64,000 nt of DNA. Origin: Neoechinorhynchus agilis. Taxonomy: Eukaryota > Animalia > Acanthocephala. This document shows, piece by piece, positions 1-64,000 of this stretch (positions are counted from its first letter, which is position 1; each line of letters starts with the position of its first letter). The notes under the pieces were generated by a model, which did no database searches, was not told the origin of the DNA, and saw only the letters and a list, made by a program, of their open reading frames with translations. The position numbers were made by a program, and so were the translations under genes. Where the stretch lies: NCBI GenBank assembly GCA_051530055.1, contig CM121342.1, forward strand, positions 11,609,480-11,673,479, given 5' to 3'.

Positions 1-499
1 TGTAGCATTGTGGTAAATTTCGATTTCTACATTGTACTGGGCGCTTTGGTTGTTGCAAACGACTTTCCCAGCAAAACTAAAGGCCCTATTATCCGTGATC
101 AATCGGACTAATCCAACAACATTCTTCAAATAGATAACGGGTATAAACACATTTCCCACGATCCACAATAGTGCCTCTACGAGTGGAACTGTGAGTCTTA
201 TGGCTATTCGCAACACAGCTTCCATTCACTATAGCACTTCTCGTTACATTGTTTTCCTCTGTAATATCAAAAAATACCATAGAAGCCGGTTTGTCCTTAT
301 ATTCATCGTTGGCGCAACTGAGATACTTTAAATGGGCGCTGTGTTCAGTTTCGTCATTGACAGTAAAGTCCACCGTAATCTCAGTCTCGCAATTCGTGCC
401 ATCGTTCTTTAGTACACGAAAATGAACGTGAGATCCACGAAAATGAGTTTGTTCACTTCTATTGATTTGCAGTATTAAAAACAACAACAACCAAAACAT
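1..499 (-). CDS. Secreted protein with HFRG...CCW motifs (Sib/integrin-beta-like N-terminal family); frameshifted near 92 and runs off the window
   Basis: ORF 89..499 has a signal-peptide-like start (MFWLLLFLIL) followed by THFRG, and FEECCW near its end. After the stop, another frame stays open to position 1 (TDNRAFSFAGKVVCNNQSAQYNVEIEI). Family assignment is from memory of the motifs. Confidence 0.45.
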
Positions 500-749
500 T
501 ATAACTCTTATACTATGAACAAAATTAGGTTTATTGATCGTACGTTGCTTAGCGACAGATTCTAAGTGCTATGGCATCAACCGGCTTGGTTGAATAGAGA
601 ATAACAACACATTTTATTGATACAAACAGAGAAACCATGTACCTCTGGATCCTCTATTGATTTAATATAGAATCAAATTTCAGGGTTTCGTTTAACGCTA
701 GCTTTCGAAATCCCGTGATTTGTGATGAAAATGCTTTTTATGCCGGAAG

Positions 750-1957
<1,208 letters not shown>

Positions 1958-2133
1958 CTATTCAAACATTGATTGTCCGATTATTAAGAGTGTTCATGTC
2001 TATTTGCGCCTGTGAGTGAGCGAAGCGAAGCTTGTGCTTCAGTGAAAAACCTATGAAGCGCATGTCGACGTTGATGGTTTCATGGGACCAAAACAGTTTA
2101 TCCGCAGAAACTGTCAGTCTGAGCAATTCCTAA

Positions 2134-2300
2134 AACTTTTTCTGTTGTTTGCTTATGGCAGAAAAATTGAACGAATTTTTTTATTAAATCCGATATTTCC
2201 GAGGCACAATCTCGTGCCTTTATCAAGGCTGTTTAAGTGTTTTAACATGAATAATTCAATCTTGACACACTTTTTCTATTGCAAATATGCAAGAGTCAGG
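2134..2300. repeat. Dispersed repeat family B (ttatggc-ended) carrying a U3-A8 HHR-like motif on the - strand at 2186-2228
   Basis: Shares ttatggc..aaaatt and aatccgatatttc..ggcacaatc..gtgcctttatcaag with 28347-28513 and 29070-29230. The - strand reads TTGATAA A GGCAC GAGATT GTGCC TCG GAAA TATC. Confidence 0.7.
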
Positions 2301-3350
2301 GCAAACGAAAAGGAATCTTTTATTGGTCCTTATGGATAACATCCTTGATGTATTCGACAACTGACATTCTCAGCTGTGAATGAATTAAAGGATCGAGTGG
2401 ATAATCATTGTCAGCATTGTAACTGACGAACACTTGCCCTTTTGTTATCTTGCAGATCTTTTCGGCTAAAATATCAGCATCCACAAACCGCTGACCCATA
2501 AGACAGCAAACACTTAGAGATGCAAATCCACTTGCAGAATAGTAGTTACATGGATCTGCGTCTTTATAGCCGATTCGTGTTTGGACGTTGGATGATTTAC
2601 AGCAAGACAGAGATGCTCGGCGCGGTTTGGGACGATGATATTTTCGACCCCTACCGAATGAAGTGGACTTTTAATCAAGTTAATTGTGACAAAAATCGAA
2701 CGACTTGAAAATTTGATCACGTCTACGCTTGCACAATGATCTCCGGTTATGTCAAACGCCTTTCTGTAATTCATAGATTGCTTGATGGCCATCTTAAACG
2801 TATTTTTGTCTTCTTAAACCTGATGGTACAGTTTTAAAGAATTAAAAATGGGGTTATTGAGCGCAATTTCGCGAAACGCGTTTAACAATTATTAAAATTT
2901 GAGGCAATGGTTTAATTTGGACGTTCTTAAAAATCTTCAACTGATCATCTTCCAACTATTTTCCAAAATCACACAGACAATTCCCTCTTAAAGAGTGTTC
3001 AAAACATATTCAACAAACACTCTTTTTGAGTAACTATGTTCATAAGGGCTTTTTAAATCAAAGCGGATAATTCTATGAGAAAACTTATTTTGTTCAATGA
3101 AGCCTACAGAACAACTCATTGGTTTATGTGTTTCTAAATAGCTTGTTGCTTCGCACAAGACCAAGTATAATTGTATCAGCGTTTCTCTAAGGCCAAATCG
3201 TACAAAACAATATGATCTTATTGTTCGAAATCGATGTGGGCTCGTTGGTAAGACGCACACATAACCATTGTTCGAAGTTCACATTTGCGCGACCTCAACG
3301 AAGACGACGACAACAACAACGGTTTGGCTTTCCTCCGTTCCCCACGACTA

Positions 3351-4028
3351 CTATTTGGTGGATTGTTGTTCCTGCATTTGCTTCGATAAAGCACCAAAAA
3401 TGGTAACAAATTCATCTTCAGACACCTTTCCGTCTTTGTTGAAGTCAGCCATATCGAGCATCTGCTGAGCTTGCCTATCATCCATCACTTCGCCCAGATA
3501 ACTCATCGCGAGTTTGATTTCGGGCAAAGTAATGTACCCATCATTGTCGTGGTCGAAAACTTTAAAGGCGCACTTCATATCGTTTTGGTCGTGTTGCGCC
3601 TCAACATTCCTGACCTTGTTCATTCGACTAAAAACCGTCTTGAACTCATCGAAGCTCACACGACCGTCTCTATCGAAATCAACCGATTTAATTATGGCGT
3701 TTAAATGAGCCTCCGATTCGTTTTTGCTAAATCGTCTAAGCAGAGTTCGTAATTCCTCTGCACTTATAAATCCATCATGGTTGCTATCACATGCATTAAA
3801 CGCTACAATGACTTCTTCAAGTTCTTGCTTGTTAATTGGCCCTCCGCCTGTAGTGTTATCTTCTTGTTTAGTGGTACTACAATTAGATTTAACGCTCGAA
3901 GCTGCCGTTCTAAGGTCATTTTTGTTCGTGGAGCTAGCACCCGTGGAACGTTGATTTCCACCGCCACCGCCGCAGCACAGTAATCGCATTATCCATGATT
4001 GCTTTTTGCTTTGACGTGACGACGGCAT
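3351..4028 (-). CDS. Calmodulin-like four-EF-hand calcium-binding protein with N-terminal extension
   Basis: Single 225-aa ORF with four loops: DSNHDGFISAEE, DFDRDGRVSFDE, DHDNDGYITLPE, DFNKDGKVSEDE. Confidence 0.9.
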   Translation of the reverse strand: MPSSRQSKKQSWIMRLLCCGGGGGNQRSTGASSTNKNDLRTAASSVKSNCSTTKQEDNTTGGGPINKQELEEVIVAFNACDSNHDGFISAEELRTLLRRFSKNESEAHLNAIIKSVDFDRDGRVSFDEFKTVFSRMNKVRNVEAQHDQNDMKCAFKVFDHDNDGYITLPEIKLAMSYLGEVMDDRQAQQMLDMADFNKDGKVSEDEFVTIFGALSKQMQEQQSTK

Positions 4029-5299
4029 ATTGGGTGGCTAAAATACTTGAAAGGGAATAGAGAAAATGTGGTCTCTTAGTGAAAGGTAGGCGGAGTCGAT
4101 GGAGTAAAGGTATGCGCGTCCTACACACAAACACTGAATCCCCGGCGTTTATTTAGTACAACAGACAGGCTTCAGGGAAAAGAAGATGTGCAATCGGATA
4201 TGGTGCACACTCATTCGGTTGATCCTGACGGCACTCGTCGTTCAGTCTTATGTCGAGTGCAGCATCAAAAGGAAATACCAATCAAAGAACTGTCAAGACG
4301 AAAATGGCTTGCGAAAGCGAGTGAGACCCAAAACATTGGCCTACTAGTTTTTTAATAGGCAACCGAGTGGTAAACACTCTTCTTTTCCGATCTAAAGGAA
4401 CAACAATCATAACAGCAAGCTCACAACTCAGCTAAAAATATAGACGCAAAATTAATAAGAACTGCTTGTTTTAATCGCTTTGCATACTTCAATAAGGTAT
4501 TCACACGAGTTGCATGTTGAGAACAATCGAGCCCCTCCTGAGACACTAAAAACTAATTGAAGCACTGAAAAATCCTAGAAATGCCAGTGAATTAAGTGCT
4601 GTCAAAATTGCTCTGATCAAATTTAAACTAAAAGTGCACACTGAGACGCCCGAGAGCAAGTCTATTGCATCCACCCAACTGTTGGTTTTTTCCGTAACGA
4701 TCTCAAATACAAAATATCGCATGAAACTTGAAGTCTAAATGAATTTCAAAACAAAAATGTTGATTTTTAACGGATCAATCAGCAAGCGAATTATGCGAAG
4801 GAACTTTTTGAGTTTTTTCCCCTGAGAACGTTACAGAGTGCATAAATCCCGCATTTTTAGAAATCTTATCGATTTCGCACGGGGGGGGGAATGTTACAAA
4901 ATCGATAGATATGTAAGAGTCCAAGAAAAAGATGTTCAATAATGATGATAGATAAATATTTCGTCTTAATCAAAAGGCAAAGGGCAAAATGTCTATGGCA
5001 TTTGTACTTCATCAGCTGTTAAAAGCAAACATAAGAAGCATTAATAACACCAAAGATCTGCGAGAGGAAGGGAGTAGTGGATAAACGAGTGTGCCCCAGA
5101 AAGAGGCGACCTTATGATGGATAGAGAACTTCATTATGGGCGGAAAGGCATTTCCCTAACCAAGAAATCGTTTACACGTGCGTAAAGGAAGTAGCAACAC
5201 ACACAGATACAGATTACGTGCTTTCAACAACAAAAACTCAGTTAAATAAATAATGCAAATGCCGGGACAACCTATCGGTCGCAATAAGAATACTTCATT

Positions 5300-8200
5300 C
5301 TATAATGAAGAAATAAGGTTCTTAGCGACCGTATTCGAGAATACCGAAAGTCCTGTTATATGAGCGACTAGCTCCGTCATTCGAGCAAGAACGCTGATCC
5401 AATATATCGGTCTCAGACGATCAATCAACCTTGTAGGAAATAGCGTCTTTTCGTAATTCATACCAGAACATTTACAATACTTCTCGAAGTTGGACATTCG
5501 AACTTCTCGACATTTCGGGCACTGATGGTCTTGAGAAAAGTACTGAACCAGAAGATTATCAACGACGTCTATAAGGAATTGCTCAATGAAATTTACATCG
5601 TAAGGCCGGTGACATCGCAAACATAGCCAGAAATCTTTACGGCCGTCGTCTTCCTCGGTGATTGCACCTCCGTTTTCAATCAGGTTAAACGCACAGTCTC
5701 GAAATAGATCCACATTCAAAACAGACAAACATGCTCCATTGGAGAAAGTCTTCGTTTTTTGAAAAGGAATCAATAAAGTTTTATCAGTGTCGAGAAATGA
5801 ATTTAAAAGACTCCACTTCAGGTCCTCTAAAATCCCATTTGTGTGCCTTTGCGTTTCATTCAAACCAAGCGAAGCAAATGAATCGGCAAAATTGTTTACC
5901 TTTCAAGCACAAGATAACGCATCAATTCCACATGACTGATAATGTTCTTGTTTTCCGGGTATATTGCAAGAGAGAAAACACGGATTGCATTTCGTCCAAA
6001 ATGTATCCATTAACAAAAACAGATTTTCTGAAATTTGTCTAAAAATGCGTAAACTTTAACAAAAACTCGTTTCTATCTAAATCGATTAGTCTTCCAAATG
6101 AGCTCTTTTTATATACTACAATAAAAAAATATCCGTTGTTTAATTTTGCTGCACGAGATAATGATAAGTTTTATAAACGAGAACAAATTCGGTCAATAAA
6201 AAATTTCTTCGTCGTAATGTATCTTTCAAAAATCGAAATAGATTTGGCGACGTGTGTCCTAAGTTACTCGTAGAAGCCCATTTCAATAAAAAATAACAGA
6301 AATTCGTAATGGACGTGCAAAACAAATTACATATAAATCAGTTAATATATCGAGACTATTGCTTAAAATTATTGTTTAGAGGTCTTCACCCGGTAAATAA
6401 TTTTTTATTAAAGACGTTCTGCGAACCTCGTAAGGGGTTAATCATCAGTTTGTTAGTTATAAAAAGACGCTCAAAAACTGATGATGAACTCCTTACGAGA
6501 TTCGCAGAACGTTTTTTAATAAACTCTTTACCGTGTGCGAAGACTTCTAAATAATAATTCTCTAATCATATACAACCCGGTTCCTCCTCTCACATATCGA
6601 CATTTTGAAACTATCACTTTAGAATCATTTGTTTACTCTCTTAACTTGTACTGAAATTGTAAGATAATAAAATTGAAAGCACGAATTCTTTCAATTTTCG
6701 TCCAAGAATTTAAAAGACTTTCTCCGTACAGTAGACTTGAGGCACTACTAAGCTGGTATTAAAACCGACGTTGGCAACCCCTTTGCTTGAATCCCTGGAT
6801 GAAATCAAATGTCCGTATCCAAGATGTTTAAGAAGATCGTGCTCAAGATTGAATATTAGATCGCTTGATAGTTGGTCTACGGACAAAATGGCGCATAGAC
6901 ACCTTATGCATTCCAACGAAGGATTATCCCATGCGAAATACGAGTGCATAAATCTTGGATACACGTCCCGAGGAATATGTGATGTATCTATACTTCGTTC
7001 GGCCCATTTGCTCAGCATAACTGCGTTCCCATTCATTTCGATATTGATGATATTACGTATATTTGATAGGATTTTCGAACCAACTTCATCTGTCTCCATG
7101 TCTGGAAATACGGATGCGTTGACAATCTGAACAGATTTATCAATTTTCGTTACTTCACCAAGTTCCCTTAGAGCGAACTGTTCCGCAATAAAGACTACAT
7201 ATGACCCGATCAGATTAGTTACCTGTTTCCTCAGATCAGAATGGAGATGTCTTAGAAGAAAAAACTTGGCTTCCACGCGTTTCTCATTAAGATTCAACGG
7301 TTCAGTGTTCATTAGTCCGCAGTAGTTAAAGGGATCGACCCATAGAAGTGCATGCCAACACTTAAGCGGTCGGAGACGAGCGTAAGCAAATACTTGAACC
7401 TTTTCTTCAACATCGTCGCCCAGTTGAAGAGCAACTTTTGTGATGTATTGCGCATAATTTATAAGTGGTCCATAGGCTCCATGTTTTTTAAAATTCACGA
7501 TAACCTTCCAAACGTCAGCGTAAACTACAACTCCACCGAGAGACTCGATTTCGTTCAAAAGCAAAGACAGCATTTTCTTCATTGAAAGAATCACAGAGGA
7601 CGCTAGACAGGATTCGTACATGTGAGACGTGGGATTTATAAGCCAGCGGAGAAAATGAGTTAGAAGGGTATCGGCCATTTGATTCTTGAAATGCATGGCG
7701 TCGTTCATCCATGCACTTACGGTATTTTTTAAGATCCGTAACGATGAACATGACATCATAAAAGTATCACTAAAAGCGCCTGATGCGGATGGACCAAGGT
7801 TAGGAACTCCTGTTAGACCCACATCGTTTGAAACACCTGCAGCATTTTGATCTATGACTCCGTCGATTTCGTTCAAACGGCTAATGCCCAATAAAGCACA
7901 AGCAGCGAGGTTAATGAGTTCGAATTGAACACATGCTGAAGTGTACACTGAAGGTTGATTTACCATTGCTTCACACACGGCTGTAGGAGAGACGGGAATG
8001 TGATTGTAAACCATAGGAGAAGTTGAAGTTACATCGGTGTTGGTTGACCACCATAAAACATGACCGGTGGATTGAAGGTTCCTTGCGTAGAATACATCGC
8101 ATGCAAACGAAATCGCATCATCCTCGATGTTTCCTAATGGAATTTGGTAATAACGCGATTGCTCAATCTTGTACGATAAAGAGAAATTCGCTGATAGGTA

Positions 8201-11200
8201 TGAAGAAACAAAGTGGCGAGAAATGACAGTTAATCTCTTAAAGTTCCTAAAAATTAGCCGCAAACCCAATAGACAAATTGCCTCGAAATACAGCCAATTC
8301 CAGTCAATCGACAAACGGTCCGATTAACCATATTTGACTGTATGCTTAAAGCTCGTAAACAAAAATGCGGACATTCACATAACGCTTGACGTAAATCTTC
8401 ATTTCTCCTGTCGATATTGCTCTACCAATAATACTAAAAATTTAGTATTTTTATACAGACTGTGCGATTTCAAGCACCTCAGGGGAAAAAATTGAACCTT
8501 GTCCATTTTAGTAGATAATAAAAATGCAAAATTCTACCTAGATCTGAGGGGAGGGTTACATCTTTTTTTAAAGCACTTGTCAGAACTAATGTCAATGTCT
8601 AAGCTTCGTCAAATGATTATTTGAAATTTAAACGTATCAATTTGACGTTGATCGTATCCAAATTATTTTTAAAAACTTTAATTTCAATTACCGCCGTAAA
8701 CAATAGAGATTAACTGCACTTTAGAGAATCCTGCCACTCATCGCCTTTGAGTCGAGCATTATCATTAAAGGTTAGTCTCACGATTGGCGAATCATTAAGA
8801 CATGGAATTAATTGTCGCAGTTCATCGCTTAGAGCGGATGAATGTGTAACGATCATATGAGCAATTCTAAGATTACCATTTTCTTCAACACTTGAATTAA
8901 CAAAATCCATAATTGTAGTGTTCAGAAGACTATAAAGCTCCTCGGCTTGTTGAACCACGCGAACTTGAAATGTGTGATCCTCAGGTGGATACAGAGACTC
9001 ATCGACAGCAGCATTCTGAGTTCGTTTCCTTCGTTCTGCTAAGAAAATCTTTCTGAGATTAGGTAAACGATTCTCGCCTCTGTGATTGAGCACGAAGACC
9101 CGTGCTATCTTGCGCGATATTAAAACAACGGAGGCGAATGCAATTTCACGAACTCGTTTCCTCGAACGAAATCGTTTTCGGTAAAAGTAAATATAGACAG
9201 TCTCTGGAAGCACGTCCTCTGCTAAATACGTGAGTCGACTTTCAACTGGATCTTCTCTTATAATCTGATCTAGAGTGAGTGGCCCATTTCGGTTTGTGTC
9301 CATGGTGCACATTGTACCGGTTTCGATTATAAATCGAAGGATAGGAGAAGTCTGCAGTTCGTAAATGCCCAATACATCGCCCGAATTGCAAAGTTCAACT
9401 GTAATCTCATGATAATTTTCAATGAAAAACTTTTCCGGCACAATATATTCGTAGAGATATTGGGTACGGGCACCTCGAGGTAATATCTTTTGTGTTAGTT
9501 TGCAATAATCAACTTCCTCGTCCATTTTAGTTTTCCGATTTACGTAAAATTTACGATTTAAACGAACGGTATAAGAAAAATAATGACCATCTTCGTTCAT
9601 CGTTATAATGCGGGCAAATCCACGCGAAAGTGGAAAGATCTCAAGGATTTGAAGCGTGTCTGTGATTTGAGATTCCCTGATAAAATATCGAATATCATTG
9701 GCTTGCACGGTGTCGGCTTTCTTCTTATTCTTTAATCCTGGTTTTTTCGTCCTTGATCGACATGGCTCTTGTACTAGTTGTCTCCACATTTGCTTATAAA
9801 AACGAATATATTCAAGAAAAGATTGCCTTGAATGATTTAGGCGAATGCGATGAACCGGTCGAGTTTGTGCGGGGTTTGAATTCTGTTCAATTGCTTTAGC
9901 AGTTACTTCGTTCGGCGTTCGATTAACCTTCGGCACAGTTGCCACTGTAGGTACTTCCTTTTTCTCAACATTGAAAAAATCTTCAAGTCGCTGCTGTTTT
10001 GAAGTACTGAATTTTTCCATCAGCCTTTTTTGCAACCAGTCCGGGTAAGGCACACGAGGAAGTGGGTTGGATATGTTTTGAAACGAAGCAGGTATTGTGA
10101 TGAGTTTTTGAAGACATCCGTTAAAGCGGTCAATATAATAGTCCCAATCAATGTGATTACGAATGTCAAAATTACCAAGATCAGGAAGTTTAAGCCATTT
10201 ACGCAGAAAGTGCCGTTTAATAGCAGGTTCCGCCTGAAATATCGCGACAGGAATAGCACGATCAGCAATGGGTGCACCTTCAGGTCTTCTAGAAATAATA
10301 AAACGGCAAGTCAGACCTTTGTCCTTTATCATCTGCTCACCGAGAAATTCCGCTAAACGCTTAGCCGTCGAAATAGACGTTGACTTCTGCGACCCATAGT
10401 CACTCAATTGCCGAGACATACGTCTATTTTCAGCAATCAATTCAAACAACTCATCGTCACTTAATCCACGACCCTTGGCGTGTAAAATATCGAGCCAGTA
10501 ATTGGCTACTTTGGCCGCTGAGTGATAGCTCTGATCGAGAGTTTGACCGTTCAAGAAAGCCTCAAACACTGATGACTGGAATATTTTTATAAGTTCTAAT
10601 TCGCCGTTCCGCTTTACCTCGAATCCTTTCAATTCGGCAATCGTTCGGTCGAAATTGAAAACACAGTAACGTTTCTTAATCCTCTTTCCTTCTTCCTTCG
10701 AAGCTGGTAAAATCATCGCATGATAGGGACCGTCTACCTCGAAAAAGATTGAATTCTCGGATTTTATGACATATTGAATCCGCCTTCGTTCCAGTCCATC
10801 GGTATCATCATCTAGCACTAGCTCATGATATTGATCATTCGTAAAATAATCTTTTATTGGGACGTAATGGGACGAATTATATGAAGGTTTAAAAAAATCC
10901 AGATTTTGAATGCTATGACATTCGAGTTGAAGGGAAATTGTGAAAAAAAAACGTGACGAAATCTCTGTCAGTTTACCAAGATTCTTTTCCGTGCTGATTT
11001 GTAAATAGCAGACACAGAATCGAAGAGTAATTACACATAGATAACTTCATGAAAGAATAAAAAAAATCATTTCATTTGCAAATTTTAAGGAATACGAAGA
11101 AAAGGAGAGTGAATTTCAGCATTGAAATCCCTGCTACTCTGAACCATTTTGAGAAATGGTAAGTTTACGATTGTTCAAAAACTAAAACATTTGAAAATGT

Positions 11201-14200
11201 ATGCAAAACGCGAGAAACGCGTTCAAAACTGCGAATGACAAAAATATTGAACCAGAAAATCACGACTTATTTCGGCCACGTCTCTTTACGCCCTTTACAA
11301 GAAGATTAAGTATTGCACAAGGATACGAAACCTTAAAACTTCCGCTTTCGCCCATGTCATTGATTGTCTTTACAACAAAATTCGAAGGAAAGGACGATGG
11401 AAGCATGCACCATATACCATCGGTATCGAGTTCTAAGGGCATTCCAATTTGATCAACAAGGATCCTCGCTTTCGTTATAATCAAAGATCCCGTATAACAG
11501 ACAATACCGGCCATTTCGAGACTGTGCCACCTAGCTCCTTTTCTCATAACATAACCATAGAACGAATTCAGGATACATTTGTGGGCCATTTGAAGAGAAT
11601 CATAGAGCACAACCATGTTAGAGCAATACCTAGCGTGGTCGGAATCCTTCGAATGTTCTAACTCAGATTTCCATTTCTTATGTAAACTCTTAAACTCATA
11701 CCGGCGATCTCGGAATGCCCGAACAGTGTCAACATAGAATGAGTTTTCTCGCTGGCATATCACAGTCTCCTTTTTTTCCTCACGAACAAAATGTATCCTT
11801 TTATAAACCTTTTTGCTATAATCTGCTAAACGCTTCTTTTCCAGTGATGATCGTTGTTGAACTGGTAAAGCGAAATACGATCGGAGTGGCTGGTTTGCAG
11901 ATACTGGAAAACGTTCTGATTCCAGTTGAGCCTTCACTCGTTGTACTTCAACTCGTGTAACTGGCATGTACTCTGTACGCGACACCCATTCCATTGAACG
12001 TTTGCATCTTGCGTTAGGAGCATTGAAGGAACAAGTGGCGCAATCCATTCGAGTTACAATCGCAGAAGGTTGAAGGCGATTTGTAAGGATTATGTTCGGA
12101 TACATTGCGCCAACATCTACATGCAAATAATCTCTCGCTTTTTGTTAATAAATTAAAATAGCACTGCTCATTTTTTATTATAATTTTAAATTAGTTTCCT
12201 CGGAGGAAACGTTCCTGCAGAAAATAGGTGAAAATTCGTATGTTCGAGATTAGAAAATAAAGCGGCCTCAATATATTGTTTATTGAGATTATTTACGTAA
12301 GTGATATATGAATGGAAGTTCTTTGACAAAAGGATTATCTCTTAGTATAGACAATTTCTCAATGATTTCCTCGCTTACTTCTTTTAGATTTGTAACATTA
12401 CTGAGATCAACGCCTTCGGTTTCAATCGCTAGTTCCAATGTTCGATCAACCTTTTGAATAAGGTCCTGTATAGCTACGGGTGACGTCTTAAACTTTATCG
12501 GTATATCGCTTCTAAATACTCCAGACTCGAGAGCCTCAACACTCGCTCCTACATAGGTTTCCTGTTCAATGAGATGACCATCGTTTGTGTATCGGTCAAC
12601 TGGACTCGTCTGTCTATTAGGGAAAATCACATTTGCTTTGAACGCTTCAGCCATTAGAAGCCCCTCACATAATGTACTCGATCCGTTCCTGAGGACATCA
12701 TCAGGACCAAGAGGAATGATTGTACAAAGGGCAAAAATGAACGGATGAACGTATTTAGTATAGAGATAAAATGTCGCCACAGCGTCCGATACAGAATACG
12801 TACAGAGTAGTTGTGGATGCTCAGCGGCGTATTTACACATGAGTTCTGGATCTACTTCAACTGGATCGTATCTTAACTTCGCTTTTGTAACGGCCTTTAA
12901 TCCCTGGCTACCGATTGGTAGATAACTATCTCTTTTGACCCATTTCAGGCAATCCATATGAACAGCAGGACGGCATAAATAATCTTGGACTTGTCCTTGT
13001 TTTGAACTTTTCGCGAAACCAGTTTCGACAGTTAAATCGATCCCATGCTGAAGAGCTCGGGTTTCTATAAAAGGCCAATCAAATGAATCGCCGTTATAAG
13101 TAACAAAAATTAGCGGACGAACGCGTCCAATGTGGTCGAAAAAGTAATGCAAAACGGATTTTTCATCTGGTAGGTTGATAACTTTAAAATGACCCGGAAA
13201 TTCCTTTTTAGGAGTGTACTCAAAATCGCTTACGTCTTCACCGATAATTTCACGATTATTCACAAGAAACCCTAGTCCATCGTACATATAAGAAATCATC
13301 ATTATTTGATCGATACTAGCGTCCGGGAATTTAAGTGGCGATTTGGTAGTTTCTATATCAAAGGCAAAAACACCAGGATCTGGCTGCTGTAAAAGCAAAG
13401 GTTGCGGCGAAATAATGTAGCTTTTTTCGGAACTCAAATCAGTTGTAACACGACTAACTTCGTACCACAGGCCAGTGCATAAATTAAGATCAATGGCAGC
13501 TCGTGTTACAAATGGCACATCGTACTCACGAATATCAATCACATACTCAAGTGGCTCTCCAGACATTTTTAAAGATGAACTATTTTCAGTGCTACTCATA
13601 GCAGTCGATGTATCGCCCGAAATAAAGGAAGCAGTTCGAACCTGGTGTCGGTGGTTAATAGACCTCGATTTCAAGGCGAACGGCATCAACTCACGGCGAG
13701 CAGCGTTCATGTCATCATTGTTGAAAAAGCAGAGGCGAATACAAGAACGACGAAGACCAGTCAAATGATTATTGAGACTAAGATCGTCTTTCTCCACTAA
13801 AGAGATGGATGAAAGCTTGTCTGCATATTTGCGAGCCAATCGAGTCATTATTTCTCGACTAAACTCGTCTCGTGGAATCACATAAAAGTACGGTCGAACC
13901 AGTTGAACCACCTTAAACCGATTTGAATCGTTCGCTATGAAATACAAATTCAAAGCAGCCATAAATCGGTGATCTTCTTTATTCAGCACCTCAGTCATCT
14001 GCATATTGAACAGCCATCCAACACGAGATTCTCCTGCCGATGTGAACTCTTCAAATCCGTACAAGGAATCGACACGAACGTTTTCTTTGATTTTCAAAAG
14101 TTTACGTGTACTTGTAGCCTCAGACGAAATAGAAAGTGGTGCAGATTGAATAGCAAGGTCTGTAGCTTCCAAATCAATTGCAAACTCATTGTCTGCTCCG

Positions 14201-14223
14201 AAATGAGTGTCTTCATCGTCCAT
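5300..14223 (-). CDS. POLE: DNA polymerase epsilon catalytic subunit (multi-exon)
   Basis: Exonuclease motifs [26 protein letters not shown]. Polymerase motifs [42 protein letters not shown]-terminal Cys motifs CLRC and CPKC...CKC. ORFs 12289..14223, 11260..12126, 8710..10818, 6710..8314 and 5300..5863 are collinear. Confidence 0.97.
6366..6602. repeat. Family C palindromic element in a POLE intron: ~190-bp imperfect inverted repeat plus a one-sided tail, with an HHR-like core in each arm
   Basis: Left arm ttagaggtcttcacccggtaaa...gacgttctgcgaacctcgtaaggggttaatcatcagttt pairs with right arm aaactgatgatgaactccttacgagattcgcagaacgtt...gaagacttctaa. The tail cctcctctcacatatcgaca recurs inverted at 48386 and 23849. 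Confidence 0.8.
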
Positions 14224-14746
14224 CTGAAAACCTTCAATAATAAACAGTAGCGAATTGACGATACGAAGCGCTAAAAATCATTAAAAAAATGACAATTCCA
14301 ATGAAATGACTCTAAGTTCAAAGATACAAATGGTGGGCTATTTAACAAACATTGCCTTCTGTACCATTATAGAATACTCAAAAGAAGGAACAAGTCAAAC
14401 ATTGAATTATGGTTGGATTTGTGGTTATCATAATGCCGGATAAAAAATATTATTGATAACTATATCGAATTTTACCCATTTAAAGCTCAGATTCCAGGCT
14501 GAAAAAAGAAGAACAAAAGTTCGTACGTATAACAATGAAATGTAATGTACCGCAACTGAATTCGAGCGGACATGAAAAATTATTCTGCGACGATTTCACA
14601 CTAAGATACAAAATCGAAGGGTTATTCCTATTGAGAAGAAAATGGCATCAAAGGAACTACAATAAATTTCGTGTTATTAAAAATCGTTGATCTAAAAACA
14701 GAACTTGGAATATAACTACCGTTTTATGAGCAATTTAATAACGAAA

Positions 14747-15085
14747 TTAGTATTTTTCATCAGGTCGATAGTTTCCTTTCCCCGGCACGGGTTTCATTTC
14801 ATAATCTTTTTGAGCGACGGACTCAACAATATCGAGCATTCCTTTGAGATTAAATTTTTCATACTTTTTCAGAATATCTTCATCGTTGCCTTCCATTAGT
14901 TCTTCCAAAGTATTTTCATCTTTGGTTCTCGATTTAAACTTCTCGTACCGGGCAGTATTTAGGTATTGCAGCACACCGTAAAAAATGAGAGTTAAACAAA
15001 TGAAAGGGATGAAATCTCGACGAAATCTATTTGAAGGCCGCTGAGGAACTGATGAATGGAGCGATTGTTGATTTTGTACTTTCAA
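14747..15085 (-). CDS. COX16: COX16-like cytochrome c oxidase assembly protein (start codon unresolved)
   Basis: Single TM segment FIPFICLTLIFYGVLQYLNTARYE, followed by NDEDILKKYEKFNL and DYEMKPVPG, resembles COX16 architecture. The ORF begins at TTG, and the first ATG is far internal. Confidence 0.45.
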   Translation of the reverse strand: MKVQNQQSLHSSVPQRPSNRFRRDFIPFICLTLIFYGVLQYLNTARYEKFKSRTKDENTLEELMEGNDEDILKKYEKFNLKGMLDIVESVAQKDYEMKPVPGKGNYRPDEKY

Positions 15086-15464
15086 TGGATCCTTTCACAG
15101 CCAGAGGATAACGAAAACAAAATGATATGTTAGGATCCATTGCCATAATTTGCTCCATTTCACGAATTTCATTTTCCGTCTTTCCAAAACGTGAGAAGGA
15201 AAGTAAAAGTTTCTTTTCACCAAGAGTATCGGCCAATGATGAGTATAAACGCCGGCACACAAAGTGGCTCTGAACATCATCCACACTGGCACCCAAAAGA
15301 CAATCGATTTGTAGGTGGCGCTGTCCGGTACGTGAATCGAGTGAGATAAGAAATAAGTTTCCCAATGCAGGTTCAACGCCTTCAGCAAATACCACAAAAA
15401 CAAGGTTATCAAAGATCTTTACTGTGAGTTGAACAAATTTCGAATTAAGCTCTATAGTAACAAT
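15027..15464 (-). CDS. PSMG3: Proteasome assembly chaperone 3-like (PAC3/PAC4 fold)
   Basis: IVTIELNSKFVQLTVKIFDNLVFVVF...LGNL...CLLGASVDDVQSHFVCRRL...EKKLLLSF resembles PAC3. Acceptor ttttag at ~15465; the upstream exon is uncertain. Confidence 0.5.
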   Translation of the reverse strand: MVTIELNSKFVQLTVKIFDNLVFVVFAEGVEPALGNLFLISLDSRTGQRHLQIDCLLGASVDDVQSHFVCRRLYSSLADTLGEKKLLLSFSRFGKTENEIREMEQIMAMDPNISFCFRYPLAVKGSIESTKSTIAPFISSSAAFK

Positions 15465-15954
15465 CTAAAAAATGAACTACATAATCACAATGTCAAAAAC
15501 CGAAAAAACCAACCGATTGGAAAGAAGGCCTCTTATCAAAAATCATACAAATTTGATCATTACGTAGAGGTCAAAAATAACCAATATGATATCAATGAAA
15601 ATGTGCGCCATTTATACGGAAGAATTTAAAGGCTAACATTCGCGCAAATGCCGTCTTTTTAACGCTCAAATTTTCAATAAGTGATTCCAGGAGAAGAAAT
15701 CATTCATGCCGCCGCACAGGATCACTCAGCTGCCGTCCTGGTGTAACGGTCGAACGGACGGATGCATCGTTTCCCCGTTGCACAGTCAGACCTATGTTTT
15801 CAAGGAGGAATGCTATTAATCTCGGATCGCCAGTGATTCGTCTCAATCTATTAGACAATTGCTCGACCAGGTCCTACGCCGCGGAACCAAACGACCCGGG
15901 TGTCCCGACGCCAAAGGGAACAAAATAATGATTAAGACTTGACTTACAAGATAA

Positions 15955-16965
15955 GGCAGCGTATTTTTACGGATACCATTTAACTCGTGCAATTGGAAAC
16001 GTCCAAGCATACAATCTGGGATCTCGACGAGTATTGATAATATCAGTAACCCGGAGTTCTTTGTGTACTCTGAAGACGCCATTCGAAGCCAAGATAAATG
16101 CAGCGTTAATGTTCACTGTTCGTTTTTTCTGGGATTTCTGGCAAGCGTCAAATGACATCCGCTCTTACATTTACTAAGTGAATGGGCTCCGGCTCAGGAA
16201 AGAAGTCAATTAATTACTATAAGCAATTCCAAGCACAATTTGACACAATAGTCGCTCTTCCGTGATCCGTTGTAAAATGCGAGCAATTGGTTTTGGGGCG
16301 GATAGCCACTGGTTTTGTATGTGTCTGGTATCATTGGAATAATCTGGACGATTACATGGGCGCCTCTGACCAGATCGCGGCCAGAAGATCATCACTTTAT
16401 TTCAAAACAAAAACTCGAATATATCTGCCTAAATAAACCAATTTCATCAGCAAGTTACGAAGTACCAAAATTCCGAACAAGGCCATATTTACATCAATCC
16501 CTTGTTGGGAAATGTTTACGCCTAGTTTTTCAATAGTGTTTGCGCTAATGACTCTGATGAGTGGAGTAATGTGTGATAAACTTATTAACGCCAGAACGAT
16601 GGATCGTACAATGCAAAAAATTTATTTACAGCACTCGGAAACTTTCTACTTGGAATTTTCATATTCCTTGCAGTATTTGTGACTGCTAAAACAACTTGGG
16701 CCGGTACCCTGCTGTTTACGCTGGTCTTGGCGACTACAGGATCTAATAAATGAGGTGGGATGTATTGCAGTGCCAACGACATGGCACGAAGGTTTGCAGG
16801 CAAAATCTGGGGCATTTCTAACACGTTTGGAATTCTGTCTGGAATATTGTGCCCGGCAATGGTCTGCGTGATAGTAAAAGATGGACTGGCAAGCCAGTAG
16901 TGTATTGTATTTAACATTTGCGCCGTTTGTTATTTCATTTCGAGATTATCCTTTATTTTTTATTC
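15955..16965 (+). pseudogene. SLC17 (sialin/VGLUT-like) anion transporter pseudogene, 5'-truncated and apparently intronless
   Basis: Collinear motifs across frames: AAYFYGYHLT, EWAPAQERSQL, QFDTIVALP*, GG*PLVLYVSGIIGIIW, PEDHHFISKQKLEYI, IFTSIPCW, NDMARRFAGKIWGISNTF, Q*CIVF. Multiple stops (W codons TGG->TAG) and frameshifts. Confidence 0.85.
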
Positions 16966-17024
16966 AGGATATTGCACCCCTTCCTCGGCTTTTTGCATAA
17001 GACCACGGCATAAAACAACACCGG

Positions 17025-17096
17025 TTTCTTACATCAGAGAAGTAATTGAATCACTTAGACTCGGATGCGATACAATCACTTCTCTGATGTAGGAGA
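17025..17096. repeat. Stem-loop with 24-nt arms built from family D sequence
   Basis: tttcttacatcagagaagtaattg pairs with caatcacttctctgatgtaggaga (mostly Watson-Crick, some G-U). cagagaagtaattgaatcacttagact matches family D at ~22876 and ~63746. Confidence 0.7.
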
Positions 17097-18143
17097 TCGA
17101 TTTCGACTCAGGTCCCTGTATTTTGTTCTGCTGCGTTCCTCAGCGGCGGTTGCTGCTCCCTGGTTTTAATCGTGGTGAATTTATGTTGCTGGCCGCGAGC
17201 GTGTCCACGAACGTGGCGTCCCAGAGAAGGCATTTTCCTTCCCGCCACGGTAATAGTGTGACACCACCCGGTCTACGGCCATCGAGTCCGCAAAGATTGC
17301 TCGGTTCTAGGATGTTGGGCGCATTCACAGTATTCAGGGCACGACTAAGAATTGCGTTCACTTCGCCGTGTCGTGAATACCTTCCGCCTCGTTACGGACA
17401 GACGATATCATGGTGTCCCGATGGTTCAACGGTCGCTCCGCAACGGCAGCGATGGGATGTGTACATCGGTACCCCAAGTCTAAGGGACACTGCAATCCTT
17501 ACTGTCTCGTCGGGGAGAAGGATACCCACAGAAGCGATTGGGATAGCATTGAGCCAAGCACCCGATTCTCTTGTAGAGACTGGCGCCAATCGAGTTCGGT
17601 TCACCAGGTCACGGGAATTTGAAATTGGAGAGTTATGAATTTTCGCTACCAGGGGTGAGTCCCAAACTGATTGTTTGCAACCATCGACCGCTACCTGCTC
17701 GCTACCTGAATCTCTACACCAAAGATTAAGCACCTTCACGAAATCTTTATCCAAAGTGCAATTCTCGTCAAGAACGGATTGATCAGTTTTGCGGCTTGCT
17801 TCATACGGCCCCAAATTAGCTGGAAAAAATATCGGATGCTTTTCAGATACCCAAACCGCCGGACGACACAGGCAACGAAGCTTGATCCCAGGCCTCGTCC
17901 AGCAGTTGAGAATTTAAAATTCTCTCGAGAGAGAGGCTTTCACCGTCTCGTCTAATTTTGCCAGCTTATTCTCATGTCTAAAAAGGTGCTGTGCACACCT
18001 TATACAGCAGTTTTGGAATAAAGAGGATGCTCTTGATCAGGAGTTTATGCCGGAAAAATTAAAGGAATTTATTAAATCAAATATCTCGGCGATACACGCT
18101 TCTAATGAAAGTAGTAAATTAATCGACCCGGGTCTTACTTCCT

Positions 18144-21100
18144 AAGGTTATTTCCCCTGAACATCGGGTTATCTAAATTCAAAAAAGAAGGATGACGATG
18201 CTTTATCCTCAATATCAACATATTTCTTTGTTTGGCGATAAGAAATAGAGATTAATTTATTGATTGCCTTTCACACAATATTTCGTCCGCCGGGCAGGAA
18301 TTTTCAAGGTTGTTTCGCTAGAACATCGGGTAATCTAAATTCAAAAAGAAATGACCACGATCCTTTATCCTCAATATCAAGATATTTCTTTGTTTGGCGA
18401 TACGAAATCGAGATTAATTTATTGATTGCCTTTCACACAATATTTCGACCGCCTGGTCGGTATTTTCAAGGTTGTTTCGCTAGACCATCGGGTAATCTAA
18501 ATTCAAAAAGGAATGACGACGATCCTTTGTCCTCAATATCAAGATATTCCTTTGTACGGTGATGAGAATAGAAATTAATTTATTGATCGCTTTTCACACA
18601 ATATTTCGTCCGCCTGGTCGGAATTTTTAAAAAAAAAACCACACAACCCCACCAGGTTGTTTCGCCAGGCCATCGGGTAATCTAAATTCAAAAAGGAATG
18701 ACGACGGTGCCTTATCCTCAATATCAAGATATTTCTATGTTTGGTGATGAGAAATAGAGATTAATTAATTGATTGTCTTTCACACATTATTTCGTCCGTC
18801 TCGTCAGACTTCTTAACATCGTTTCGCCGGACCATCGGGTAATCTAAATTAAAAAAGGAATGACGACGATGCTTTATCCTCAATATCAAGATATTTCTTT
18901 GTTTGGTGATGAGAATCGAGATTAATTTATTGATTGCCTTTCACACAATATTTCGTCTGCCTGGTCGGAATTTTTATGGTTGTTTCTCTAGACCATCGGG
19001 TAATCTAAATTCAAAAAAATGACGAGATCCTTTATCCTCAATATCAAGATATTTCTTTGTTTGGTGATGAGAATAGAGATTAATTTATTGATTGCCTTTC
19101 ACACATTATTTCGTCCGTCTCGTCAGACTTCTTCAGGTTTCTTTCGCCGGACCATCGGGTAATCTAAATTCAAAAAAGAAGGATGACGATGCTTTATCCT
19201 CAATATCAACATATTTCTTTGTTTGGTGATGAGAATAGAGATTAATTTATTGACTGCCTTTCACACATTATTTCGTCCGTCTCGTCAGACTTCTTCAGGT
19301 TGTTTCGCCATACCATCGGGTAATCTAAATTCAAAAAGGAATGACGACGATGCTTTATCTTCAATATCAAGATATTTCTTTGTTTGGTGATGAGAATAGA
19401 GATTAATTTATTGATTGCCTTTCACACATTATTTCGTCCGTCTCGTCAGACTTCTTCAGGTTTCTTTCGCCGGACCATCGGGTAATCTAAATTCAAAAAA
19501 GAAGGATGACGATGCTTTATCCTCAATATCAACATATTTCTTTGTTTGGTGATGAGAATAGAGATTAATTTATTGACTGCCTTTCACACATTATTTCGTC
19601 CGTCTCGTCAGACTTCTTCAGGTTGTTTCGCCATACCATCGGGTAATCTAAATTCAAAAAGGAATGACGACGATGCTTTATCCTCAATATCAAGATATTT
19701 CTTTGTTTGGTGATGAGAATAGAGATTAATTCATTGATTGCCTTTCACACATTATTTCGTCCGTCTCGTCGGACTTCTTAAGTTTTTTCGCCATACCATC
19801 GGGTAATCTAAATTCAAAAAGGAATGACGACGATGCTTTATCCTCAATATCAAGATATTTCTTTGTTTGGTGATGAGAATAGAGATTAATTTATTGATTG
19901 CCTTTCACACATTATTTCGTCCGTCTCGTCAGACTTCTTCAGGTTTCTTTCGCCAGACCATCGGGTAATCTAAATTCAAAAAGGAATGACGACGATGCTT
20001 TATCCTCAATATCAAGATATTTCTTTGTTTGGTGATGAGAATAGAGATTAATTTATTGATTGCCTTTCACACATTATTTCGTCCGTCTCGTCAGACTTCT
20101 TCAGGTTTCTTTCGCCAGACCATCGGGTAATCTAAATTCAAAAAGGAATGACGACGATGCTTTATCCTCAATATCAAGATATTTCTTTGTTTGGTGATGA
20201 GAATAGAGATTAATTTATTGATTGCCTTTCACACATTATTTCGTCCGTTTCGTCGGACTTCTTAAGGTTTTTTCGCCATACCATCAAGCAATCAAATTTT
20301 CGAAAAGGAATGACGACGTTGCTTTATCCTCAATATCAAGAAATTTCTTTGTTTGGTGATGAGAATAGAGATTAATTTATTGATTGCCTTTCACACATTA
20401 TTTCGTCCGTCTCGTCAGACTTCTTCAGGTTTCTTTCGCCAGACCATCGGGTAATCTAAATTCAAAAAGGAATGACGACGATGCTTTATCTTCAATATCA
20501 AGATATTTCTTTGTTTGGTGATGAGAATAGAGATTAATTTATTGATTGCCTTTCACACATTATTTCGTCCGTCTCGTCAGACTTCTTCAGGTTGTTTCGC
20601 CAGACCATCGGTCAATCAAATTTCAAAGAGGAATGACGACGGTGCTTTATCCTCAATAATCAAGATATTTCTATGTTTATTGATGAGAAATAGAGATTAA
20701 TTTATTGATTGCCTTTCACACATTATTTCGTCCGTTTCGTCGGACTTCTTAAGGTTTTTTCGCCATACCATCAAGCAATCAAATTTTCGAAAAGGAATGA
20801 CGACGTTGCTTTATCCTCAATATCAAGAAATTTCTTTGTTTGGTGATGAGAATAGAGATTAATTCATTGATTGCCTTTCACACATTATTTCGTCCGTCTC
20901 GTCGGACTTCTTAAGGTTTCTTTCGCCAGACCATCGGGTAATCTAAATTCAAAAAGGAATGACGACGATGCTTTATCCTCAATATCAAGATATTTCTTTG
21001 TTTGGTGATGAGAATAGAGATTAATTTATTGATTGCCTTTCACACATTATTTCGTCCGTCTCGTCAGACTTCTTCAGGTTTCTTTCGCCAGACCATCGGG

Positions 21101-22450
21101 TAATCTAAATTCAAAAAGGAATGACGACGATGCTTTATCCTCAATATCAAGATATTTCTTTGTTTGGTGATGAGAATAGAGTTTAATTTATTGATTGCCT
21201 TTCACACAATATTTCGTCCGAGGAATTTTCAAGGTTGTTTCGCCAGACCATCGGTTAATCAAATTTCAAAGAGGAATGACGACGGTGCTTTATCCTCAAT
21301 AATCAAGATATTTCTATGTTTATTGATGAGAAATAGAGATTAATTTATTGATTGCCTTTCACACATTATTTCGTCCGTTTCGTCGGACTTCTTAAGGTTT
21401 TTTCGCCATACCATCAAGCAATCAAATTTTCGAAAAGGAATGACGACGTTGCTTTATCCTCAATATCAAGAAATTTCTTTGTTTGGTGATGAGAATAGAG
21501 ATTAATTCATTGATTGCCTTTCACACATTATTTCGTCCGTCTCGTCAGACTTCTTCAGGTTTCTTTCGCCAGACCATCGGGTAATCTAAATTCAAAAAGA
21601 AATGACGACGATCCTTTATCCTCAATATCAAGATATTTCTTTGTTTGGCGATACGAAATCGAGATTAATTTATTGATTGCCTTTCACACAATATTTCGTC
21701 CGCCTGGTCGGTATTTTCAAGGTTGTTTCGCTAGACCATCGGGTAATCTAAATTCAAAAAGGAATGACGACGATCCTTTGTCCTCAATATCAAGATATTC
21801 CTTTGTACGGTGATGAGAATAGAAATTAATTTATTGATCGCTTTTCACACAATATTTCGTCCGCCTGGTCGGAATTTTTAAGGTTGTTTCGCCAGGCCAT
21901 CGGGTAATCTAAATTCAAAAAGGAATGACGACGGTGCTTTATCCTCAATAATCAAGATATTTCTATGTTTATTGATGAGAAATAGAGATTAATTTACTGA
22001 TTGCCTTTCACACATTATTTCGTCCGTTTCGTCAGACTTCTTAAGGTTGTTTCGCCAGACCATCGGGTAATCAAAATTCAAAAAGGAATGACGACGGTGC
22101 TTTATCCTCAATATCAAGATATTTCTATGTTTGGTGATGAGAAATAGAGATTAATTCATTGATTGTCTTTCACACATTATTTCGTCCATCTCGTCGGACT
22201 TCTTAAGGTTTTTTCGCCATACCATCAAGTAATAAAAATTGTAAAAATAATGAAGACGGTGCTTTATCCTCAATAATCAAAATATTTCTTTGTTTGGCGA
22301 TAAGAAATCGAGATTGATTTATTGATTGCCTTTCACACAATATTTCGTCTGCCTGGTCGGAATTTTCAAGGTTGTTTCGCTAGACCATCGATAATCAAGT
22401 TTCAAAAAGGAATGACGATGATGCTTTATCCTCAATACCAACATATTTTT
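18144..22450. repeat. Tandem array of ~26 copies of a 162-bp unit, each with an HHR-like motif on the - strand
   Basis: atagagatta recurs at 19879, 20041 and 20203 (period 162). I counted 26 tttcgtc(c/t)g anchor positions between 18281 and 22343. The - strand of the commonest unit reads CTGAAGA A GTCTG ACGAGA CGGAC GAAA TAAT GTG. Confidence 0.95.
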
Positions 22451-22518
22451 TCACACTCAATCTGCGGATACCGCCAGATAAACGAAATTGAGTTCTTCTT
22501 GGATGCATTTTAGATAGA

Positions 22519-22550
22519 CTGAAGAAGACCCACGCGGAGGCTGAAAATTA
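22519..22550 (+). ncRNA. Degenerate hammerhead-like motif
   Basis: CTGAAGA A GACCCACGCGGAGGCT GAA AATT A. Both core halves and the palindromic stem III are present, but stem II is poorly paired. A sibling CTGAAGAAGTCCCACGC lies on the - strand at 28969-28985. Confidence 0.45.
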
Positions 22551-22849
22551 TCAAATAAATCAACTATTATAATTCGCTATAAAAATGTATTGTGATGAAC
22601 TCCCACGTGTGTCAGAAAAAGTTTATCCGGTTTTAATTTTTGTGAGAATACCTTTTGACGACTTGATTTGGCAGCAAGAAAACTAAAGTTCTCGTTAATG
22701 CAAATTGATTGGCACCTCTTTGTGCAGAGAAATTGATCCAAAAATTTGCACAATAACACAAATATTTTAATTCTTTTTAAAGTCTGGCTTGTCGGTTACA
22801 TTTTCTCTCTCTAAGTGTTGTAAACATTTCTTTTGATAATTTTTGTTTA

Positions 22850-23010
22850 TGGGCACACAGCCAACCGCTTTGGGTCAGGGAAGTGATTGAATCACTTAGA
22901 CTTTGGACCATACAGCAATGAGTTTGTACATCCTCTTGATCTTCGGATACTTCGCGAGAAGGCAGGATTCATCAGTGAGTTTCCTTCTCCCTTCAACACA
23001 ATTTCGCCCT
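22850..23010. repeat. Dispersed repeat family D, partial copy
   Basis: gggcacacagccaaccg...gaagtgattgaatcacttagac...gagtttgtacatcc...catcagtgagtttcc aligns by eye with 63721-63880 and partly with 47385-47520. Confidence 0.75.
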
Positions 23011-23099
23011 TTTGTTTATGAGTAATATGGGATAATGGATAAATAAGGTATTTTAATAAAATGCTTATTCAACAAGACCTCCGAAGGCTTTTAATGCCA

Positions 23100-23530
23100 T
23101 GGACAGTCTTTTCTTATCTAAAGTATTAATGTTTTTCCAAGTGCCTCAAAACCTAATTTATACAATTTAATATCTCGTAGAATCATTAAGTTCTATCTTC
23201 TTAAACGCCTTCGATTCCTTGGATTATCATCCAAAGATATTAAGTACTATTATATGTCCGCCATCCTACAATCTATTCAAATAATTAATACATTTCACAA
23301 GAGATGCGCTCTAATCTTCGCCACCGAACTCCTGCTCCTAGAAAAACACCTCTATCTAATGTTTCAAAAGCACTCAAAGCGCCTTCATTCTCTTCCGCCT
23401 CTTCAATTTCTACCGCAAATTTCTCCTTTTACTCATACTTACAAAACTCGTCGCCCAATCTTCCCAAATGCTCAATCGTCTAAATGCGAATTTATTCAAA
23501 GGAAAGAACCGAAAATTACAACTTAACCGA
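23100..23530 (+). mobile_element. Degenerate LINE (CR1/L2/Rex-like) ORF2 3' tail
   Basis: FYLLKRLRFLGLSSKDIKYYYMSAI resembles the post-RT RLYFLRRL..FG.....L..FY pattern. HSKRLHSLPP and TRRPIFP resemble the terminal region of those ORF2s. Confidence 0.45.
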
Positions 23531-23848
23531 CCAAAGTCAACTTACCTAAGGTACAAGGTTCGGTGACTTATGCTTATTCTTCTTTTAAATAAAACGATTT
23601 TATATATTATTCTTTCAATTAAATCAAAAACTTTTAAGACGCATTGGGCACTTTATGGACTAAAACATAATCTACAGACCATCTAAATCAATTATTCTAA
23701 AGCAATGTGCTCTTTTTGTCATGGGCCTTTCGCCTGAGAACCGATTTTTAACAAAAGTAAGCACTCACCATTTGTCAAAAGTGTATTCAGACTGGAAAAA
23801 AAGACCCAAAGATTCTAAATAAATTTAAAACACTTGTTTTTTAAAAAT

Positions 23849-23975
23849 GCCGATATGTGAGGAATGGGAATGTGATTGGAGTTATTGTTCAGGTCTAGGC
23901 TCGGTAAATGATTATTAATTTAAGACGTTCTGCGAACCTCGTCGGGTTCATCATCAGTTTGTTTTATAAATTACG
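23849..23975. repeat. Family C half copy with an HHR-like core on the - strand at 23924-23957
   Basis: gccgatatgtgagg tail plus gacgttctgcgaacctcgtcgggttcatcatcagttt. The - strand reads CTGATGA T GAACC CGACGA GGTTC GCAGA ACGT C. Confidence 0.75.
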
Positions 23976-25109
23976 AATAGATTGTGAATAAATTGTTTTT
24001 AACTAAATTCTTTTAACAACAAATGCAACTTTTATTAATTCATTAGGACAGGCAAGAACTTTTCAAGTATCCTGCAGATATCCTAAAGGAAACGAAGGGC
24101 GTGGCATCAATTTAAAATGAATCGAACAGTATATCGAATATGGAACAATTTTTATCCATTGAAGTTTTACAGTCGATTTTCGATCTTACACGAACTTGAA
24201 ATTTATCACACGATTACGATACACAATAAACGTGATTGCAGCTCTCATTCATTGATGAGGGGATGATCACTCCAACACCGAACTCTAACGACCTTTCCAA
24301 TGATATTTTACGAATGAATGTGATGACATGTTTGAGCCTTAAGGATAATAACAAACTGCATATTTTCATTAGCAATAACGGTTATGTATTTCTCATTGTT
24401 GGAACTCTCATTCGAATGTTTTTTTATGTCAAACCAAAATGAATATTTAAATGACTTAAACATAAATACCATACATCCAAATCGTTTATTTTCCACCGAA
24501 AAAGCGATAACATTAGAGATTTAATAAGGACATTAAGTAATATATTAGCTGTGCATGAATATTTCGAAGATCGCAAAAAAAGCAATGTTTAGAATACAAA
24601 AATAGTATTCAGTTGCCATTTACGAGAGTAAAACCGACTATCGAGAACAAGAGATTTGATCAAAATTGTTTTAATGGCTCTATAGATCACTATGACGACC
24701 GAGTTCGCAAATCTACGTGGTATTGAAGGAATCGTCAATAGACCCCGAAATGGTTTTGCCATCATAAAATATATTCGATATTCTATTTTAAACATAATCG
24801 GACAATGAGCGATACTCATATTACATTCATAGATCGAGATTGCTTGACTCATTAAGTCCGATCCAAATTTTACTTTGGTGTTGTTTTATTGATTTCAATG
24901 GCGGTTTGTTAAAAATCGATTGTAGTGTAATTGTCTGATTTGTGAAAAAATATTCGACAACATAAATAGCAGCGTTTTAGAGCAAGGTTTGTGGATTTCT
25001 GGGAGAAGGTCGACTAGTCCTTTGAATTTTGCTTTTACAGTTTGCCACTTGGATACAAGCCGCCCACTCCGTTCACTCACTCACATTTCTCACACACTGA
25101 GTCGCTCAC

Positions 25110-26680
25110 TTAATACAATCCACTTGCTCGTAAGTTATTCGTAATGATCACGTCCGTTACAGCGTCGAATACAAACTGAACGTTTTCGGTATCTGTGGCA
25201 CATGTCAAATGGCAGTAGATTTCCTTAGATAAAATATGTGAATAGCTGAAGGATAAAGGAAAAGGTACCTTTTCTTCGCTTTTATTCTGCGCTACAAACT
25301 GGGCCTGAATGTATTCAGCCGCTTCTTTAAATTCATCCTTTCCGTGGTATTCCGGAAAGCATTTTCTTTTTTAGAAAGCATTGTTTAACCATAGGAATTC
25401 GGGTTTATAAAATTAACCTTAATGACGATTTGCAGATTTTCTCTTGAAATAAATCTCTTTTGTTCAAGAACAAGATTATCGATGTCTTTATGAACCATTT
25501 ATTATTACAAATGGAATCGAACAAACGCAAGGATTCGTGCATCCGATTTGTAGTTTCATCTTCAACAAGTACCTTTTTGCATATTAGATAATGAAGGAAA
25601 TTATAGGATTGCCGAAAAACTAACCTGATCGTATTCACTTAATGCGACGATAAATATTATTGCTGTTACATCCTCAAAGCAGTGGATCCACTTCTTTCGC
25701 TCAGATCTCTGACCACCAACGTCAAATACTCGAAAGTTGAGGTCTAAATAAGAATTATTAGTATACCGGAATTATATTTAGAAAATTTGTCTTTTCGTAG
25801 GGTAGTTATCAAAGAAGTTCTTTTTTTAAAGTAGTAAAATGGGAGAAAATCATTGTGCGCAAACTATTGACAGCATTAAAGTTAGCAACACCCATTTTTT
25901 ATTTTTAAACCACTAAACTTTATTTAGCCCATTAAAACGTCGTTGCTCGTCGGGTTTGAAAAAGCTTAATAAATACTGAAGACGTTTACCTCGGAAAGTA
26001 AAATTAATTTCGACAATCCCAGTTGTTTTTACTCTTGTTCTCAAAATGTCCTGTACGTTTGGCAAATATCCACTGGATCCGATTTCATCCAATTTATCCA
26101 AGAAGTACTTGGCTGAGTCATTTAGCTGATATTCATTGGCTCTATTGAGAACTATTTGTAGTAGTAATTTTTTGACTTTTGGATGCAAACCTTCCGAAGC
26201 ATTCTTGAACGCCATCATCGGACCACAGATTTTTCATGGCTTCAAGCAACTCGGGCTCAAAAGGCTCAGTGTCCGCCATTCTACTAATTTTATCAATTAC
26301 TAAATTCAACGAATATTTTTTAATTATTTGAACATTTTTTTATTCGACTAACCCATAGCAGCGTCGCGTTCTCGTGCGGCTGCTTTATAGTTAATCCCGA
26401 GACTGCTCATTGCTCTTAGTATAGTCGCGAGCGATTGAATTGTGTTTGAAAAAACAACTTCACGATACTGTTCGAAATCATCTTTCGAATATCCATCCAT
26501 ATGAATAATTTTCATTTGTTTCAAGATTGTACTTTTGCCTGATTCCCCGGCCCCTAATAAAAGTAACTTTACATCCTTTGAAGCCTTTTCCGCATCTTCT
26601 TTAAGCTGTTTGTCTAATTGCTTGCTTCTCTCCATTGCAGTTCGTTCGTCCGAACTGAGCCCGGATGCGCATAGACCCAT
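25110..26680 (-). CDS. GNAO1: Heterotrimeric G protein alpha subunit, Gi/o class (G-alpha-o-like), multi-exon
   Basis: MGLCAS start, [80 protein letters not shown], and C-terminus NNLRASGLY*. Confidence 0.93.
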
Positions 26681-28346
26681 CTTTAATTTCAAGCCTGAAA
26701 TTGAAGAAAATAAGATTTTGCGTGATTTAAACTCGCACACAAATCGAATGTTTTCCATTTGATTATTATACGTTTTCTATTTTTTCTATCTTTTTAACAC
26801 TTTAGCCCTACAATTTCAGAACTGGACGTTGCATTCGTCCACGAACCACTCAAAAAAATTCGTTATAGTCACGGGTATTGCGAGTAGGAGAGAGTTACAG
26901 AGTAACTGAGGGCGTCTATTTACTCGCTTCACGACAACCATTTACACTTCATGTGTATTTTTGAAAGACGCAAATCAATTTTCCTACTTTGCATTCAAGT
27001 TTAATTTCCCCTTTCTTAAATCACACCACGGCAGCTTTTAAAAAGTCCACACAAATAACCTACTTGGCATTTTGGTATGAATTGAACGAAATTATAGCGT
27101 TGCTCGGTGCGAGTAACGCAAAGGAAACTCACTTATTAGAGTAGGAACGCGTGACTTTATCGATTTGCGCCTGTGGAATCTACTTAAAAAAGTGACTATG
27201 GCGTGTTTGCGGCGGCTGTACCCTCCGCAAACCCCTCCATTCTATTTCCTATTGAACATGATAAGGTTTTTTGTGCCCAAAGATGATGGTCCTATTGCCA
27301 AGGTACATTATCTAGGAAGCAAAACACGATTGCTTCAGTAGTCATTAGGCTTGAAAACAAGTCGCTTCTTTTTTCGGTTGGTTACCCTTTTTCCTTCGTC
27401 AAGAGATTGTGTGATAATAAAATGTACCTTTTTTCAGTGTGGTTATTACTTTTGGTATACAATATAGTTATTAACAGAAGAAGTAGAAGGACATCAGACG
27501 GAGAAACTGGATTTTTTCTCACTGATGTTTGCGTTATGCAGGTGTTTCTCTTTTTCTCTAGGAATAGTCGAGGATATTGACTTGTTTCTTGGTAGTGGAG
27601 TAGACGCATGGGAATCCACACCCTAACAACAAGACACGGAGCATGCACTAGACAATACCAATGGCAAGAAGCATTCGTCGATCTATATCTTCTCACAAGC
27701 TCTCTCTCCTTGGAACAAAAAAATTAATGTGTTTGCATGGTGTGCCAAGACGACTTAGTTTTTTTGAAAGACTTGTTGCACAAACGCTGAGACGTAGGAG
27801 AAACGGTTATGCTTCCACATGCAAACACACACAAAACTAGGAGTTGCCATGCCGGGGGATTTAGTCGATATACGGGAAGTCGGTGCAAACTGTCAATGAT
27901 TGCAGAAAAGCGGAAACGCTTTTTCGTTTAGGAAATCAGTCTTGGAAAAAAAGACGCCTTGCTGAATTTATGCCACGTCGGCTTAGTGTGATTAAGATAT
28001 GATTTATAACCTAGCTCCAGAGAGAACATGGAGACCTTTGTGCTTTTATTTAGGCACAATGCCATTAACTCATCTGTTTCTCTTCTTCACACACAACGAA
28101 ACGGTCGTGTGCCATTTGCCTGCCAAAGTGCTACAAATATCACTTTATATACCATAATGATTGTCATTTGATTTCTTTGAAAAACGTAAAGAAAACGAAG
28201 CAACAATAATTGTTTAATTGAATCGAAACTAGACTTTGACTTTCATAATTTTTCCCATGAATAAATGTTAGTGATTAACTTCTAGCAACTCTGGTAGTTT
28301 TTCAAGTAAAAGATTTATTATTTGAAGGTTGAACCATTCATGTTTA

Positions 28347-28513
28347 TTTATGGCGTAAAAATTAAAACAGTTTTATTGAATCCGATTGTTCTCGGGGGCA
28401 CAATGCGTTTATCAAGATTGTTTTGCAAGTGTTTTATTCGCACTTGAATCAAAAGCACAAGATTGTGTCGAAATTTCGGAATCAATAAATTCTTTTAATT
28501 TTTACGCCATAAA
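28347..28513. repeat. Family B inverted-repeat element (two ~70-bp arms), each arm with a decayed HHR-like motif
   Basis: Termini tttatggcgtaaaaattaaaa / ttttaatttttacgccataaa. The right arm contains GCAC AAGATT GTGTC GAAA TTTC; the left arm on the - strand contains TTGATAA A. Confidence 0.8.
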
Positions 28514-28560
28514 CAACTTTTTATTACATTCAGGTATGTTGAAAAGATAATTCATTGTTA

Positions 28561-28772
28561 TTTGTTGATAGGAGAGATAAATGAAATTAAGATTTTATTG
28601 GATATTTCGATCCACTATCTCGGATCTTCTTCAGCGATTGCTTGTAAGTTTTTAAATATGTGCTAGCTAACACATATTTAAAAGCTTACAAGCAATCGAT
28701 GAAGAAGGTCTGAGATAGTGGATCGAAATATCCAATAAAATCTTAATTTCATTTATCTCTCCTATCAACAAA
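28561..28772. repeat. Near-perfect 212-bp palindrome (~103-bp arms)
   Basis: tttgttgataggagag...aaatatgtg pairs with cacatattt...ctctcctatcaacaaa, with only four substitutions seen. A 12-bp direct repeat acattcaggtat flanks it at 28526-28537 and 28772-28783. Confidence 0.92.
28595..28640 (-). ncRNA. Type I short-stem-III hammerhead ribozyme candidate
   Basis: The - strand reads caatcg CTGAAGA A GATCCG AGATAG TGGATC GAA ATAT C caat. Both conserved core halves are present, stem II has 5 WC + 1 GU pairs, and the AUC site would cleave between 28601 and 28600. Stem I is weak. Confidence 0.7.
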
Positions 28773-29109
28773 CATTCAGGTATATCGCCAGTACTACTCT
28801 CGAATGTAGCCAATTCACTGTAATCTTTAGGACCTAACACCGATGCGTTTTTAATGCACCATAATATACAATTATCCTGTTATAAAGTTATTATCGATAA
28901 ATTGTTTTTAATCAACGCGAAATAAAGAAAAATGATTTCTCATTTTAATTTAATATATAGCCATCTATGCGTGGGACTTCTTCAGAATTGCAAAGGTGTT
29001 TTTTTGAATAAAACAATTAAATGATTCATAACAAGCCTACGTACAGGGCGAAATATTAAATTAAATCATTTTTGTTTGTTTATGACGGAAAAGTTAAAGG
29101 AGTTTTTCT

Positions 29110-29151
29110 AAATCCGATATTTCGGCACAATCTTGTGACTTTATCAAGATT
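29110..29151 (-). ncRNA. Type I short-stem-III hammerhead candidate with a U3-A8 core (family B)
   Basis: The - strand reads aatc TTGATAA A GTCAC AAGATT GTGCC GAA ATAT C GGATTT. One stem II mismatch; the copy at 2186 has the paired GGCAC/GTGCC. Confidence 0.65.
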
Positions 29152-29531
29152 GTTTGCTGAAGAAAATTCAAGAAAGCTTTGTCATAAAAAACACGAATAA
29201 TTCAATCTTTGAAACATAAATAATTTTTCTTTATTTCGCCTGACCAAAACTATTTACCATTCAATTCGATAAATGCCATTGCTCGCTTTGATAATCAGTG
29301 ATGCTGCAGCTTTATTAGTTCAACAAAACTATTGATAAACATAGGTGTTTTGGCCCATTTAGCACAGAGATTCAGTCGATATCAAATATAGGTTACCGGC
29401 ATGTGATGAAAGTATTTTTTCTGTTCACAAAGCCTTGGACAAATATGAAAAGATAGACTCATCAATGTTCGAATAAATGCGATCTTGTCGAACTACATTG
29501 GTCTCACTCGATCTCTCACTCAATGAAAAAC

Positions 29532-31324
29532 CTATCGTCTTGGAGGAACTTCGACTTTCAACATTCCATCTCCATCCAAATGAGCTTTCAATTCGTCCAC
29601 GTTGACCCAATCGGGCAATTTATATTTTCTGACATACTCCGCACTGGCCAGATCTCGAGATTGATGAGAAGTTTCATTCATTGTTTGCGGATGTTGATAA
29701 GATGAGCTAGTTCTCATAGTGGACTCTGCGTTCTTTTTTGCCTTAACTTCGAGCATATTGTCATTGACTCTAACGCTCACTTCAGTGGGTAAGTATCCTT
29801 TAAGGTCGTATGACAATTTCAGTGGTTCTCGTGGTCCACTTTTGTATCGCTCTTGAAGTACCACAGGGGGCGAAGATGTTGGTATGGTATGAAGAGTACT
29901 CCTTCCTACTGCTACTCCCTGTGCTCCATCAGGCAAATCAATAGACAAAATACCGTCGGAACTAAAGCAACTTCTTATTGCGGCAGTGTCGATGCCACAG
30001 GGCAGCTCGATTTCTCGTCTAAATTCGCGATACGTTTTACCGGAACTATCCTGATCAGATCGAAGTGCATGAATGGTCATTAGATTGTTATCGTCCACCT
30101 TTATTGAAATATTTTCTGGCTTGTACTCCCTTAGGTCAAACTCGTATTTCTTTTGCGAAGCTGGAAATGTCTGAGTAGGTGGCTGCGGAGTAAACGAACT
30201 TGTTTGAGGACTGTAGCCAGGTTGAATCGCGGTATGAGAAGAAGATCCATGAAAGTCTCCGATTGCACGGGTTCTATCCGAAGACCATTTAGCTTTGTGA
30301 TCGATTTTCATAAGCTCAAAGAAGAAAAATACGACAAAGTAAATCAAACTCTTAAAATTGCGATTCACAAATAGTAATTTTTCAAATTAGACGCTCGCAA
30401 TACTACAACCAATAAAAAGACAACTGACAATGAATCTAGTTTTGTTAGGAAACAAATGTGACGCCCATTCATTATATTTACTCCCTGAGTTTGACAGCAT
30501 TGCATTTCGTGATATTTTCAATTGTCTATTCATTATCGGCGATAGCTGTAAATGTAGAATAAGTTTAGAAGAAAGCCGCACCCGTAAGCCAAATGCGTGT
30601 ATCGATCTCAAATTTAACCCGCTCATCATACGGACTACTAGTGGTGACATAACCAGCGGAGGATCCATGTCCGATTGATCTGAATTTTTCTAATATTACT
30701 GGCGCCTCAACAACCAGCGACCCATCTGATTGCTGATAAGACGTAACATATCGGTTATCAACAAAATCAGGTAGTGTTAGTTCACGATTGAACTGCTTTG
30801 TTTCGGTCGCTGAACCTTGTACTATTCTCTTTTCACCTTTAACCACGAGAATTCGTCCATCGGTTCTTACAGAAAGTTCGTTCGGTTTAAAGTCATTAAT
30901 GTCAAACTGAATTTTGTAGCGCCTAGAACCGTCCATGTTTTCTTCAACGAATGTCTTATAGTTTGAACCTGCTCGATGTCCAGAAGTGGGAAACCTCGAC
31001 GAAGATGGGAAATCAAGAGAATGAAAATCTGAGCTAGGGAACTCCGGGAAATCAAGACTCATTCTAGGTCGATCCCCAATACTCGTATTTCTGCCAACTC
31101 GCGATTCACGGAAAAACCGTTCACGCCATTGTCGACACTCTTCTTCAAAGTCGCGCATTCTTTGACTAATTTTATCTTCGAATCCACCAGCGAAATCAGT
31201 TCTGCTAACAATAAGTAAGGTTCTTTGCACAGTATAGCTTCGAAACAAACCTTCGAGTGTCGATGCCGCCTGCTTGGTTAGTTGAAGGGTTCACTGAGAC
31301 GGGAATTGGTACTCGAGTGTCCAT
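29532..31324 (-). CDS. Small heat-shock protein with three alpha-crystallin domains (p40/major egg antigen-like); single-gene model probable
   Basis: ACD1 KIQFDINDFKPNELSV...SDGSLVVEAP; ACD2 KYEFDLREYKPENISI...SSDGILSIDLP; ACD3 KLSYDLKGYLPTEVSV...DGDGMLKVEVP. Start MDTRVPIPV at 31324 followed by a short intron. Confidence 0.8.
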
Positions 31325-34300
31325 TGACGCTATGGCGAGTGTCTGAAATGTCTACGTTGGTTTATATTTGAGAGCATAAGTCAGACAAGGGTTAATAGCA
31401 GGGAATTCTGTTATTCATGTGAGTAGTTCTCCCGATCGTATTTGTGGCGTGTTCCGGCGTTCACGTGTTGGCAAAATGAGACGGTTGGGAAATGCTTGAC
31501 GACAAGCGCCGCCATAAGTGTTCGAAGAATGATAGTGCTGCTGCTGGTGGTAGAGCGATGTAGAGTGCAGAAAAAAGAGGGCAGGCGACGGTGGCAGTGC
31601 AGTAGGCAAGATACAAGAAATAGCAAACGGAGGAGAAAAGCGAAAGGAATATCAACCTTTTGACATTATCACTTGAGAAACTCGTTTGGCGATGATTGTC
31701 CGGTTGGATAGGGAAAGTGAATGTCAAAACATAAACGGCATTCACAAAAAAGAAGAAGATTGCGCTCATGAGTGAACGGGATACACGAGAATGAAAGTCG
31801 TGTGCGTTTCTCTTAAAGAAAACCCGAATCCGTTGTATGCGTGTGAAAAGTGCTCATCCACACGTTTAGACGAGAATATGCGACAAACGTACAGCATAAC
31901 AACCCCGTCGAACACACCTAAAACTCTCTTATTTACCCACTCACGTTGCTTTTATGGCCACTAGGCTTAAACGTAAACATTTCGAGACGAAGAATGGGTT
32001 TCTTTGCTTAGAGAAAACCAATGATACATTGAGCAATTTTACACGCACCGAAACACGCACTGAAAATAGAGAAGATTCGTAGGTTGCTAGTGCCGCCGCC
32101 GCCGGCAGCACATGAGTTCCGCTGACGAATCAGATGAGGAAATGTGGTGCCGAAAACGACGAAACTCATTGTTTTTTTTCGCATATCAGACTCCACATTA
32201 TGCGCAAGAAATTCAAATGAGTCAAAGCTCAAAACGTGGATTTTCTTTTTATTCAGTTCCAAATAAAGTGATTACTCAACTTTGGCTTATGGGTGCGCAT
32301 TGTGATCAATGGTGTAGAAATATTCCTGCTTTGAAATCTTAAAAAAATACTTAAATATTATTTGAGCAGTTCGTGTTTTTTTCGTGCAAATGCTTAAAAT
32401 TAGTTGGCGATTAAAAGTGAACTACGAGGGTTGGGGTGCCATTTGGGGGTCAGGGGATTCCGCTCTTTGGACCGCCGAATAGGGAATGCGAGCACAGGAG
32501 TAAGATTTTCCTCAGAGGACAAACGTTACTTTTTAGCCAGCTAACGCCGCCAGCAGTATTATGGACATGACTATCAGCGAGCTAAATTATGATCGATGCT
32601 ATGACGAGTATAGTTAATTTTATGAGAATAAACTTTAATCCTAGCAAAAAGCATGAGACAACAAATTTGTGGCTTGCGTAATAAACGAGTTGGCATCTTT
32701 GCAGTATTAGTAGATCCTTTCAATATGTGGTTTTTGTTCTAAGGCCCTAAAAAGTAGCTAAGAACAAAATGGCATTCGTATATGCCTACTAGGTGATGGA
32801 ATGCATTAGCAAAAAATATGGAGAACTGATGTGTGCTTATTGAGATTCCCGCAAATTCACTACCGTAATGCAAAAAGATTGTCGGTTTCAAACAATTTAA
32901 CTCGTTTATGGTCCACCGGCCGTAACTTTTTCATAGTTCGTTCGGATTTCATTCGAAAACTGGGATGTACAGAGCTTCTAATTGCGTTCCTAACATACTC
33001 TTTATCGGTTAATATAACGAGATTGTACTGACTTTCAGCTATTGAGTCTAAATGGCCAACTCAAACTTTAGCTCTATGGGGAATTATAAATTAGAGCTTC
33101 CCAGTTGTATTTTACACCTCGCTGCAAATGAATTGACAAGAGAATAATGTGAAACTTAATTTTATAGTTGATAGACGAGTGATAAAATATCAATAGAAAA
33201 ATGTATTCGAATGAGTTTAGATTGACAAAATTATCTATAAGGCTAAATTAGAGCAAAAAACTCTTATACATTACCAATCACTAGATGATATACAAAGATT
33301 CTGGTAGATGAATGTGGTTGCTAAAAACCTGAAAAATTCAATATTAGAGAAATCAATGATCGTTGTATTAAGATTTTTGCGCTCTCTTATGGGATCTCGA
33401 AACTTCCGTCCAGATCTTAAAACAACCACTGTTTTTTAATTGAGAACAATATTGACTTAGTGTATTAAACAACTACCAATCACCTTCGGTTAATCTCAAT
33501 CGAAAGATATACTTATCGCGTCCCCATTTCTTGATTGTATCGAAGAATATTGTCTATGGTTGCAAGCAATATTCAGATCGGTATTGCCGGTATGCAGACT
33601 TTTTCCAGTGTTCCATCCAAGCGTTCGTTGCCCGCATTAATGAAAGTATGTGATAGCAAATCACATCTCTGTCAGTTATGGGTGAATTACAATGATCAAA
33701 CCCAGTCTCCTTATAGATTCCATAAAAACCAGGTATTCGTAATGTCAAGAACCGTTTAGGCATCAAATGTTCTTAGGAACTCTGCTTCGGTTATTAATCT
33801 TAATACTGATTTTAATTGTACGTTGGCGAATCCTGTCCCCGGTGTTGCCGTTATTCATTTATTTGTGAAATATTTCGCAAGGTTTTCCTTGCCTCTTCAG
33901 TCGCTATTGTTTGTAAGTGCATGATATTTTGATCTTGGACTCGGCATAAGGAAAGAAGACTGGACAATTCGAAATTTTAATGTTTTGAATGCCCACTCAA
34001 TTCTTTAGACATCGTCAATCCTTTTAACATACAGTGGAACGTCGATTATCCGGCTCACAATGATGTCTTACTCAACTTCTGTTGCTATAAGGGAATCAGA
34101 AGTCTTGTAGAGAAAAAGCGAACCTATGCAATTGTATAGAGGTCAAATTAAGTGTTTTATTTTCAACTGATACATTTTAAAGGAGAGAAGCTTCAATTTT
34201 GCGGGCGGTGGTGATTGCACGTTTTGTACTTTATTATTGTAAAACCTAGAAAAAATGTTTTTGTTAAAAAAAACAAAAAAAATAATTTATTTTCATCAAT

Positions 34301-35364
34301 AAAGCTACAATTATGTAATTTTCTTCCCTTGTTATGCTTTTTTAAACAACTTCCATCGACATGTTAAGAACTTTGATATCTGCAGTCCAGCTTTAAAAAC
34401 TGGATGCATCACATTGGTTTTGGGTATTTCCGAAAAAAATCTCGTATCTGAATAATGTTCGGTCCTAATTAATTCGCGGATAAACGACGTTCTACTGCAT
34501 TTGTTTCCAATTAACCAGCGGATCTTTCAATTTCTGTCCAATGTGTGCATTACCGAAGATGTCTTTTGTCAGCCCTCTATTCGAGCTTACAATTGCTAAA
34601 AAAAATTAGATACACATAAGTAAGCATTATTTCATTGTAACGAGATTTAGATTATAAAAGAAGACATGCTTTGTGGCTACGCTTTAGTTTTCAAGGCCAC
34701 TAATGTGTTGTTTTTTCAGTATTAATCGACAATTGATTTGGAAAGCTATCCAAGAGTCATTTGAGTATATTAAATGCGTTTGTGAAAGCCCGCTGGATTG
34801 TGTTTTTTGTTCTTTATGTGCTTTGCTAAGATTCATATTGGTTATTGAGCACAATAAATAAAAAGAAGGTCATTCAAGCAAGTTCTCGATTTCAGCCATG
34901 CAAATATCAGATTGCTTCTTTTTTCCCAAAGTGTGCTTTTGACATATAATCTTCTAGATGAAGTAATAACACTCCTTGCAAGATGCTTTTAGTTAAGTAG
35001 TGCCGTTTTAGATCAAGTTCCCCCCGAGTGGGCGGTAAATTTTGCGAGCATCGTTCGAGTGCCTGTTTCAACTAATTTTTTGATGAACATGTTCCCACGC
35101 TAACCGTCAACAGTGTCGATTGACTCATCAGAAAACCGTGAAGCAAGGCGGCACGAGTAGAAATGAATCATAAATGCGTGCGTTCGAGTTGTGTGTGGAG
35201 CAAGTCACCTCCATTTTTACCGTTTCGAAACAGTTTTGAACGTGTCTGGTGTGAGAAGTTGTTGTCGGTGACAATTGAGCATTCGTGTGCAGTCTACAGA
35301 ATCTTAGAAGAGTAAAGATAAGCAACCATATAGACCTAAAGTGAGTTTTATTTCTCCACAAATA

Positions 35365-38300
35365 ATGAGAGTAAGTTTTTCTTTATATTATGTTAAAAAA
35401 GGATGTTTTATTTAGAAACACAAGTACGGAAAAAAACCTATATCGATCTCACAACCGTTCAATGCTGTCAATAAAGTTCATGTAACTTACGATGCCCAAA
35501 ACAAGTGCCTCAAAGGATTGCCCAGGGAATGGGAAGAGCAGGTCAATGATTGCCTCAGGTAATGTGAGTGAGGGCGTCGTCGGTTACGGAGTTTGTCTCG
35601 CCTACTTGCAAGACTAGTCATCAGCCTGAGCTAACTGAGGAAATGAATATCGTCTGGAACGTTCTTCAGACTTTGTGCTCTGTGTGCGGGGTTGGAAGGG
35701 TCGTCGGAGACATACTTACCTTTGAGCTGAAACTAGCAGATAGTTTCTCTTATCGTCCGGTTAAATGTTTTTTTTAGTAAATCAGAGATTAATTGCAACG
35801 TCGACACTTTGATAGGAGTTGCAAAATTCTTAAATAACTCAATGAAAATTGCTCAGAAAGGAGGTGAGACAATTTTTCAGACAAATGGTTTTTATGAAAT
35901 GAACGAATAGGTCGCCCAAAGACAATGAAGATCGACGACGGTACCGGAGGAAATAGTATCTCTGGCTCATTATCGGATGACGAAATTTGTACTGATGAGG
36001 AAAGGTATGTGAATGATTCGCTGTAATTTCAATTGGCATGAATTGTTTTCCGCGAAAAAAAACGCATTGTGGCAAATGCGGAAACATTCCAAAACTGTGT
36101 CAGTTTCGTTTCCTTAAAAGAAGGATTGCTAATCTAAGCATAATTCTAAGAAATGGAGCTAAATCAACTTTTTATTATCAACATGTATATTTAAAAATTC
36201 GATGAACCATCGATCTTTGAAAAAATCTAGTTTTAATTATGTTGAGGCATTAATAGGTTTTAGCCTTTTGAAATTCAGGTTTTGCTGATTGTCAAATGAG
36301 GTAATAATTGAAGTAATTAATTTCCTGTACGAATCCTCGCGCTTCATTTGACCCGAAATTTTTCTGTCGCTAAAATAACTGTAGTGAATTTAATTTATGC
36401 AAAAGTAAAGATTGAAGGTAGGCGATATTTACATCCATGTTCGTATTGGGCGAACATTTAACAACATTTTTTAAAAGACTTGTTTTTCTTTTGGTCACTT
36501 CATTTGGTATGGTGCATTCTTTTTTAAGAAGATAACGTGACAAATATGAATGCAATCTCGTTTGTAAATATTAATTGCTCGTAGGCACTTTCTTGATTCT
36601 GGAAACGAGAACTATCTAACCGTTTTAATAGAACCTTTCAATGTGTTTTAGAAGACGAAGACGCATAAAAACGGCCATATTCTATCAGAATGCATATTCC
36701 GTCATTCCAGTCTTACTCAAATCACAGCACTCACTGCCGTCACCTCTTTAGGAACGCAGAACAATCCAAATCAGGCCCGCATGCCGCTGCTGGTAAGTTT
36801 TGGTAGCAATAACGCAAAAATCCAGACATAATCGAAGAATTGGGATGATGAGTTTTCTTTAATAAGTATATACCGAATCCCACTTTTCTGTTGCAAGAAG
36901 TTCTCTAATACTATGATTCAGATTAAGATCAATCGTAGGTAGATTTAGTTTTACGGTTATATTTTCTTCTGCTAGATTTAAAAATCATGATTCACAATCA
37001 CCGCTTCTTTAGGACCAATAAAATTACAGAACAAATCAATCGTGAAGCATGCCAACAGGAAACAATTGAACATAAATCCCGATAACGATAAACTTGTAAG
37101 AAAACATGCTTGTACGCCGTACACAGCTCGATCTATGCTTTAGCACTTGAAAGCAGCAGATCAATCTACAAATAATGAACAAATGATCTTAAAATCGTCA
37201 AAAGAGAAGCCAAATTTTACAGCTAATGCTCCTGTACTTAATGATGATACGACACATAATCCAATGGTTCTTCTCATGGGCAATACGTTTTGAAAGAATT
37301 TTGCGATAATTTTTGAGGGACTGAATAAAATTTGCAGATGTCGAAACCTTGGCCATTCTGTGGATCGGTTTCGACGAGTAATTGATGATCTATCTCTCTT
37401 GTTGTTTAGTAGTTCACCATCAGTACGAATGATATTTTCGGTAATATTGAAAATAGATTGTGTTTAAAAGTTGATTAAGAACGCAAACTACCAAATATTT
37501 GCAGAAAATTGAATCTGATTAGAACAGAGTGGTGAAAAAATTAAAATATATAATTGAGTAGGAAATTGCATTTTCCCCTTAAAGCATGCCATTCGCCAAC
37601 ATAAAGCAAATATGCACATAAAGCTATTGAAAATTTCATTTAGCTCTTAAGGGTGTTGATACTCTTGGATCCTTATTATTTTAAACAGAAAAGATTTTTT
37701 TTGAGACGATGAATCGAATTAAAAAAACGAGGCGACGCATTTTGCAAAGGTTGGTTTTTATATCTTAGTTTTTGCTGCATAATTTTCTACTTTCAATTAA
37801 GTCTTTCCATATTTTTGCGATAAGCTCATGCCAACATTGACATATAAGGTCTTTTAACTGTAGTTCTTTTGGAATGTCGGATTTCTATAAATGTGTTAGG
37901 ATGTAGTAGACCTACTTAACGTAATTCTATAAAATGATTCTTGAGCCAATGGGTTGATGCGTAGCACCACCTTCTTTGTACCATTGATGAAAGGACCATT
38001 GGTATAAGCGAGCCGTAAAAAAGGTAAAGATGTCATTTGCCGAAGCTGCAGAGCAAATAAGTAAGCTGAATAGGGAATTGAAGAGTTTTGTGATACAATT
38101 GGGTTTTAGAAAAAATGTCTGTTGACCCTGATGCGCTGGAAAATTATGAGCTACATGAGAAAGTCGGCAGTGGAGCGGCTGGCGAAGTTTATTTGGCGAC
38201 GAATAAAACCACAAAGGAAAAGGTTGCAATCAAGCAAATAAATCTGGATCGACAAAATCGACGCGAGCTAATAATAAGTGAAATTATGGTGATGAAGGAT

Positions 38301-39067
38301 TCAAGATTTCCGAGTATTGTCAATTTCAATGAATGTTTCATGGTTGACAAACATTTGTGGATTGTGATGGAGTACATGGAGGTCGGTATTTCTAAAAATA
38401 CAGCGATAAAACTATCTGAATTCCTTCAGGGTGGACAACTAACGCAAATTGTGGAGAAGACCATCATGACAGAGAATCAGATGGCGACAATTGTTAGGGA
38501 ATGTTTAGAAGCTCTAAACTTCCTTCATTCTAAGAATATCATCCATAGAGATGTTAAGAGTGACAATGTTCTCGTTGGGATGGACGGTTCGATTAAGTTG
38601 ACGGATTTTGGCTTTTGTGCTCAATTGACAAGCTCTGAATCGAAAAGGACGACGGTCGTAGGAACGCCTTATTGGATGGCCCCGGAGGTAGTAAAAAAGT
38701 AAGCTTTTTAAGAGCAAGACATTTATGTTTTTATATTTATTTTTATTACAAAAGGGAAAGATACGATCGTAAGGTAGATATTTGGAGTCTAGGAATAATG
38801 ATCATAGAAATGATCGATGGGGAGCCACCTTATATTAAAGAACCTCCGATGCGTGCCATGATCTATATTGCGATGCAGGGAAAGCCAGAAATGAGCGTCG
38901 AAGGTGCAAAGCGCATCAGTCCGGAGATGAAGGATTTTGTAGATCGCTGCCTTGTGGTCGAACCTAAGTTGCGTGCCGATACAAAGGAATTGCTTAGACA
39001 CCCGTGGCTCAAAAATGCGGGTTCTTTGAGGTTGTTAATACCAAACATCCGAGCTGTTCAAAATTAA
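35365..39067 (+). CDS. PAK1: Group I p21-activated kinase (multi-exon)
   Basis: CRIB-like exon ISQPFNAVNKVHVTYD...GLPREW at ~35455. Kinase motifs GSGAAGEV, VAIKQI, HRDVKSDN, DFGFCAQ, GTPYWMAPE, DIWSLGIM. Middle exons were not fully resolved, and PAK1/2/3 cannot be distinguished. Confidence 0.88.
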
Positions 39068-40089
39068 TGCAGTGTAGCGTGAATTCTATGGGCACGGTGG
39101 AGCGATCGTTCATATGTCCCGATGAAACTCGATTTAAATGTATAAATAGCGAGGCGATGGTTTCAATTGCGCAAGCCCATGCCTTCCAACTGTATTAGTA
39201 AATTAAAACTTCAATGAATGTGAAAAAATAGACTAAAACACGATTTCAAACGGATTTCACTCGGTTTTGTCTCGTTCTAGATAAATTCAATAAAAATAGA
39301 ACAGCAAAATTAACTAAGTTAACAATTTGGACGAATCGGACCGCTGCTATTAACGCTACCCTTATCCTCGTTAGTCGATAACAATACTGAAATTGTTAAA
39401 AGCTATAACAAAAGTGATTTTATATATATATATTCGAAAACACCTAATCTAGATCGAAAATGTACAACGGCGCAATGCGAAGACTATTTAATCCAAAATT
39501 CTTAGGAAATCGTGAAACGTTTAAAAGGTTAAGTTTTTGAGTTAAACACTTAAAACTTTCTTTGGTTTCTTACTACCAATGGAACTAATTACGTTTTCTG
39601 CGTTAAGCATTAAGTTCAATTCTTTATTCATTGCAAAAAACACTCTGGAGATTGCAACGGATGTCTGAGGCTTTTTCCTTATCTTAAATGCTTTTTGCGC
39701 CATTTTTCATACAAGGCTTAGAAAAATAGTTAGTTCCAAGAACTCAAGTTTTGTTTTCTAATATCGAAGTTGATGATGAATTTTAAGGATATTCGCGTTC
39801 TCGCTGAAAATGCATGATGCCGCACTAGATGTCTAAAGCATTTGAGCAGTCTTCAAAAAAAAATTGCATATATATTTCAAATTTACGTTCCTGGATTTTA
39901 GATTTTATTTTTAAGTCGAATTCAAAAACCATGTTTACTTGTATTCTCGTATCAATGTAATCATGTAAACGTTTCAAAGTCTAACAACATTTTGTGCTCT
40001 ATTTTGATCGTGATGCGATCGCTATCTCTTCGAGCTCACTTGAACGACATCGTTTTCATCGTCTCCGTTCGACGTCGAAGAAATTCTCA

Positions 40090-41288
40090 ATGATCGTTAA
40101 TTTCATTGCATTCTTATCACTCGGAAATGCTTACGGTTACAGGTGGTACTACGACCGAGCCAATTACACTCTCTTCCGTTCAAACAAAAGTGTAGATCTT
40201 ACTAAGCCCAGATTTCAAGCTGTCAATTGTGACGAAGTTGAATTTGGTCGTAATCGAACTCTTGTAAGACTTATCAAATTTAGTGAATCGAACAAAACGT
40301 ATCAGGGTTGCACTAAGAAAACTAGAGAGTGCAAGAAACATGCACATTTCGACGAAGAACTTAAACTAAGGATAAATACACCTCCTTGCTGTCGGCACAA
40401 TCTTATTTTAACTTATTACGACGTGCTGGATGTTCTTGAAAATTTTAACTTTTCTTACAGTCTTGAAGGCGGCAGTGTATTAGGTGCGTATCGAGACAAC
40501 GGGCACATTACGATTGGTGATTTCTTCATATTTTTATAACGTATGGGAATTGCCCTTAATTTAATCTCTTTTTTATAACTTTGTAATAATTTTCTTTTAT
40601 AGGATCGGGTTCCGATGACAATTGCTGATTTTCTAGCAATTTGCATTACTTTTTATAGCAATCGTTAAACTAAAACCTGTATTTATCTTAAAAGCGTCTC
40701 CTGTCTTAAATGAAAGATTTTCGCTTTTTTCACATTTATTAGTATTTTCGGTCTAGCGAAAAAATATTACAGTGAACGCTGACATTTTGTTCATTCGTGC
40801 ATTGTCATTGTATTAGCATTTTAATATTCCCACTTTAATTGATCGTTTGCCTTTATTATCTCAAAGCCAATGAAGAAATCATTTGTATTCCATACGACGA
40901 CGATATAGATTTTATTGTGAACTCAACTGAATACGATCGGTTCATGGCAGAAGCCAAACCAATTCTTGAGCAAGAAAAGAGTCGAAAACTTCAAGATGTA
41001 AGAGCAAGAAAGCAAACTCATATTCAAGTCAGCGATAAGAATAAACTGTCAGTTGATATCTTTTGGTTCATCGACAATGGCACTTCAATTGATATTCAGT
41101 TCTTTGGGATTAAGTACGATAAGGAGATGATATTTCCAACCAAACCGATTGTTTTTGAGAACAGGTCGCCACAAGGCCCAACAAAGGTGGTGGAATATTT
41201 GGAACGAATATACAAAAACTGGCAGTATCCTTTGGATTGCAGTATTAGAAAAGGTCATAGTTGCATTGGAAAGCCCATGGCCTTTTGA
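40090..41288 (+). CDS. FKRP/LicD-family nucleotidyltransferase-like protein
   Basis: TPPCC...YSLEGGSVLGAYR..GHI and IPYDDDIDF match FKRP/LicD catalytic motifs. Hydrophobic N-terminus. Probable intron ~40517-40868. Confidence 0.75.
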
Positions 41289-41669
41289 TTATCAAATATT
41301 ATGATTAAGCTGCTCTCTTTAATACGATGAACGTCATGTTTCTTGTTCGCGAGCACGAATACTACAAAAACGTGCACTAATCACACGTTTTGAAAAAGAT
41401 CGATGTCAATATTGCAGTGAGTGCGAAAGCGTTGTTGAAGGTGTCAATATAAAAGAACACTCCAGGCTAGGTTGAGGGAGAATGTTAAAAAAAGTACTCC
41501 CAATGTTTAATCCTTTTTATGATTTAATCAGTGAGGACTAAGGTCTGATAAACAATTAAGAGTTAGTCCTGATAATTGAAGGAGCCACAATTAGAGTTAA
41601 CAAGTTTATATACCTGATTTTGAGCAACTAAATATCAATCGAGTTTCAACTAATAGTTCGTCTCAGTTT

Positions 41670-43188
41670 CGGATTCGTTACTCAGTTTAGCAGCTTAAAG
41701 CGATTGTACCATATCCAGGTTATAGGAACGCCCCGATATCCAATCCTGCTATAGCATGACCAATGACGTATCACCTCACCTTCGGCAGTCTTGAATTGGC
41801 ACCTCAAACATCTCGTCATTACGATTTCCGACAATGCGGACAGTTTGAGAGGTATGTTTGTTATCGATCTACATGAACCGTTTGCAGAAATATATCTCTC
41901 ATGCCTAGGTCATTTGTTGTATTTTGAATCCATCCACATTGTCCTCTAGCGCCTTAACTGGAATGTCCGGTTCATAATATCCGGGTCCTCGTCATCCCGG
42001 AAGATGTAATGAAGGGCGTCTAGCTGAGATGTTCGCAATCTCATTGCAACCCGCCAACCCAGTAGGTTTATCGTTGGGCGGATTGGATTTACGATGCGTC
42101 TATGTCCACTTCTGTTTTCCCTGACATCTCCTCCAGCATCTGACATGCCCAGCACTTCAACTTCCGATTCTTGTTCTTCTTCACTGTCCTTTTGAGCTTT
42201 ACCCTCTTCCACAGCCTCTCGTTGTAGTGTTGCTCCACTCCATATCGGGGTCACCGCCTGTATGTCCCGATTCGGATCATCGAGCGGGCCTCTTCGATTG
42301 CGCGACAACTCTACTTCTCTTTTAACTCTTTTTAGCAAGAACGCTGGCGCCGGAAACGTCTCATAGTAACTATGAGTCGCTTCATCCGCTCGTCGAAATT
42401 GGCCATTCGCATTGGGCTCCCGAATCTTTAGTCTGCACCGGACACTCCTATAATCCGTGTAATCGCCTAACACCCCGCTGGAAGTTCAATAGGCTCATGG
42501 CTTTCCACGAAGTCGATAAAGTTTCGGTCGTCATGAGAAATCTCACCATGAGAAGAAATTATTTTCTTGAGTCGATACCAATACATAATTGTAGCAAAGT
42601 ACGCGTGGGTTGACCTTGAGATCAATTGACCGCACGCCTTATCCGTCCTGGCCAATATATCATACTCGTTTTCAACCAACTCCATGAAACCAGCCGCATC
42701 GGGTGCAAACTCTCTTTCTCCGAAAACATTATAAAGACCTGGTCTATCGTCAATTACTATATCTTCGTACAAGGCCAGACCCATCGTAGACAGACATTCC
42801 GGTGGGTCTAATGCTGGGGTCTCAAACATCCGACTTCAGGACCCAAAGCAACCCGAAAAGGCATTTCGCGTAGTGGTCCGCGACGCATTTACATATCTAT
42901 ACACTTTACACTGCTTTCAATTACGGAAAGTTTTGAAGAAAAAAAGTAAGGTATCCAAATACATTAATAAAGAAAGGGATAATGCGGTACTTAAATTAAC
43001 CACACTACATCGTATTTCTTGTATGAAAGCGTTTCGATCATCGGAGTCTCTCTCTGATCAAAGGAGCGATTTGATGGATCCCTCCAGGCACGAGGGCGAT
43101 TTCTACTGCCACGTTTGTTGCCAGTTGATCTTCCCCTATTTGCATAGGTTTGGTTGAATCTGTTTTGAGCTCGGAAGTTATAAGACAT
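41670..43188 (-). pseudogene. Endogenous partitivirus-like capsid protein gene (decayed)
   Basis: Collinear REFAPDAAGF, NEY, SRSTHAYF..IMYWYRL, HGE, LGDYTD, PNANGQFRR....THSYYETFPAP, PTINLLGW, VPITWIWYN, plus an Arg-rich N-terminus. Frameshift at ~42470, in-frame stops, and an AT-rich interruption at ~42900-42990. Confidence 0.72.
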
Positions 43189-43555
43189 TGCGTCTAGAAC
43201 ATCGAAAAAGGGGTATTCTTACATTAAAGAAAACGGATGTGATAATGAAAAGGTTTTTGTTTACCGCCAAATGGGTACATTGGTCTTTTGCGACACAAGG
43301 CGAGTAAGGGAAGAGGCTTTTAGACTTTCATAGTTTCACCCCCCTCCCCCGCTCATCGTCTATTTCGTTATAAAAACATACGTAGTTAAAACATTCGCTA
43401 CTGATTGTTAAAATATTTTAGTGGCAAACCGTTGATTTTGCAAGCGTAGATGTAACCTTTAAACATGCTAAATTGACATTGCACACATATTTTCGCCGGT
43501 TTTCAACAAAATATTATTATACTACGATAATGAGAATAAAGGCAAAGACTAATTT

Positions 43556-43961
43556 TCAATGCCTTCTAAAACCACACAATGATTTCATTTCCTGATCAGT
43601 CTAAAGTGGACCAAACTACGTTTAGGTAATGTAGAAAAATGAACGTACAGCGTCGGTTAAGTGGTTTAGACCCATCGTAAAAGTTACACCACTCGATGGA
43701 TCCTGTGCTCGTCTATTGTGATCAATAATCGACGCGAATTTCGTTTGAAATATCTGAAATCGCTGAGTGTCCTCCTCGCTTGAGTAATTTTTACCTTTAC
43801 ACGGAAACAAGTCGGATAAACCAAATGAACTTTAAAGTGACAATAATACCGTAGGCCGCTTTATACTCGTCCCACATACCATGCGGAACATCATGGGTAG
43901 AATACGAGTGATCAGCGACAATGCTCTGAAGTTTTGCGTTTAATGCTTCGTGGCCACTCAT
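43556..43961 (-). CDS. Stand-alone cathepsin propeptide-like (I29) cysteine protease inhibitor, three exons
   Basis: WDEYKAAYG|KNYSSEEDTQRFQIF...IIDHN...FTMGLNHLTDA|TDQEMKSLCGFRRH*, joined by two GT-AG introns. No protease domain follows the stop. Confidence 0.8.
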
Positions 43962-44894
43962 GATCTGAAAATCGAACAAATCGCAGATTTAACAAAAATG
44001 CTGAATATGCCGATTAAATGTAGCAGATTAAAGAAATTACCATTCGCTTTAAAAATGAGCACATAAATCTAAATACCTTACTAAAAAGAAATATGAACAC
44101 GAGCTCTTTTTCTAGTGACTAAGATATATCTAAGAAACGTCTTGCAGTGCTCAAGCAATAACCTTTATTCAGATAAAAATTGAGAAATAATTCTAATTAA
44201 ACAAAAAACACATAAGACGAGTGGCAGTTTTTATATCTGAGTTACAAGTTCTAAAAATCAATCCGTCTTTACGAATAAAATTAATACATTAAACGTCTTC
44301 GACTCGTGAAAATACATGTATTTAAGTCTAAACTGTGACGGTCTTTAATTAAAACGTGCAGTCCTACCTACGACAACCGATTAATCCTCTAATCAACTAT
44401 TGGTTTTAGAGAAGTCTTAATTTCATTTAAAAAACCCAAAGAACAATCAAACTTTTGATAGCCGAAACGCCAGCACATTATGACTTTGTGGAGCCTTTCT
44501 TTTATTTTCCGGAACAACACATCGCTAATTGTGAGACAATCACAAAAACATCACTAAGAAGGTCATCAAGGAATCGAAGCTAGACATTAGACGTAAAATC
44601 GAGCCAAGTGATCATAGCAAATTTAATTCAATCGTCTGCTAAAATTTAAGAAAATTTCACGTGGTAAAGTTAGGAACGATCAGTGAATGCATTAAAATCA
44701 GTGATTCCTGGAGCTGCTATGGTATTCGGTAATTAATAACCTATAAAAGCTTACTTATATATTCTACGATTTTTTATCAATTAATCTTTAAGTATAGATC
44801 AGTGGGCACGGGAAGGTTTTTTCGGGAGTGCGAGAGATGAACCAAAAAGCTTAAGCTTATACGGTAAAACTAAGAATAAAGTGAAAAAAAATCG

Positions 44895-44985
44895 AGGATT
44901 GCATTCGGTCGAGTGGTAAGATATCTTTTTGCCTAAATCTCTCATGAACATCCGAGAGAAGGGATCGCTAAAGACAAAAAAAGAA
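44895..44985. repeat. Family E partial copy
   Basis: gattgcattcggtcgagtggtaagatatctttttg...catgaacatccgagag matches 49555-49620 and the reverse complement of 62770-62860. Confidence 0.7.
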
Positions 44986-45289
44986 CAATCATTTGGTATG
45001 TTTTGTGACCAATACTTACTGATTTTTTAGAAAGAATTTATAAAATGACTGATTCGTCTTTAATGATCAATAACGACCAAAATAATAACGTGCTGAAAAA
45101 AGGGGCAGCACTTCACAGTTATTATAATTAGTAGGCAACGACAGTTTAGTCACAATTAAAACTAATATTGTTTTTTAAATAATAACAAATATTTAATAGG
45201 TCGAAAACAACAAAATTCTTTGTCTCTTAATTCGACAAATTCGATTTGGAAAAGCTAAATTTTAATACACTATCTAAATATAAATATAA

Positions 45290-45900
45290 TTATTCGCCGT
45301 CCTCGTCTTCAATTGTCGTCCGAATGCTTGCAGTGTTGCCTCCCAAAACGGCGATGTTGATACTTTGAACCACGGTTGTAACCTGAAGGCGTGGCTTCAG
45401 ATCCCTCAGGAGTTGAAGAGCCTCGCTACCAAGAGATAAGTAGGTCTCAACCCCAAAAGGCACAAACACGTGGGCCCAGGTTAAATCGAGGTATTTCGCC
45501 GTTTTCCATCCTTCCGCAGTACTCGCTGCACCTCCAGCTTGAATCACCGAGAACTTGAGTTTGCTGGCCGCGAGTTTATCGACACAAGTGGCGTTCCAGA
45601 GGAGGCATTTATCCTCCTGCCACGGAAATGCGGTCACCCCATCAGGTCTACGCTCGGCGTCCCTACAGAGGTTGGCAGGTTCCAAAATATTGGGGGTATT
45701 TACCGCGTAACAAGTGCCCGGCTCAGCACCATGTTAATTTCGGCATGTCTTGCGAATCTACCGGCTGATTTTCTACAGATGAGACCATGACGTCCCGACG
45801 AATCCATATTTGCACCGTAGCGGCAACGGTGGGGAATGGCACACCGGTAGTCCTAGTCTCATTGAAACTTCGACCCTTACTGCCCCGTCGAAGAGAAGAG
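45290..45900 (-). mobile_element. CRE-like retrotransposon 3' fragment
   Basis: RRPDGVTAFPWQEDKCLLWNATCVDKLA...FVPFGVETY...INIAVLGGNTAS restriction-like endonuclease. Degenerate zinc-knuckle region upstream. Confidence 0.82.
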
Positions 45901-46157
45901 TACCCACAGATGCCAGCGGGACCGCGTTCAAATATTGTTTTACAATAGATTTTTAAAAGAATAAATTTTCTGTTCAAAATCACAGAAAATAGAGAAACTC
46001 ATCGCGGTGTGGAGACCCATTTTCAGATTTCAACGGATGTGAGGCACTTAAAAGGTTGGGAAACACTGACGTGTCACGTGAGCTTGCTCATTTGAACAAT
46101 GAACAATTTTCGACGCCCTATGCAGCCTCTGTTTCTCCTAACAAATTGTTTCCATCA

Positions 46158-48293
46158 ATGGCAGGAAAAACCGCGTTTGCTTTCCTCGCTTCGATACTCG
46201 CCGTCTCGTGGTCATTTATTCCGCATCCACTGGTAAAGGTAGCAGGAAAAACACCGAAATCGATCACGCATAAAGAAATCACTGAAAAGGCAATCATTCG
46301 ATCGGTTGTGAAGTATTACGACTCAGTGAGTGAAGTCGGTACTTGTCCATATTTAACGCCGTACACGAGTATAAAAGCGATATTTTTAAAACGATTTGGA
46401 TCAGATTTACGATACAATCGATGCCTTTTCTACCACGTTATGTCGGTGATCACATCACATAATGCAATGGAGGATATAAGAAAAAAGAAAAGATCCGACC
46501 CAGTAATTCACTTTGATAGCGAGCAAATCCGAGAATCAAACCGATATCTCATTAATCCATCGTCGGCGTTCCGTATAGTGGTAAACATAAAAAACGGAAA
46601 GTGAGATGAATTTAAGAAATGATATAATTAAGCGAATTCGCGCAGGAAACTACATTTTCGCCCGCATGCAAATTGGTCGGTATCTTCATACACTACAGGA
46701 CTTTTATAGCCATTCGAATTGGATCGAAATGGGAAACACGGTACCTAACCCAAATCTTGGTCTGAACGAGGATATTGGACAGGTTCTCGGTCCCAACGAA
46801 CAAGCGTGTCATGCTCGGGGATGCCGACAAATCATTGTCGAAGCTGATGCATTACAGGCGCTAGTTCTCAAAAGGAGATATTTGATATATTATGATTGCT
46901 ATGATAATATTTTAAGGCGACGTGGCATCGTTATAAAGGGCAGAAGTTTAAGAACGTTAAACAAGCACCCTGAAGATCTCAATATCATAGCATTTTTTAA
47001 ACCTAAGAAATAACTTCGTCATAGTGTTTCGATAAAAGAGAGTACAACAACTTTAGTAAAAAATCGAACTTTTCCAACCTCAAAATTCCTTCTACTTTTT
47101 TGCTAGAATTACGTTAGGTCTATAATTTCGGTTTCTTTCAACCGAAAGCACTTCGAATTTCGGGTTTTTAAAAGATAACCTAATGAATCGCAATAAAATT
47201 TATTGGAAAAACCCAAAACATGTCGTGAGCTAAATTAGATACCTTTCAAACATCTATTCTACTATTTTTGTTCATATATTGTTAGGTCTATAACTTTTTT
47301 GTTTCAACTGCGACAATTCCTTGTGGATTATAAAAGCTTTCCCATTCCCTCAGTGTTGGAACATCCTTTAATCGGCTTTTCCTTTTAAGCACACAGCCAA
47401 CCGATATTTTAGATACGTCTAAGTGATTGAATCATTCTATCATCCCGAAAATTTTCTCAACTATGGTGATGAGTCTCCCTCCTCCTGGGGGGAGGTATCT
47501 GAGGATCCTGAGGGATTCTTATAAACTAGTAACCGCGTATTGTTCAAGCTGTTAAATGATTTAATCACTTAATGCTTAAAAGGGAAAAGCCGAGTAAATG
47601 ATGTTCTAAAGAAATTATTAAACGTTCAACTTCAAAACTTATTTAACAAGAAAAAACAAATTTTATTATACGATTGTTGTGGCTCAACGGCGTAACGTCG
47701 TTCGAGAGAGTGTAAATAAGGCAAAACTGTTAACAAGCGGCTACGTAGGAAAATTAAAGAAAAGTTTTAACTTCGTTAAAAAACCGGCCGGTGTAAGTAA
47801 ATGTTCCCATGGCGGAATTTTGGACAGAAGTGCGACGGAGGATGCAGTTGGGGGAATTAACAAGGATAGTATCGATGTTCTCTACTCACCACATCATCAT
47901 CTTCATTTGGAAGCAGCGAGGGTGTCCGTAATGGCCACGGAACAGTTCTTTAACAAATTAAGAGAAGAAATCGGGAATAGAAGATTTTCGCAGCTTTTGT
48001 TCATTGATCCGAGTGACGATGACGATCAGAGGGTTTATAGATGTGATCAATGTAATATGGAAGTCAAAGTAAATGGGGAGTGTGCATTGGAAGATGAGAC
48101 GATCGGAAGAGTGAACTCCAATTTGGACGATTTGGTGACCGTGATCGACCGAATAAGTGAACGTGACAAACAAAAGGAGGCAGAGAAGTATGTCATGGAA
48201 GCAAGGAATAAGGTTGGTCTTCATAATGGCCAAATAGTCGGGTTTAAGCGAACTTGTACAAGTGCGAGGTGCTTCAAACATCAAGACTTATAG
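46158..48293 (+). CDS. VWA7/Het-C-like N-terminal-domain secreted protein lacking the vWA domain
   Basis: Signal peptide, SITHKEIT, HFDSEQ, GRYLHTLQDFYSHSNWIEMG, LLTSGY, KCSHGG, GGINKD, SPHHHLH. After QLLFI the frame diverges instead of entering a vWA DxTGS motif. Confidence 0.78.
47385..47520. repeat. Family D rearranged remnant in the VWA7-like intron
   Basis: gcacacagccaaccga...aagtgattgaatca, followed by an inverted piece gtgatgagtc...ggaggtatctgaggatcc. Confidence 0.6.
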
Positions 48294-48385
48294 GCGATTA
48301 GAAATTTAGGTGGTAACCTTCAACAAATCTACTTATTAAGGAGAATAAAGATGATTAACTCTAGGAAAAACTGAAATTCTAACTG

Positions 48386-48545
48386 TGTCGATATGTGAGA
48401 GGAGGAACCGGGCTGTATATGATTAGAGAATTATTATTTAAGAATTTTTTCGATTAAAAACGTTCTGCGAACGCTCAAGAACTGACGATAAACTCTGATG
48501 AGGTTCGCAAAACGTTTTTAATCGAAAAGACTTCGGAATAAAGTT
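48386..48545. repeat. Family C copy with an HHR-like core on the + strand at 48482-48515
   Basis: tgtcgatatgtgagaggaggaaccggg tail (reverse complement of 6575-6602). Core reads CTGACGA T AAACTC TGAT GAGGTTC GCAAA ACGT T. Confidence 0.78.
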
Positions 48546-48572
48546 CGAAAATTGAATTGTTCTTTATGGTTC

Positions 48573-48686
48573 TTTTATGGCGCGAAGAAAAATTAAAATG
48601 ATGATTTTATTTTAAGTCCGTTTGATTTCGACGATGCACAGTCCGTAGTTTAAAATCATCATTTAGTTTTTCTACGCGCCATAAAA
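48573..48686. repeat. Short inverted-repeat element related to family B termini
   Basis: ttttatggcgcg.agaaaaattaaaatgatgatttt pairs with aaaatcatcatttagtttttctacgcgccataaaa. Confidence 0.75.
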
Positions 48687-49028
48687 CAACCAACTTCTAA
48701 ACAATAATTCAAATTAAATAAACACTTGAGAAAAGCGTCCGATTTCACAATTTTTACAACTCAATGCTAACCTCGGAAGAGAATTTACCGGAAGAAATAA
48801 CAAAACGAAAGTCTAACCGATAAAAAATACCAATTCTTTTCAGCATAAACAAAAAACATATCAAGAGAAAATCCATATCGGGATTGCAAATTTTGATTTA
48901 TTGTGAACATAATCACCCGTCTAAAAATCACTTTATTGTCGAAAGAGAAAAACCTCACCCTATCAGCTAATGTTTTAAATTTTTTCATTCGTACTTGAAT
49001 GTTATTTTTCGTTAACGTATCCATTGAT

Positions 49029-49191
49029 ATTATTCTGGTCATAATAATCCCGGTAATAGCACATTTGATTTTGATTTATTGGAAATATTTCGCGAGGTGA
49101 CCTCGCCTCATCAGTCATTGTTTGTAAGTTATTAAATATTCGAGTTCGTGAACTCGGATATTATTACCGGGATTATTATCACCAAAATAAT
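49029..49191. repeat. Inverted-repeat element with an HHR on the - strand at 49083-49114
   Basis: 30-bp termini attattctggtcataataatcccggtaata / tattaccgggattattatcaccaaaataat. The - strand reads CTGATGA G GCGAGG TCA CCTCGC GAA ATAT T. Confidence 0.8.
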
Positions 49192-49554
49192 ACTTTGACT
49201 AACCCGAAGGATTTTTTATCGATGATTATCCATTAATGATTGACAAGTGAGCGCTTCCACATAAAAAACGGACAGCCCTAGAATTCTTCCGTAGCTACGT
49301 CGAATAAAACAATGGTCCAAAAATATCGAATTAAATTGCGCACTGCTGATTTAAATTCGATTTGATGAAAAAAATACGGGTTAATCTTCATTCGGGGACG
49401 GGAATGCCAGACCGAGCTTGAACGCACCACCGTTTTCTACGACGAATGCCAAAGGCCACTGTAGTCTCGTCGGATTCAGGGTGGCTTTATCAGCAAACTA
49501 AACGCCATACCGCCACAAATAAGGTTGTAGAAAGATAAAGAAAATCAGATTGAA

Positions 49555-49790
49555 AACTGCATTCGGCTGAGTGGTTAGAGATATCTTTTTGTTTATGTCG
49601 CTTGCTGACACCCGAGGGAGAGGTCGCGTTAAAGAGACGAATGTGTATTTCGACCTATTGAATCAAAGTCATTTGATCAATTCAATTGCTTGTATCGATT
49701 GATTCAATAGGTCGAAATACACATTCGTCTCTTTTACGCGATCTCTCTCTCGGGTGTCGACAAGCGACCTAAACAGTAACAAAGAAAATC
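49555..49790. repeat. Family E palindromic element (77-bp arms, 32-bp spacer, one-sided tail)
   Basis: 49590-49666 pairs with 49699-49775. The tail gcattcggctgagtggttagag is shared with 44895 and 62830. Confidence 0.85.
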
Positions 49791-49828
49791 GTATAAGGTC
49801 AAGTTGTTGCTTTGATTGGATAGTATAT

Positions 49829-50430
49829 TTGTTTTTGTGACGTCTCTCACCCACACATTTATTTGATCGAATTTTCGAGACTCGCCGGTCTCCTCTTCAG
49901 GTGTTGTCAACATCTAAAACACAAACAAGCGCTCGCTCAACATAAATTTACGTTTTGACTCGGGACCCCGGGTCCGTCATGCCCGTTAGCAGAGGCGCAA
50001 TTTTCCGTGCTGCTACCCTGGGGGGAACTTAGGTCGTGAGCGGATATCTGTGGCTGATAACTCCAGGGTCACATTCCCTTTGTTGCCTTCCATACGCTCT
50101 TGTCGCTCGGCCTGTTCTATCATCATGGACTCCATTATGAGCCTTCGTTGTAGGTGATCCTCACTCACTAGCATTGCTGCATTTTCAAATCCGATAGAGT
50201 GCGAGTTTTGGTGCGCATCGCTGACGTCGGGCACCCCGTCCGCATGACATAACGGTGTTGTCTAATGCGCTTGCCTAGCGGGCCCGGAGTCCTGAGTCAA
50301 AACGTAAATTGATGTGTAGCGAGCGTTTGTTTGTGTTTTAGATGCTGACAACACCTGAAGAGGAGACCGGCGAGTCTCGAAAATTCGATCAAATAAATAG
50401 ATGTCTGGGTGAGAGACGTCACAATAACAA
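49829..50430 (-). mobile_element. Penelope-like element remnant: GIY-YIG 3' fragment between ~150-bp inverted pseudo-LTRs, each with an HHR motif
   Basis: Arms 49829-49975 and 50280-50430 are inverted copies. The core on - encodes TPGPLGKRIRQHRYVMRTG.PTSA / HQNSHSIGFENA..L..E.HLQRRLIMES..I (PLE GIY-YIG C-terminal half). HHR CTGAAGA G GAGAC CGGCGA GTCTC GAA AATT C at 50355-50386 (+) and 49869-49900 (-). Confidence 0.82.
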
Positions 50431-50620
50431 TAAAGAAAATCTTTATTTTCGATCTTCTGCCATCTTCTTCAGGAATATACAAAGACGCGTGGAGTTGATT
50501 GAAGTGTGCTTTAAAGTAGCTACATTGAAGTGTGTGTGTGGAAAGTTCGTTATCGATCTAAGCCATCCTTCAATGAATGTGAAAATGAAATCCCCTCAAT
50601 TTAATACTGTTTCAAAAATG

Positions 50621-50752
50621 TCGGATTTTAAAAAATTCTCCCCGCTGATTGATTTCTCCGATATTTCACGTGTTCGATAATTTCCCTACATTTTCTTAAC
50701 ACGTGAAATACCGGGGAAGTAAATCGGGGAGGGTGAATTTTTAAAAATCCGA
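50621..50752. repeat. Inverted-repeat element (~55-bp arms) with remnant GAAATATC / GAAATACC
   Basis: tcggattttaaaaaattc...ccgatatttcacgtgtt pairs with aacacgtgaaataccgg...gaatttttaaaaatccga. Confidence 0.75.
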
Positions 50753-50882
50753 GATGTCTTAAAATAAGAAAAAGAAAGTATCTTCCCCCGCCGAAGATAT
50801 ATGAATTATTGGGTGTTTTTTTCAACCGCATGGTCATAATCTTGTGAAATACTATTTGATTTTATAGCCGTCATAGTTTCAG

Positions 50883-52576
50883 ATGGATATGGACGGCCTC
50901 AATGACGGCGGTGTGGAGATTATTGAAGACTATGGCCTTGTTGACTCACAATCTCATTCAAGACGACAACGAACGAAAAAATTCCAAAGTAAAATTTTGT
51001 TTTGAGACATAATCTTGCTGAGAATGTTAAAAACTAGAAAAGCAACGTACACTGTTTCAAGCAAGATCAACTGGAACGTTGAGATTGGACGTGCCGATTG
51101 CATGTTCAACTACTGGTAGTACTGATTGGGATTTGTTTGGATTGCCTCGATCATTGATCAACGCTTTGATTGCATCGGGATACGAGTCTCCTACAGAAGT
51201 TCAGCGTCGTATGTTGGAAACGGAATGGCCTGAGATGCACAGTAGCAGGTTTATAATTGCAGCGGAAACTGGTTCTGGGAAGACATTGGCATACGCTATA
51301 CCCATAATCGCTCGTTTAATCGACGATCCTTTTCAGGTATTGATCATAGCACCAACACGCGAATTGTGTTTGCAGATAAAACAAGTGTTCGTTTTCGCAA
51401 CTGCAGGTTCGAATGTGTGTACGTTACCTCTTGTAGGTGGAATCTCGATCCAGAAGCAACAGCGATTGATTGGTAAAAATCCACAAGTGATTGTGGCAAC
51501 ACCGGGTAGATTATTGGCTCTTTTAAATGATGAAGAACTAAAAATAAAGAATAAGTTTCGACGTAACCTTCGATTCCTAGTATTGGATGAAGCCGACCGT
51601 TTGTTTGATCAAAACAACGGAACCGCACTACGAGATATCAGCAAATTGTGTATTCGACGACGATCTTCGAGATGTCCCATGTACACCTTTGTGTTATCAG
51701 CCACAGTTTTGAACAATCAGCACAAACTGGAGAAATTCAGAAATAAAATTGTTCCGGATATTTTGATCGATACGACTGGACAGCGAGTGCAAATCCCACA
51801 AGGAATTAGTGAGTATCGAATACTGTGTGCAACGGATGAAAAAGATTATTACTTGGTGTATGTTCTGAGTACTCTATCGAAAACTAATCACAGAACCATA
51901 TTGTTTGTGAACAGTATTGATCAAGCGAAACGACTTAGATCTTTACTTACGTTGATGAAGATTAACTCGCTCGTTCTACATTCCCATCAGCGACAAAAAC
52001 ACCGTCTAAGTACACTTGAACGATTCTGTTCATCGATAGATAAAGCCGTGTTGGTTGCTACGGATGTTGCAGCACGAGGCATCGATGTCTTGTCGATCGA
52101 AACCGTAATTCATTATAATGTTCCAAGGTCGTTTGATCTTTACATCCACCGATCAGGCAGGACAGGAAGGCTTCAGACTGAGGGAACAACAATTGTGTTC
52201 GTGTGTCCCGAAGAAACGGAAATGTACCGTAGATTGCTGAGCGCCATGAAAAAGACTGAGCTTAAAGACTTTGAGGTTAACTATAAGAGAATGGATCGGC
52301 TTAGACGATTGGTACAGGTTAGTGAAGAAATCGAAAAACGACAGTTCAGTATCAGGGTGAATTCAAATAATATGGATTGGTTCGAACACCATGCTAAAGA
52401 ATGTGACTTGGAGTTGGATGAAAATATTACGTGAGCTATTTAATATCGCTTATACTTATCTTAATCGTTCTATTAGGCGAAAACATTCTTATTGTAAAAG
52501 CAAGTGTGAAAGTCAACACATGGAACTCACGAAACTAATGGCTGAAAGAGAAGCTTTGTTTAGTAACTTGTACTGA
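50883..52576 (+). CDS. DDX24: DEAD-box RNA helicase DDX24/Mak5
   Basis: Motifs PTEVQ, AAETGSGKTLAY, APTRELC, VGGISIQKQQR, ATPGRL, LDEAD, SAT, TDVAARGID, HRSGRTGR, and DDX24-type WFEHHAKECDLELDE. Short first and last introns. Confidence 0.9.
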
Positions 52577-52615
52577 TTAAATATCGAAATTTATACGGAC
52601 GACAACCATTTAGAC

Positions 52616-53170
52616 CAGTTGTTCTCAAACTTTTTTTGACATAAGGACCCTTTTTCAGGTGAAAAACTTGTACAGATTAAAAAACCCACTAAATGTATAA
52701 ATTAAAATTTTTTGTTTAAAACAAATTACAAATTTAATGACTTGGATTTAAGGGATGAGGGTATTGAAGTCCGGATCAATGAACATTTCCACGGACTGAA
52801 TCCACGTTCTACCAAATAGGAAAACGGAAAAACAATTAACAACCTCCGTACAAAATGCAGGATATTTAATTGATATCCGTTTTTTAGTAGCCAGAATTTC
52901 TAGTGTCCTTTTTCTAAAAACATATTTTGAATGTCTCATTTGTGGATATGTTAATAAGCAGCTCTTTGATTCATCTGTATTCGGGATCGGAGTTCGTTTA
53001 CACGCAAAGGAGTTCAACACCCAGTTGGGAATATACAAGTCGTTCAGATCTGCATTCTTCATCTCTATTTTGCAATTTCGATAGATTTGAAAAAGCTGAA
53101 ACTCTCCTTTTTCTAAGTTTTGTTTATACAGATAAAGTTTTACTAAAAACGCAGAAATTACGCTTTTAGT
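52616..53170 (-). mobile_element. hAT (Buster/Charlie-type) DNA transposon 3' remnant
   Basis: DLNDLYIPNWVLNSF...KYPAFC...DPDFNTLIP resembles the Buster/ZBED transposase C-terminus. TIR-like cagttgttctcaaact at 52616, flanked by atttagac (NNNTANNN). Confidence 0.7.
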
Positions 53171-53184
53171 TTTGATTAAATTTT

Positions 53185-53345
53185 TTGGAATCGAGACACT
53201 CGGGTCGTTGGGTACCGCGGCGCAGGCGGTCCGAGATCAGGAGCATTCCTCCTACAAAACATAAGTCTACCCCTTCAACGAGAAGGGACCATGTATCCGT
53301 CATTTCGACCGTTACACCAGGATGGCGGGATAGTGATCCAAAGCA
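53185..53345 (+). mobile_element. CRE-like retrotransposon extreme 3' fragment
   Basis: FGIETLGSLGTAA...ISLPLQRE. The nucleotides match the reverse complement of 15720-15835 (gcattcctcc...aaaacata.gtct; tcgaccgttacaccagga). Confidence 0.7.
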
Positions 53346-54093
53346 GTGGCAGGAATGTTGGTAAGATTTGGTCGAGATTGACAGTTTCAAATTAGTTTCG
53401 TTAAATTAGCTATATAGGCCATGTCATTTTTTGAGCTAATTAAATTGTTTTTTCTAAATAATTGTTTTTGTTTTCCAGGAATTCTAACACTGACGTTAAG
53501 TACAAAGGCTTTTTTCTAAAAGAGAGAAAGATGTTTATATTTTACTGAGGACATGAACATCTCTAGACACAAATTGTTATTTCTTAAAATAATAATAAAT
53601 ATTGATGGCATTTTCTTCTTTTATATTAAACATTGCGCGTACCTCTTCCACTTTAATGTTGTTTTCATTGACCCCAAAATCAATTTTAATTTCCTGTGGC
53701 CATGAACCCTGGAGGTACGTACGGACCACGTTGGGAACCATTAGCGGATGAGATGGTTTATTTTTGGGTCGTTATAAAAGAATGGTAAGACATAATGCTC
53801 GTATGAACTATTTCATTTTGCGCGATGAAAGAGTTAAGAAATTAGTCAGAGAAAGCGATAATTCATTGTACACAATAATTGCCGGCTTTTTCTTTGGAAT
53901 TTTAGTCTTAAACTTCATTGCCGCATGGTTAAAATGTACAATAAAAATGTAGAATACAACAAGTTTAGATTTGCATGAGATAAGCATTCTGCCTTGTCTT
54001 CGATAAGAATGCTAAATCGATAATGTGCGAAAAACTCTTACGCTCGTCCTTACTCAGAGTTAAACGACGCCAAACGTCCATGAATCACACAAT

Positions 54094-54717
54094 ATGGCAC
54101 CCGGGCGCCTCATAAACCATTATCAAAGACTTGTAAAGAAAGTAACACTGCAACTCATTAAAAAGGCGTGGCTTATGTTTAGTAGATATAAATATTATCG
54201 AGATCCATTTTTGAATCAAATGCTGAAAGCTAAGCCATATATTGATCCAGTAGTGATCAATACATTACCTGATCAGATACTTTCCACTTTCACACCCGAC
54301 GTAGACGAATCGTTGGATCTGCGAGATGATAATCCGTATCCTGATGTACAAGTCAATCTCGATAGAAGACCGTTTCATTCAATGTCGTTGTTTAGATTGA
54401 AATCAGCAGACCATTTGAAATACGGATACCGATACCTCGAGTCTATTCATTACCACGATGATCAGGATTATGAGAAAGGATTCGTTAACTACGCCCTACC
54501 TGAAGGGTATGGATCTTTATACAGCCAAGGAGATTTCGATGAAGTCATTCTCGATAGCATCAGAACGAATGAAGATAGAATACCTGTCGAAATGCAACGG
54601 CATGAAAATTTCGATTATTCGCCATTGCCAGTGTCATCTTATCTACACTGGATACCCTTGTCACAAACAAGGAAGATGTTTCAATCCGGAAACGAACTGT
54701 GGATGGAAAAGAAGTAG
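54094..54717 (+). CDS. Hypothetical protein (Tyr/Asp-rich), no family recognised
   Basis: 207-aa open frame with protein-like composition. Start and splice structure are unclear. Confidence 0.45.
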   Translation: MAPGRLINHYQRLVKKVTLQLIKKAWLMFSRYKYYRDPFLNQMLKAKPYIDPVVINTLPDQILSTFTPDVDESLDLRDDNPYPDVQVNLDRRPFHSMSLFRLKSADHLKYGYRYLESIHYHDDQDYEKGFVNYALPEGYGSLYSQGDFDEVILDSIRTNEDRIPVEMQRHENFDYSPLPVSSYLHWIPLSQTRKMFQSGNELWMEKK

Positions 54718-54968
54718 TTTAAATACACTTTTTTCTCTCTAATTGTCCGTCAATTTCGTTGAATATCTCATTTTAGGTTTTGATCCAAAATACTTGGAGG
54801 ACGAGGAATGCGGTTAAATTAGAATGCGTACTTATTCCCAGCCCCTCGGCTGCCTCCGAAATGTATCCCATGCGGCTGTAAAAATAGCTCAAAACCTCCT
54901 TAAATCCTAAACAGTTTTCGGTAGCCAGAGATAGACACTGCGCTTTACCATCGGCGGACTCATGATTT

Positions 54969-57201
54969 GTGCCTATAATTTTTATTCAAACTTGCGAAAC
55001 AAATTGCACGACGCAGTTAATGACGTCACTACATACCGCTGCAACGACCACGCCCGATACGACAACCGCCGCGCCTGCTCGCTCCGCCCGCCCGCAAGCA
55101 GGTGAGCATTTCCGCCTCTGCGATCTCCGAATTGCAAAGGCTCAATGTGGAACCTGCCAAAGGACTTTCGAACCTTTATCTAGCGGACTTGTACGTTCGC
55201 ATGGCAAGCGTAACTCTCGTTGCCCAGGTTCCGGAAAAACCAAATCATCTTTTGGATCAACAGGCAGTCATAAGCAAACCTTTGGACGTCGAGTATCTCG
55301 TTATTCACATTGACCGACTAGCCTAGGACGCCAATATCGAGTTCAACGCACCTCCGGATTCCCAGCAGCAGGCTCCATACGTTCCCACATCATGCTGTTC
55401 GATTTGCAAGGGTATTTATCCGTTGACGAAGATGGGCGTCCTCAGAGTACATGGGCCCAAAGACTCCCGTTGCAAAGGGTCTTCTTTACCCCCACATTCT
55501 TACCAATCGTCCCCTCGTAGCTAAAACACCGACTTTGATTTTATTCACAAAATGCGGAGCTGTTCGACTTTTAGCCTCAGCCGAAGATTTCGCCCCCAAC
55601 CATGAAGCCACGTATCAGGCTCTTTTAAATACGCACCCCAATTTTAGTGGAGCGACGGTGTTTAACTTTCCACAAGTAGTGCCGGACCCAACTTCCGTCA
55701 ATGAATTTAAAAGGGCTATTTCCTCCCTCGCCAAGGGTTCATGACACGGACCTGACGGTTTGCGCCCTCAACACCTAAAGGATATGTTATCCTTCTCGAC
55801 CTGTGCTGCGGGTAAAGTCCTGGAATCTGCTCTGGTCAGAGTGGTTGACCTTTTCATCCGGGGTTCTCTTAGTGAATTCGCAATCCTGCTTTTCTTCTCG
55901 GCTTCTCTCTGTGCGCTTTCGAAAAAAGATGGCGGGATTCGTCCCATCGCAATCGGCTGCAATCTTCGGAGACTTGCAGCTAAAATAATATGTAAGAGAG
56001 TTTCGCCGAAATTGGGTGGGGTGTTGAAGCCTTTCCAGCTAGGATGCTGCACACCTTGTGGTGCCGAGGCCATTACTCACGCACTCCGCGACCATCTTGA
56101 AGTAGCAAAGGCTCCTTTGGTCGTCTTAAAGTTAGATTTTAAAAACGCCTTCAACTCCTTCCTCAGAGAGAAAATGTTAGATGCCATCAAAGATTTTATC
56201 CCTTAAAGTTACCCCCACCTTTTATCAGCCTACTCCAATAAAACCCTTCTCCTATACAACAATCAGTTTATTTGGTCCCAATGCGGTGTCCAGCAGGGTG
56301 ACCCCTTGGCCCCATTGGATTCGCGTGTACAATCAATGAATTGGTACAATCACTAATTTCTCCTTTCAACGGCTGGTACCTGGATGACGCCACACTCAGC
56401 GGTGATCCCCAGGTTGTTTTAAGGGACTTACAAGCTGTTATAAGCGAAGCAGAAAACTTGGGCCTCGAACTGAATTTCGAAAAATGCGAAATCCTTTTTC
56501 AGGGATTCGATGACAGTTCACGTTCGACGATCATCGCAGATTTTCGGCAAGTTGCTCCCGGGGTGCGCGAGGTTACAAAATACGAATTTAATATCCTCGG
56601 AAGCCCCATTTTCGCCGAAAATGTCTCAAAGGACCTCGAGGCCCACTGTCGCAGCGGCTCTATAGTTGACGCTAATGGCAGACGCGGCTTCTGTTGTATA
56701 ATGTCCAGAGGGAGGTTTCCAAGACACGCAGAGTTGAACTCAATTTTGAGTAGAGCCCTAGATTCCGTTCACGTGCCTAATATTCTAGAGCTGAGTAATT
56801 TATGCCGCCTAGACCGCAAGCGACCTGACGGTGTCACGGTTTTTCCATGGCGGGAGGGAAAACCGCTTTTATGGGATGCGACTTGTGTGGACACGCTTGC
56901 GCCCAGTAATTTTCCCTTTTCAAAAAAGAGCCTTGGAGGTTCAGTGGTCGCAGCTGAGGAACGAAAGCGTTCAAAATATAGAGAGCTATTAAGGAATTAC
57001 CATTTCGTCCCTTTCGCCGTGGAAACGTATGGAGCCTTGGAACCGTCAGCGCTCACTCTCCTCGGCGATTTGGGACGAAGGACGAAAAGAATGACGGGGG
57101 AACCGCGCTCTAGAAATTTCCTCGCTCAACGAATCGCAATTGCGATACAGCGAAGCAACGCTGCCAGTATACTGGCAACGTCGGGATGTTTACAGGAATA
57201 A
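54969..57201 (+). mobile_element. CRE-like non-LTR retrotransposon, most complete copy (two N-terminal zinc fingers, RT, restriction-like endonuclease), internally deleted and frameshifted
   Basis: Zinc fingers CGTCQRTF...HGKRNSRCPGS and CSICKGIY...HGPKDSRCKGS. RT motifs GPDGLRPQHLKD, KKDGGIRPIAIG, KLDFKNAFN, GVQQGDPL, WYLDD. Endonuclease RPDGVTVFPW...WDATCVDT...FAVETYG...IAIAIQRSNAAS. The thumb/linker region is deleted near 56640. Confidence 0.92.
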
Positions 57202-57639
57202 ATTTTAAACATTTTAATAGAAGATGATTTTTTCCATTGTTTGATATTATATTAATTTTCGCCATCTTAAAGTAAAAAAATTCAGTCAAGACAATGGTCG
57301 TATTCTACTGTCACTTATAACAAAACAAAATCTGAGCAAGGTCGATACTCATTTTGTTGTGGCACTTCAAATTGATTTAAAAAAGATCCGAAAATGAAGA
57401 TATTTTCTTTTTCTTAGTGTTACCACCTCCAATTCAAAAAATTCATTGATTTTGGTTCCGGATATTTCATGTAATCGAAAATAAATCATCTGTGTGGTAA
57501 AACGATCATATAAAATCAATATATAAAGTAAAAGTTGGAATGAAAACCGTAATTTAATTCTAAATGATATTTTCCAACGAATCAATCTCAGAATTCTCAA
57601 ATGGATCTCGTTGATTCGCAAATAGCGCAGCAGAAATGT

Positions 57640-60600
57640 TTATAAATCTTCATAGGCATTATCAGATATTTTCGTAAATTCGTTAGAGCTCGTAAAGTAT
57701 TCGACAATGTCAGCTTCGGAAAAATTCAACCGAACATTAGAATCAGGATAGCATTGGTGCATCATGTCACAGTAATGTCTGTATTGAACAATCAGAAGTT
57801 CCTGCAAATCATGCCATATAACCTATCGATGAATAAAAATAATATTCTTATGATCGGTACAAAACGGATACTTACTTGTGACAACGAACTGTTATTTGAA
57901 ATTTGCTGCTGAAGTTGCCTATGAAGAGAATCAAGACTTCTTACAACCTAGACACGATGAAATGTTCATATTTGTTCAATAAAATTACTTCGCTCCATGG
58001 ATTCTCTCTAATGAGCCTTTTAAGGTGAGCAACCGATAAATCATTCTGAAACTGTATGTCCGACGGCCTTATGCCGGCCTCGATCTTTTGCTCAATTTTG
58101 TCAAAGAATATCTAAATATCAAGTAGATCAGCTAACGGAATTAAAAGATTACTCAACAACATAAATCAGTGTTTTTAAAACACGAAGCAAGTTACAAATA
58201 ATTGCCCTGTGAACGTTTACTCACATACATGCCCTTGAACGGTTTCCCAAAATACTTGTCAACGAATAGCGCCTTGTAGTTAAGATATCGCTCCTCGGCT
58301 AACTTGCGATCACCTTCAAAACTCTGAACTTTGCATAATCTCAGAACGTCTGAAAATGTGCTTAATAATAAAAGATACAAACGTAAGAAATCGATCTAAC
58401 TTACGCTGTAACTGGTGATAATTTTCGATGCAAATTAAATGACCAGGTACTACGTAATTATCGATATTGGCAGCAGATTCGATCTTTTGAAATATAGTAT
58501 GGATGATTTTGGCGTAAACTCGATCGAGGTCTACTCTTCGAGACGATAAAGCGAAAATGCTTTCAGCCTCGTCTACAAACTCCTTTTTAAACTATGCACT
58601 TAGGTGAAGTAGAACTCGAAGGTAAACCTGAAAAAAATTGACAAATGGCAATATGCCAACAGCTCGATTTCTTGTAATTTTGTACTGTGATATTGCTCCA
58701 CATACTTCTTCCTTCAGAAAATGTGATTAATTTTCTCTTCACAACGAATAAGAAACTAACAGCATACCGGTCCACTGCTCGTTTTGCGATGATCAAAAGA
58801 CCTGCAATGGTTTTATTACCAAAATAGTTATTGATTGTCAATGTCTTTTGATTGTATGCACTGATTATTTCAAACAAATATATACAGTTGCTGTTCATCG
58901 GTTCGCTAAGTTTAATAGTCAATACGATCAAATACTCACAAGTGGTCTAAGCTAATGAGATAAAATAAAAGCGATTGGAGTTCAGTACCGATTGTCGTAA
59001 ATACACCGGCCATTTGTGATCTGATCCGTAGACTTGTTCCAATGTCTCCTTTCCTGGAGCCACCTCCACTGCTACTACCAATGGTGCCAGTATCAACGTT
59101 TCTACTCGATTTGTCTAAACTTTGATTATCCATGGAACCGCCTATACTACTAGTGGTTAGTGGTCGCTGCTGGTCGCTAGAAGACGATGAAGTCGGCGCC
59201 GCGGCTACTTGATCAATTTTGCATTTAAACGACTCCTGGAAGTCGTCAAGGAAACTCGATTGACTTTCGTTCGGATCGTCATTCATTCCAAAAAAATCGA
59301 CAAAAAAATCGTGCTGCTCTTTCATACTTTCTAAGACATTATCCAAGGTTTTTCTCATTATCTAAAGACGGAATAACATATATTTTACAGTTTGTTAAAA
59401 TTGGATTAAGTTATACTTTTGAGATACTTTGCCTTTGACTCTTAGATTTTGATGGCTGAACAAGGGGATCCATTGATTTGGACGAAAGTGTTAAAGAATC
59501 ACTGCGTTGCTTGTTAACTGTTCTAAACACTCCATCCATTGTTACAGACCCTAAGCGAAGTTAAACTATAAACACTGTTGATGAACCGGATAGAACAAGA
59601 TCATGCCAGGATCCGGGCCTTTTATATCATTGTTACATATTAAAAAAGTTACTATTAAATTCAGCAATTATAAAGTTAAAAACTATTTGGATTGAATTTT
59701 TGTATGGACGGTTGGAAACCGCTATTATTTTGTAGTAGAAAGATCTGTACAACTTGGGTTCATGTTAATAGCAATTGATTTGTAGTGTTATAAAATTTAC
59801 TGTCAAATTCAGCAATTATAAAGTTAAAAAATATTTGGATTAGCGTCGTTTGTGTGTTTGCTGATTTCAACCTACAAGTAAGCCCTTTTTGAATACACTT
59901 TAAAAAGGGTCGTCTTCGTTCGAATACGTTGGAAAATTAAATTAAATAAATACCTGAAGTTACTTTTCTTTGGCCATATTCATTCGAAGCCACTGTTTTA
60001 GCCAATTCAATGAATTTGGAAATCTCTTTATCGTAAATCGGTGCAAGTGACATTTTGAACACCTTTTTTTGAATTGGAAAGCATAGGCCAAAACGAAATA
60101 CGAACCTTACTAAGCTGTCGAACCAGTTCTATGTCTGCGACTTTAAGCCATTTGCAAAGTTCGGAATATTTGCAAATGTGAGCAAAAAGTTCACGATGAT
60201 GAGGGGAATCCTTTTCATTCTTAACAGGTTTAATATCCTCTGCTGCAATCGATTTTCTAATTTGGTCCGATAAGAAGTAGTAAATCTTTTGAATTATTCT
60301 ATTCAAATATTCGGTCAACTGCAGCTTTGTGTCCCGGATTGCAGCAAGGTTTTGTTCGAGTGAATCGGGAAATACAACTCGGCAAGCAGTCAATACTTTA
60401 TTTGCAATTGTAATAGAGCTTGAAATTACTTGATCATCTTTGAATCCTTCGTCAACAACTGATTCCAAATAGTCCAATTCATTTTGATCAACATCTAATG
60501 TGTCCTTTATAAGATTTTTGTACCTAGTCTATAATAAGTCCTTTAAATTACTTACCACAATAAGCTGCAGGAGTTGTTCAAGTCGAACCCGATTAGTGTG

Positions 60601-62184
60601 CTCCAATTGAATTAAAGTGTCTTTGTCACTCATCACTTTTAAAAGATAATGGATTCGCTTTCCTTTTATTTGATAGCCTTTGGATTAATGAAAAATAAGT
60701 GAGAAAAAACAATTGAATTCACCAAATAATTCTCAAAACAGACTTTTCAATCGACTGGGGTTGGCACGCCACAACATATGAATTTTCAAAGAGGATTACA
60801 CATTATCTAGGACGACAGTGAGGATTAATTCATATAATTACCATAAGCAGTAGTATCTAGGGGCCAACTTTTGATCAAAACCGAATTTTGCCACTTAGTC
60901 CAATATTATGCAACAACCGAGCTTGTCCTCCTATCGTACGTTATGGCTGTAGTTCTAATATTGTCGCTTCTATAGATCAGAATGGGATTTCTGGTTTTAT
61001 TAAAAAAATATACTTGTGTTCTTAACAAAAATATCGACTGCTTTAAAAGAAGATATCATGTGTCGCCATTACACCACTACTTGTATTTTAGAACTGATGA
61101 TGAACCTGATGAAGTTCGCAAAACGTCTTTAATAAATAATCATTTACCGCGGGTGAAGACTTCTAAACAACACTTTTTCCCTAGATGGTTTTAGAGAAAG
61201 CGAATCATCATCGTTTACAGCATCAGCTACCAGCTAAATAGTTAAAAATAGCTTGGAAATAATCTTGATCTGACGACAGTACTCACATCGAATCTGGCTT
61301 CAAAATTTGAAAGTTTATCTTCGATTCGTGTTAAGTCACCAATAGTATCATCTAATTTGTTCATCATAACCAAAGCATCTTCTTCGGCTCTCATAATAGT
61401 GTTCACGTTGGCCTGTCACAGAAATTATGTTAACAAAAAACAATCTAAGCTTAATAAATCGACGAACAGAATCGAGTTCGGCAAGTCGCTTGCTCATTTC
61501 ATTCATTAAATGATCGGCATCTTTGAGTTCGATTTCCCAATCAGACATGAGACCGATCAGTCGTTTCTGTTCTTCGTCAGTGATTGCCTGGTAATTTTTA
61601 AAGTCTTCAAAGACACTTTCTTGAGTTACTGCAATGTCTTTCAAATCTTTCAGAATTGACAATGAGTGTGAACAAAAATAACAGAATACAAACTAGATAT
61701 TTCGTCTGACAGTTTAAAATTGACAAATACCGGTGATTGATCGTTTCTCAGATAATGATTCGAAAGCTTAAAGAACTACAAAGTTAAACATTCTATTATA
61801 TGCTCTTTTTCATACTTTATACAGCGCCAACAGAATATTGTTTTTGTCAATGGGATTGTCGCATTGAATTCTGTAAGATTTCTGGAGTTCCAAATCAAAC
61901 CTCAAAGGTTCATCAGCACGGCCATCAATTGATTTTACGTTCCTAAGAAGAATAGTTGATTTTTTCTTGAATTCGTTTGATTTCTCCGATCGTTTAAGGT
62001 AATGAATAACCGGTTGAGCTTCACCATCTAATAAGATATTAGCAGCCATATAAACGTTCCGTTCGTCTCGTTTCTTCTTTGTTAAATCGGTTATACAGAC
62101 AACGCAAACACATCGTTCATTATTTGGAAAGAATAAGTTCTTGTTCAGATTATCTCTGAGTTCCGTCTTTGCTGAGTTGGACAT
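57640..62184 (-). CDS. EXOC1: Exocyst complex component 1 (Sec3), multi-exon
   Basis: N-terminal PH-like LFFPNNER...FDLELQKSY; YQAITDEEQ...ELDS|ANVNTIM; C-terminal SQ|VIWHDLQE...HQCYP...FSEADIVEY. Stop at 57640-57642. Confidence 0.9.
59649..59841 (+). repeat. Pair of 45-bp direct repeats in an EXOC1 intron
   Basis: ttactattaaattcagcaattataaagttaaaaactatttggatt at 59649 and a near-identical copy at 59797. Confidence 0.75.
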
Positions 62185-62704
62185 CTTTGGAAGCAAGAAG
62201 ATATATTATTAAGAAATATGTTGCATGCAAAATAATAAAAAAACACGATTTTGATTCAATGTTTGTTATAGAAAAACTCGGCACACCGCTCGTTGAACAC
62301 CTTCATTGATTGGGCTTTAACGATTTCTTCTAAAGGCGATGATTTCCGGACATCAGAGAATTTGTAGTTCATTTGTGTTAAAATTTAAACAAAACCACCC
62401 TACTTGGACGCTTGATTGAATCCGATCTCTCTTTAACGAATTTCATTAGTGCATCATACCGTTCAAAATATTCCCTAGAAATAACACTCAGAAAATGCGA
62501 ATAAAATCTCATCAATAATATGGAGACTATTTTTGAAGAATTCTGAATGTAAGCGAACCGAATAAAGCAGAAAAATAGGCTAATAAAAATAAGAATTTAA
62601 CGAAAGGAAAATCTAAGAGGAAGTTTTTAATGAATTTTTATACCTTGAGAACGCAGGCTAAACAAATCTTAAATGATGGAAATAAGATGTCCGATTAAAA
62701 AACA

Positions 62705-62862
62705 TTACTGTTATTTGGCGGTCGCTTCTCAACATCCGAGATAGGAAAATACAAGTAAGCTTTTGATACATTCGTCTCTTTAACGCGATCTCTCTCGGGT
62801 GTTCATGAACGGCCTAAACAAAAAGAAATCTCTAACCACTCGGCCGAATGCAATCGTCAATA
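62705..62862. repeat. Family E copy, inverted and internally deleted
   Basis: cattcgtctctttaacgcgatctctctcgggtgt...cctaaaca...tctctaaccactcggccgaatgca matches 49715-49775 and the reverse complement of the tail. Confidence 0.8.
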
Positions 62863-62907
62863 AAACCTTACTGTTCGAATCTCCTCAGAAGAGATTTGCG
62901 TTTCTGT

Positions 62908-63267
62908 TCAAAGATCGATTCCCCAATAATGAGACCATCGCCGTACAATCAGCTCATTTTTTAGATTCCACATAGGAACACCGACTGTTTTTTGTCCTTT
63001 TTCATTTTGTTCAATACAATCCTTAATCAATGACACTCTTCGTTGGCTTTCTGAATTCAACTTCTCATGAAGTTTCCTGCACTCCGATTGCCTATCAATA
63101 GAATGATCGCCGCTTTGTAAGGTTCGATTGATGACATTGACGATCTTATCATCCGTGTCTCTCGATCGTCGCAATGCTTGATCAAAAAGTCGCACATGAC
63201 TGCAAATATGAACGCTATCTTTAAAAAAATCGTCCAACGCGTTCACTGGTTTCTTTAAATCGCTCAT
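62908..63267 (-). CDS. MIX23: MIX23/CCDC58-like mitochondrial intermembrane protein (first exon)
   Basis: C...FDQALRRSRDTDDKIVNVIN...CRKLHEKL....RR...IKDCI...LKNELIV matches the CCDC58 pattern. The last exon is unresolved. Confidence 0.72.
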   Translation of the reverse strand: MSDLKKPVNALDDFFKDSVHICSHVRLFDQALRRSRDTDDKIVNVINRTLQSGDHSIDRQSECRKLHEKLNSESQRRVSLIKDCIEQNEKGQKTVGVPMWNLKNELIVRRWSHYWGIDL

Positions 63268-63680
63268 TTCTTTAATCCGTGAATTACCACGACGAAGTAC
63301 ACTCCTTCGAAGTACAAGTTCTTCCGACGATCGTCAGTCTTTTGTATGTCAATCGACTTCACCACATTGAACCAATTGAACGTTATTGGGTTTTTGTGTC
63401 AAAGATATCCCGGATCGTCAGTTTAAAACTTAACTGCAATTTTTTGCTTACGGTAGCGATTTGTTTCATCTTAAAGTAAGCATTCGTGTACTCCAAGAAT
63501 ACCTCACAATTCCTAATCATTTCCAGATTTGCGATATTGGGACTCATGTTCAATTGTAAATCTGAGCATGGTAACATCTAATAGATTCCAAACGCAATAT
63601 CGTTTACTTTCAATTATGTTTTAACATTGAACTAAAAAATTAAAGTAGTTTTTTATGAAGATTGGACAGCCGGTAATTTA

Positions 63681-63986
63681 TATCGATGTGTGACCTTTTA
63701 TCACACGGCTGTTAATTTTTGGGCGCACAGCCCACCGACCTTGTTCAGAGAAGTAATTCAATTACTCAAAGCACTGAACCATCCGGTACGAGTTTGTACA
63801 TTCCTCCGGATCCTCAGATACCTCCAGGAGGCTGGACTCATCAGTGAGTTTCCTCCCTTCAGCGGTATTTCGTCCCCTTTGGCTGTGCGTCATTGGTGGT
63901 AACGGATTCGAACCACTTGACCCCTAATCGGGATCACGGGCCTCCAAAAATTATCAGCCGTGTGTTAAAAAGGCCACACATTGATA
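63681..63986. mobile_element. Family D full copy: non-autonomous element with ~42-bp terminal inverted repeats
   Basis: tatcgatgtgtgaccttttatcacacggctgttaatttttgg pairs with ccaaaaattatcagccgtgtgttaaaaaggccacacattgata. The internal sequence is shared with 22850-23010. Confidence 0.8.
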
Positions 63987-64000
63987 AAGTAGTTTTATCA

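Follow-up and report, generated by a model that had tools for sequence, protein, structure and literature searches.

Minimal hammerhead motifs in small, mostly decayed elements of Neoechinorhynchus agilis and their probable kinship with Penelope-like retroelements

Introduction

Across a 64-kb stretch of Neoechinorhynchus agilis DNA (hereafter the window, meaning the whole stretch analysed), hammerhead-like motifs recur in short palindromes, solo copies and a tandem array, which raises the questions of whether they exceed chance, whether they belong together and what kind of element carries them. A sequence-only reading had taken them for hammerhead ribozymes of a non-standard architecture, spread over sequence-unrelated families, and had named a comparison with shuffled sequence and an Rfam Hammerhead_1 search as checks.

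Motif excess over background

A strict descriptor (C3-G8 or U3-A8 core, 0-1 extra nucleotide, perfect stem II, GAA, a 4-nt palindrome and H) found five matches in the 64-kb window, compared with 0.07 +/- 0.27 in 200 dinucleotide shuffles of it, and the relaxed pattern of the sequence-only reading found six against 0.12 in shuffles; the shuffle comparison thus sets the motif apart from chance level. The strict matches come from four families (33900-, 49114-, 28634-, 49900- and 50355+), and in all five the hammerhead core C3-U4-G5-A6-N7-G8-A9...G12-A13-A14, together with A15.1-U16.1 and H17 (not G), is exact; two further copies (29147- and 2226-) have the same core with the U3-A8 co-variant. An extra nucleotide follows A9 in 5/5 strict matches, though the descriptor allowed either none or one, and the G10.1-C11.1 closing pair, which it did not demand, is likewise present in all five. 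The 4-nt palindrome is AUAU or AAUU throughout the strict matches, helix III has no loop, and stem I is as weak as had been supposed, a mismatch separating its first 2 bp from another 1-2 bp. The 6.7 kb beyond the window contained only one additional degenerate copy.

It is extremely improbable that a permissive pattern simply hit AT-rich repeats by chance and that repeat copy number swelled the count. The earlier pattern was indeed loose (Y3, R8 and N7 of any kind), units of the array and arms of inverted pairs do not count independently, and a gap-tolerant descriptor has a chance background of 0.74 per window; against this stand the origin of the strict matches in four families, the compensatory changes and recovery of left-out copies described below, and a metagenome control that cleanly separates chance from structure. 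Among metagenome contigs, descriptor matches followed by AATAAA are bimodal, 42 having 1 bp (chance) and 53 at least five stem II pairs; one family among the latter is high-copy and forms head-to-head pairs (L043, L085, L091). The excess in the window is real and, to judge by its conserved core, of hammerhead type.

The Rfam check gave a different outcome, with no hammerhead family, Hammerhead_1 included, found in the window at gathering score or even at E<=10. This miss is expected, since minimal hammerheads (min-HHRs) have been found in the literature only with special descriptors (PMC4209133; PMC8557442). The Rfam models (Hammerhead_1, Hammerhead_3, HH9, HH10, Hammerhead_II) share catalytic core nucleotides and a stem II hairpin with the window copies but presuppose a helix III that is closed and a genuine helix I, in which the window copies differ.

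Compensatory variation

A covariance model, R1, was built from five copies, with both arms of element C and copy A (coordinates below) among those left out; it recovers left-out copies at 31, 27, 22 and 18 bits. In an alignment fitted to the model's own structure, 94% of cells are paired, against 59.5% in shuffles and 4-44% with the partners slid, and six of the seven pairs show changes on both sides. Stem II comprises five pairs, four of them changed on both sides, with 95% of cells paired, and the first two pairs of stem I are 91% paired and both covary, with a mismatch beyond. The 1.1-2.1 pair is never broken (CG/AU/GC/UG), and G10.1-C11.1 is G-C in 15 of 17 distinct sequences. The 13 nt upstream of the motif are identical in copies F and E, yet their stems II differ by a compensated G-C to A-U change; in the 2226/29147 family the core itself changes jointly from C3-G8 to U3-A8, a covariation also reported in Schistosoma Penelope-like elements (PMC4209133). 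Compensatory events are few because the families are related, yet compensatory change in stem II is real, which bears out the earlier claim that pairing is kept through variation.

Intact and near-intact copies

Four loci match the strict descriptor. The top R1 score belongs to copy E (33863..33905, minus strand; 48.4 bits, E 1e-9), an intact minimal hammerhead, CUGAAGA-G-GCAAGG/CCUUGC-GAA-AUAU-U, in a solo copy with ACTTACAAACAAT upstream and AATAAA downstream. Element F (49028..49192, long copy on the minus strand) bears the intact hammerhead CUGAUGA-G-GCGAGG/CCUCGC-GAA-AUAU-U at 49078-49119 (44 bits); only the last 31 nt of its inverted plus-strand partner are left (49162-49192), and the arms are accordingly asymmetric. 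Element G (49781..50441, both strands) holds intact hammerheads at 49863-49905(-) and 50350-50392(+), of 43 bits each, in a head-to-head inverted pair spanning 49829-50430, with a 10-bp target duplication, AAAGAAAATC, at 49781-49790 and 50432-50441 and a 38-nt extension on one side only (49791-49828). Element C (28526..28783, both strands) is a palindrome with a perfect junction (28561-28772), in which the hammerhead at 28595-28639(-) is intact and the partner arm at 28694-28738(+) is defective, with C3 changed to A and stem II mismatches; the two arms, both outside the R1 seed, score 31.1 and 22 bits. A target sequence of 12 bp, ACATTCAGGTAT, is duplicated at 28526-28537 and 28772-28783, again with a one-sided extension, here of 23 nt (28538-28560). 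The sequence-only reading had overlooked both the top-scoring copy, 33863-33905(-), and the defective arm 28694-28738(+).

Two copies of one family carry the U3-A8 core. Copy D (29110..29152, minus strand; UUGAUAA-A-GUCAC/GUGCC-GAA-AUAU-C), a match to the relaxed descriptor, has a single U.C mismatch in stem II, a 40-nt tail with terminal CGTCATAAACAA, and 41.9 bits with R1, of which it is itself a seed sequence. Copy A (2186..2231, minus strand) is 80% identical to it over 90 nt (blastn against 29072-29155) and matches the gap-tolerant descriptor; its stem II is well paired, two to three extra nucleotides (UCG) separate that stem from G12, and it scores 27.2 bits (E 4e-4) from outside the seed.

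Common flanks and degenerate relatives

The families had been described as unrelated in their flanking sequence, a description that does not hold: an upstream ACTTACAAACAAT motif is common to them, AATAAA lies directly downstream in most, and the tail in most families ends near CATAAACAA, measuring 39-43 nt in most of those with a mapped end and more in two others. Elements F (49114), E (33900) and C (28634) further have ACTTACAA[A/G]CAAT upstream in common. The families belong to one superfamily, having diverged from each other while keeping common flanks and a common body plan. No description of an upstream ACTTACAAACAAT together with an AATAAA tail of about 40 nt was found in the min-HHR literature consulted.

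Most copies appear broken, with defects of core or stem. Hammerhead-like motifs are indeed present where the sequence-only reading had placed them at 2186/29110, 28595, 49083, 49869/50355, 22519 and the array, but those of the array, the 22519 locus and the 6413 family are not intact hammerheads. The tandem array (18144..22448, minus strand; Tandem Repeats Finder and unit alignment) consists of 162-bp units, 26 of them hammerhead-bearing, each of which has a degenerate hammerhead of the minimal type and, after it, a tail of 48 nt that contains AATAAA and ends in CCAAACAA. Its units score 14-45 bits with R1, and the descriptor found an intact motif in 0/26: ten units have CTGAAGA but GAAATAAT (U16.1 to A), seven have G5 changed to U, and five have UUGAAAA with a shifted stem II. 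Since every unit is defective, the array is probably a dead satellite. Adjoining it, copy H (22514..22556, plus strand; the 22519 locus) is a degenerate relative of family G that keeps the core CUGAAGA and GAA-AAUU-A; its stem II is poorly paired and its score is 18.4 bits (E 0.07).

The family at 6413/6478/23924/48482 was likewise rejected as a credible hammerhead. Its palindrome (6367..6559, both strands) has ORFs of the DNA polymerase epsilon gene on either side, with other copies at 23873-23970(-), 48434-48541 and 61092-61177(+); the sequence, CUGAUGA-U-hairpin-GCA-GAACGU, has a 3-nt insert before GAA and lacks the A15.1-U16.1 pair, and R1 gives it 10-13 bits at E>1. Judged by its flanks, this family (J) belongs to the same superfamily.

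Several inverted pairs, each with arms on both strands, are more decayed still. Element B (28344..28516), a head-to-head pair of the UUGAUAA family, has broken cores and tails terminating in CGCCATAAACAA or CGCCATAAATAA, and a degenerate head-to-head pair at 28920..29081 (15 bits per arm, E about 0.5) keeps CUGAAGA without GAA in its left arm and GAAAUAUU without the core in its right. Two pairs are cut off inside the hammerhead: at 48549..48715 ..GUCGAAAUC and the tail are left, with CGCGCCATAAAAGAACCA terminal in one arm and CGCGCCATAAAACAACCA in its partner, and at 50610..50763 the arms start ..CACGUGAAAUAUCGG, leaving the 3' half and tail. A related family at 49590..49775 (UUGAUUC..GGUC-GAAAUAC, stem II lost, tail terminal CATAAACA) has further copies at 44859-44974 and 62768-62861.

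Insertion anatomy

Every palindrome examined is head-to-head, with the 3' tails pointing outward, and its arms are unequal or 5'-truncated at varying points, in some cases inside the hammerhead. Two target duplications are convincing, those of C and G, each displaced by its one-sided extension; for the other elements, flank comparison gave only chance-level 7-mers and no convincing target duplication.

Penelope-like insertions have been described in similar terms by Craig et al. (2021; PMC8557442) and for Anolis Poseidon (PMC11167929). They are heavily truncated at the 5' end, and the inverted copy that adjoins this end, itself 5'-truncated, creates inverted repeats; partial tandems occur, a 'tail' of 30-40 bp is present at one end but not the other, new insertions tend to land beside earlier copies, and the hammerhead lies near the 3'/pseudo-LTR part. 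The window copies differ in being extreme truncations, with arms of 31-150 nt and extensions of 23 and 38 nt, and only their two target duplications are statistically convincing. The insertion anatomy is nevertheless the published Penelope-like signature and not that of MITEs, and the palindromes once termed 'MITE-like' are best read, as had been proposed, as inverted pLTR pairs.

The elements might instead be MITEs or foldback DNA transposons, whose hairpin and flanks would be DNA-level terminal repeats (transposase binding sites, for instance) with an incidental likeness to hammerheads. The palindromic elements are short with conserved outer ends, two clusters of them lie at 28.3-29.3 kb and 48.4-50.8 kb, Rfam recognises them only as weak miRNA-like hairpins, and the flanks of B, J and I3 (49590..49775) show 7-mer matches only, which could be chance. 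We nonetheless reject this reading as very unlikely. Besides the palindromes there are copies that stand alone (E, D, A, H) and an array arranged head to tail; the arms are unequal, having lost sequence at their inner (5') side; the two duplications differ in size (12 and 10 bp) and are offset 23-38 nt from one end; the hairpin sits 48 nt inside the end; and nothing at the DNA level would account for the exact catalytic core, the joint C3-G8/U3-A8 change, the extra nucleotide or G10.1-C11.1.

Host small-RNA genes, with long hairpins conserved as miRNA or siRNA precursors, are a highly improbable source. Weak sub-threshold matches to plant and insect miRNA models do occur at 49627-49739, 28607-28727, 6421-6505 and 48444-48531, but their scores lie far below gathering and the unrelated plant and insect families involved indicate a generic long-hairpin signal, while solo copies, array and catalytic-core conservation would be left unexplained.

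Probable assignment to Penelope-like elements

The elements are probably hammerhead-bearing 3'/pseudo-LTR modules of Penelope-like retroelements, or dependent small non-autonomous elements, inserted by target-primed reverse transcription and mostly decayed. No RT or GIY-YIG ORF was found in the window, where ORFs of at least 150 aa are host genes or have no Pfam match, so the Penelope link draws on anatomy and literature; such a window fits truncated or non-autonomous copies, and the pseudo-LTR location is accordingly a putative one. Support from elsewhere is confined to metagenome contig L093, where a weak GIY-YIG ORF is located 200 nt upstream of a motif of this kind, both on one strand.

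An unlikely alternative keeps the hammerheads and changes their carrier to independent small ribozyme retroelements, non-LTR retrozyme- or SINE-like, served by another RT such as that of a LINE. The ORF-less window, the retrozyme-like 162-bp tandem array (PMC7229834) and the tiny size of the elements (about 100-600 bp) would suit it, but a minimal hammerhead lacking the helix III hairpin is what has been reported from Penelope-like and Terminon elements, loop-loop contacts characterise the canonical hammerheads of retrozymes (PMC7229834), and inverted truncated pairs with one-sided tails are specific to Penelope-like elements. A preprint moreover argues for a Penelope-like origin of animal retrozymes (Li, Clavereau & Pollet 2026, 10.64898/2026.07.22.740005).

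Proposed mobilisation

In the sense strand, the module comprises a ACTTACAAACAAT-like motif, C/U-UGAN-G/A-A, one extra nucleotide, a stem II of 5-6 bp closed by G10.1-C11.1, GAA, AUAU or AAUU, H, the predicted cleavage site and the AATAAA tail. On the Penelope reading, a read-through or tandem transcript would fold two modules into a double hammerhead, with the intermolecular 4-nt palindrome as helix III, predicted as four A-U pairs between two molecules via AUAU or AAUU. Cleavage after H17 would trim the RNA to unit length, and the product may be circularised, as in retrozymes. A Penelope-type RT/GIY-YIG protein encoded elsewhere would copy it from the 3' end, leaving 5'-truncated copies, variable-length target duplications and the one-sided 'tail' extension, and another truncated copy, inverted and placed on the 5' side, would account for the head-to-head palindromes. 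Self-cleavage, action as a dimer and a Penelope-like enzyme as mobilising partner are what we infer here.

Several difficulties attach to this scheme. The palindrome of E and F is longer, reaching GAAAUAUUUC, and the predicted homodimer, which pairs G12-A14 with U17-C1.2, would compete with the active fold; a palindromic insertion would place one sense and one antisense copy in each transcript and so yield no dimer in cis. Published min-HHRs cleave poorly in vitro (PMC4209133), and hammerhead mutants did not impair in vitro insertion of the Anolis element (PMC11167929).

It is possible, though rather doubtful, that the unit of about 100 nt (an ACAAAC-rich leader, a minimal hammerhead and a tail) is the minimal mobilisable cassette of a lineage-specific Penelope-dependent group. 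Were this so, the reverse transcriptase would recognise hammerhead and tail and not coding sequence, the distance from cleavage site to 3' end would mark the enzyme's internal initiation site, and the compact genome would offer a tractable system for the unsolved Penelope-like transposition cycle and the real role of the hammerhead.

Comparison with known systems

The array resembles metazoan non-LTR retrozymes in its head-to-tail layout, in the single type I hammerhead of every unit, in its low GC and in its unit length of 162 bp, near their reported range of 150-450 bp (PMC7229834); its hammerhead is of the minimal (Penelope) type, whereas that of retrozymes is canonical, with loop 1-loop 2 contacts. 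In retrozymes the hammerhead of each unit is functional and the repeats are expressed as circular RNA.

The closest counterpart is the min-HHR of metazoan Penelope-like elements described by Cervera & De la Peña (2014; PMC4209133), whose cleavage as a dimer is attributed to Lünse, Weinberg & Breaker (2017), as cited in PMC6765202. In the window copies helix II is shorter, at 5-6 bp compared with the 7-8 bp of Schistosoma, helix I is weaker still (2 bp, mismatch, 1-2 bp), and no RT/EN ORF flanks them within the window. In other respects the architecture once called non-standard matches the published one feature for feature (PMC4209133): the topology is type I, with a palindrome at 15.2-16.2 in place of a helix III hairpin, one nucleotide stays unpaired between A9 and 10.1, the G10.1-C11.1 pair is conserved, helix II is the longer one and helix I short and poorly defined, the core has a U3-A8 variant, many consensus families of divergent sequence occur per genome, and most copies are solo, others forming opposite-strand pairs 100-700 bp apart. 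The kind of element, the Penelope min-HHR, is already known, and the window copies are further examples of it.

Hammerhead motifs and their genomic setting

The window carries a real, non-random population of hammerhead motifs, best read as debris of Penelope-type retroelements; it falls short of the sequence-only reading's proposal in both intactness and diversity of origin. Rfam models returned no hammerhead on the window at gathering thresholds or at E≤10, the palindromes giving weak, sub-threshold miRNA-like matches and nothing else, and the pattern was therefore recast as an explicit descriptor. The strict form took either CUGANGA or UUGANAA as the core, tolerated no more than one extra nucleotide, and demanded a mismatch-free stem II of 4 bp or longer, then GAA, then one of AUAU, AAUU, ACGU or AGCU, and then H; 200 dinucleotide-preserving shuffles of the window served as control. 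Five matches were obtained (28634(-), 33900(-), 49114(-), 49900(-) and 50355(+)) against 0.07 ± 0.27 expected, and the looser descriptor of the earlier reading gave 6 against 0.12, an excess over shuffled sequence in both cases. The copy at 33900(-) is new to the list. The extra nucleotide and a G-C pair closing stem II, neither demanded by the descriptor, occur in all five strict matches. In the copies at 29147(-) and 2226(-) the core reads UUGAUAA, U3 being combined with A8; stem II of the former contains one mismatch, the latter has 2-3 extra nucleotides 5' of G12, and a 6.7-kb stretch past the window's left edge contains one further degenerate copy of the UUGAUAA type. A sequence-only HMM (nhmmer) was also tried and gained degenerate copies only.

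These insertions are concentrated at 28.3-29.3 kb and 48.4-50.8 kb of a stretch near 11.61 Mb on the 16.4-Mb chromosome CM121342.1 (assembly GCA_051530055.1), in a compact animal genome with large exons and about 38% GC. The gene for the catalytic subunit of DNA polymerase epsilon occupies 5300-14223 on the minus strand, one of its exons sharing 36-48% identity over most of its length with the best database proteins (from molluscs, insects and a Rotaria rotifer). Other genes encode an EF-hand protein, two HSP20 proteins, a DEAD-box helicase, a protein kinase, a PI3/PI4-kinase and a VWA7-like protein; the two HSP20 / alpha-crystallin genes form an adjacent tandem at 29532-31248(-), just downstream of the first insertion cluster. 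ARAGORN called no tRNA genes in the window.

Two further observations concern other repeats. A 280-440 bp repeat occurs in three copies about 66% identical (17110-17550, 45491-45928 and 56710-56987(-)), which overlap ORFs with no Pfam match, and a 54-bp direct repeat of 91% identity (59640-59693 and 59788-59841) has its copies 148 bp apart.

Covariation of stem II

A covariance model was seeded with five copies only and run unfiltered over the window. Beyond its own seed sequences, it recovered four left-out copies, scoring 31 bits (28595-28639(-)), 27 bits (2186-2231(-)), 22 bits (the partner arm 28694-28738(+)) and 18 bits (22514-22556(+)). Among the aligned matches (all those with E<0.08), standard pairs fill 94% of cells; shuffles reach 59.5%, and sliding the partners by 1-3 columns lowers the figure to 4-44%. 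Six of the seven pairs show changes on both sides. Independent covariation events are few, given the kinship among the families and an alignment that was fitted to the model. With that restriction, the stem II covariation claimed earlier holds. The G10.1-C11.1 pair is retained in 15 of 17 distinct sequences, and the stem I pair 1.1-2.1 is never broken, appearing as CG, AU, GC or UG. A clear case is that of element F (49028-49192) and the solo copy E (33863-33905(-)), which have identical 13-nt upstream flanks, with GCGAGG/CCUCGC as stem II in one and GCAAGG/CCUUGC in the other.

Decayed and rejected loci

Three of the listed hammerhead loci do not stand up. The 162-bp tandem array (18144-22448(-)) contains 26 hammerhead-bearing units, none of them intact: ten combine CUGAAGA and a 5-bp stem II with GAAAUAAU, in which U16.1 has become A and the palindrome is therefore lost; seven have G5 changed to U; and in five UUGAAAA occurs with AUAU, stem II being displaced by one position and closed by a U-A pair. 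At 22519, stem II is badly paired. The variant family at 6413, 6478, 23924 and 48482, with an additional copy at 61092-61177, reads CUGAUGA-U-hairpin-GCA-GAACGU; it has three extra nucleotides before GAA and no A15.1-U16.1 pair, its hairpin shows almost no covariation and faces competition from a rival GUUC-GCA-GAAC hairpin, and the covariance model scores it at 10-13 bits with E>1. Its palindrome at 6367-6559 is probably intronic, since it lies between the minus-strand polymerase epsilon ORFs 5300-5863 and 6710-8314.

The first half of each array unit in 18653-22448(-) also contains CAAACAAAG..UUGAGGA-U-AAAGCA/UCCUUU..UUGAAUUU; in three units UCGAAAAUUU appears instead. This part has a U3.G8 core and mostly lacks GAA; it could represent a second hammerhead in much deeper decay, in which case the unit began as a dimer of ~81-nt modules.

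A repeat of about 200 bp, whose sense strand is the minus strand, occurs at 22846-23040 and 63716-63907 (73% identity) and places CTGATGA some 25 nt downstream of GGAC-GAAATAC, a permuted motif order. A type II (permuted) hammerhead was considered here and rejected, as the stems do not pair in register. The 22.9-kb copy carries CATAAACAA at both boundaries, and the repeat may have a composite make-up within the same superfamily. At 63900-63925(-), immediately upstream of the repeat copy at 63.8 kb, lies GGTTCGAATCCGTTACCACCA, which resembles a tRNA T-arm/acceptor and might form the head of a tRNA-derived SINE; next to it, at 63919-63996, is a weak SmY match (E 3.8).

Shared body plan and insertion anatomy

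Comparison of the copies after alignment on the cleavage site contradicts the earlier description of the families as unrelated in sequence, and shows a common order of upstream motif, hammerhead, AATAAA and tail end. The upstream motif ACTTACAAACAAT is identical in F and E, differs by one base in element C (28526-28783), and can still be recognised, as GCAAACAAT or GCGAAACAAC, in copy D (29110-29152(-)) and the array. AATAAA follows 2-22 nt downstream in most families, and the element 3' end is ..CATAAACAA or a near variant. Leaving out copy E, whose 3' end is not mapped, the distance from cleavage site to end is 39-40 nt in C, D, element G (49781-50441), element B (28344-28516) and the variant family, 43 nt in copy A (2186-2231(-)) and 48 nt in the array unit; exceptions are F, with a 56-nt tail and a different end, and the 49590-49775 family, with a 54-nt tail. 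Read in antisense (e.g., 28626-28650(+) and 49106-49130(+)), ACTTAC of the conserved leader becomes GTAAGT, the consensus of 5' splice sites, and the core CTGAAGA becomes the splice-acceptor-like TCTTCAG, so that this strand reads like a tiny exon between splice signals.

The palindromes are all head-to-head, with 5' parts central and 3' tails outermost, and their arms are cut off at differing inner points. Element C has directly abutting 106-nt arms (28561-28772), element F combines one full copy with a partner cut to its last 31 nt (49162-49192), and the pairs 48549-48715 and 50610-50763 start within the 3' half of the hammerhead. Target duplications are convincing in two elements, where additional nucleotides set them off from one of the element's ends: ACATTCAGGTAT in C (28526-28537 and 28772-28783, extension 23 nt) and AAAGAAAATC in G (49781-49790 and 50432-50441, extension 38 nt). 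In the remaining elements the flank matches are 7-mers only and possibly due to chance. Orientation, unequal truncation and displaced duplications together support the suggestion that the 'MITE-like' palindromes are inverted pairs of Penelope-type modules. The alternative of a Helitron 3' hairpin was discarded: a CTRR end is absent, target duplications are present, and the hairpin lies 48 nt inside the end.

Proposed mechanism and self-cleavage

Under the Penelope-type reading, tandem or read-through transcripts would be trimmed by the motif acting as a double hammerhead, and truncated, inverted, tailed insertions would result once these were reverse-transcribed from the 3' end. Self-cleavage of the window's hammerheads is putative. 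Against it stand the weak stem I, a helix III of four A-U pairs, the inability of a palindromic insertion to give two sense copies per transcript, and the absence of any reverse transcriptase or endonuclease ORF within the window. Furthermore, copies E (33869-33878) and F (49084-49093) have an extended helix III palindrome of 10 nt, GAAAUAUUUC, and in the predicted homodimer core G12-A14 pairs with U17-C1.2, which also counts against cleavage; this modelled pairing could provide an alternative, inactive fold or a switch.

Outside evidence from metagenomes

Metagenome contigs scanned with the exact pattern, including the family-specific leader, gave no matches. A generic scan (core, G..C stem ends, GAAAWWU and AATAAA) returned at least 120 loci, and stem II pairing is bimodal among the matches listed, 42 having 1 bp, as by chance, and 53 at least 5. 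The structured matches include a high-copy family of one metagenome (contigs Ga0126336_..., loci L025-L121) of the form CUGAUGA-A-GGUGAG/CUCACC-GAAAUAU-U, with a clean 4-bp stem I (GCCC/GGGC), AATAAA directly after it and frequent head-to-head pairs (L043, L085, L091). A truncated ORF at L093:3-941(+), weakly matching GIY-YIG (21.8 bits, where the cut-off is 22.6), stops 200 nt upstream of the same-strand minimal hammerhead at L093:1143, a layout as expected of a Penelope-like 3' end; a homologue search with this ORF gave 2 matches only and was uninformative.

Implications and comparison with known systems

The importance of these results is mainly for annotation, and existing biological knowledge is unchanged by them. 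The 'MITE-like' palindromes and the 4.3-kb satellite of CM121342.1 are attributable to hammerhead-bearing debris of Penelope-type retroelements and need no DNA-transposon or miRNA-gene annotation. Rfam models are blind to this ribozyme class, and genome scans therefore need a dedicated descriptor or model. The near-constant tail length and common leader and tail motifs offer a modest lead to the start point of the Penelope-like reverse transcriptase.

The architecture, earlier called non-standard, matches the features of the minimal hammerhead ('min-HHR') defined in metazoan Penelope-like elements (PMC4209133; Cervera & De la Peña 2014) and is therefore the published one. That ribozyme lacks helix III and presumably acts as a dimer, has an unpaired nucleotide between A9 and 10.1, a strongly conserved G10.1-C11.1 pair, a palindromic 15.2-16.2, and a longer helix II beside a short and ill-defined helix I, shows a U3-A8 covariant core in Schistosoma, and has low cleavage activity in vitro; numerous divergent consensus families occur in each genome, and copies are mostly solo, with opposite-strand pairs 100-700 bp apart also found (PMC4209133). 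Penelope-like elements show strong 5' truncation and partial tandems, an inverted 5'-truncated copy adjoining the 5' end, and, at just one of their ends, a tail of 30-40 bp (PMC8557442; Craig et al. 2021). An Anolis study linked the one-end tail to internal initiation of reverse transcription and found insertion in vitro unaffected by hammerhead mutants (PMC11167929). Non-LTR retrozymes are 150-450 bp tandem repeats with type I hammerheads (PMC7229834), argued in a 2026 preprint to be Penelope-like derivatives. The window's elements thus extend a kind already known, adding one lineage to a pattern documented since 2014.

Follow-up and report, generated by a model that had tools for sequence, protein, structure and literature searches.

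A tandem array of 162-bp units

The window (the whole stretch of Neoechinorhynchus agilis DNA analysed here, 64,000 nucleotides) contains a tandem array with a period of 162 nucleotides, detected by TRF as two segments (18144-18627 and 18653-22448, with 88–90% matches). The array is split in this way because of a G/T-rich insertion of 24 nt at about 18631-18654. Cutting at the conserved anchor CGAAATAWTGTGTGAAA yielded 26 units, and the G+C content of the array is about 36%. The features needed to follow its organization are:

18144..22448, minus strand: tandem array of 26 units of ~162 bp (TRF; unit slicing and alignment; per-unit table; identity matrix)
18631..18654, minus strand: 24-nt insertion at the boundary between units u23 and u24, UGGUGGGGUUGUGUGG followed by a U run (sequence and unit alignment)
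19950..20111, minus strand: representative A unit, u15, identical to u9 (slicing, identity matrix, per-unit table)
18316..18477, minus strand: representative B unit, u25 (per-unit table)

Three types of unit, which we call A, A' and B, make up the array. Ten of the 26 (u6, 9, 12, 13, 15, 16 and 18-21) read CTGAAGA-A-GTCTG-ACGAGA-CGGAC-GAAA on the minus strand and are the A units. Another eight (A'; u2, 3, 7, 10, 11, 14, 17 and 23) have T at G5, within the sequence CTTAAGA in six of them and together with a change at C3 in u17 (ACTTAAGA) and u23 (GTTAAGA). The third form, B, CTTGAAAA-TTCCG-ACCAGG-CGGAC, is found in u1, 4, 5, 8, 22 and 24-26, with the box of u24 destroyed by the 24-nt insertion. 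TRF, unit slicing and the per-unit table thus reproduced exactly the 162-bp array and the counts (26 units; 10, 8 and 8) of the original prediction. CTGAAGA is intact in the ten A units, with G5 replaced by U in eight others and the B form in the last eight; GAAA, for its part, occurs in all 26. The predicted alternation at one pair of stem II, U.G (GTCTG/CGGAC) or C-G (GTCCG/CGGAC), is present and pairing is kept, the change being one-sided only.

A units occupy the centre of the array and the divergent B units are placed at both edges. In the identity matrix, the nearest relative of most units is a non-adjacent one: u6, u10 and u13 form a near-identical group (98-99%), u18 and u20 are identical, and the pairs u5/u25, u7/u11 and u4/u24 share 98%, 96% and 95% identity, respectively. 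The array has therefore been amplified at the DNA level by duplication of multi-unit blocks. In the unit alignment, the most variable part comprises CUGANGA, the 5' arm of helix II and the loop, the opposite of what would be expected under purifying selection on a ribozyme core.

Every unit lacks part of the hammerhead core

A hammerhead requires G12-A13-A14, an A15.1-U16.1 pair and, at the cleavage site, any base other than G at position 17 (H17; Hertel numbering, classical mutagenesis). The corresponding elements of the representative A unit are:

20098..20104, minus strand: CUGAAGA box of u15 (C3-A9); the next base, A at 20097, is unpaired (sequence reading)
20081..20096, minus strand: helix II of u15, GUCUG (20096-20092), loop ACGAGA, CGGAC (20085-20081) (per-unit table)
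20072..20080, minus strand: G12-A13-A14-A15.1 of u15 (20080-20077), then U-A-A-U-G (per-unit table, site scan)
20052..20057, minus strand: AAUAAA of u15, 19 nt past the GAAA box and kept in 20 of the 26 units (per-unit table)

The 5 bp of helix II in u15 include G10.1-C11.1 and one U.G pair. This helix pairs with an ensemble probability of 0.27-0.66 in A units and of about 1.0 in A' units. The unpaired nucleotide after A9 and the G10.1-C11.1 pair are present in both A and A' (CUGAAGA-A-G....C-GAAA). The defect of these 18 units lies at the site: all of them have AUAAU-G after GAA, so that position 20074 of u15 is an A where U16.1 is required, and the alternative register brings a G to position 17. 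Each has, consequently, a mismatch of the form A15.1.A16.1 or else a G at the cleavage position, and the 15.2-16.2 segment, AUAA, is not palindromic. The CUUAAGA units have lost G5 in addition.

All eight B units keep an AUAU-U site, with the palindrome AUAU, and have lost the canonical box. In u25 the site reads GAA-AUAU-U/GUGU (G12 at 18446, U17 at 18439), the core UUGAAAA (18469-18463) is possibly U3-A8 covariant, and helix II (UACCG/CGGUC) has a U.C mismatch at its base. At best, B units have this U3-A8 variant, which is documented in the minimal hammerheads (min-HHRs) of Schistosoma Penelope-like elements (PLEs; PMC4209133), on a mismatched helix II base, without G10.1-C11.1 and, in the U3 register, without the bulge.

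None of the 26 units has all core positions in cis. An exhaustive trimer scan found at most 2 contiguous bp of helix I for A units and no loop 1, and the array units have no helix III hairpin. Other hammerhead topologies, discontinuous or in trans and with the site anywhere in the unit, never exceeded 2+2 bp for A units. Only two combinations unite every core position, namely an A enzyme with a neighbouring B site and a B-B pair with the U3-A8 core, and in both, helices I and III would be very weak.

Rfam cmscan at gathering score revealed no hammerhead or other ribozyme family in the whole window and, at E<=10, none on 5 kb of the array, on 350-nt A-A and B-B dimers or in the region of the solo modules described below. 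Since these solo modules are missed too, this negative result says nothing against the min-HHR class. The linear monomer RNA folded no better than shuffled sequences (z of +1.81 for the minus and +0.95 for the plus strand), and circular folds of four units on both strands gave z values from -0.45 to +1.94 relative to shuffles.

These data bear on the possibility of an active retrozyme-like array, in which minus-strand multimers would be cut once per unit by dimeric hammerheads and the 162-nt monomers ligated into circles. Unit length and G+C content are such as animal non-LTR retrozymes have (150-450 bp, <50%; PMC7229834), CUGAAGA is perfect in ten units, which also possess helix II and GAAA, there are known hammerheads that depend on dimers and nearly lack helix III (PMC4209133, PMC7229834) and, by our reasoning, A-enzyme/B-substrate or B-B pairings keep all core positions. 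We nevertheless find such activity improbable: no unit is complete in cis, helix I does not exceed 2 bp, the 350-nt dimers have no Rfam hammerhead at E<=10, and linear and circular monomers fold like shuffles whereas retrozyme circles are 'highly self-paired'. In addition, variability within the unit is highest in the core segment, the AAUAAA present in 20 of the 26 units would work against long Pol II multimers, and even intact published min-HHRs cleave poorly in vitro (PMC4209133).

Solo and inverted modules in the same window

Outside the array, we searched for CTGANGA followed by 0-1 nt, a stem of at least 5 bp and GAAA, with Markov-1 random sequence as null (2 x 59.5 kb). Five matches were found against 0.023 expected. 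In all five, the unpaired base is present, as are a 4-nt palindrome and, at position 17, a base other than G (0.003 expected), with AAUAAA following. Their helix II, of 5-6 bp, is closed by G10.1-C11.1 and differs between families while retaining pairing (GAGAC/GUCUC, GCGAGG/CCUCGC, GCAAGG/CCUUGC, GAUCCG/UGGAUC). The unpaired base, G10.1-C11.1 and a palindrome (AUAU or AAUU) are present in all solo modules, with cleavage-site regions AUAU-U/C or AAUU-C/A. Helix I is 1-2 bp in the solos as in the array (by eye, bulges considered). By eye, a type III arrangement in which an upstream hairpin closes helix I fitted one solo weakly and the array not at all.

A covariance model built on four solo modules (R1) detected further copies at 23912-23965 (minus), 22511-22562 (plus), 28591-28642 (minus) and 61091-61139 (plus). 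Satellite units scored at noise level under this model (11 bits, E about 2), which is dominated by family-specific sequence. One of the copies lies next to the array:

22511..22562, plus strand: weaker inverted module, CUGAAGA-A-...-GAAA-AUU-A/UCAAAUAAAUC, with a degenerate helix II (R1, 19.6 bits, E 0.034)

It abuts the upstream end of the array (5' on the minus strand) head-to-head, the same layout as in the inverted pairs at 28561-28772 and 49829-50430. Beyond the core, it shows no significant similarity to a satellite unit (score 31; null 22 +/- 4, maximum 39). Overall, the window has roughly one minimal-hammerhead module per 7 kb, all with AAUAAA, located 2-25 nt downstream in every module family, and nearly all without helix I.

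The resemblance to a hammerhead is beyond chance. An ordinary satellite with an accidental likeness to half a hammerhead might be invoked given that A-rich sequence favours GAAA and GAAGA strings, that the full hammerhead is absent and Rfam negative, and that many windows had been scanned when the prediction was made, among which some chance matches are expected. This explanation appears highly improbable in view of the expectation derived from the Markov-1 null, only ~6e-5 per 162-bp unit for both strands, and of three details that recur in independent solos of the same 64 kb: an unpaired base following A9, the G10.1-C11.1 pair, and CAAUAAAU downstream.

We also examined other identities and surroundings of the array. 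A coding repeat (162 nt = 54 codons) was rejected, with stops in all frames of the minus strand and plus-strand ORFs of at most 100 aa without homologues, as was a tRNA or SINE origin, with nothing found by ARAGORN in 17000-24500. Further copies of the satellite were found neither elsewhere in the 64-kb window nor, using two patterns, in JGI metagenome contigs, and an exact ORF look-up gave no record. No target-site duplication was found around the array, whose flanks have only two AT-rich 8-mers in common.

Comparison with known hammerhead-bearing elements

Min-HHRs of PLEs are characterized by an unpaired nucleotide that separates position 9 from 10.1, a conserved G10.1-C11.1 pair and a palindromic 15.2-16.2 segment; their helix I comprises 4-5 bp (Drosophila virilis alone is reported with 2 bp) and their helix II 6-8 bp, and they occur mostly as solo motifs or as pairs on opposite strands, 100-700 bp from each other (Cervera & de la Pena 2014, PMC4209133). 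The N. agilis modules share with them CUGANGA, the unpaired nucleotide between A9 and G10.1, G10.1-C11.1, GAAA, and the palindrome without loop 3, such that helix III can only be formed by two copies. They also share the many solos, the head-to-head pairs a few hundred bp apart, and families highly variable in sequence with helix II still paired. Unlike them, helix I is here of 1-2 bp and helix II of 5-6 bp, the motif is found in a 162-bp satellite instead of in pLTRs separated by ~3 kb, there is no PLE ORF in the vicinity, and the core is defective in every array unit.

Animal non-LTR retrozymes, to which newt satellite 2 and Schistosoma Sm-alpha belong, have canonical type I ribozymes, with a 6-bp helix I, a contact of loop 1 with loop 2, and a helix III of 1-2 bp that ends in a small loop (Cervera & de la Pena 2020, PMC7229834). 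The array resembles them in its head-to-tail repeats of 150-450 bp and low G+C content with one hammerhead-like motif per unit, all on one strand, in the dimer-dependent helix III of some families and in the coexistence with PLE-type hammerheads in one genome. However, it lacks the 6-bp helix I, the loop 1/loop 2 contact, the capped helix III and the highly self-paired RNA. As far as can be read from the sequence, the architecture of the module (unpaired base after A9, no loop 3, palindrome) is that of a PLE min-HHR and not of a canonical type I hammerhead.

By its motif description, the 'HHR_core' of Naiads is also similar (close to the 3' end, cuganga and gaaa separated by 7-17 nt, without fit to a hammerhead stem descriptor; Craig et al. 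2021, PMC8557442), although the window contains no Naiad ORF. Another acanthocephalan has hammerhead-bearing PLEs and 'HHR_core-only' Naiads in abundance, and Naiads are very abundant in the acanthocephalan P. laevis (PMC8557442). The module might be a conserved 3'-end cassette of retroelements with a non-cleaving role, such as recognition by the reverse transcriptase or 3'-end formation via AAUAAA, and the satellite an amplified cassette, whose hammerhead-like core could be vestigial or retained for another reason, as in Naiads. The AAUAAA 2-25 nt downstream in every module family points in this direction, as do the helix I that, in our reading of the sequences, all families lack and the Naiad cuganga...gaaa cores, which fit no hammerhead stem descriptor in elements that dominate an acanthocephalan genome (PMC8557442). 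Yet the families, though different in helix II, all keep eleven core nucleotides together with the unpaired base, the G10.1-C11.1 pair, a palindrome and, at position 17, a non-G base, which is hard to explain without hammerhead chemistry, and there is no direct evidence for an alternative function; we thus regard this reading as rather unlikely. Only as a conjecture with very long odds against it do we mention a 'split' hammerhead satellite, in which A units would provide an intact enzyme half with a dead site and B units a cleavable AUAU-U, with or without the U3-A8 core. Double-hammerhead cuts would then occur only at A/B or B/B junctions (u5/u6, u8/u9, u21/u22, u4-u5, u24-u26), freeing defined multi-unit RNAs instead of 162-nt monomers, and, more broadly, the min-HHR plus AAUAAA cassette would be a general 3'-end-forming device of acanthocephalan retroelements, almost without helix I.

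Origin and present state of the array

Because the core is non-random and further copies of the module, solo and inverted, are present in the window, the best reading is that the array descends from a repetitive element carrying a hammerhead. We favour, with a probability of roughly 0.6, that the satellite monomer descends from the short 3'-terminal module of such a retroelement, either of the PLE kind or a non-autonomous retrozyme-like derivative. The original prediction that the array is, or descends from, a hammerhead retrozyme element thus survives as to descent, which is supported by the non-random left core, helix II and GAAA, and by the solo and inverted copies. A canonical type I hammerhead of the newt, Schistosoma or retrozyme kind is not supported, given the lack of Rfam match, the helix I of at most 2 bp, the missing helix III hairpin, AUAAU-G in 18 units and the monomers that fold like shuffles. 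Against a PLE ancestry, neither RT nor GIY-YIG reading frames were found near the array or the solos, where the retroelement fragments are LINE-like instead; most published min-HHR motifs are likewise solo, so that this is compatible with descent. Also against it are the helix I of 1-2 bp in all modules, compared with 4-5 bp in published min-HHRs, the noise-level scores of satellite units under R1, and the failure of Rfam to match either the array or the solos.

The left core persists in A and A' units together with AUAA-U, B units keep AUAU-U without CUGANGA, and the solos have AUAU-U/C or AAUU-C/A, which argues for an ancestor having both halves. This intact ancestral unit, a parsimony reconstruction from one satellite locus, would have been a minimal type I hammerhead with CUGANGA, one unpaired base, a helix II of 5-6 bp (G10.1-C11.1) and GAAA, then a 4-nt palindrome, any base but G at position 17 and a nearby AAUAAA. 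With a palindrome and no loop 3, its helix III would be possible only between two copies. A tandem-plus-inverted insertion may have seeded a few units, which would have diverged into the three types as different essential positions were lost in each; the array may then have grown at the DNA level when blocks of several units underwent unequal crossing-over.

Judging from the letters of the units, the array most likely no longer serves as a source of RNA circles and is the dead remnant of a retroelement that bore a ribozyme, because every copy has at least one disabling change. It would behave at present as ordinary satellite DNA. If its minus strand is transcribed (RNA-seq exists for N. agilis; PMC12690905), most units would probably not self-cleave; both self-cleavage and the production of 162-nt circles today seem unlikely.

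Significance

If confirmed, this origin would add Acanthocephala to the animals in which hammerhead-bearing repeats became satellite DNA, and would provide a clear case of a PLE-type minimal hammerhead, rather than a canonical type I one, seeding a short tandem array. It would also illustrate how such an array decays, with unit lineages losing different essential nucleotides while block duplication of DNA expands them. For annotation, a whole class of min-HHRs is missed here by the Rfam models. Finally, the dense set of modules coupled to AAUAAA, nearly all of them without helix I, bears on what min-HHRs actually do.

A satellite array with three unit types

The period-162 tandem array detected by TRF at 18144–22448 was sliced on a conserved anchor into 26 units (u1–u26). 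A per-unit table reproduced exactly the counts of the original prediction: 10 units carry the CUGAAGA box (type A), 8 have U at G5 (type A′) and 8 have a third form (type B), which reads CUUGAAAA-UUCCG-ACCAGG-CGGAC. The A′ box is CUUAAGA in six units, u17 and u23 being additionally changed at C3. The alternation of U-G and C-G described for one pair of stem II was also present: every A unit and two A′ units (u3 and u23) read GUCUG/CGGAC, the remaining six A′ units GUCCG/CGGAC. AAUAAA is kept at +19 in 20 of the 26 units (e.g., 20052–20057).

The array lies between genes. On one side, the stop of a G-alpha gene encoded on the same minus strand (26680→25113) is 2.66 kb upstream of its start; on the other, it ends ~330 bp ahead of a 5′-truncated LINE-like fragment (17123–17814), beyond which lies the gene for the DNA polymerase epsilon catalytic subunit (5300–14223, minus strand). 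This gene has few, very long exons, and its best database relatives are only 38–45% identical, indicating a fast-evolving lineage. Coding density in the window is eukaryotic, with the polymerase exons, EF-hand, HSP20 and DEAD-box genes, and LINE-like fragments. Two adjacent small heat-shock protein genes occupy the minus strand at 29532–30368, which encodes two alpha-crystallin domains (HSP20 matched twice), and 30565–31248. A 27-bp tandem repeat (TRF, 2.2 copies) lies at 58196–58255. The four LINE-like fragments share the C-terminal motif '...RPDGVT.FPW.EGK.LLWD.TC.D.LA.S' and matched no Pfam family in a Pfam scan.

LINE-like retrotransposon fragments
17123–17814
41946–42473
45290–45685
55760–57201

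Hammerhead-like modules outside the array

We searched the rest of the window with a descriptor (CUGANGA, 0–1 nt, a stem of 5 bp or more, GAAA) and obtained five matches, where 0.023 would be expected in Markov-1 random sequence. In each of the five, A9 is followed by exactly one unpaired base, G10.1 pairs with C11.1, and GAA precedes a 4-nt palindrome (AUAU or AAUU) and then non-G; for this full feature set the expectation is 0.003. A resemblance to hammerheads arising by chance is therefore very improbable. With relaxed searches and a covariance model trained on four of these five solo modules, their number rose to nine.

Solo modules (position, strand, description)
28634 (−) and 28699 (+): head-to-head palindromic pair, 28561–28772
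33900 (−): module spanning 33855–33908
49114 (−): CUGAUGA-G-GCGAGG..CCUCGC, in element 49020–49180
49900 (−) and 50355 (+): head-to-head inverted pair, arms 49829–49976 and 50279–50430
23912–23965 (−) and 61091–61139 (+): more degenerate family, covariance model E of 0.006 and 0.43
22519 (+): upstream edge of the array

The 28634 core reads CUGAAGA-A-GAUCCG..UGGAUC-GAA-AUAU-C|CAAUAAAA, where the bar marks the putative cleavage site, and its copy at 28699 has C3→A; the palindrome containing both has 106-nt arms, 95% complementary, without spacer. The 33855–33908 module is homologous to that at 49114 over ~65 nt, its helix II (GCAAGG/CCUUGC) showing a compensatory G-C to A-U change. The latter module lies within an element of ~140 nt whose ends form an 18-bp terminal inverted repeat (AUAAUAAUCCCGGUAAUA / UAUUACCGGGAUUAUUAU) and whose predicted fold is −43.4 kcal/mol (z = −5.9 vs shuffles). 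This element may be MITE-like, or it may represent a small structured RNA with a hammerhead core. The inverted pair has arms of ~150 nt (91–93% identity) 302 nt apart and represents a second family, CUGAAGA-G-GAGAC..GUCUC-GAA-AAUU-C|GAUCAAAUAAAU. Adjoining it is a separate long hairpin (49590–49775; 77-nt arms, 92% complementary, 32-nt loop), which gave spurious, sub-threshold matches to many Rfam miRNA-precursor models. The 23912/61091 family has CUGAUGA-U-GAACC..GGUUC, then GCAGAAC or GCAAAAC instead of GAAA, then AAUAAU or AAUAAA, and seems to be a more degenerate form of the module.

Helix II varies in sequence among families with pairing kept (GAGAC/GUCUC, GCGAGG/CCUCGC, GCAAGG/CCUUGC, GAUCCG/UGGAUC). 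These modules share features of the minimal hammerheads (min-HHRs) of Penelope-like elements (PLEs) as set out by Cervera & de la Peña 2014 (PMC4209133), which have an unpaired nucleotide between 9 and 10.1, a conserved G10.1-C11.1, a palindromic 15.2–16.2 without loop 3, act as dimers, and occur mostly solo or as two copies on opposite strands 100–700 bp apart. Another acanthocephalan has abundant hammerhead PLEs, together with Naiads carrying 'HHR_core'-only motifs (PMC8557442). Helix I is nearly absent in all module families of the window, and the poly(A) signal AAUAAA lies 2–25 nt past the putative cleavage site in every one (e.g., 50389–50394). The module may never have been primarily self-cleaving, serving instead as a 3′-end cassette, as suspected for the Naiad motifs; we consider this unlikely.

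Incomplete cores in the array

None of the array units makes up a complete ribozyme. The 18 A and A′ units all read AUAAU-G after GAA, so that either an A at 16.1 mismatches A15.1 or A15.1-U16.1 closes over a UAA loop and position 17 becomes G; A′ units have G5→U as a second core defect. B units retain AUAU-U|GUGU and lack CUGANGA. Five of them give UUGAAAA when read one base rightward, which would correspond to the U3-A8 covariant core known from Schistosoma PLEs (PMC4209133), without the unpaired base and with the basal pair of helix II mismatched (U.C); this reading is tentative because no solo module in the window carries that core. Helix I never exceeds 2 bp (G-C, U-A) except in ACAAC units, where allowing a bulge gives 4 bp.

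Rfam hammerhead models matched nothing in the window or the array, even at E ≤ 10 on 350-nt unit dimers. As they also missed the solo modules, what this negative result chiefly rules out is the canonical type I class. Folding z-scores against shuffles were +1.81 (minus strand) and +0.95 (plus) for linear monomers and −0.45 to +1.94 for circular ones (four units, both strands). Monomer RNAs are thus predicted not to be self-paired, in contrast with retrozyme circular RNAs, which are 'highly self-paired' (PMC7229834). The hammerhead array originally proposed stands as a resemblance beyond chance, although to another hammerhead class and with no complete unit; an active retrozyme making ~162-nt RNAs appears very improbable.

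History of the array

Pattern scans of JGI metagenome contigs found no match to the satellite, and a satellite ORF had none by exact look-up or protein search. In the unit alignment, variation is highest in the columns of the helix I 5′ strand, the CUGANGA box and the helix II 5′ arm and loop, whereas GAAA and the next 40 nt are nearly invariant. According to the identity matrix, the nearest relative of most units is non-adjacent: u18 = u20 and u9 = u15 are identical, u6, u10 and u13 form a near-identical group (98–99%), and u5/u25, u7/u11 and u4/u24 share 98%, 96% and 95%. Divergent B units occupy both edges. Such a pattern is the signature of unequal crossing-over that involved blocks of several units, as opposed to one rolling-circle cDNA insertion.

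Solo modules combine CUGANGA-N-G at left with AUAU/AAUU-H at right. The simplest unit ancestor would therefore have joined the left half of A to the right half of B, making a full min-HHR, and each lineage would later have lost a different essential base. Pairings of A as enzyme with B as substrate, or B-B double hammerheads, retain all core positions and may allow residual cleavage, for which helix III would supply 3–4 A-U pairs and helix I 2 bp. Most likely, with a probability of about 0.6, the array is a relic satellite derived from a min-HHR/AAUAAA retroelement module and now behaving as ordinary satellite DNA.
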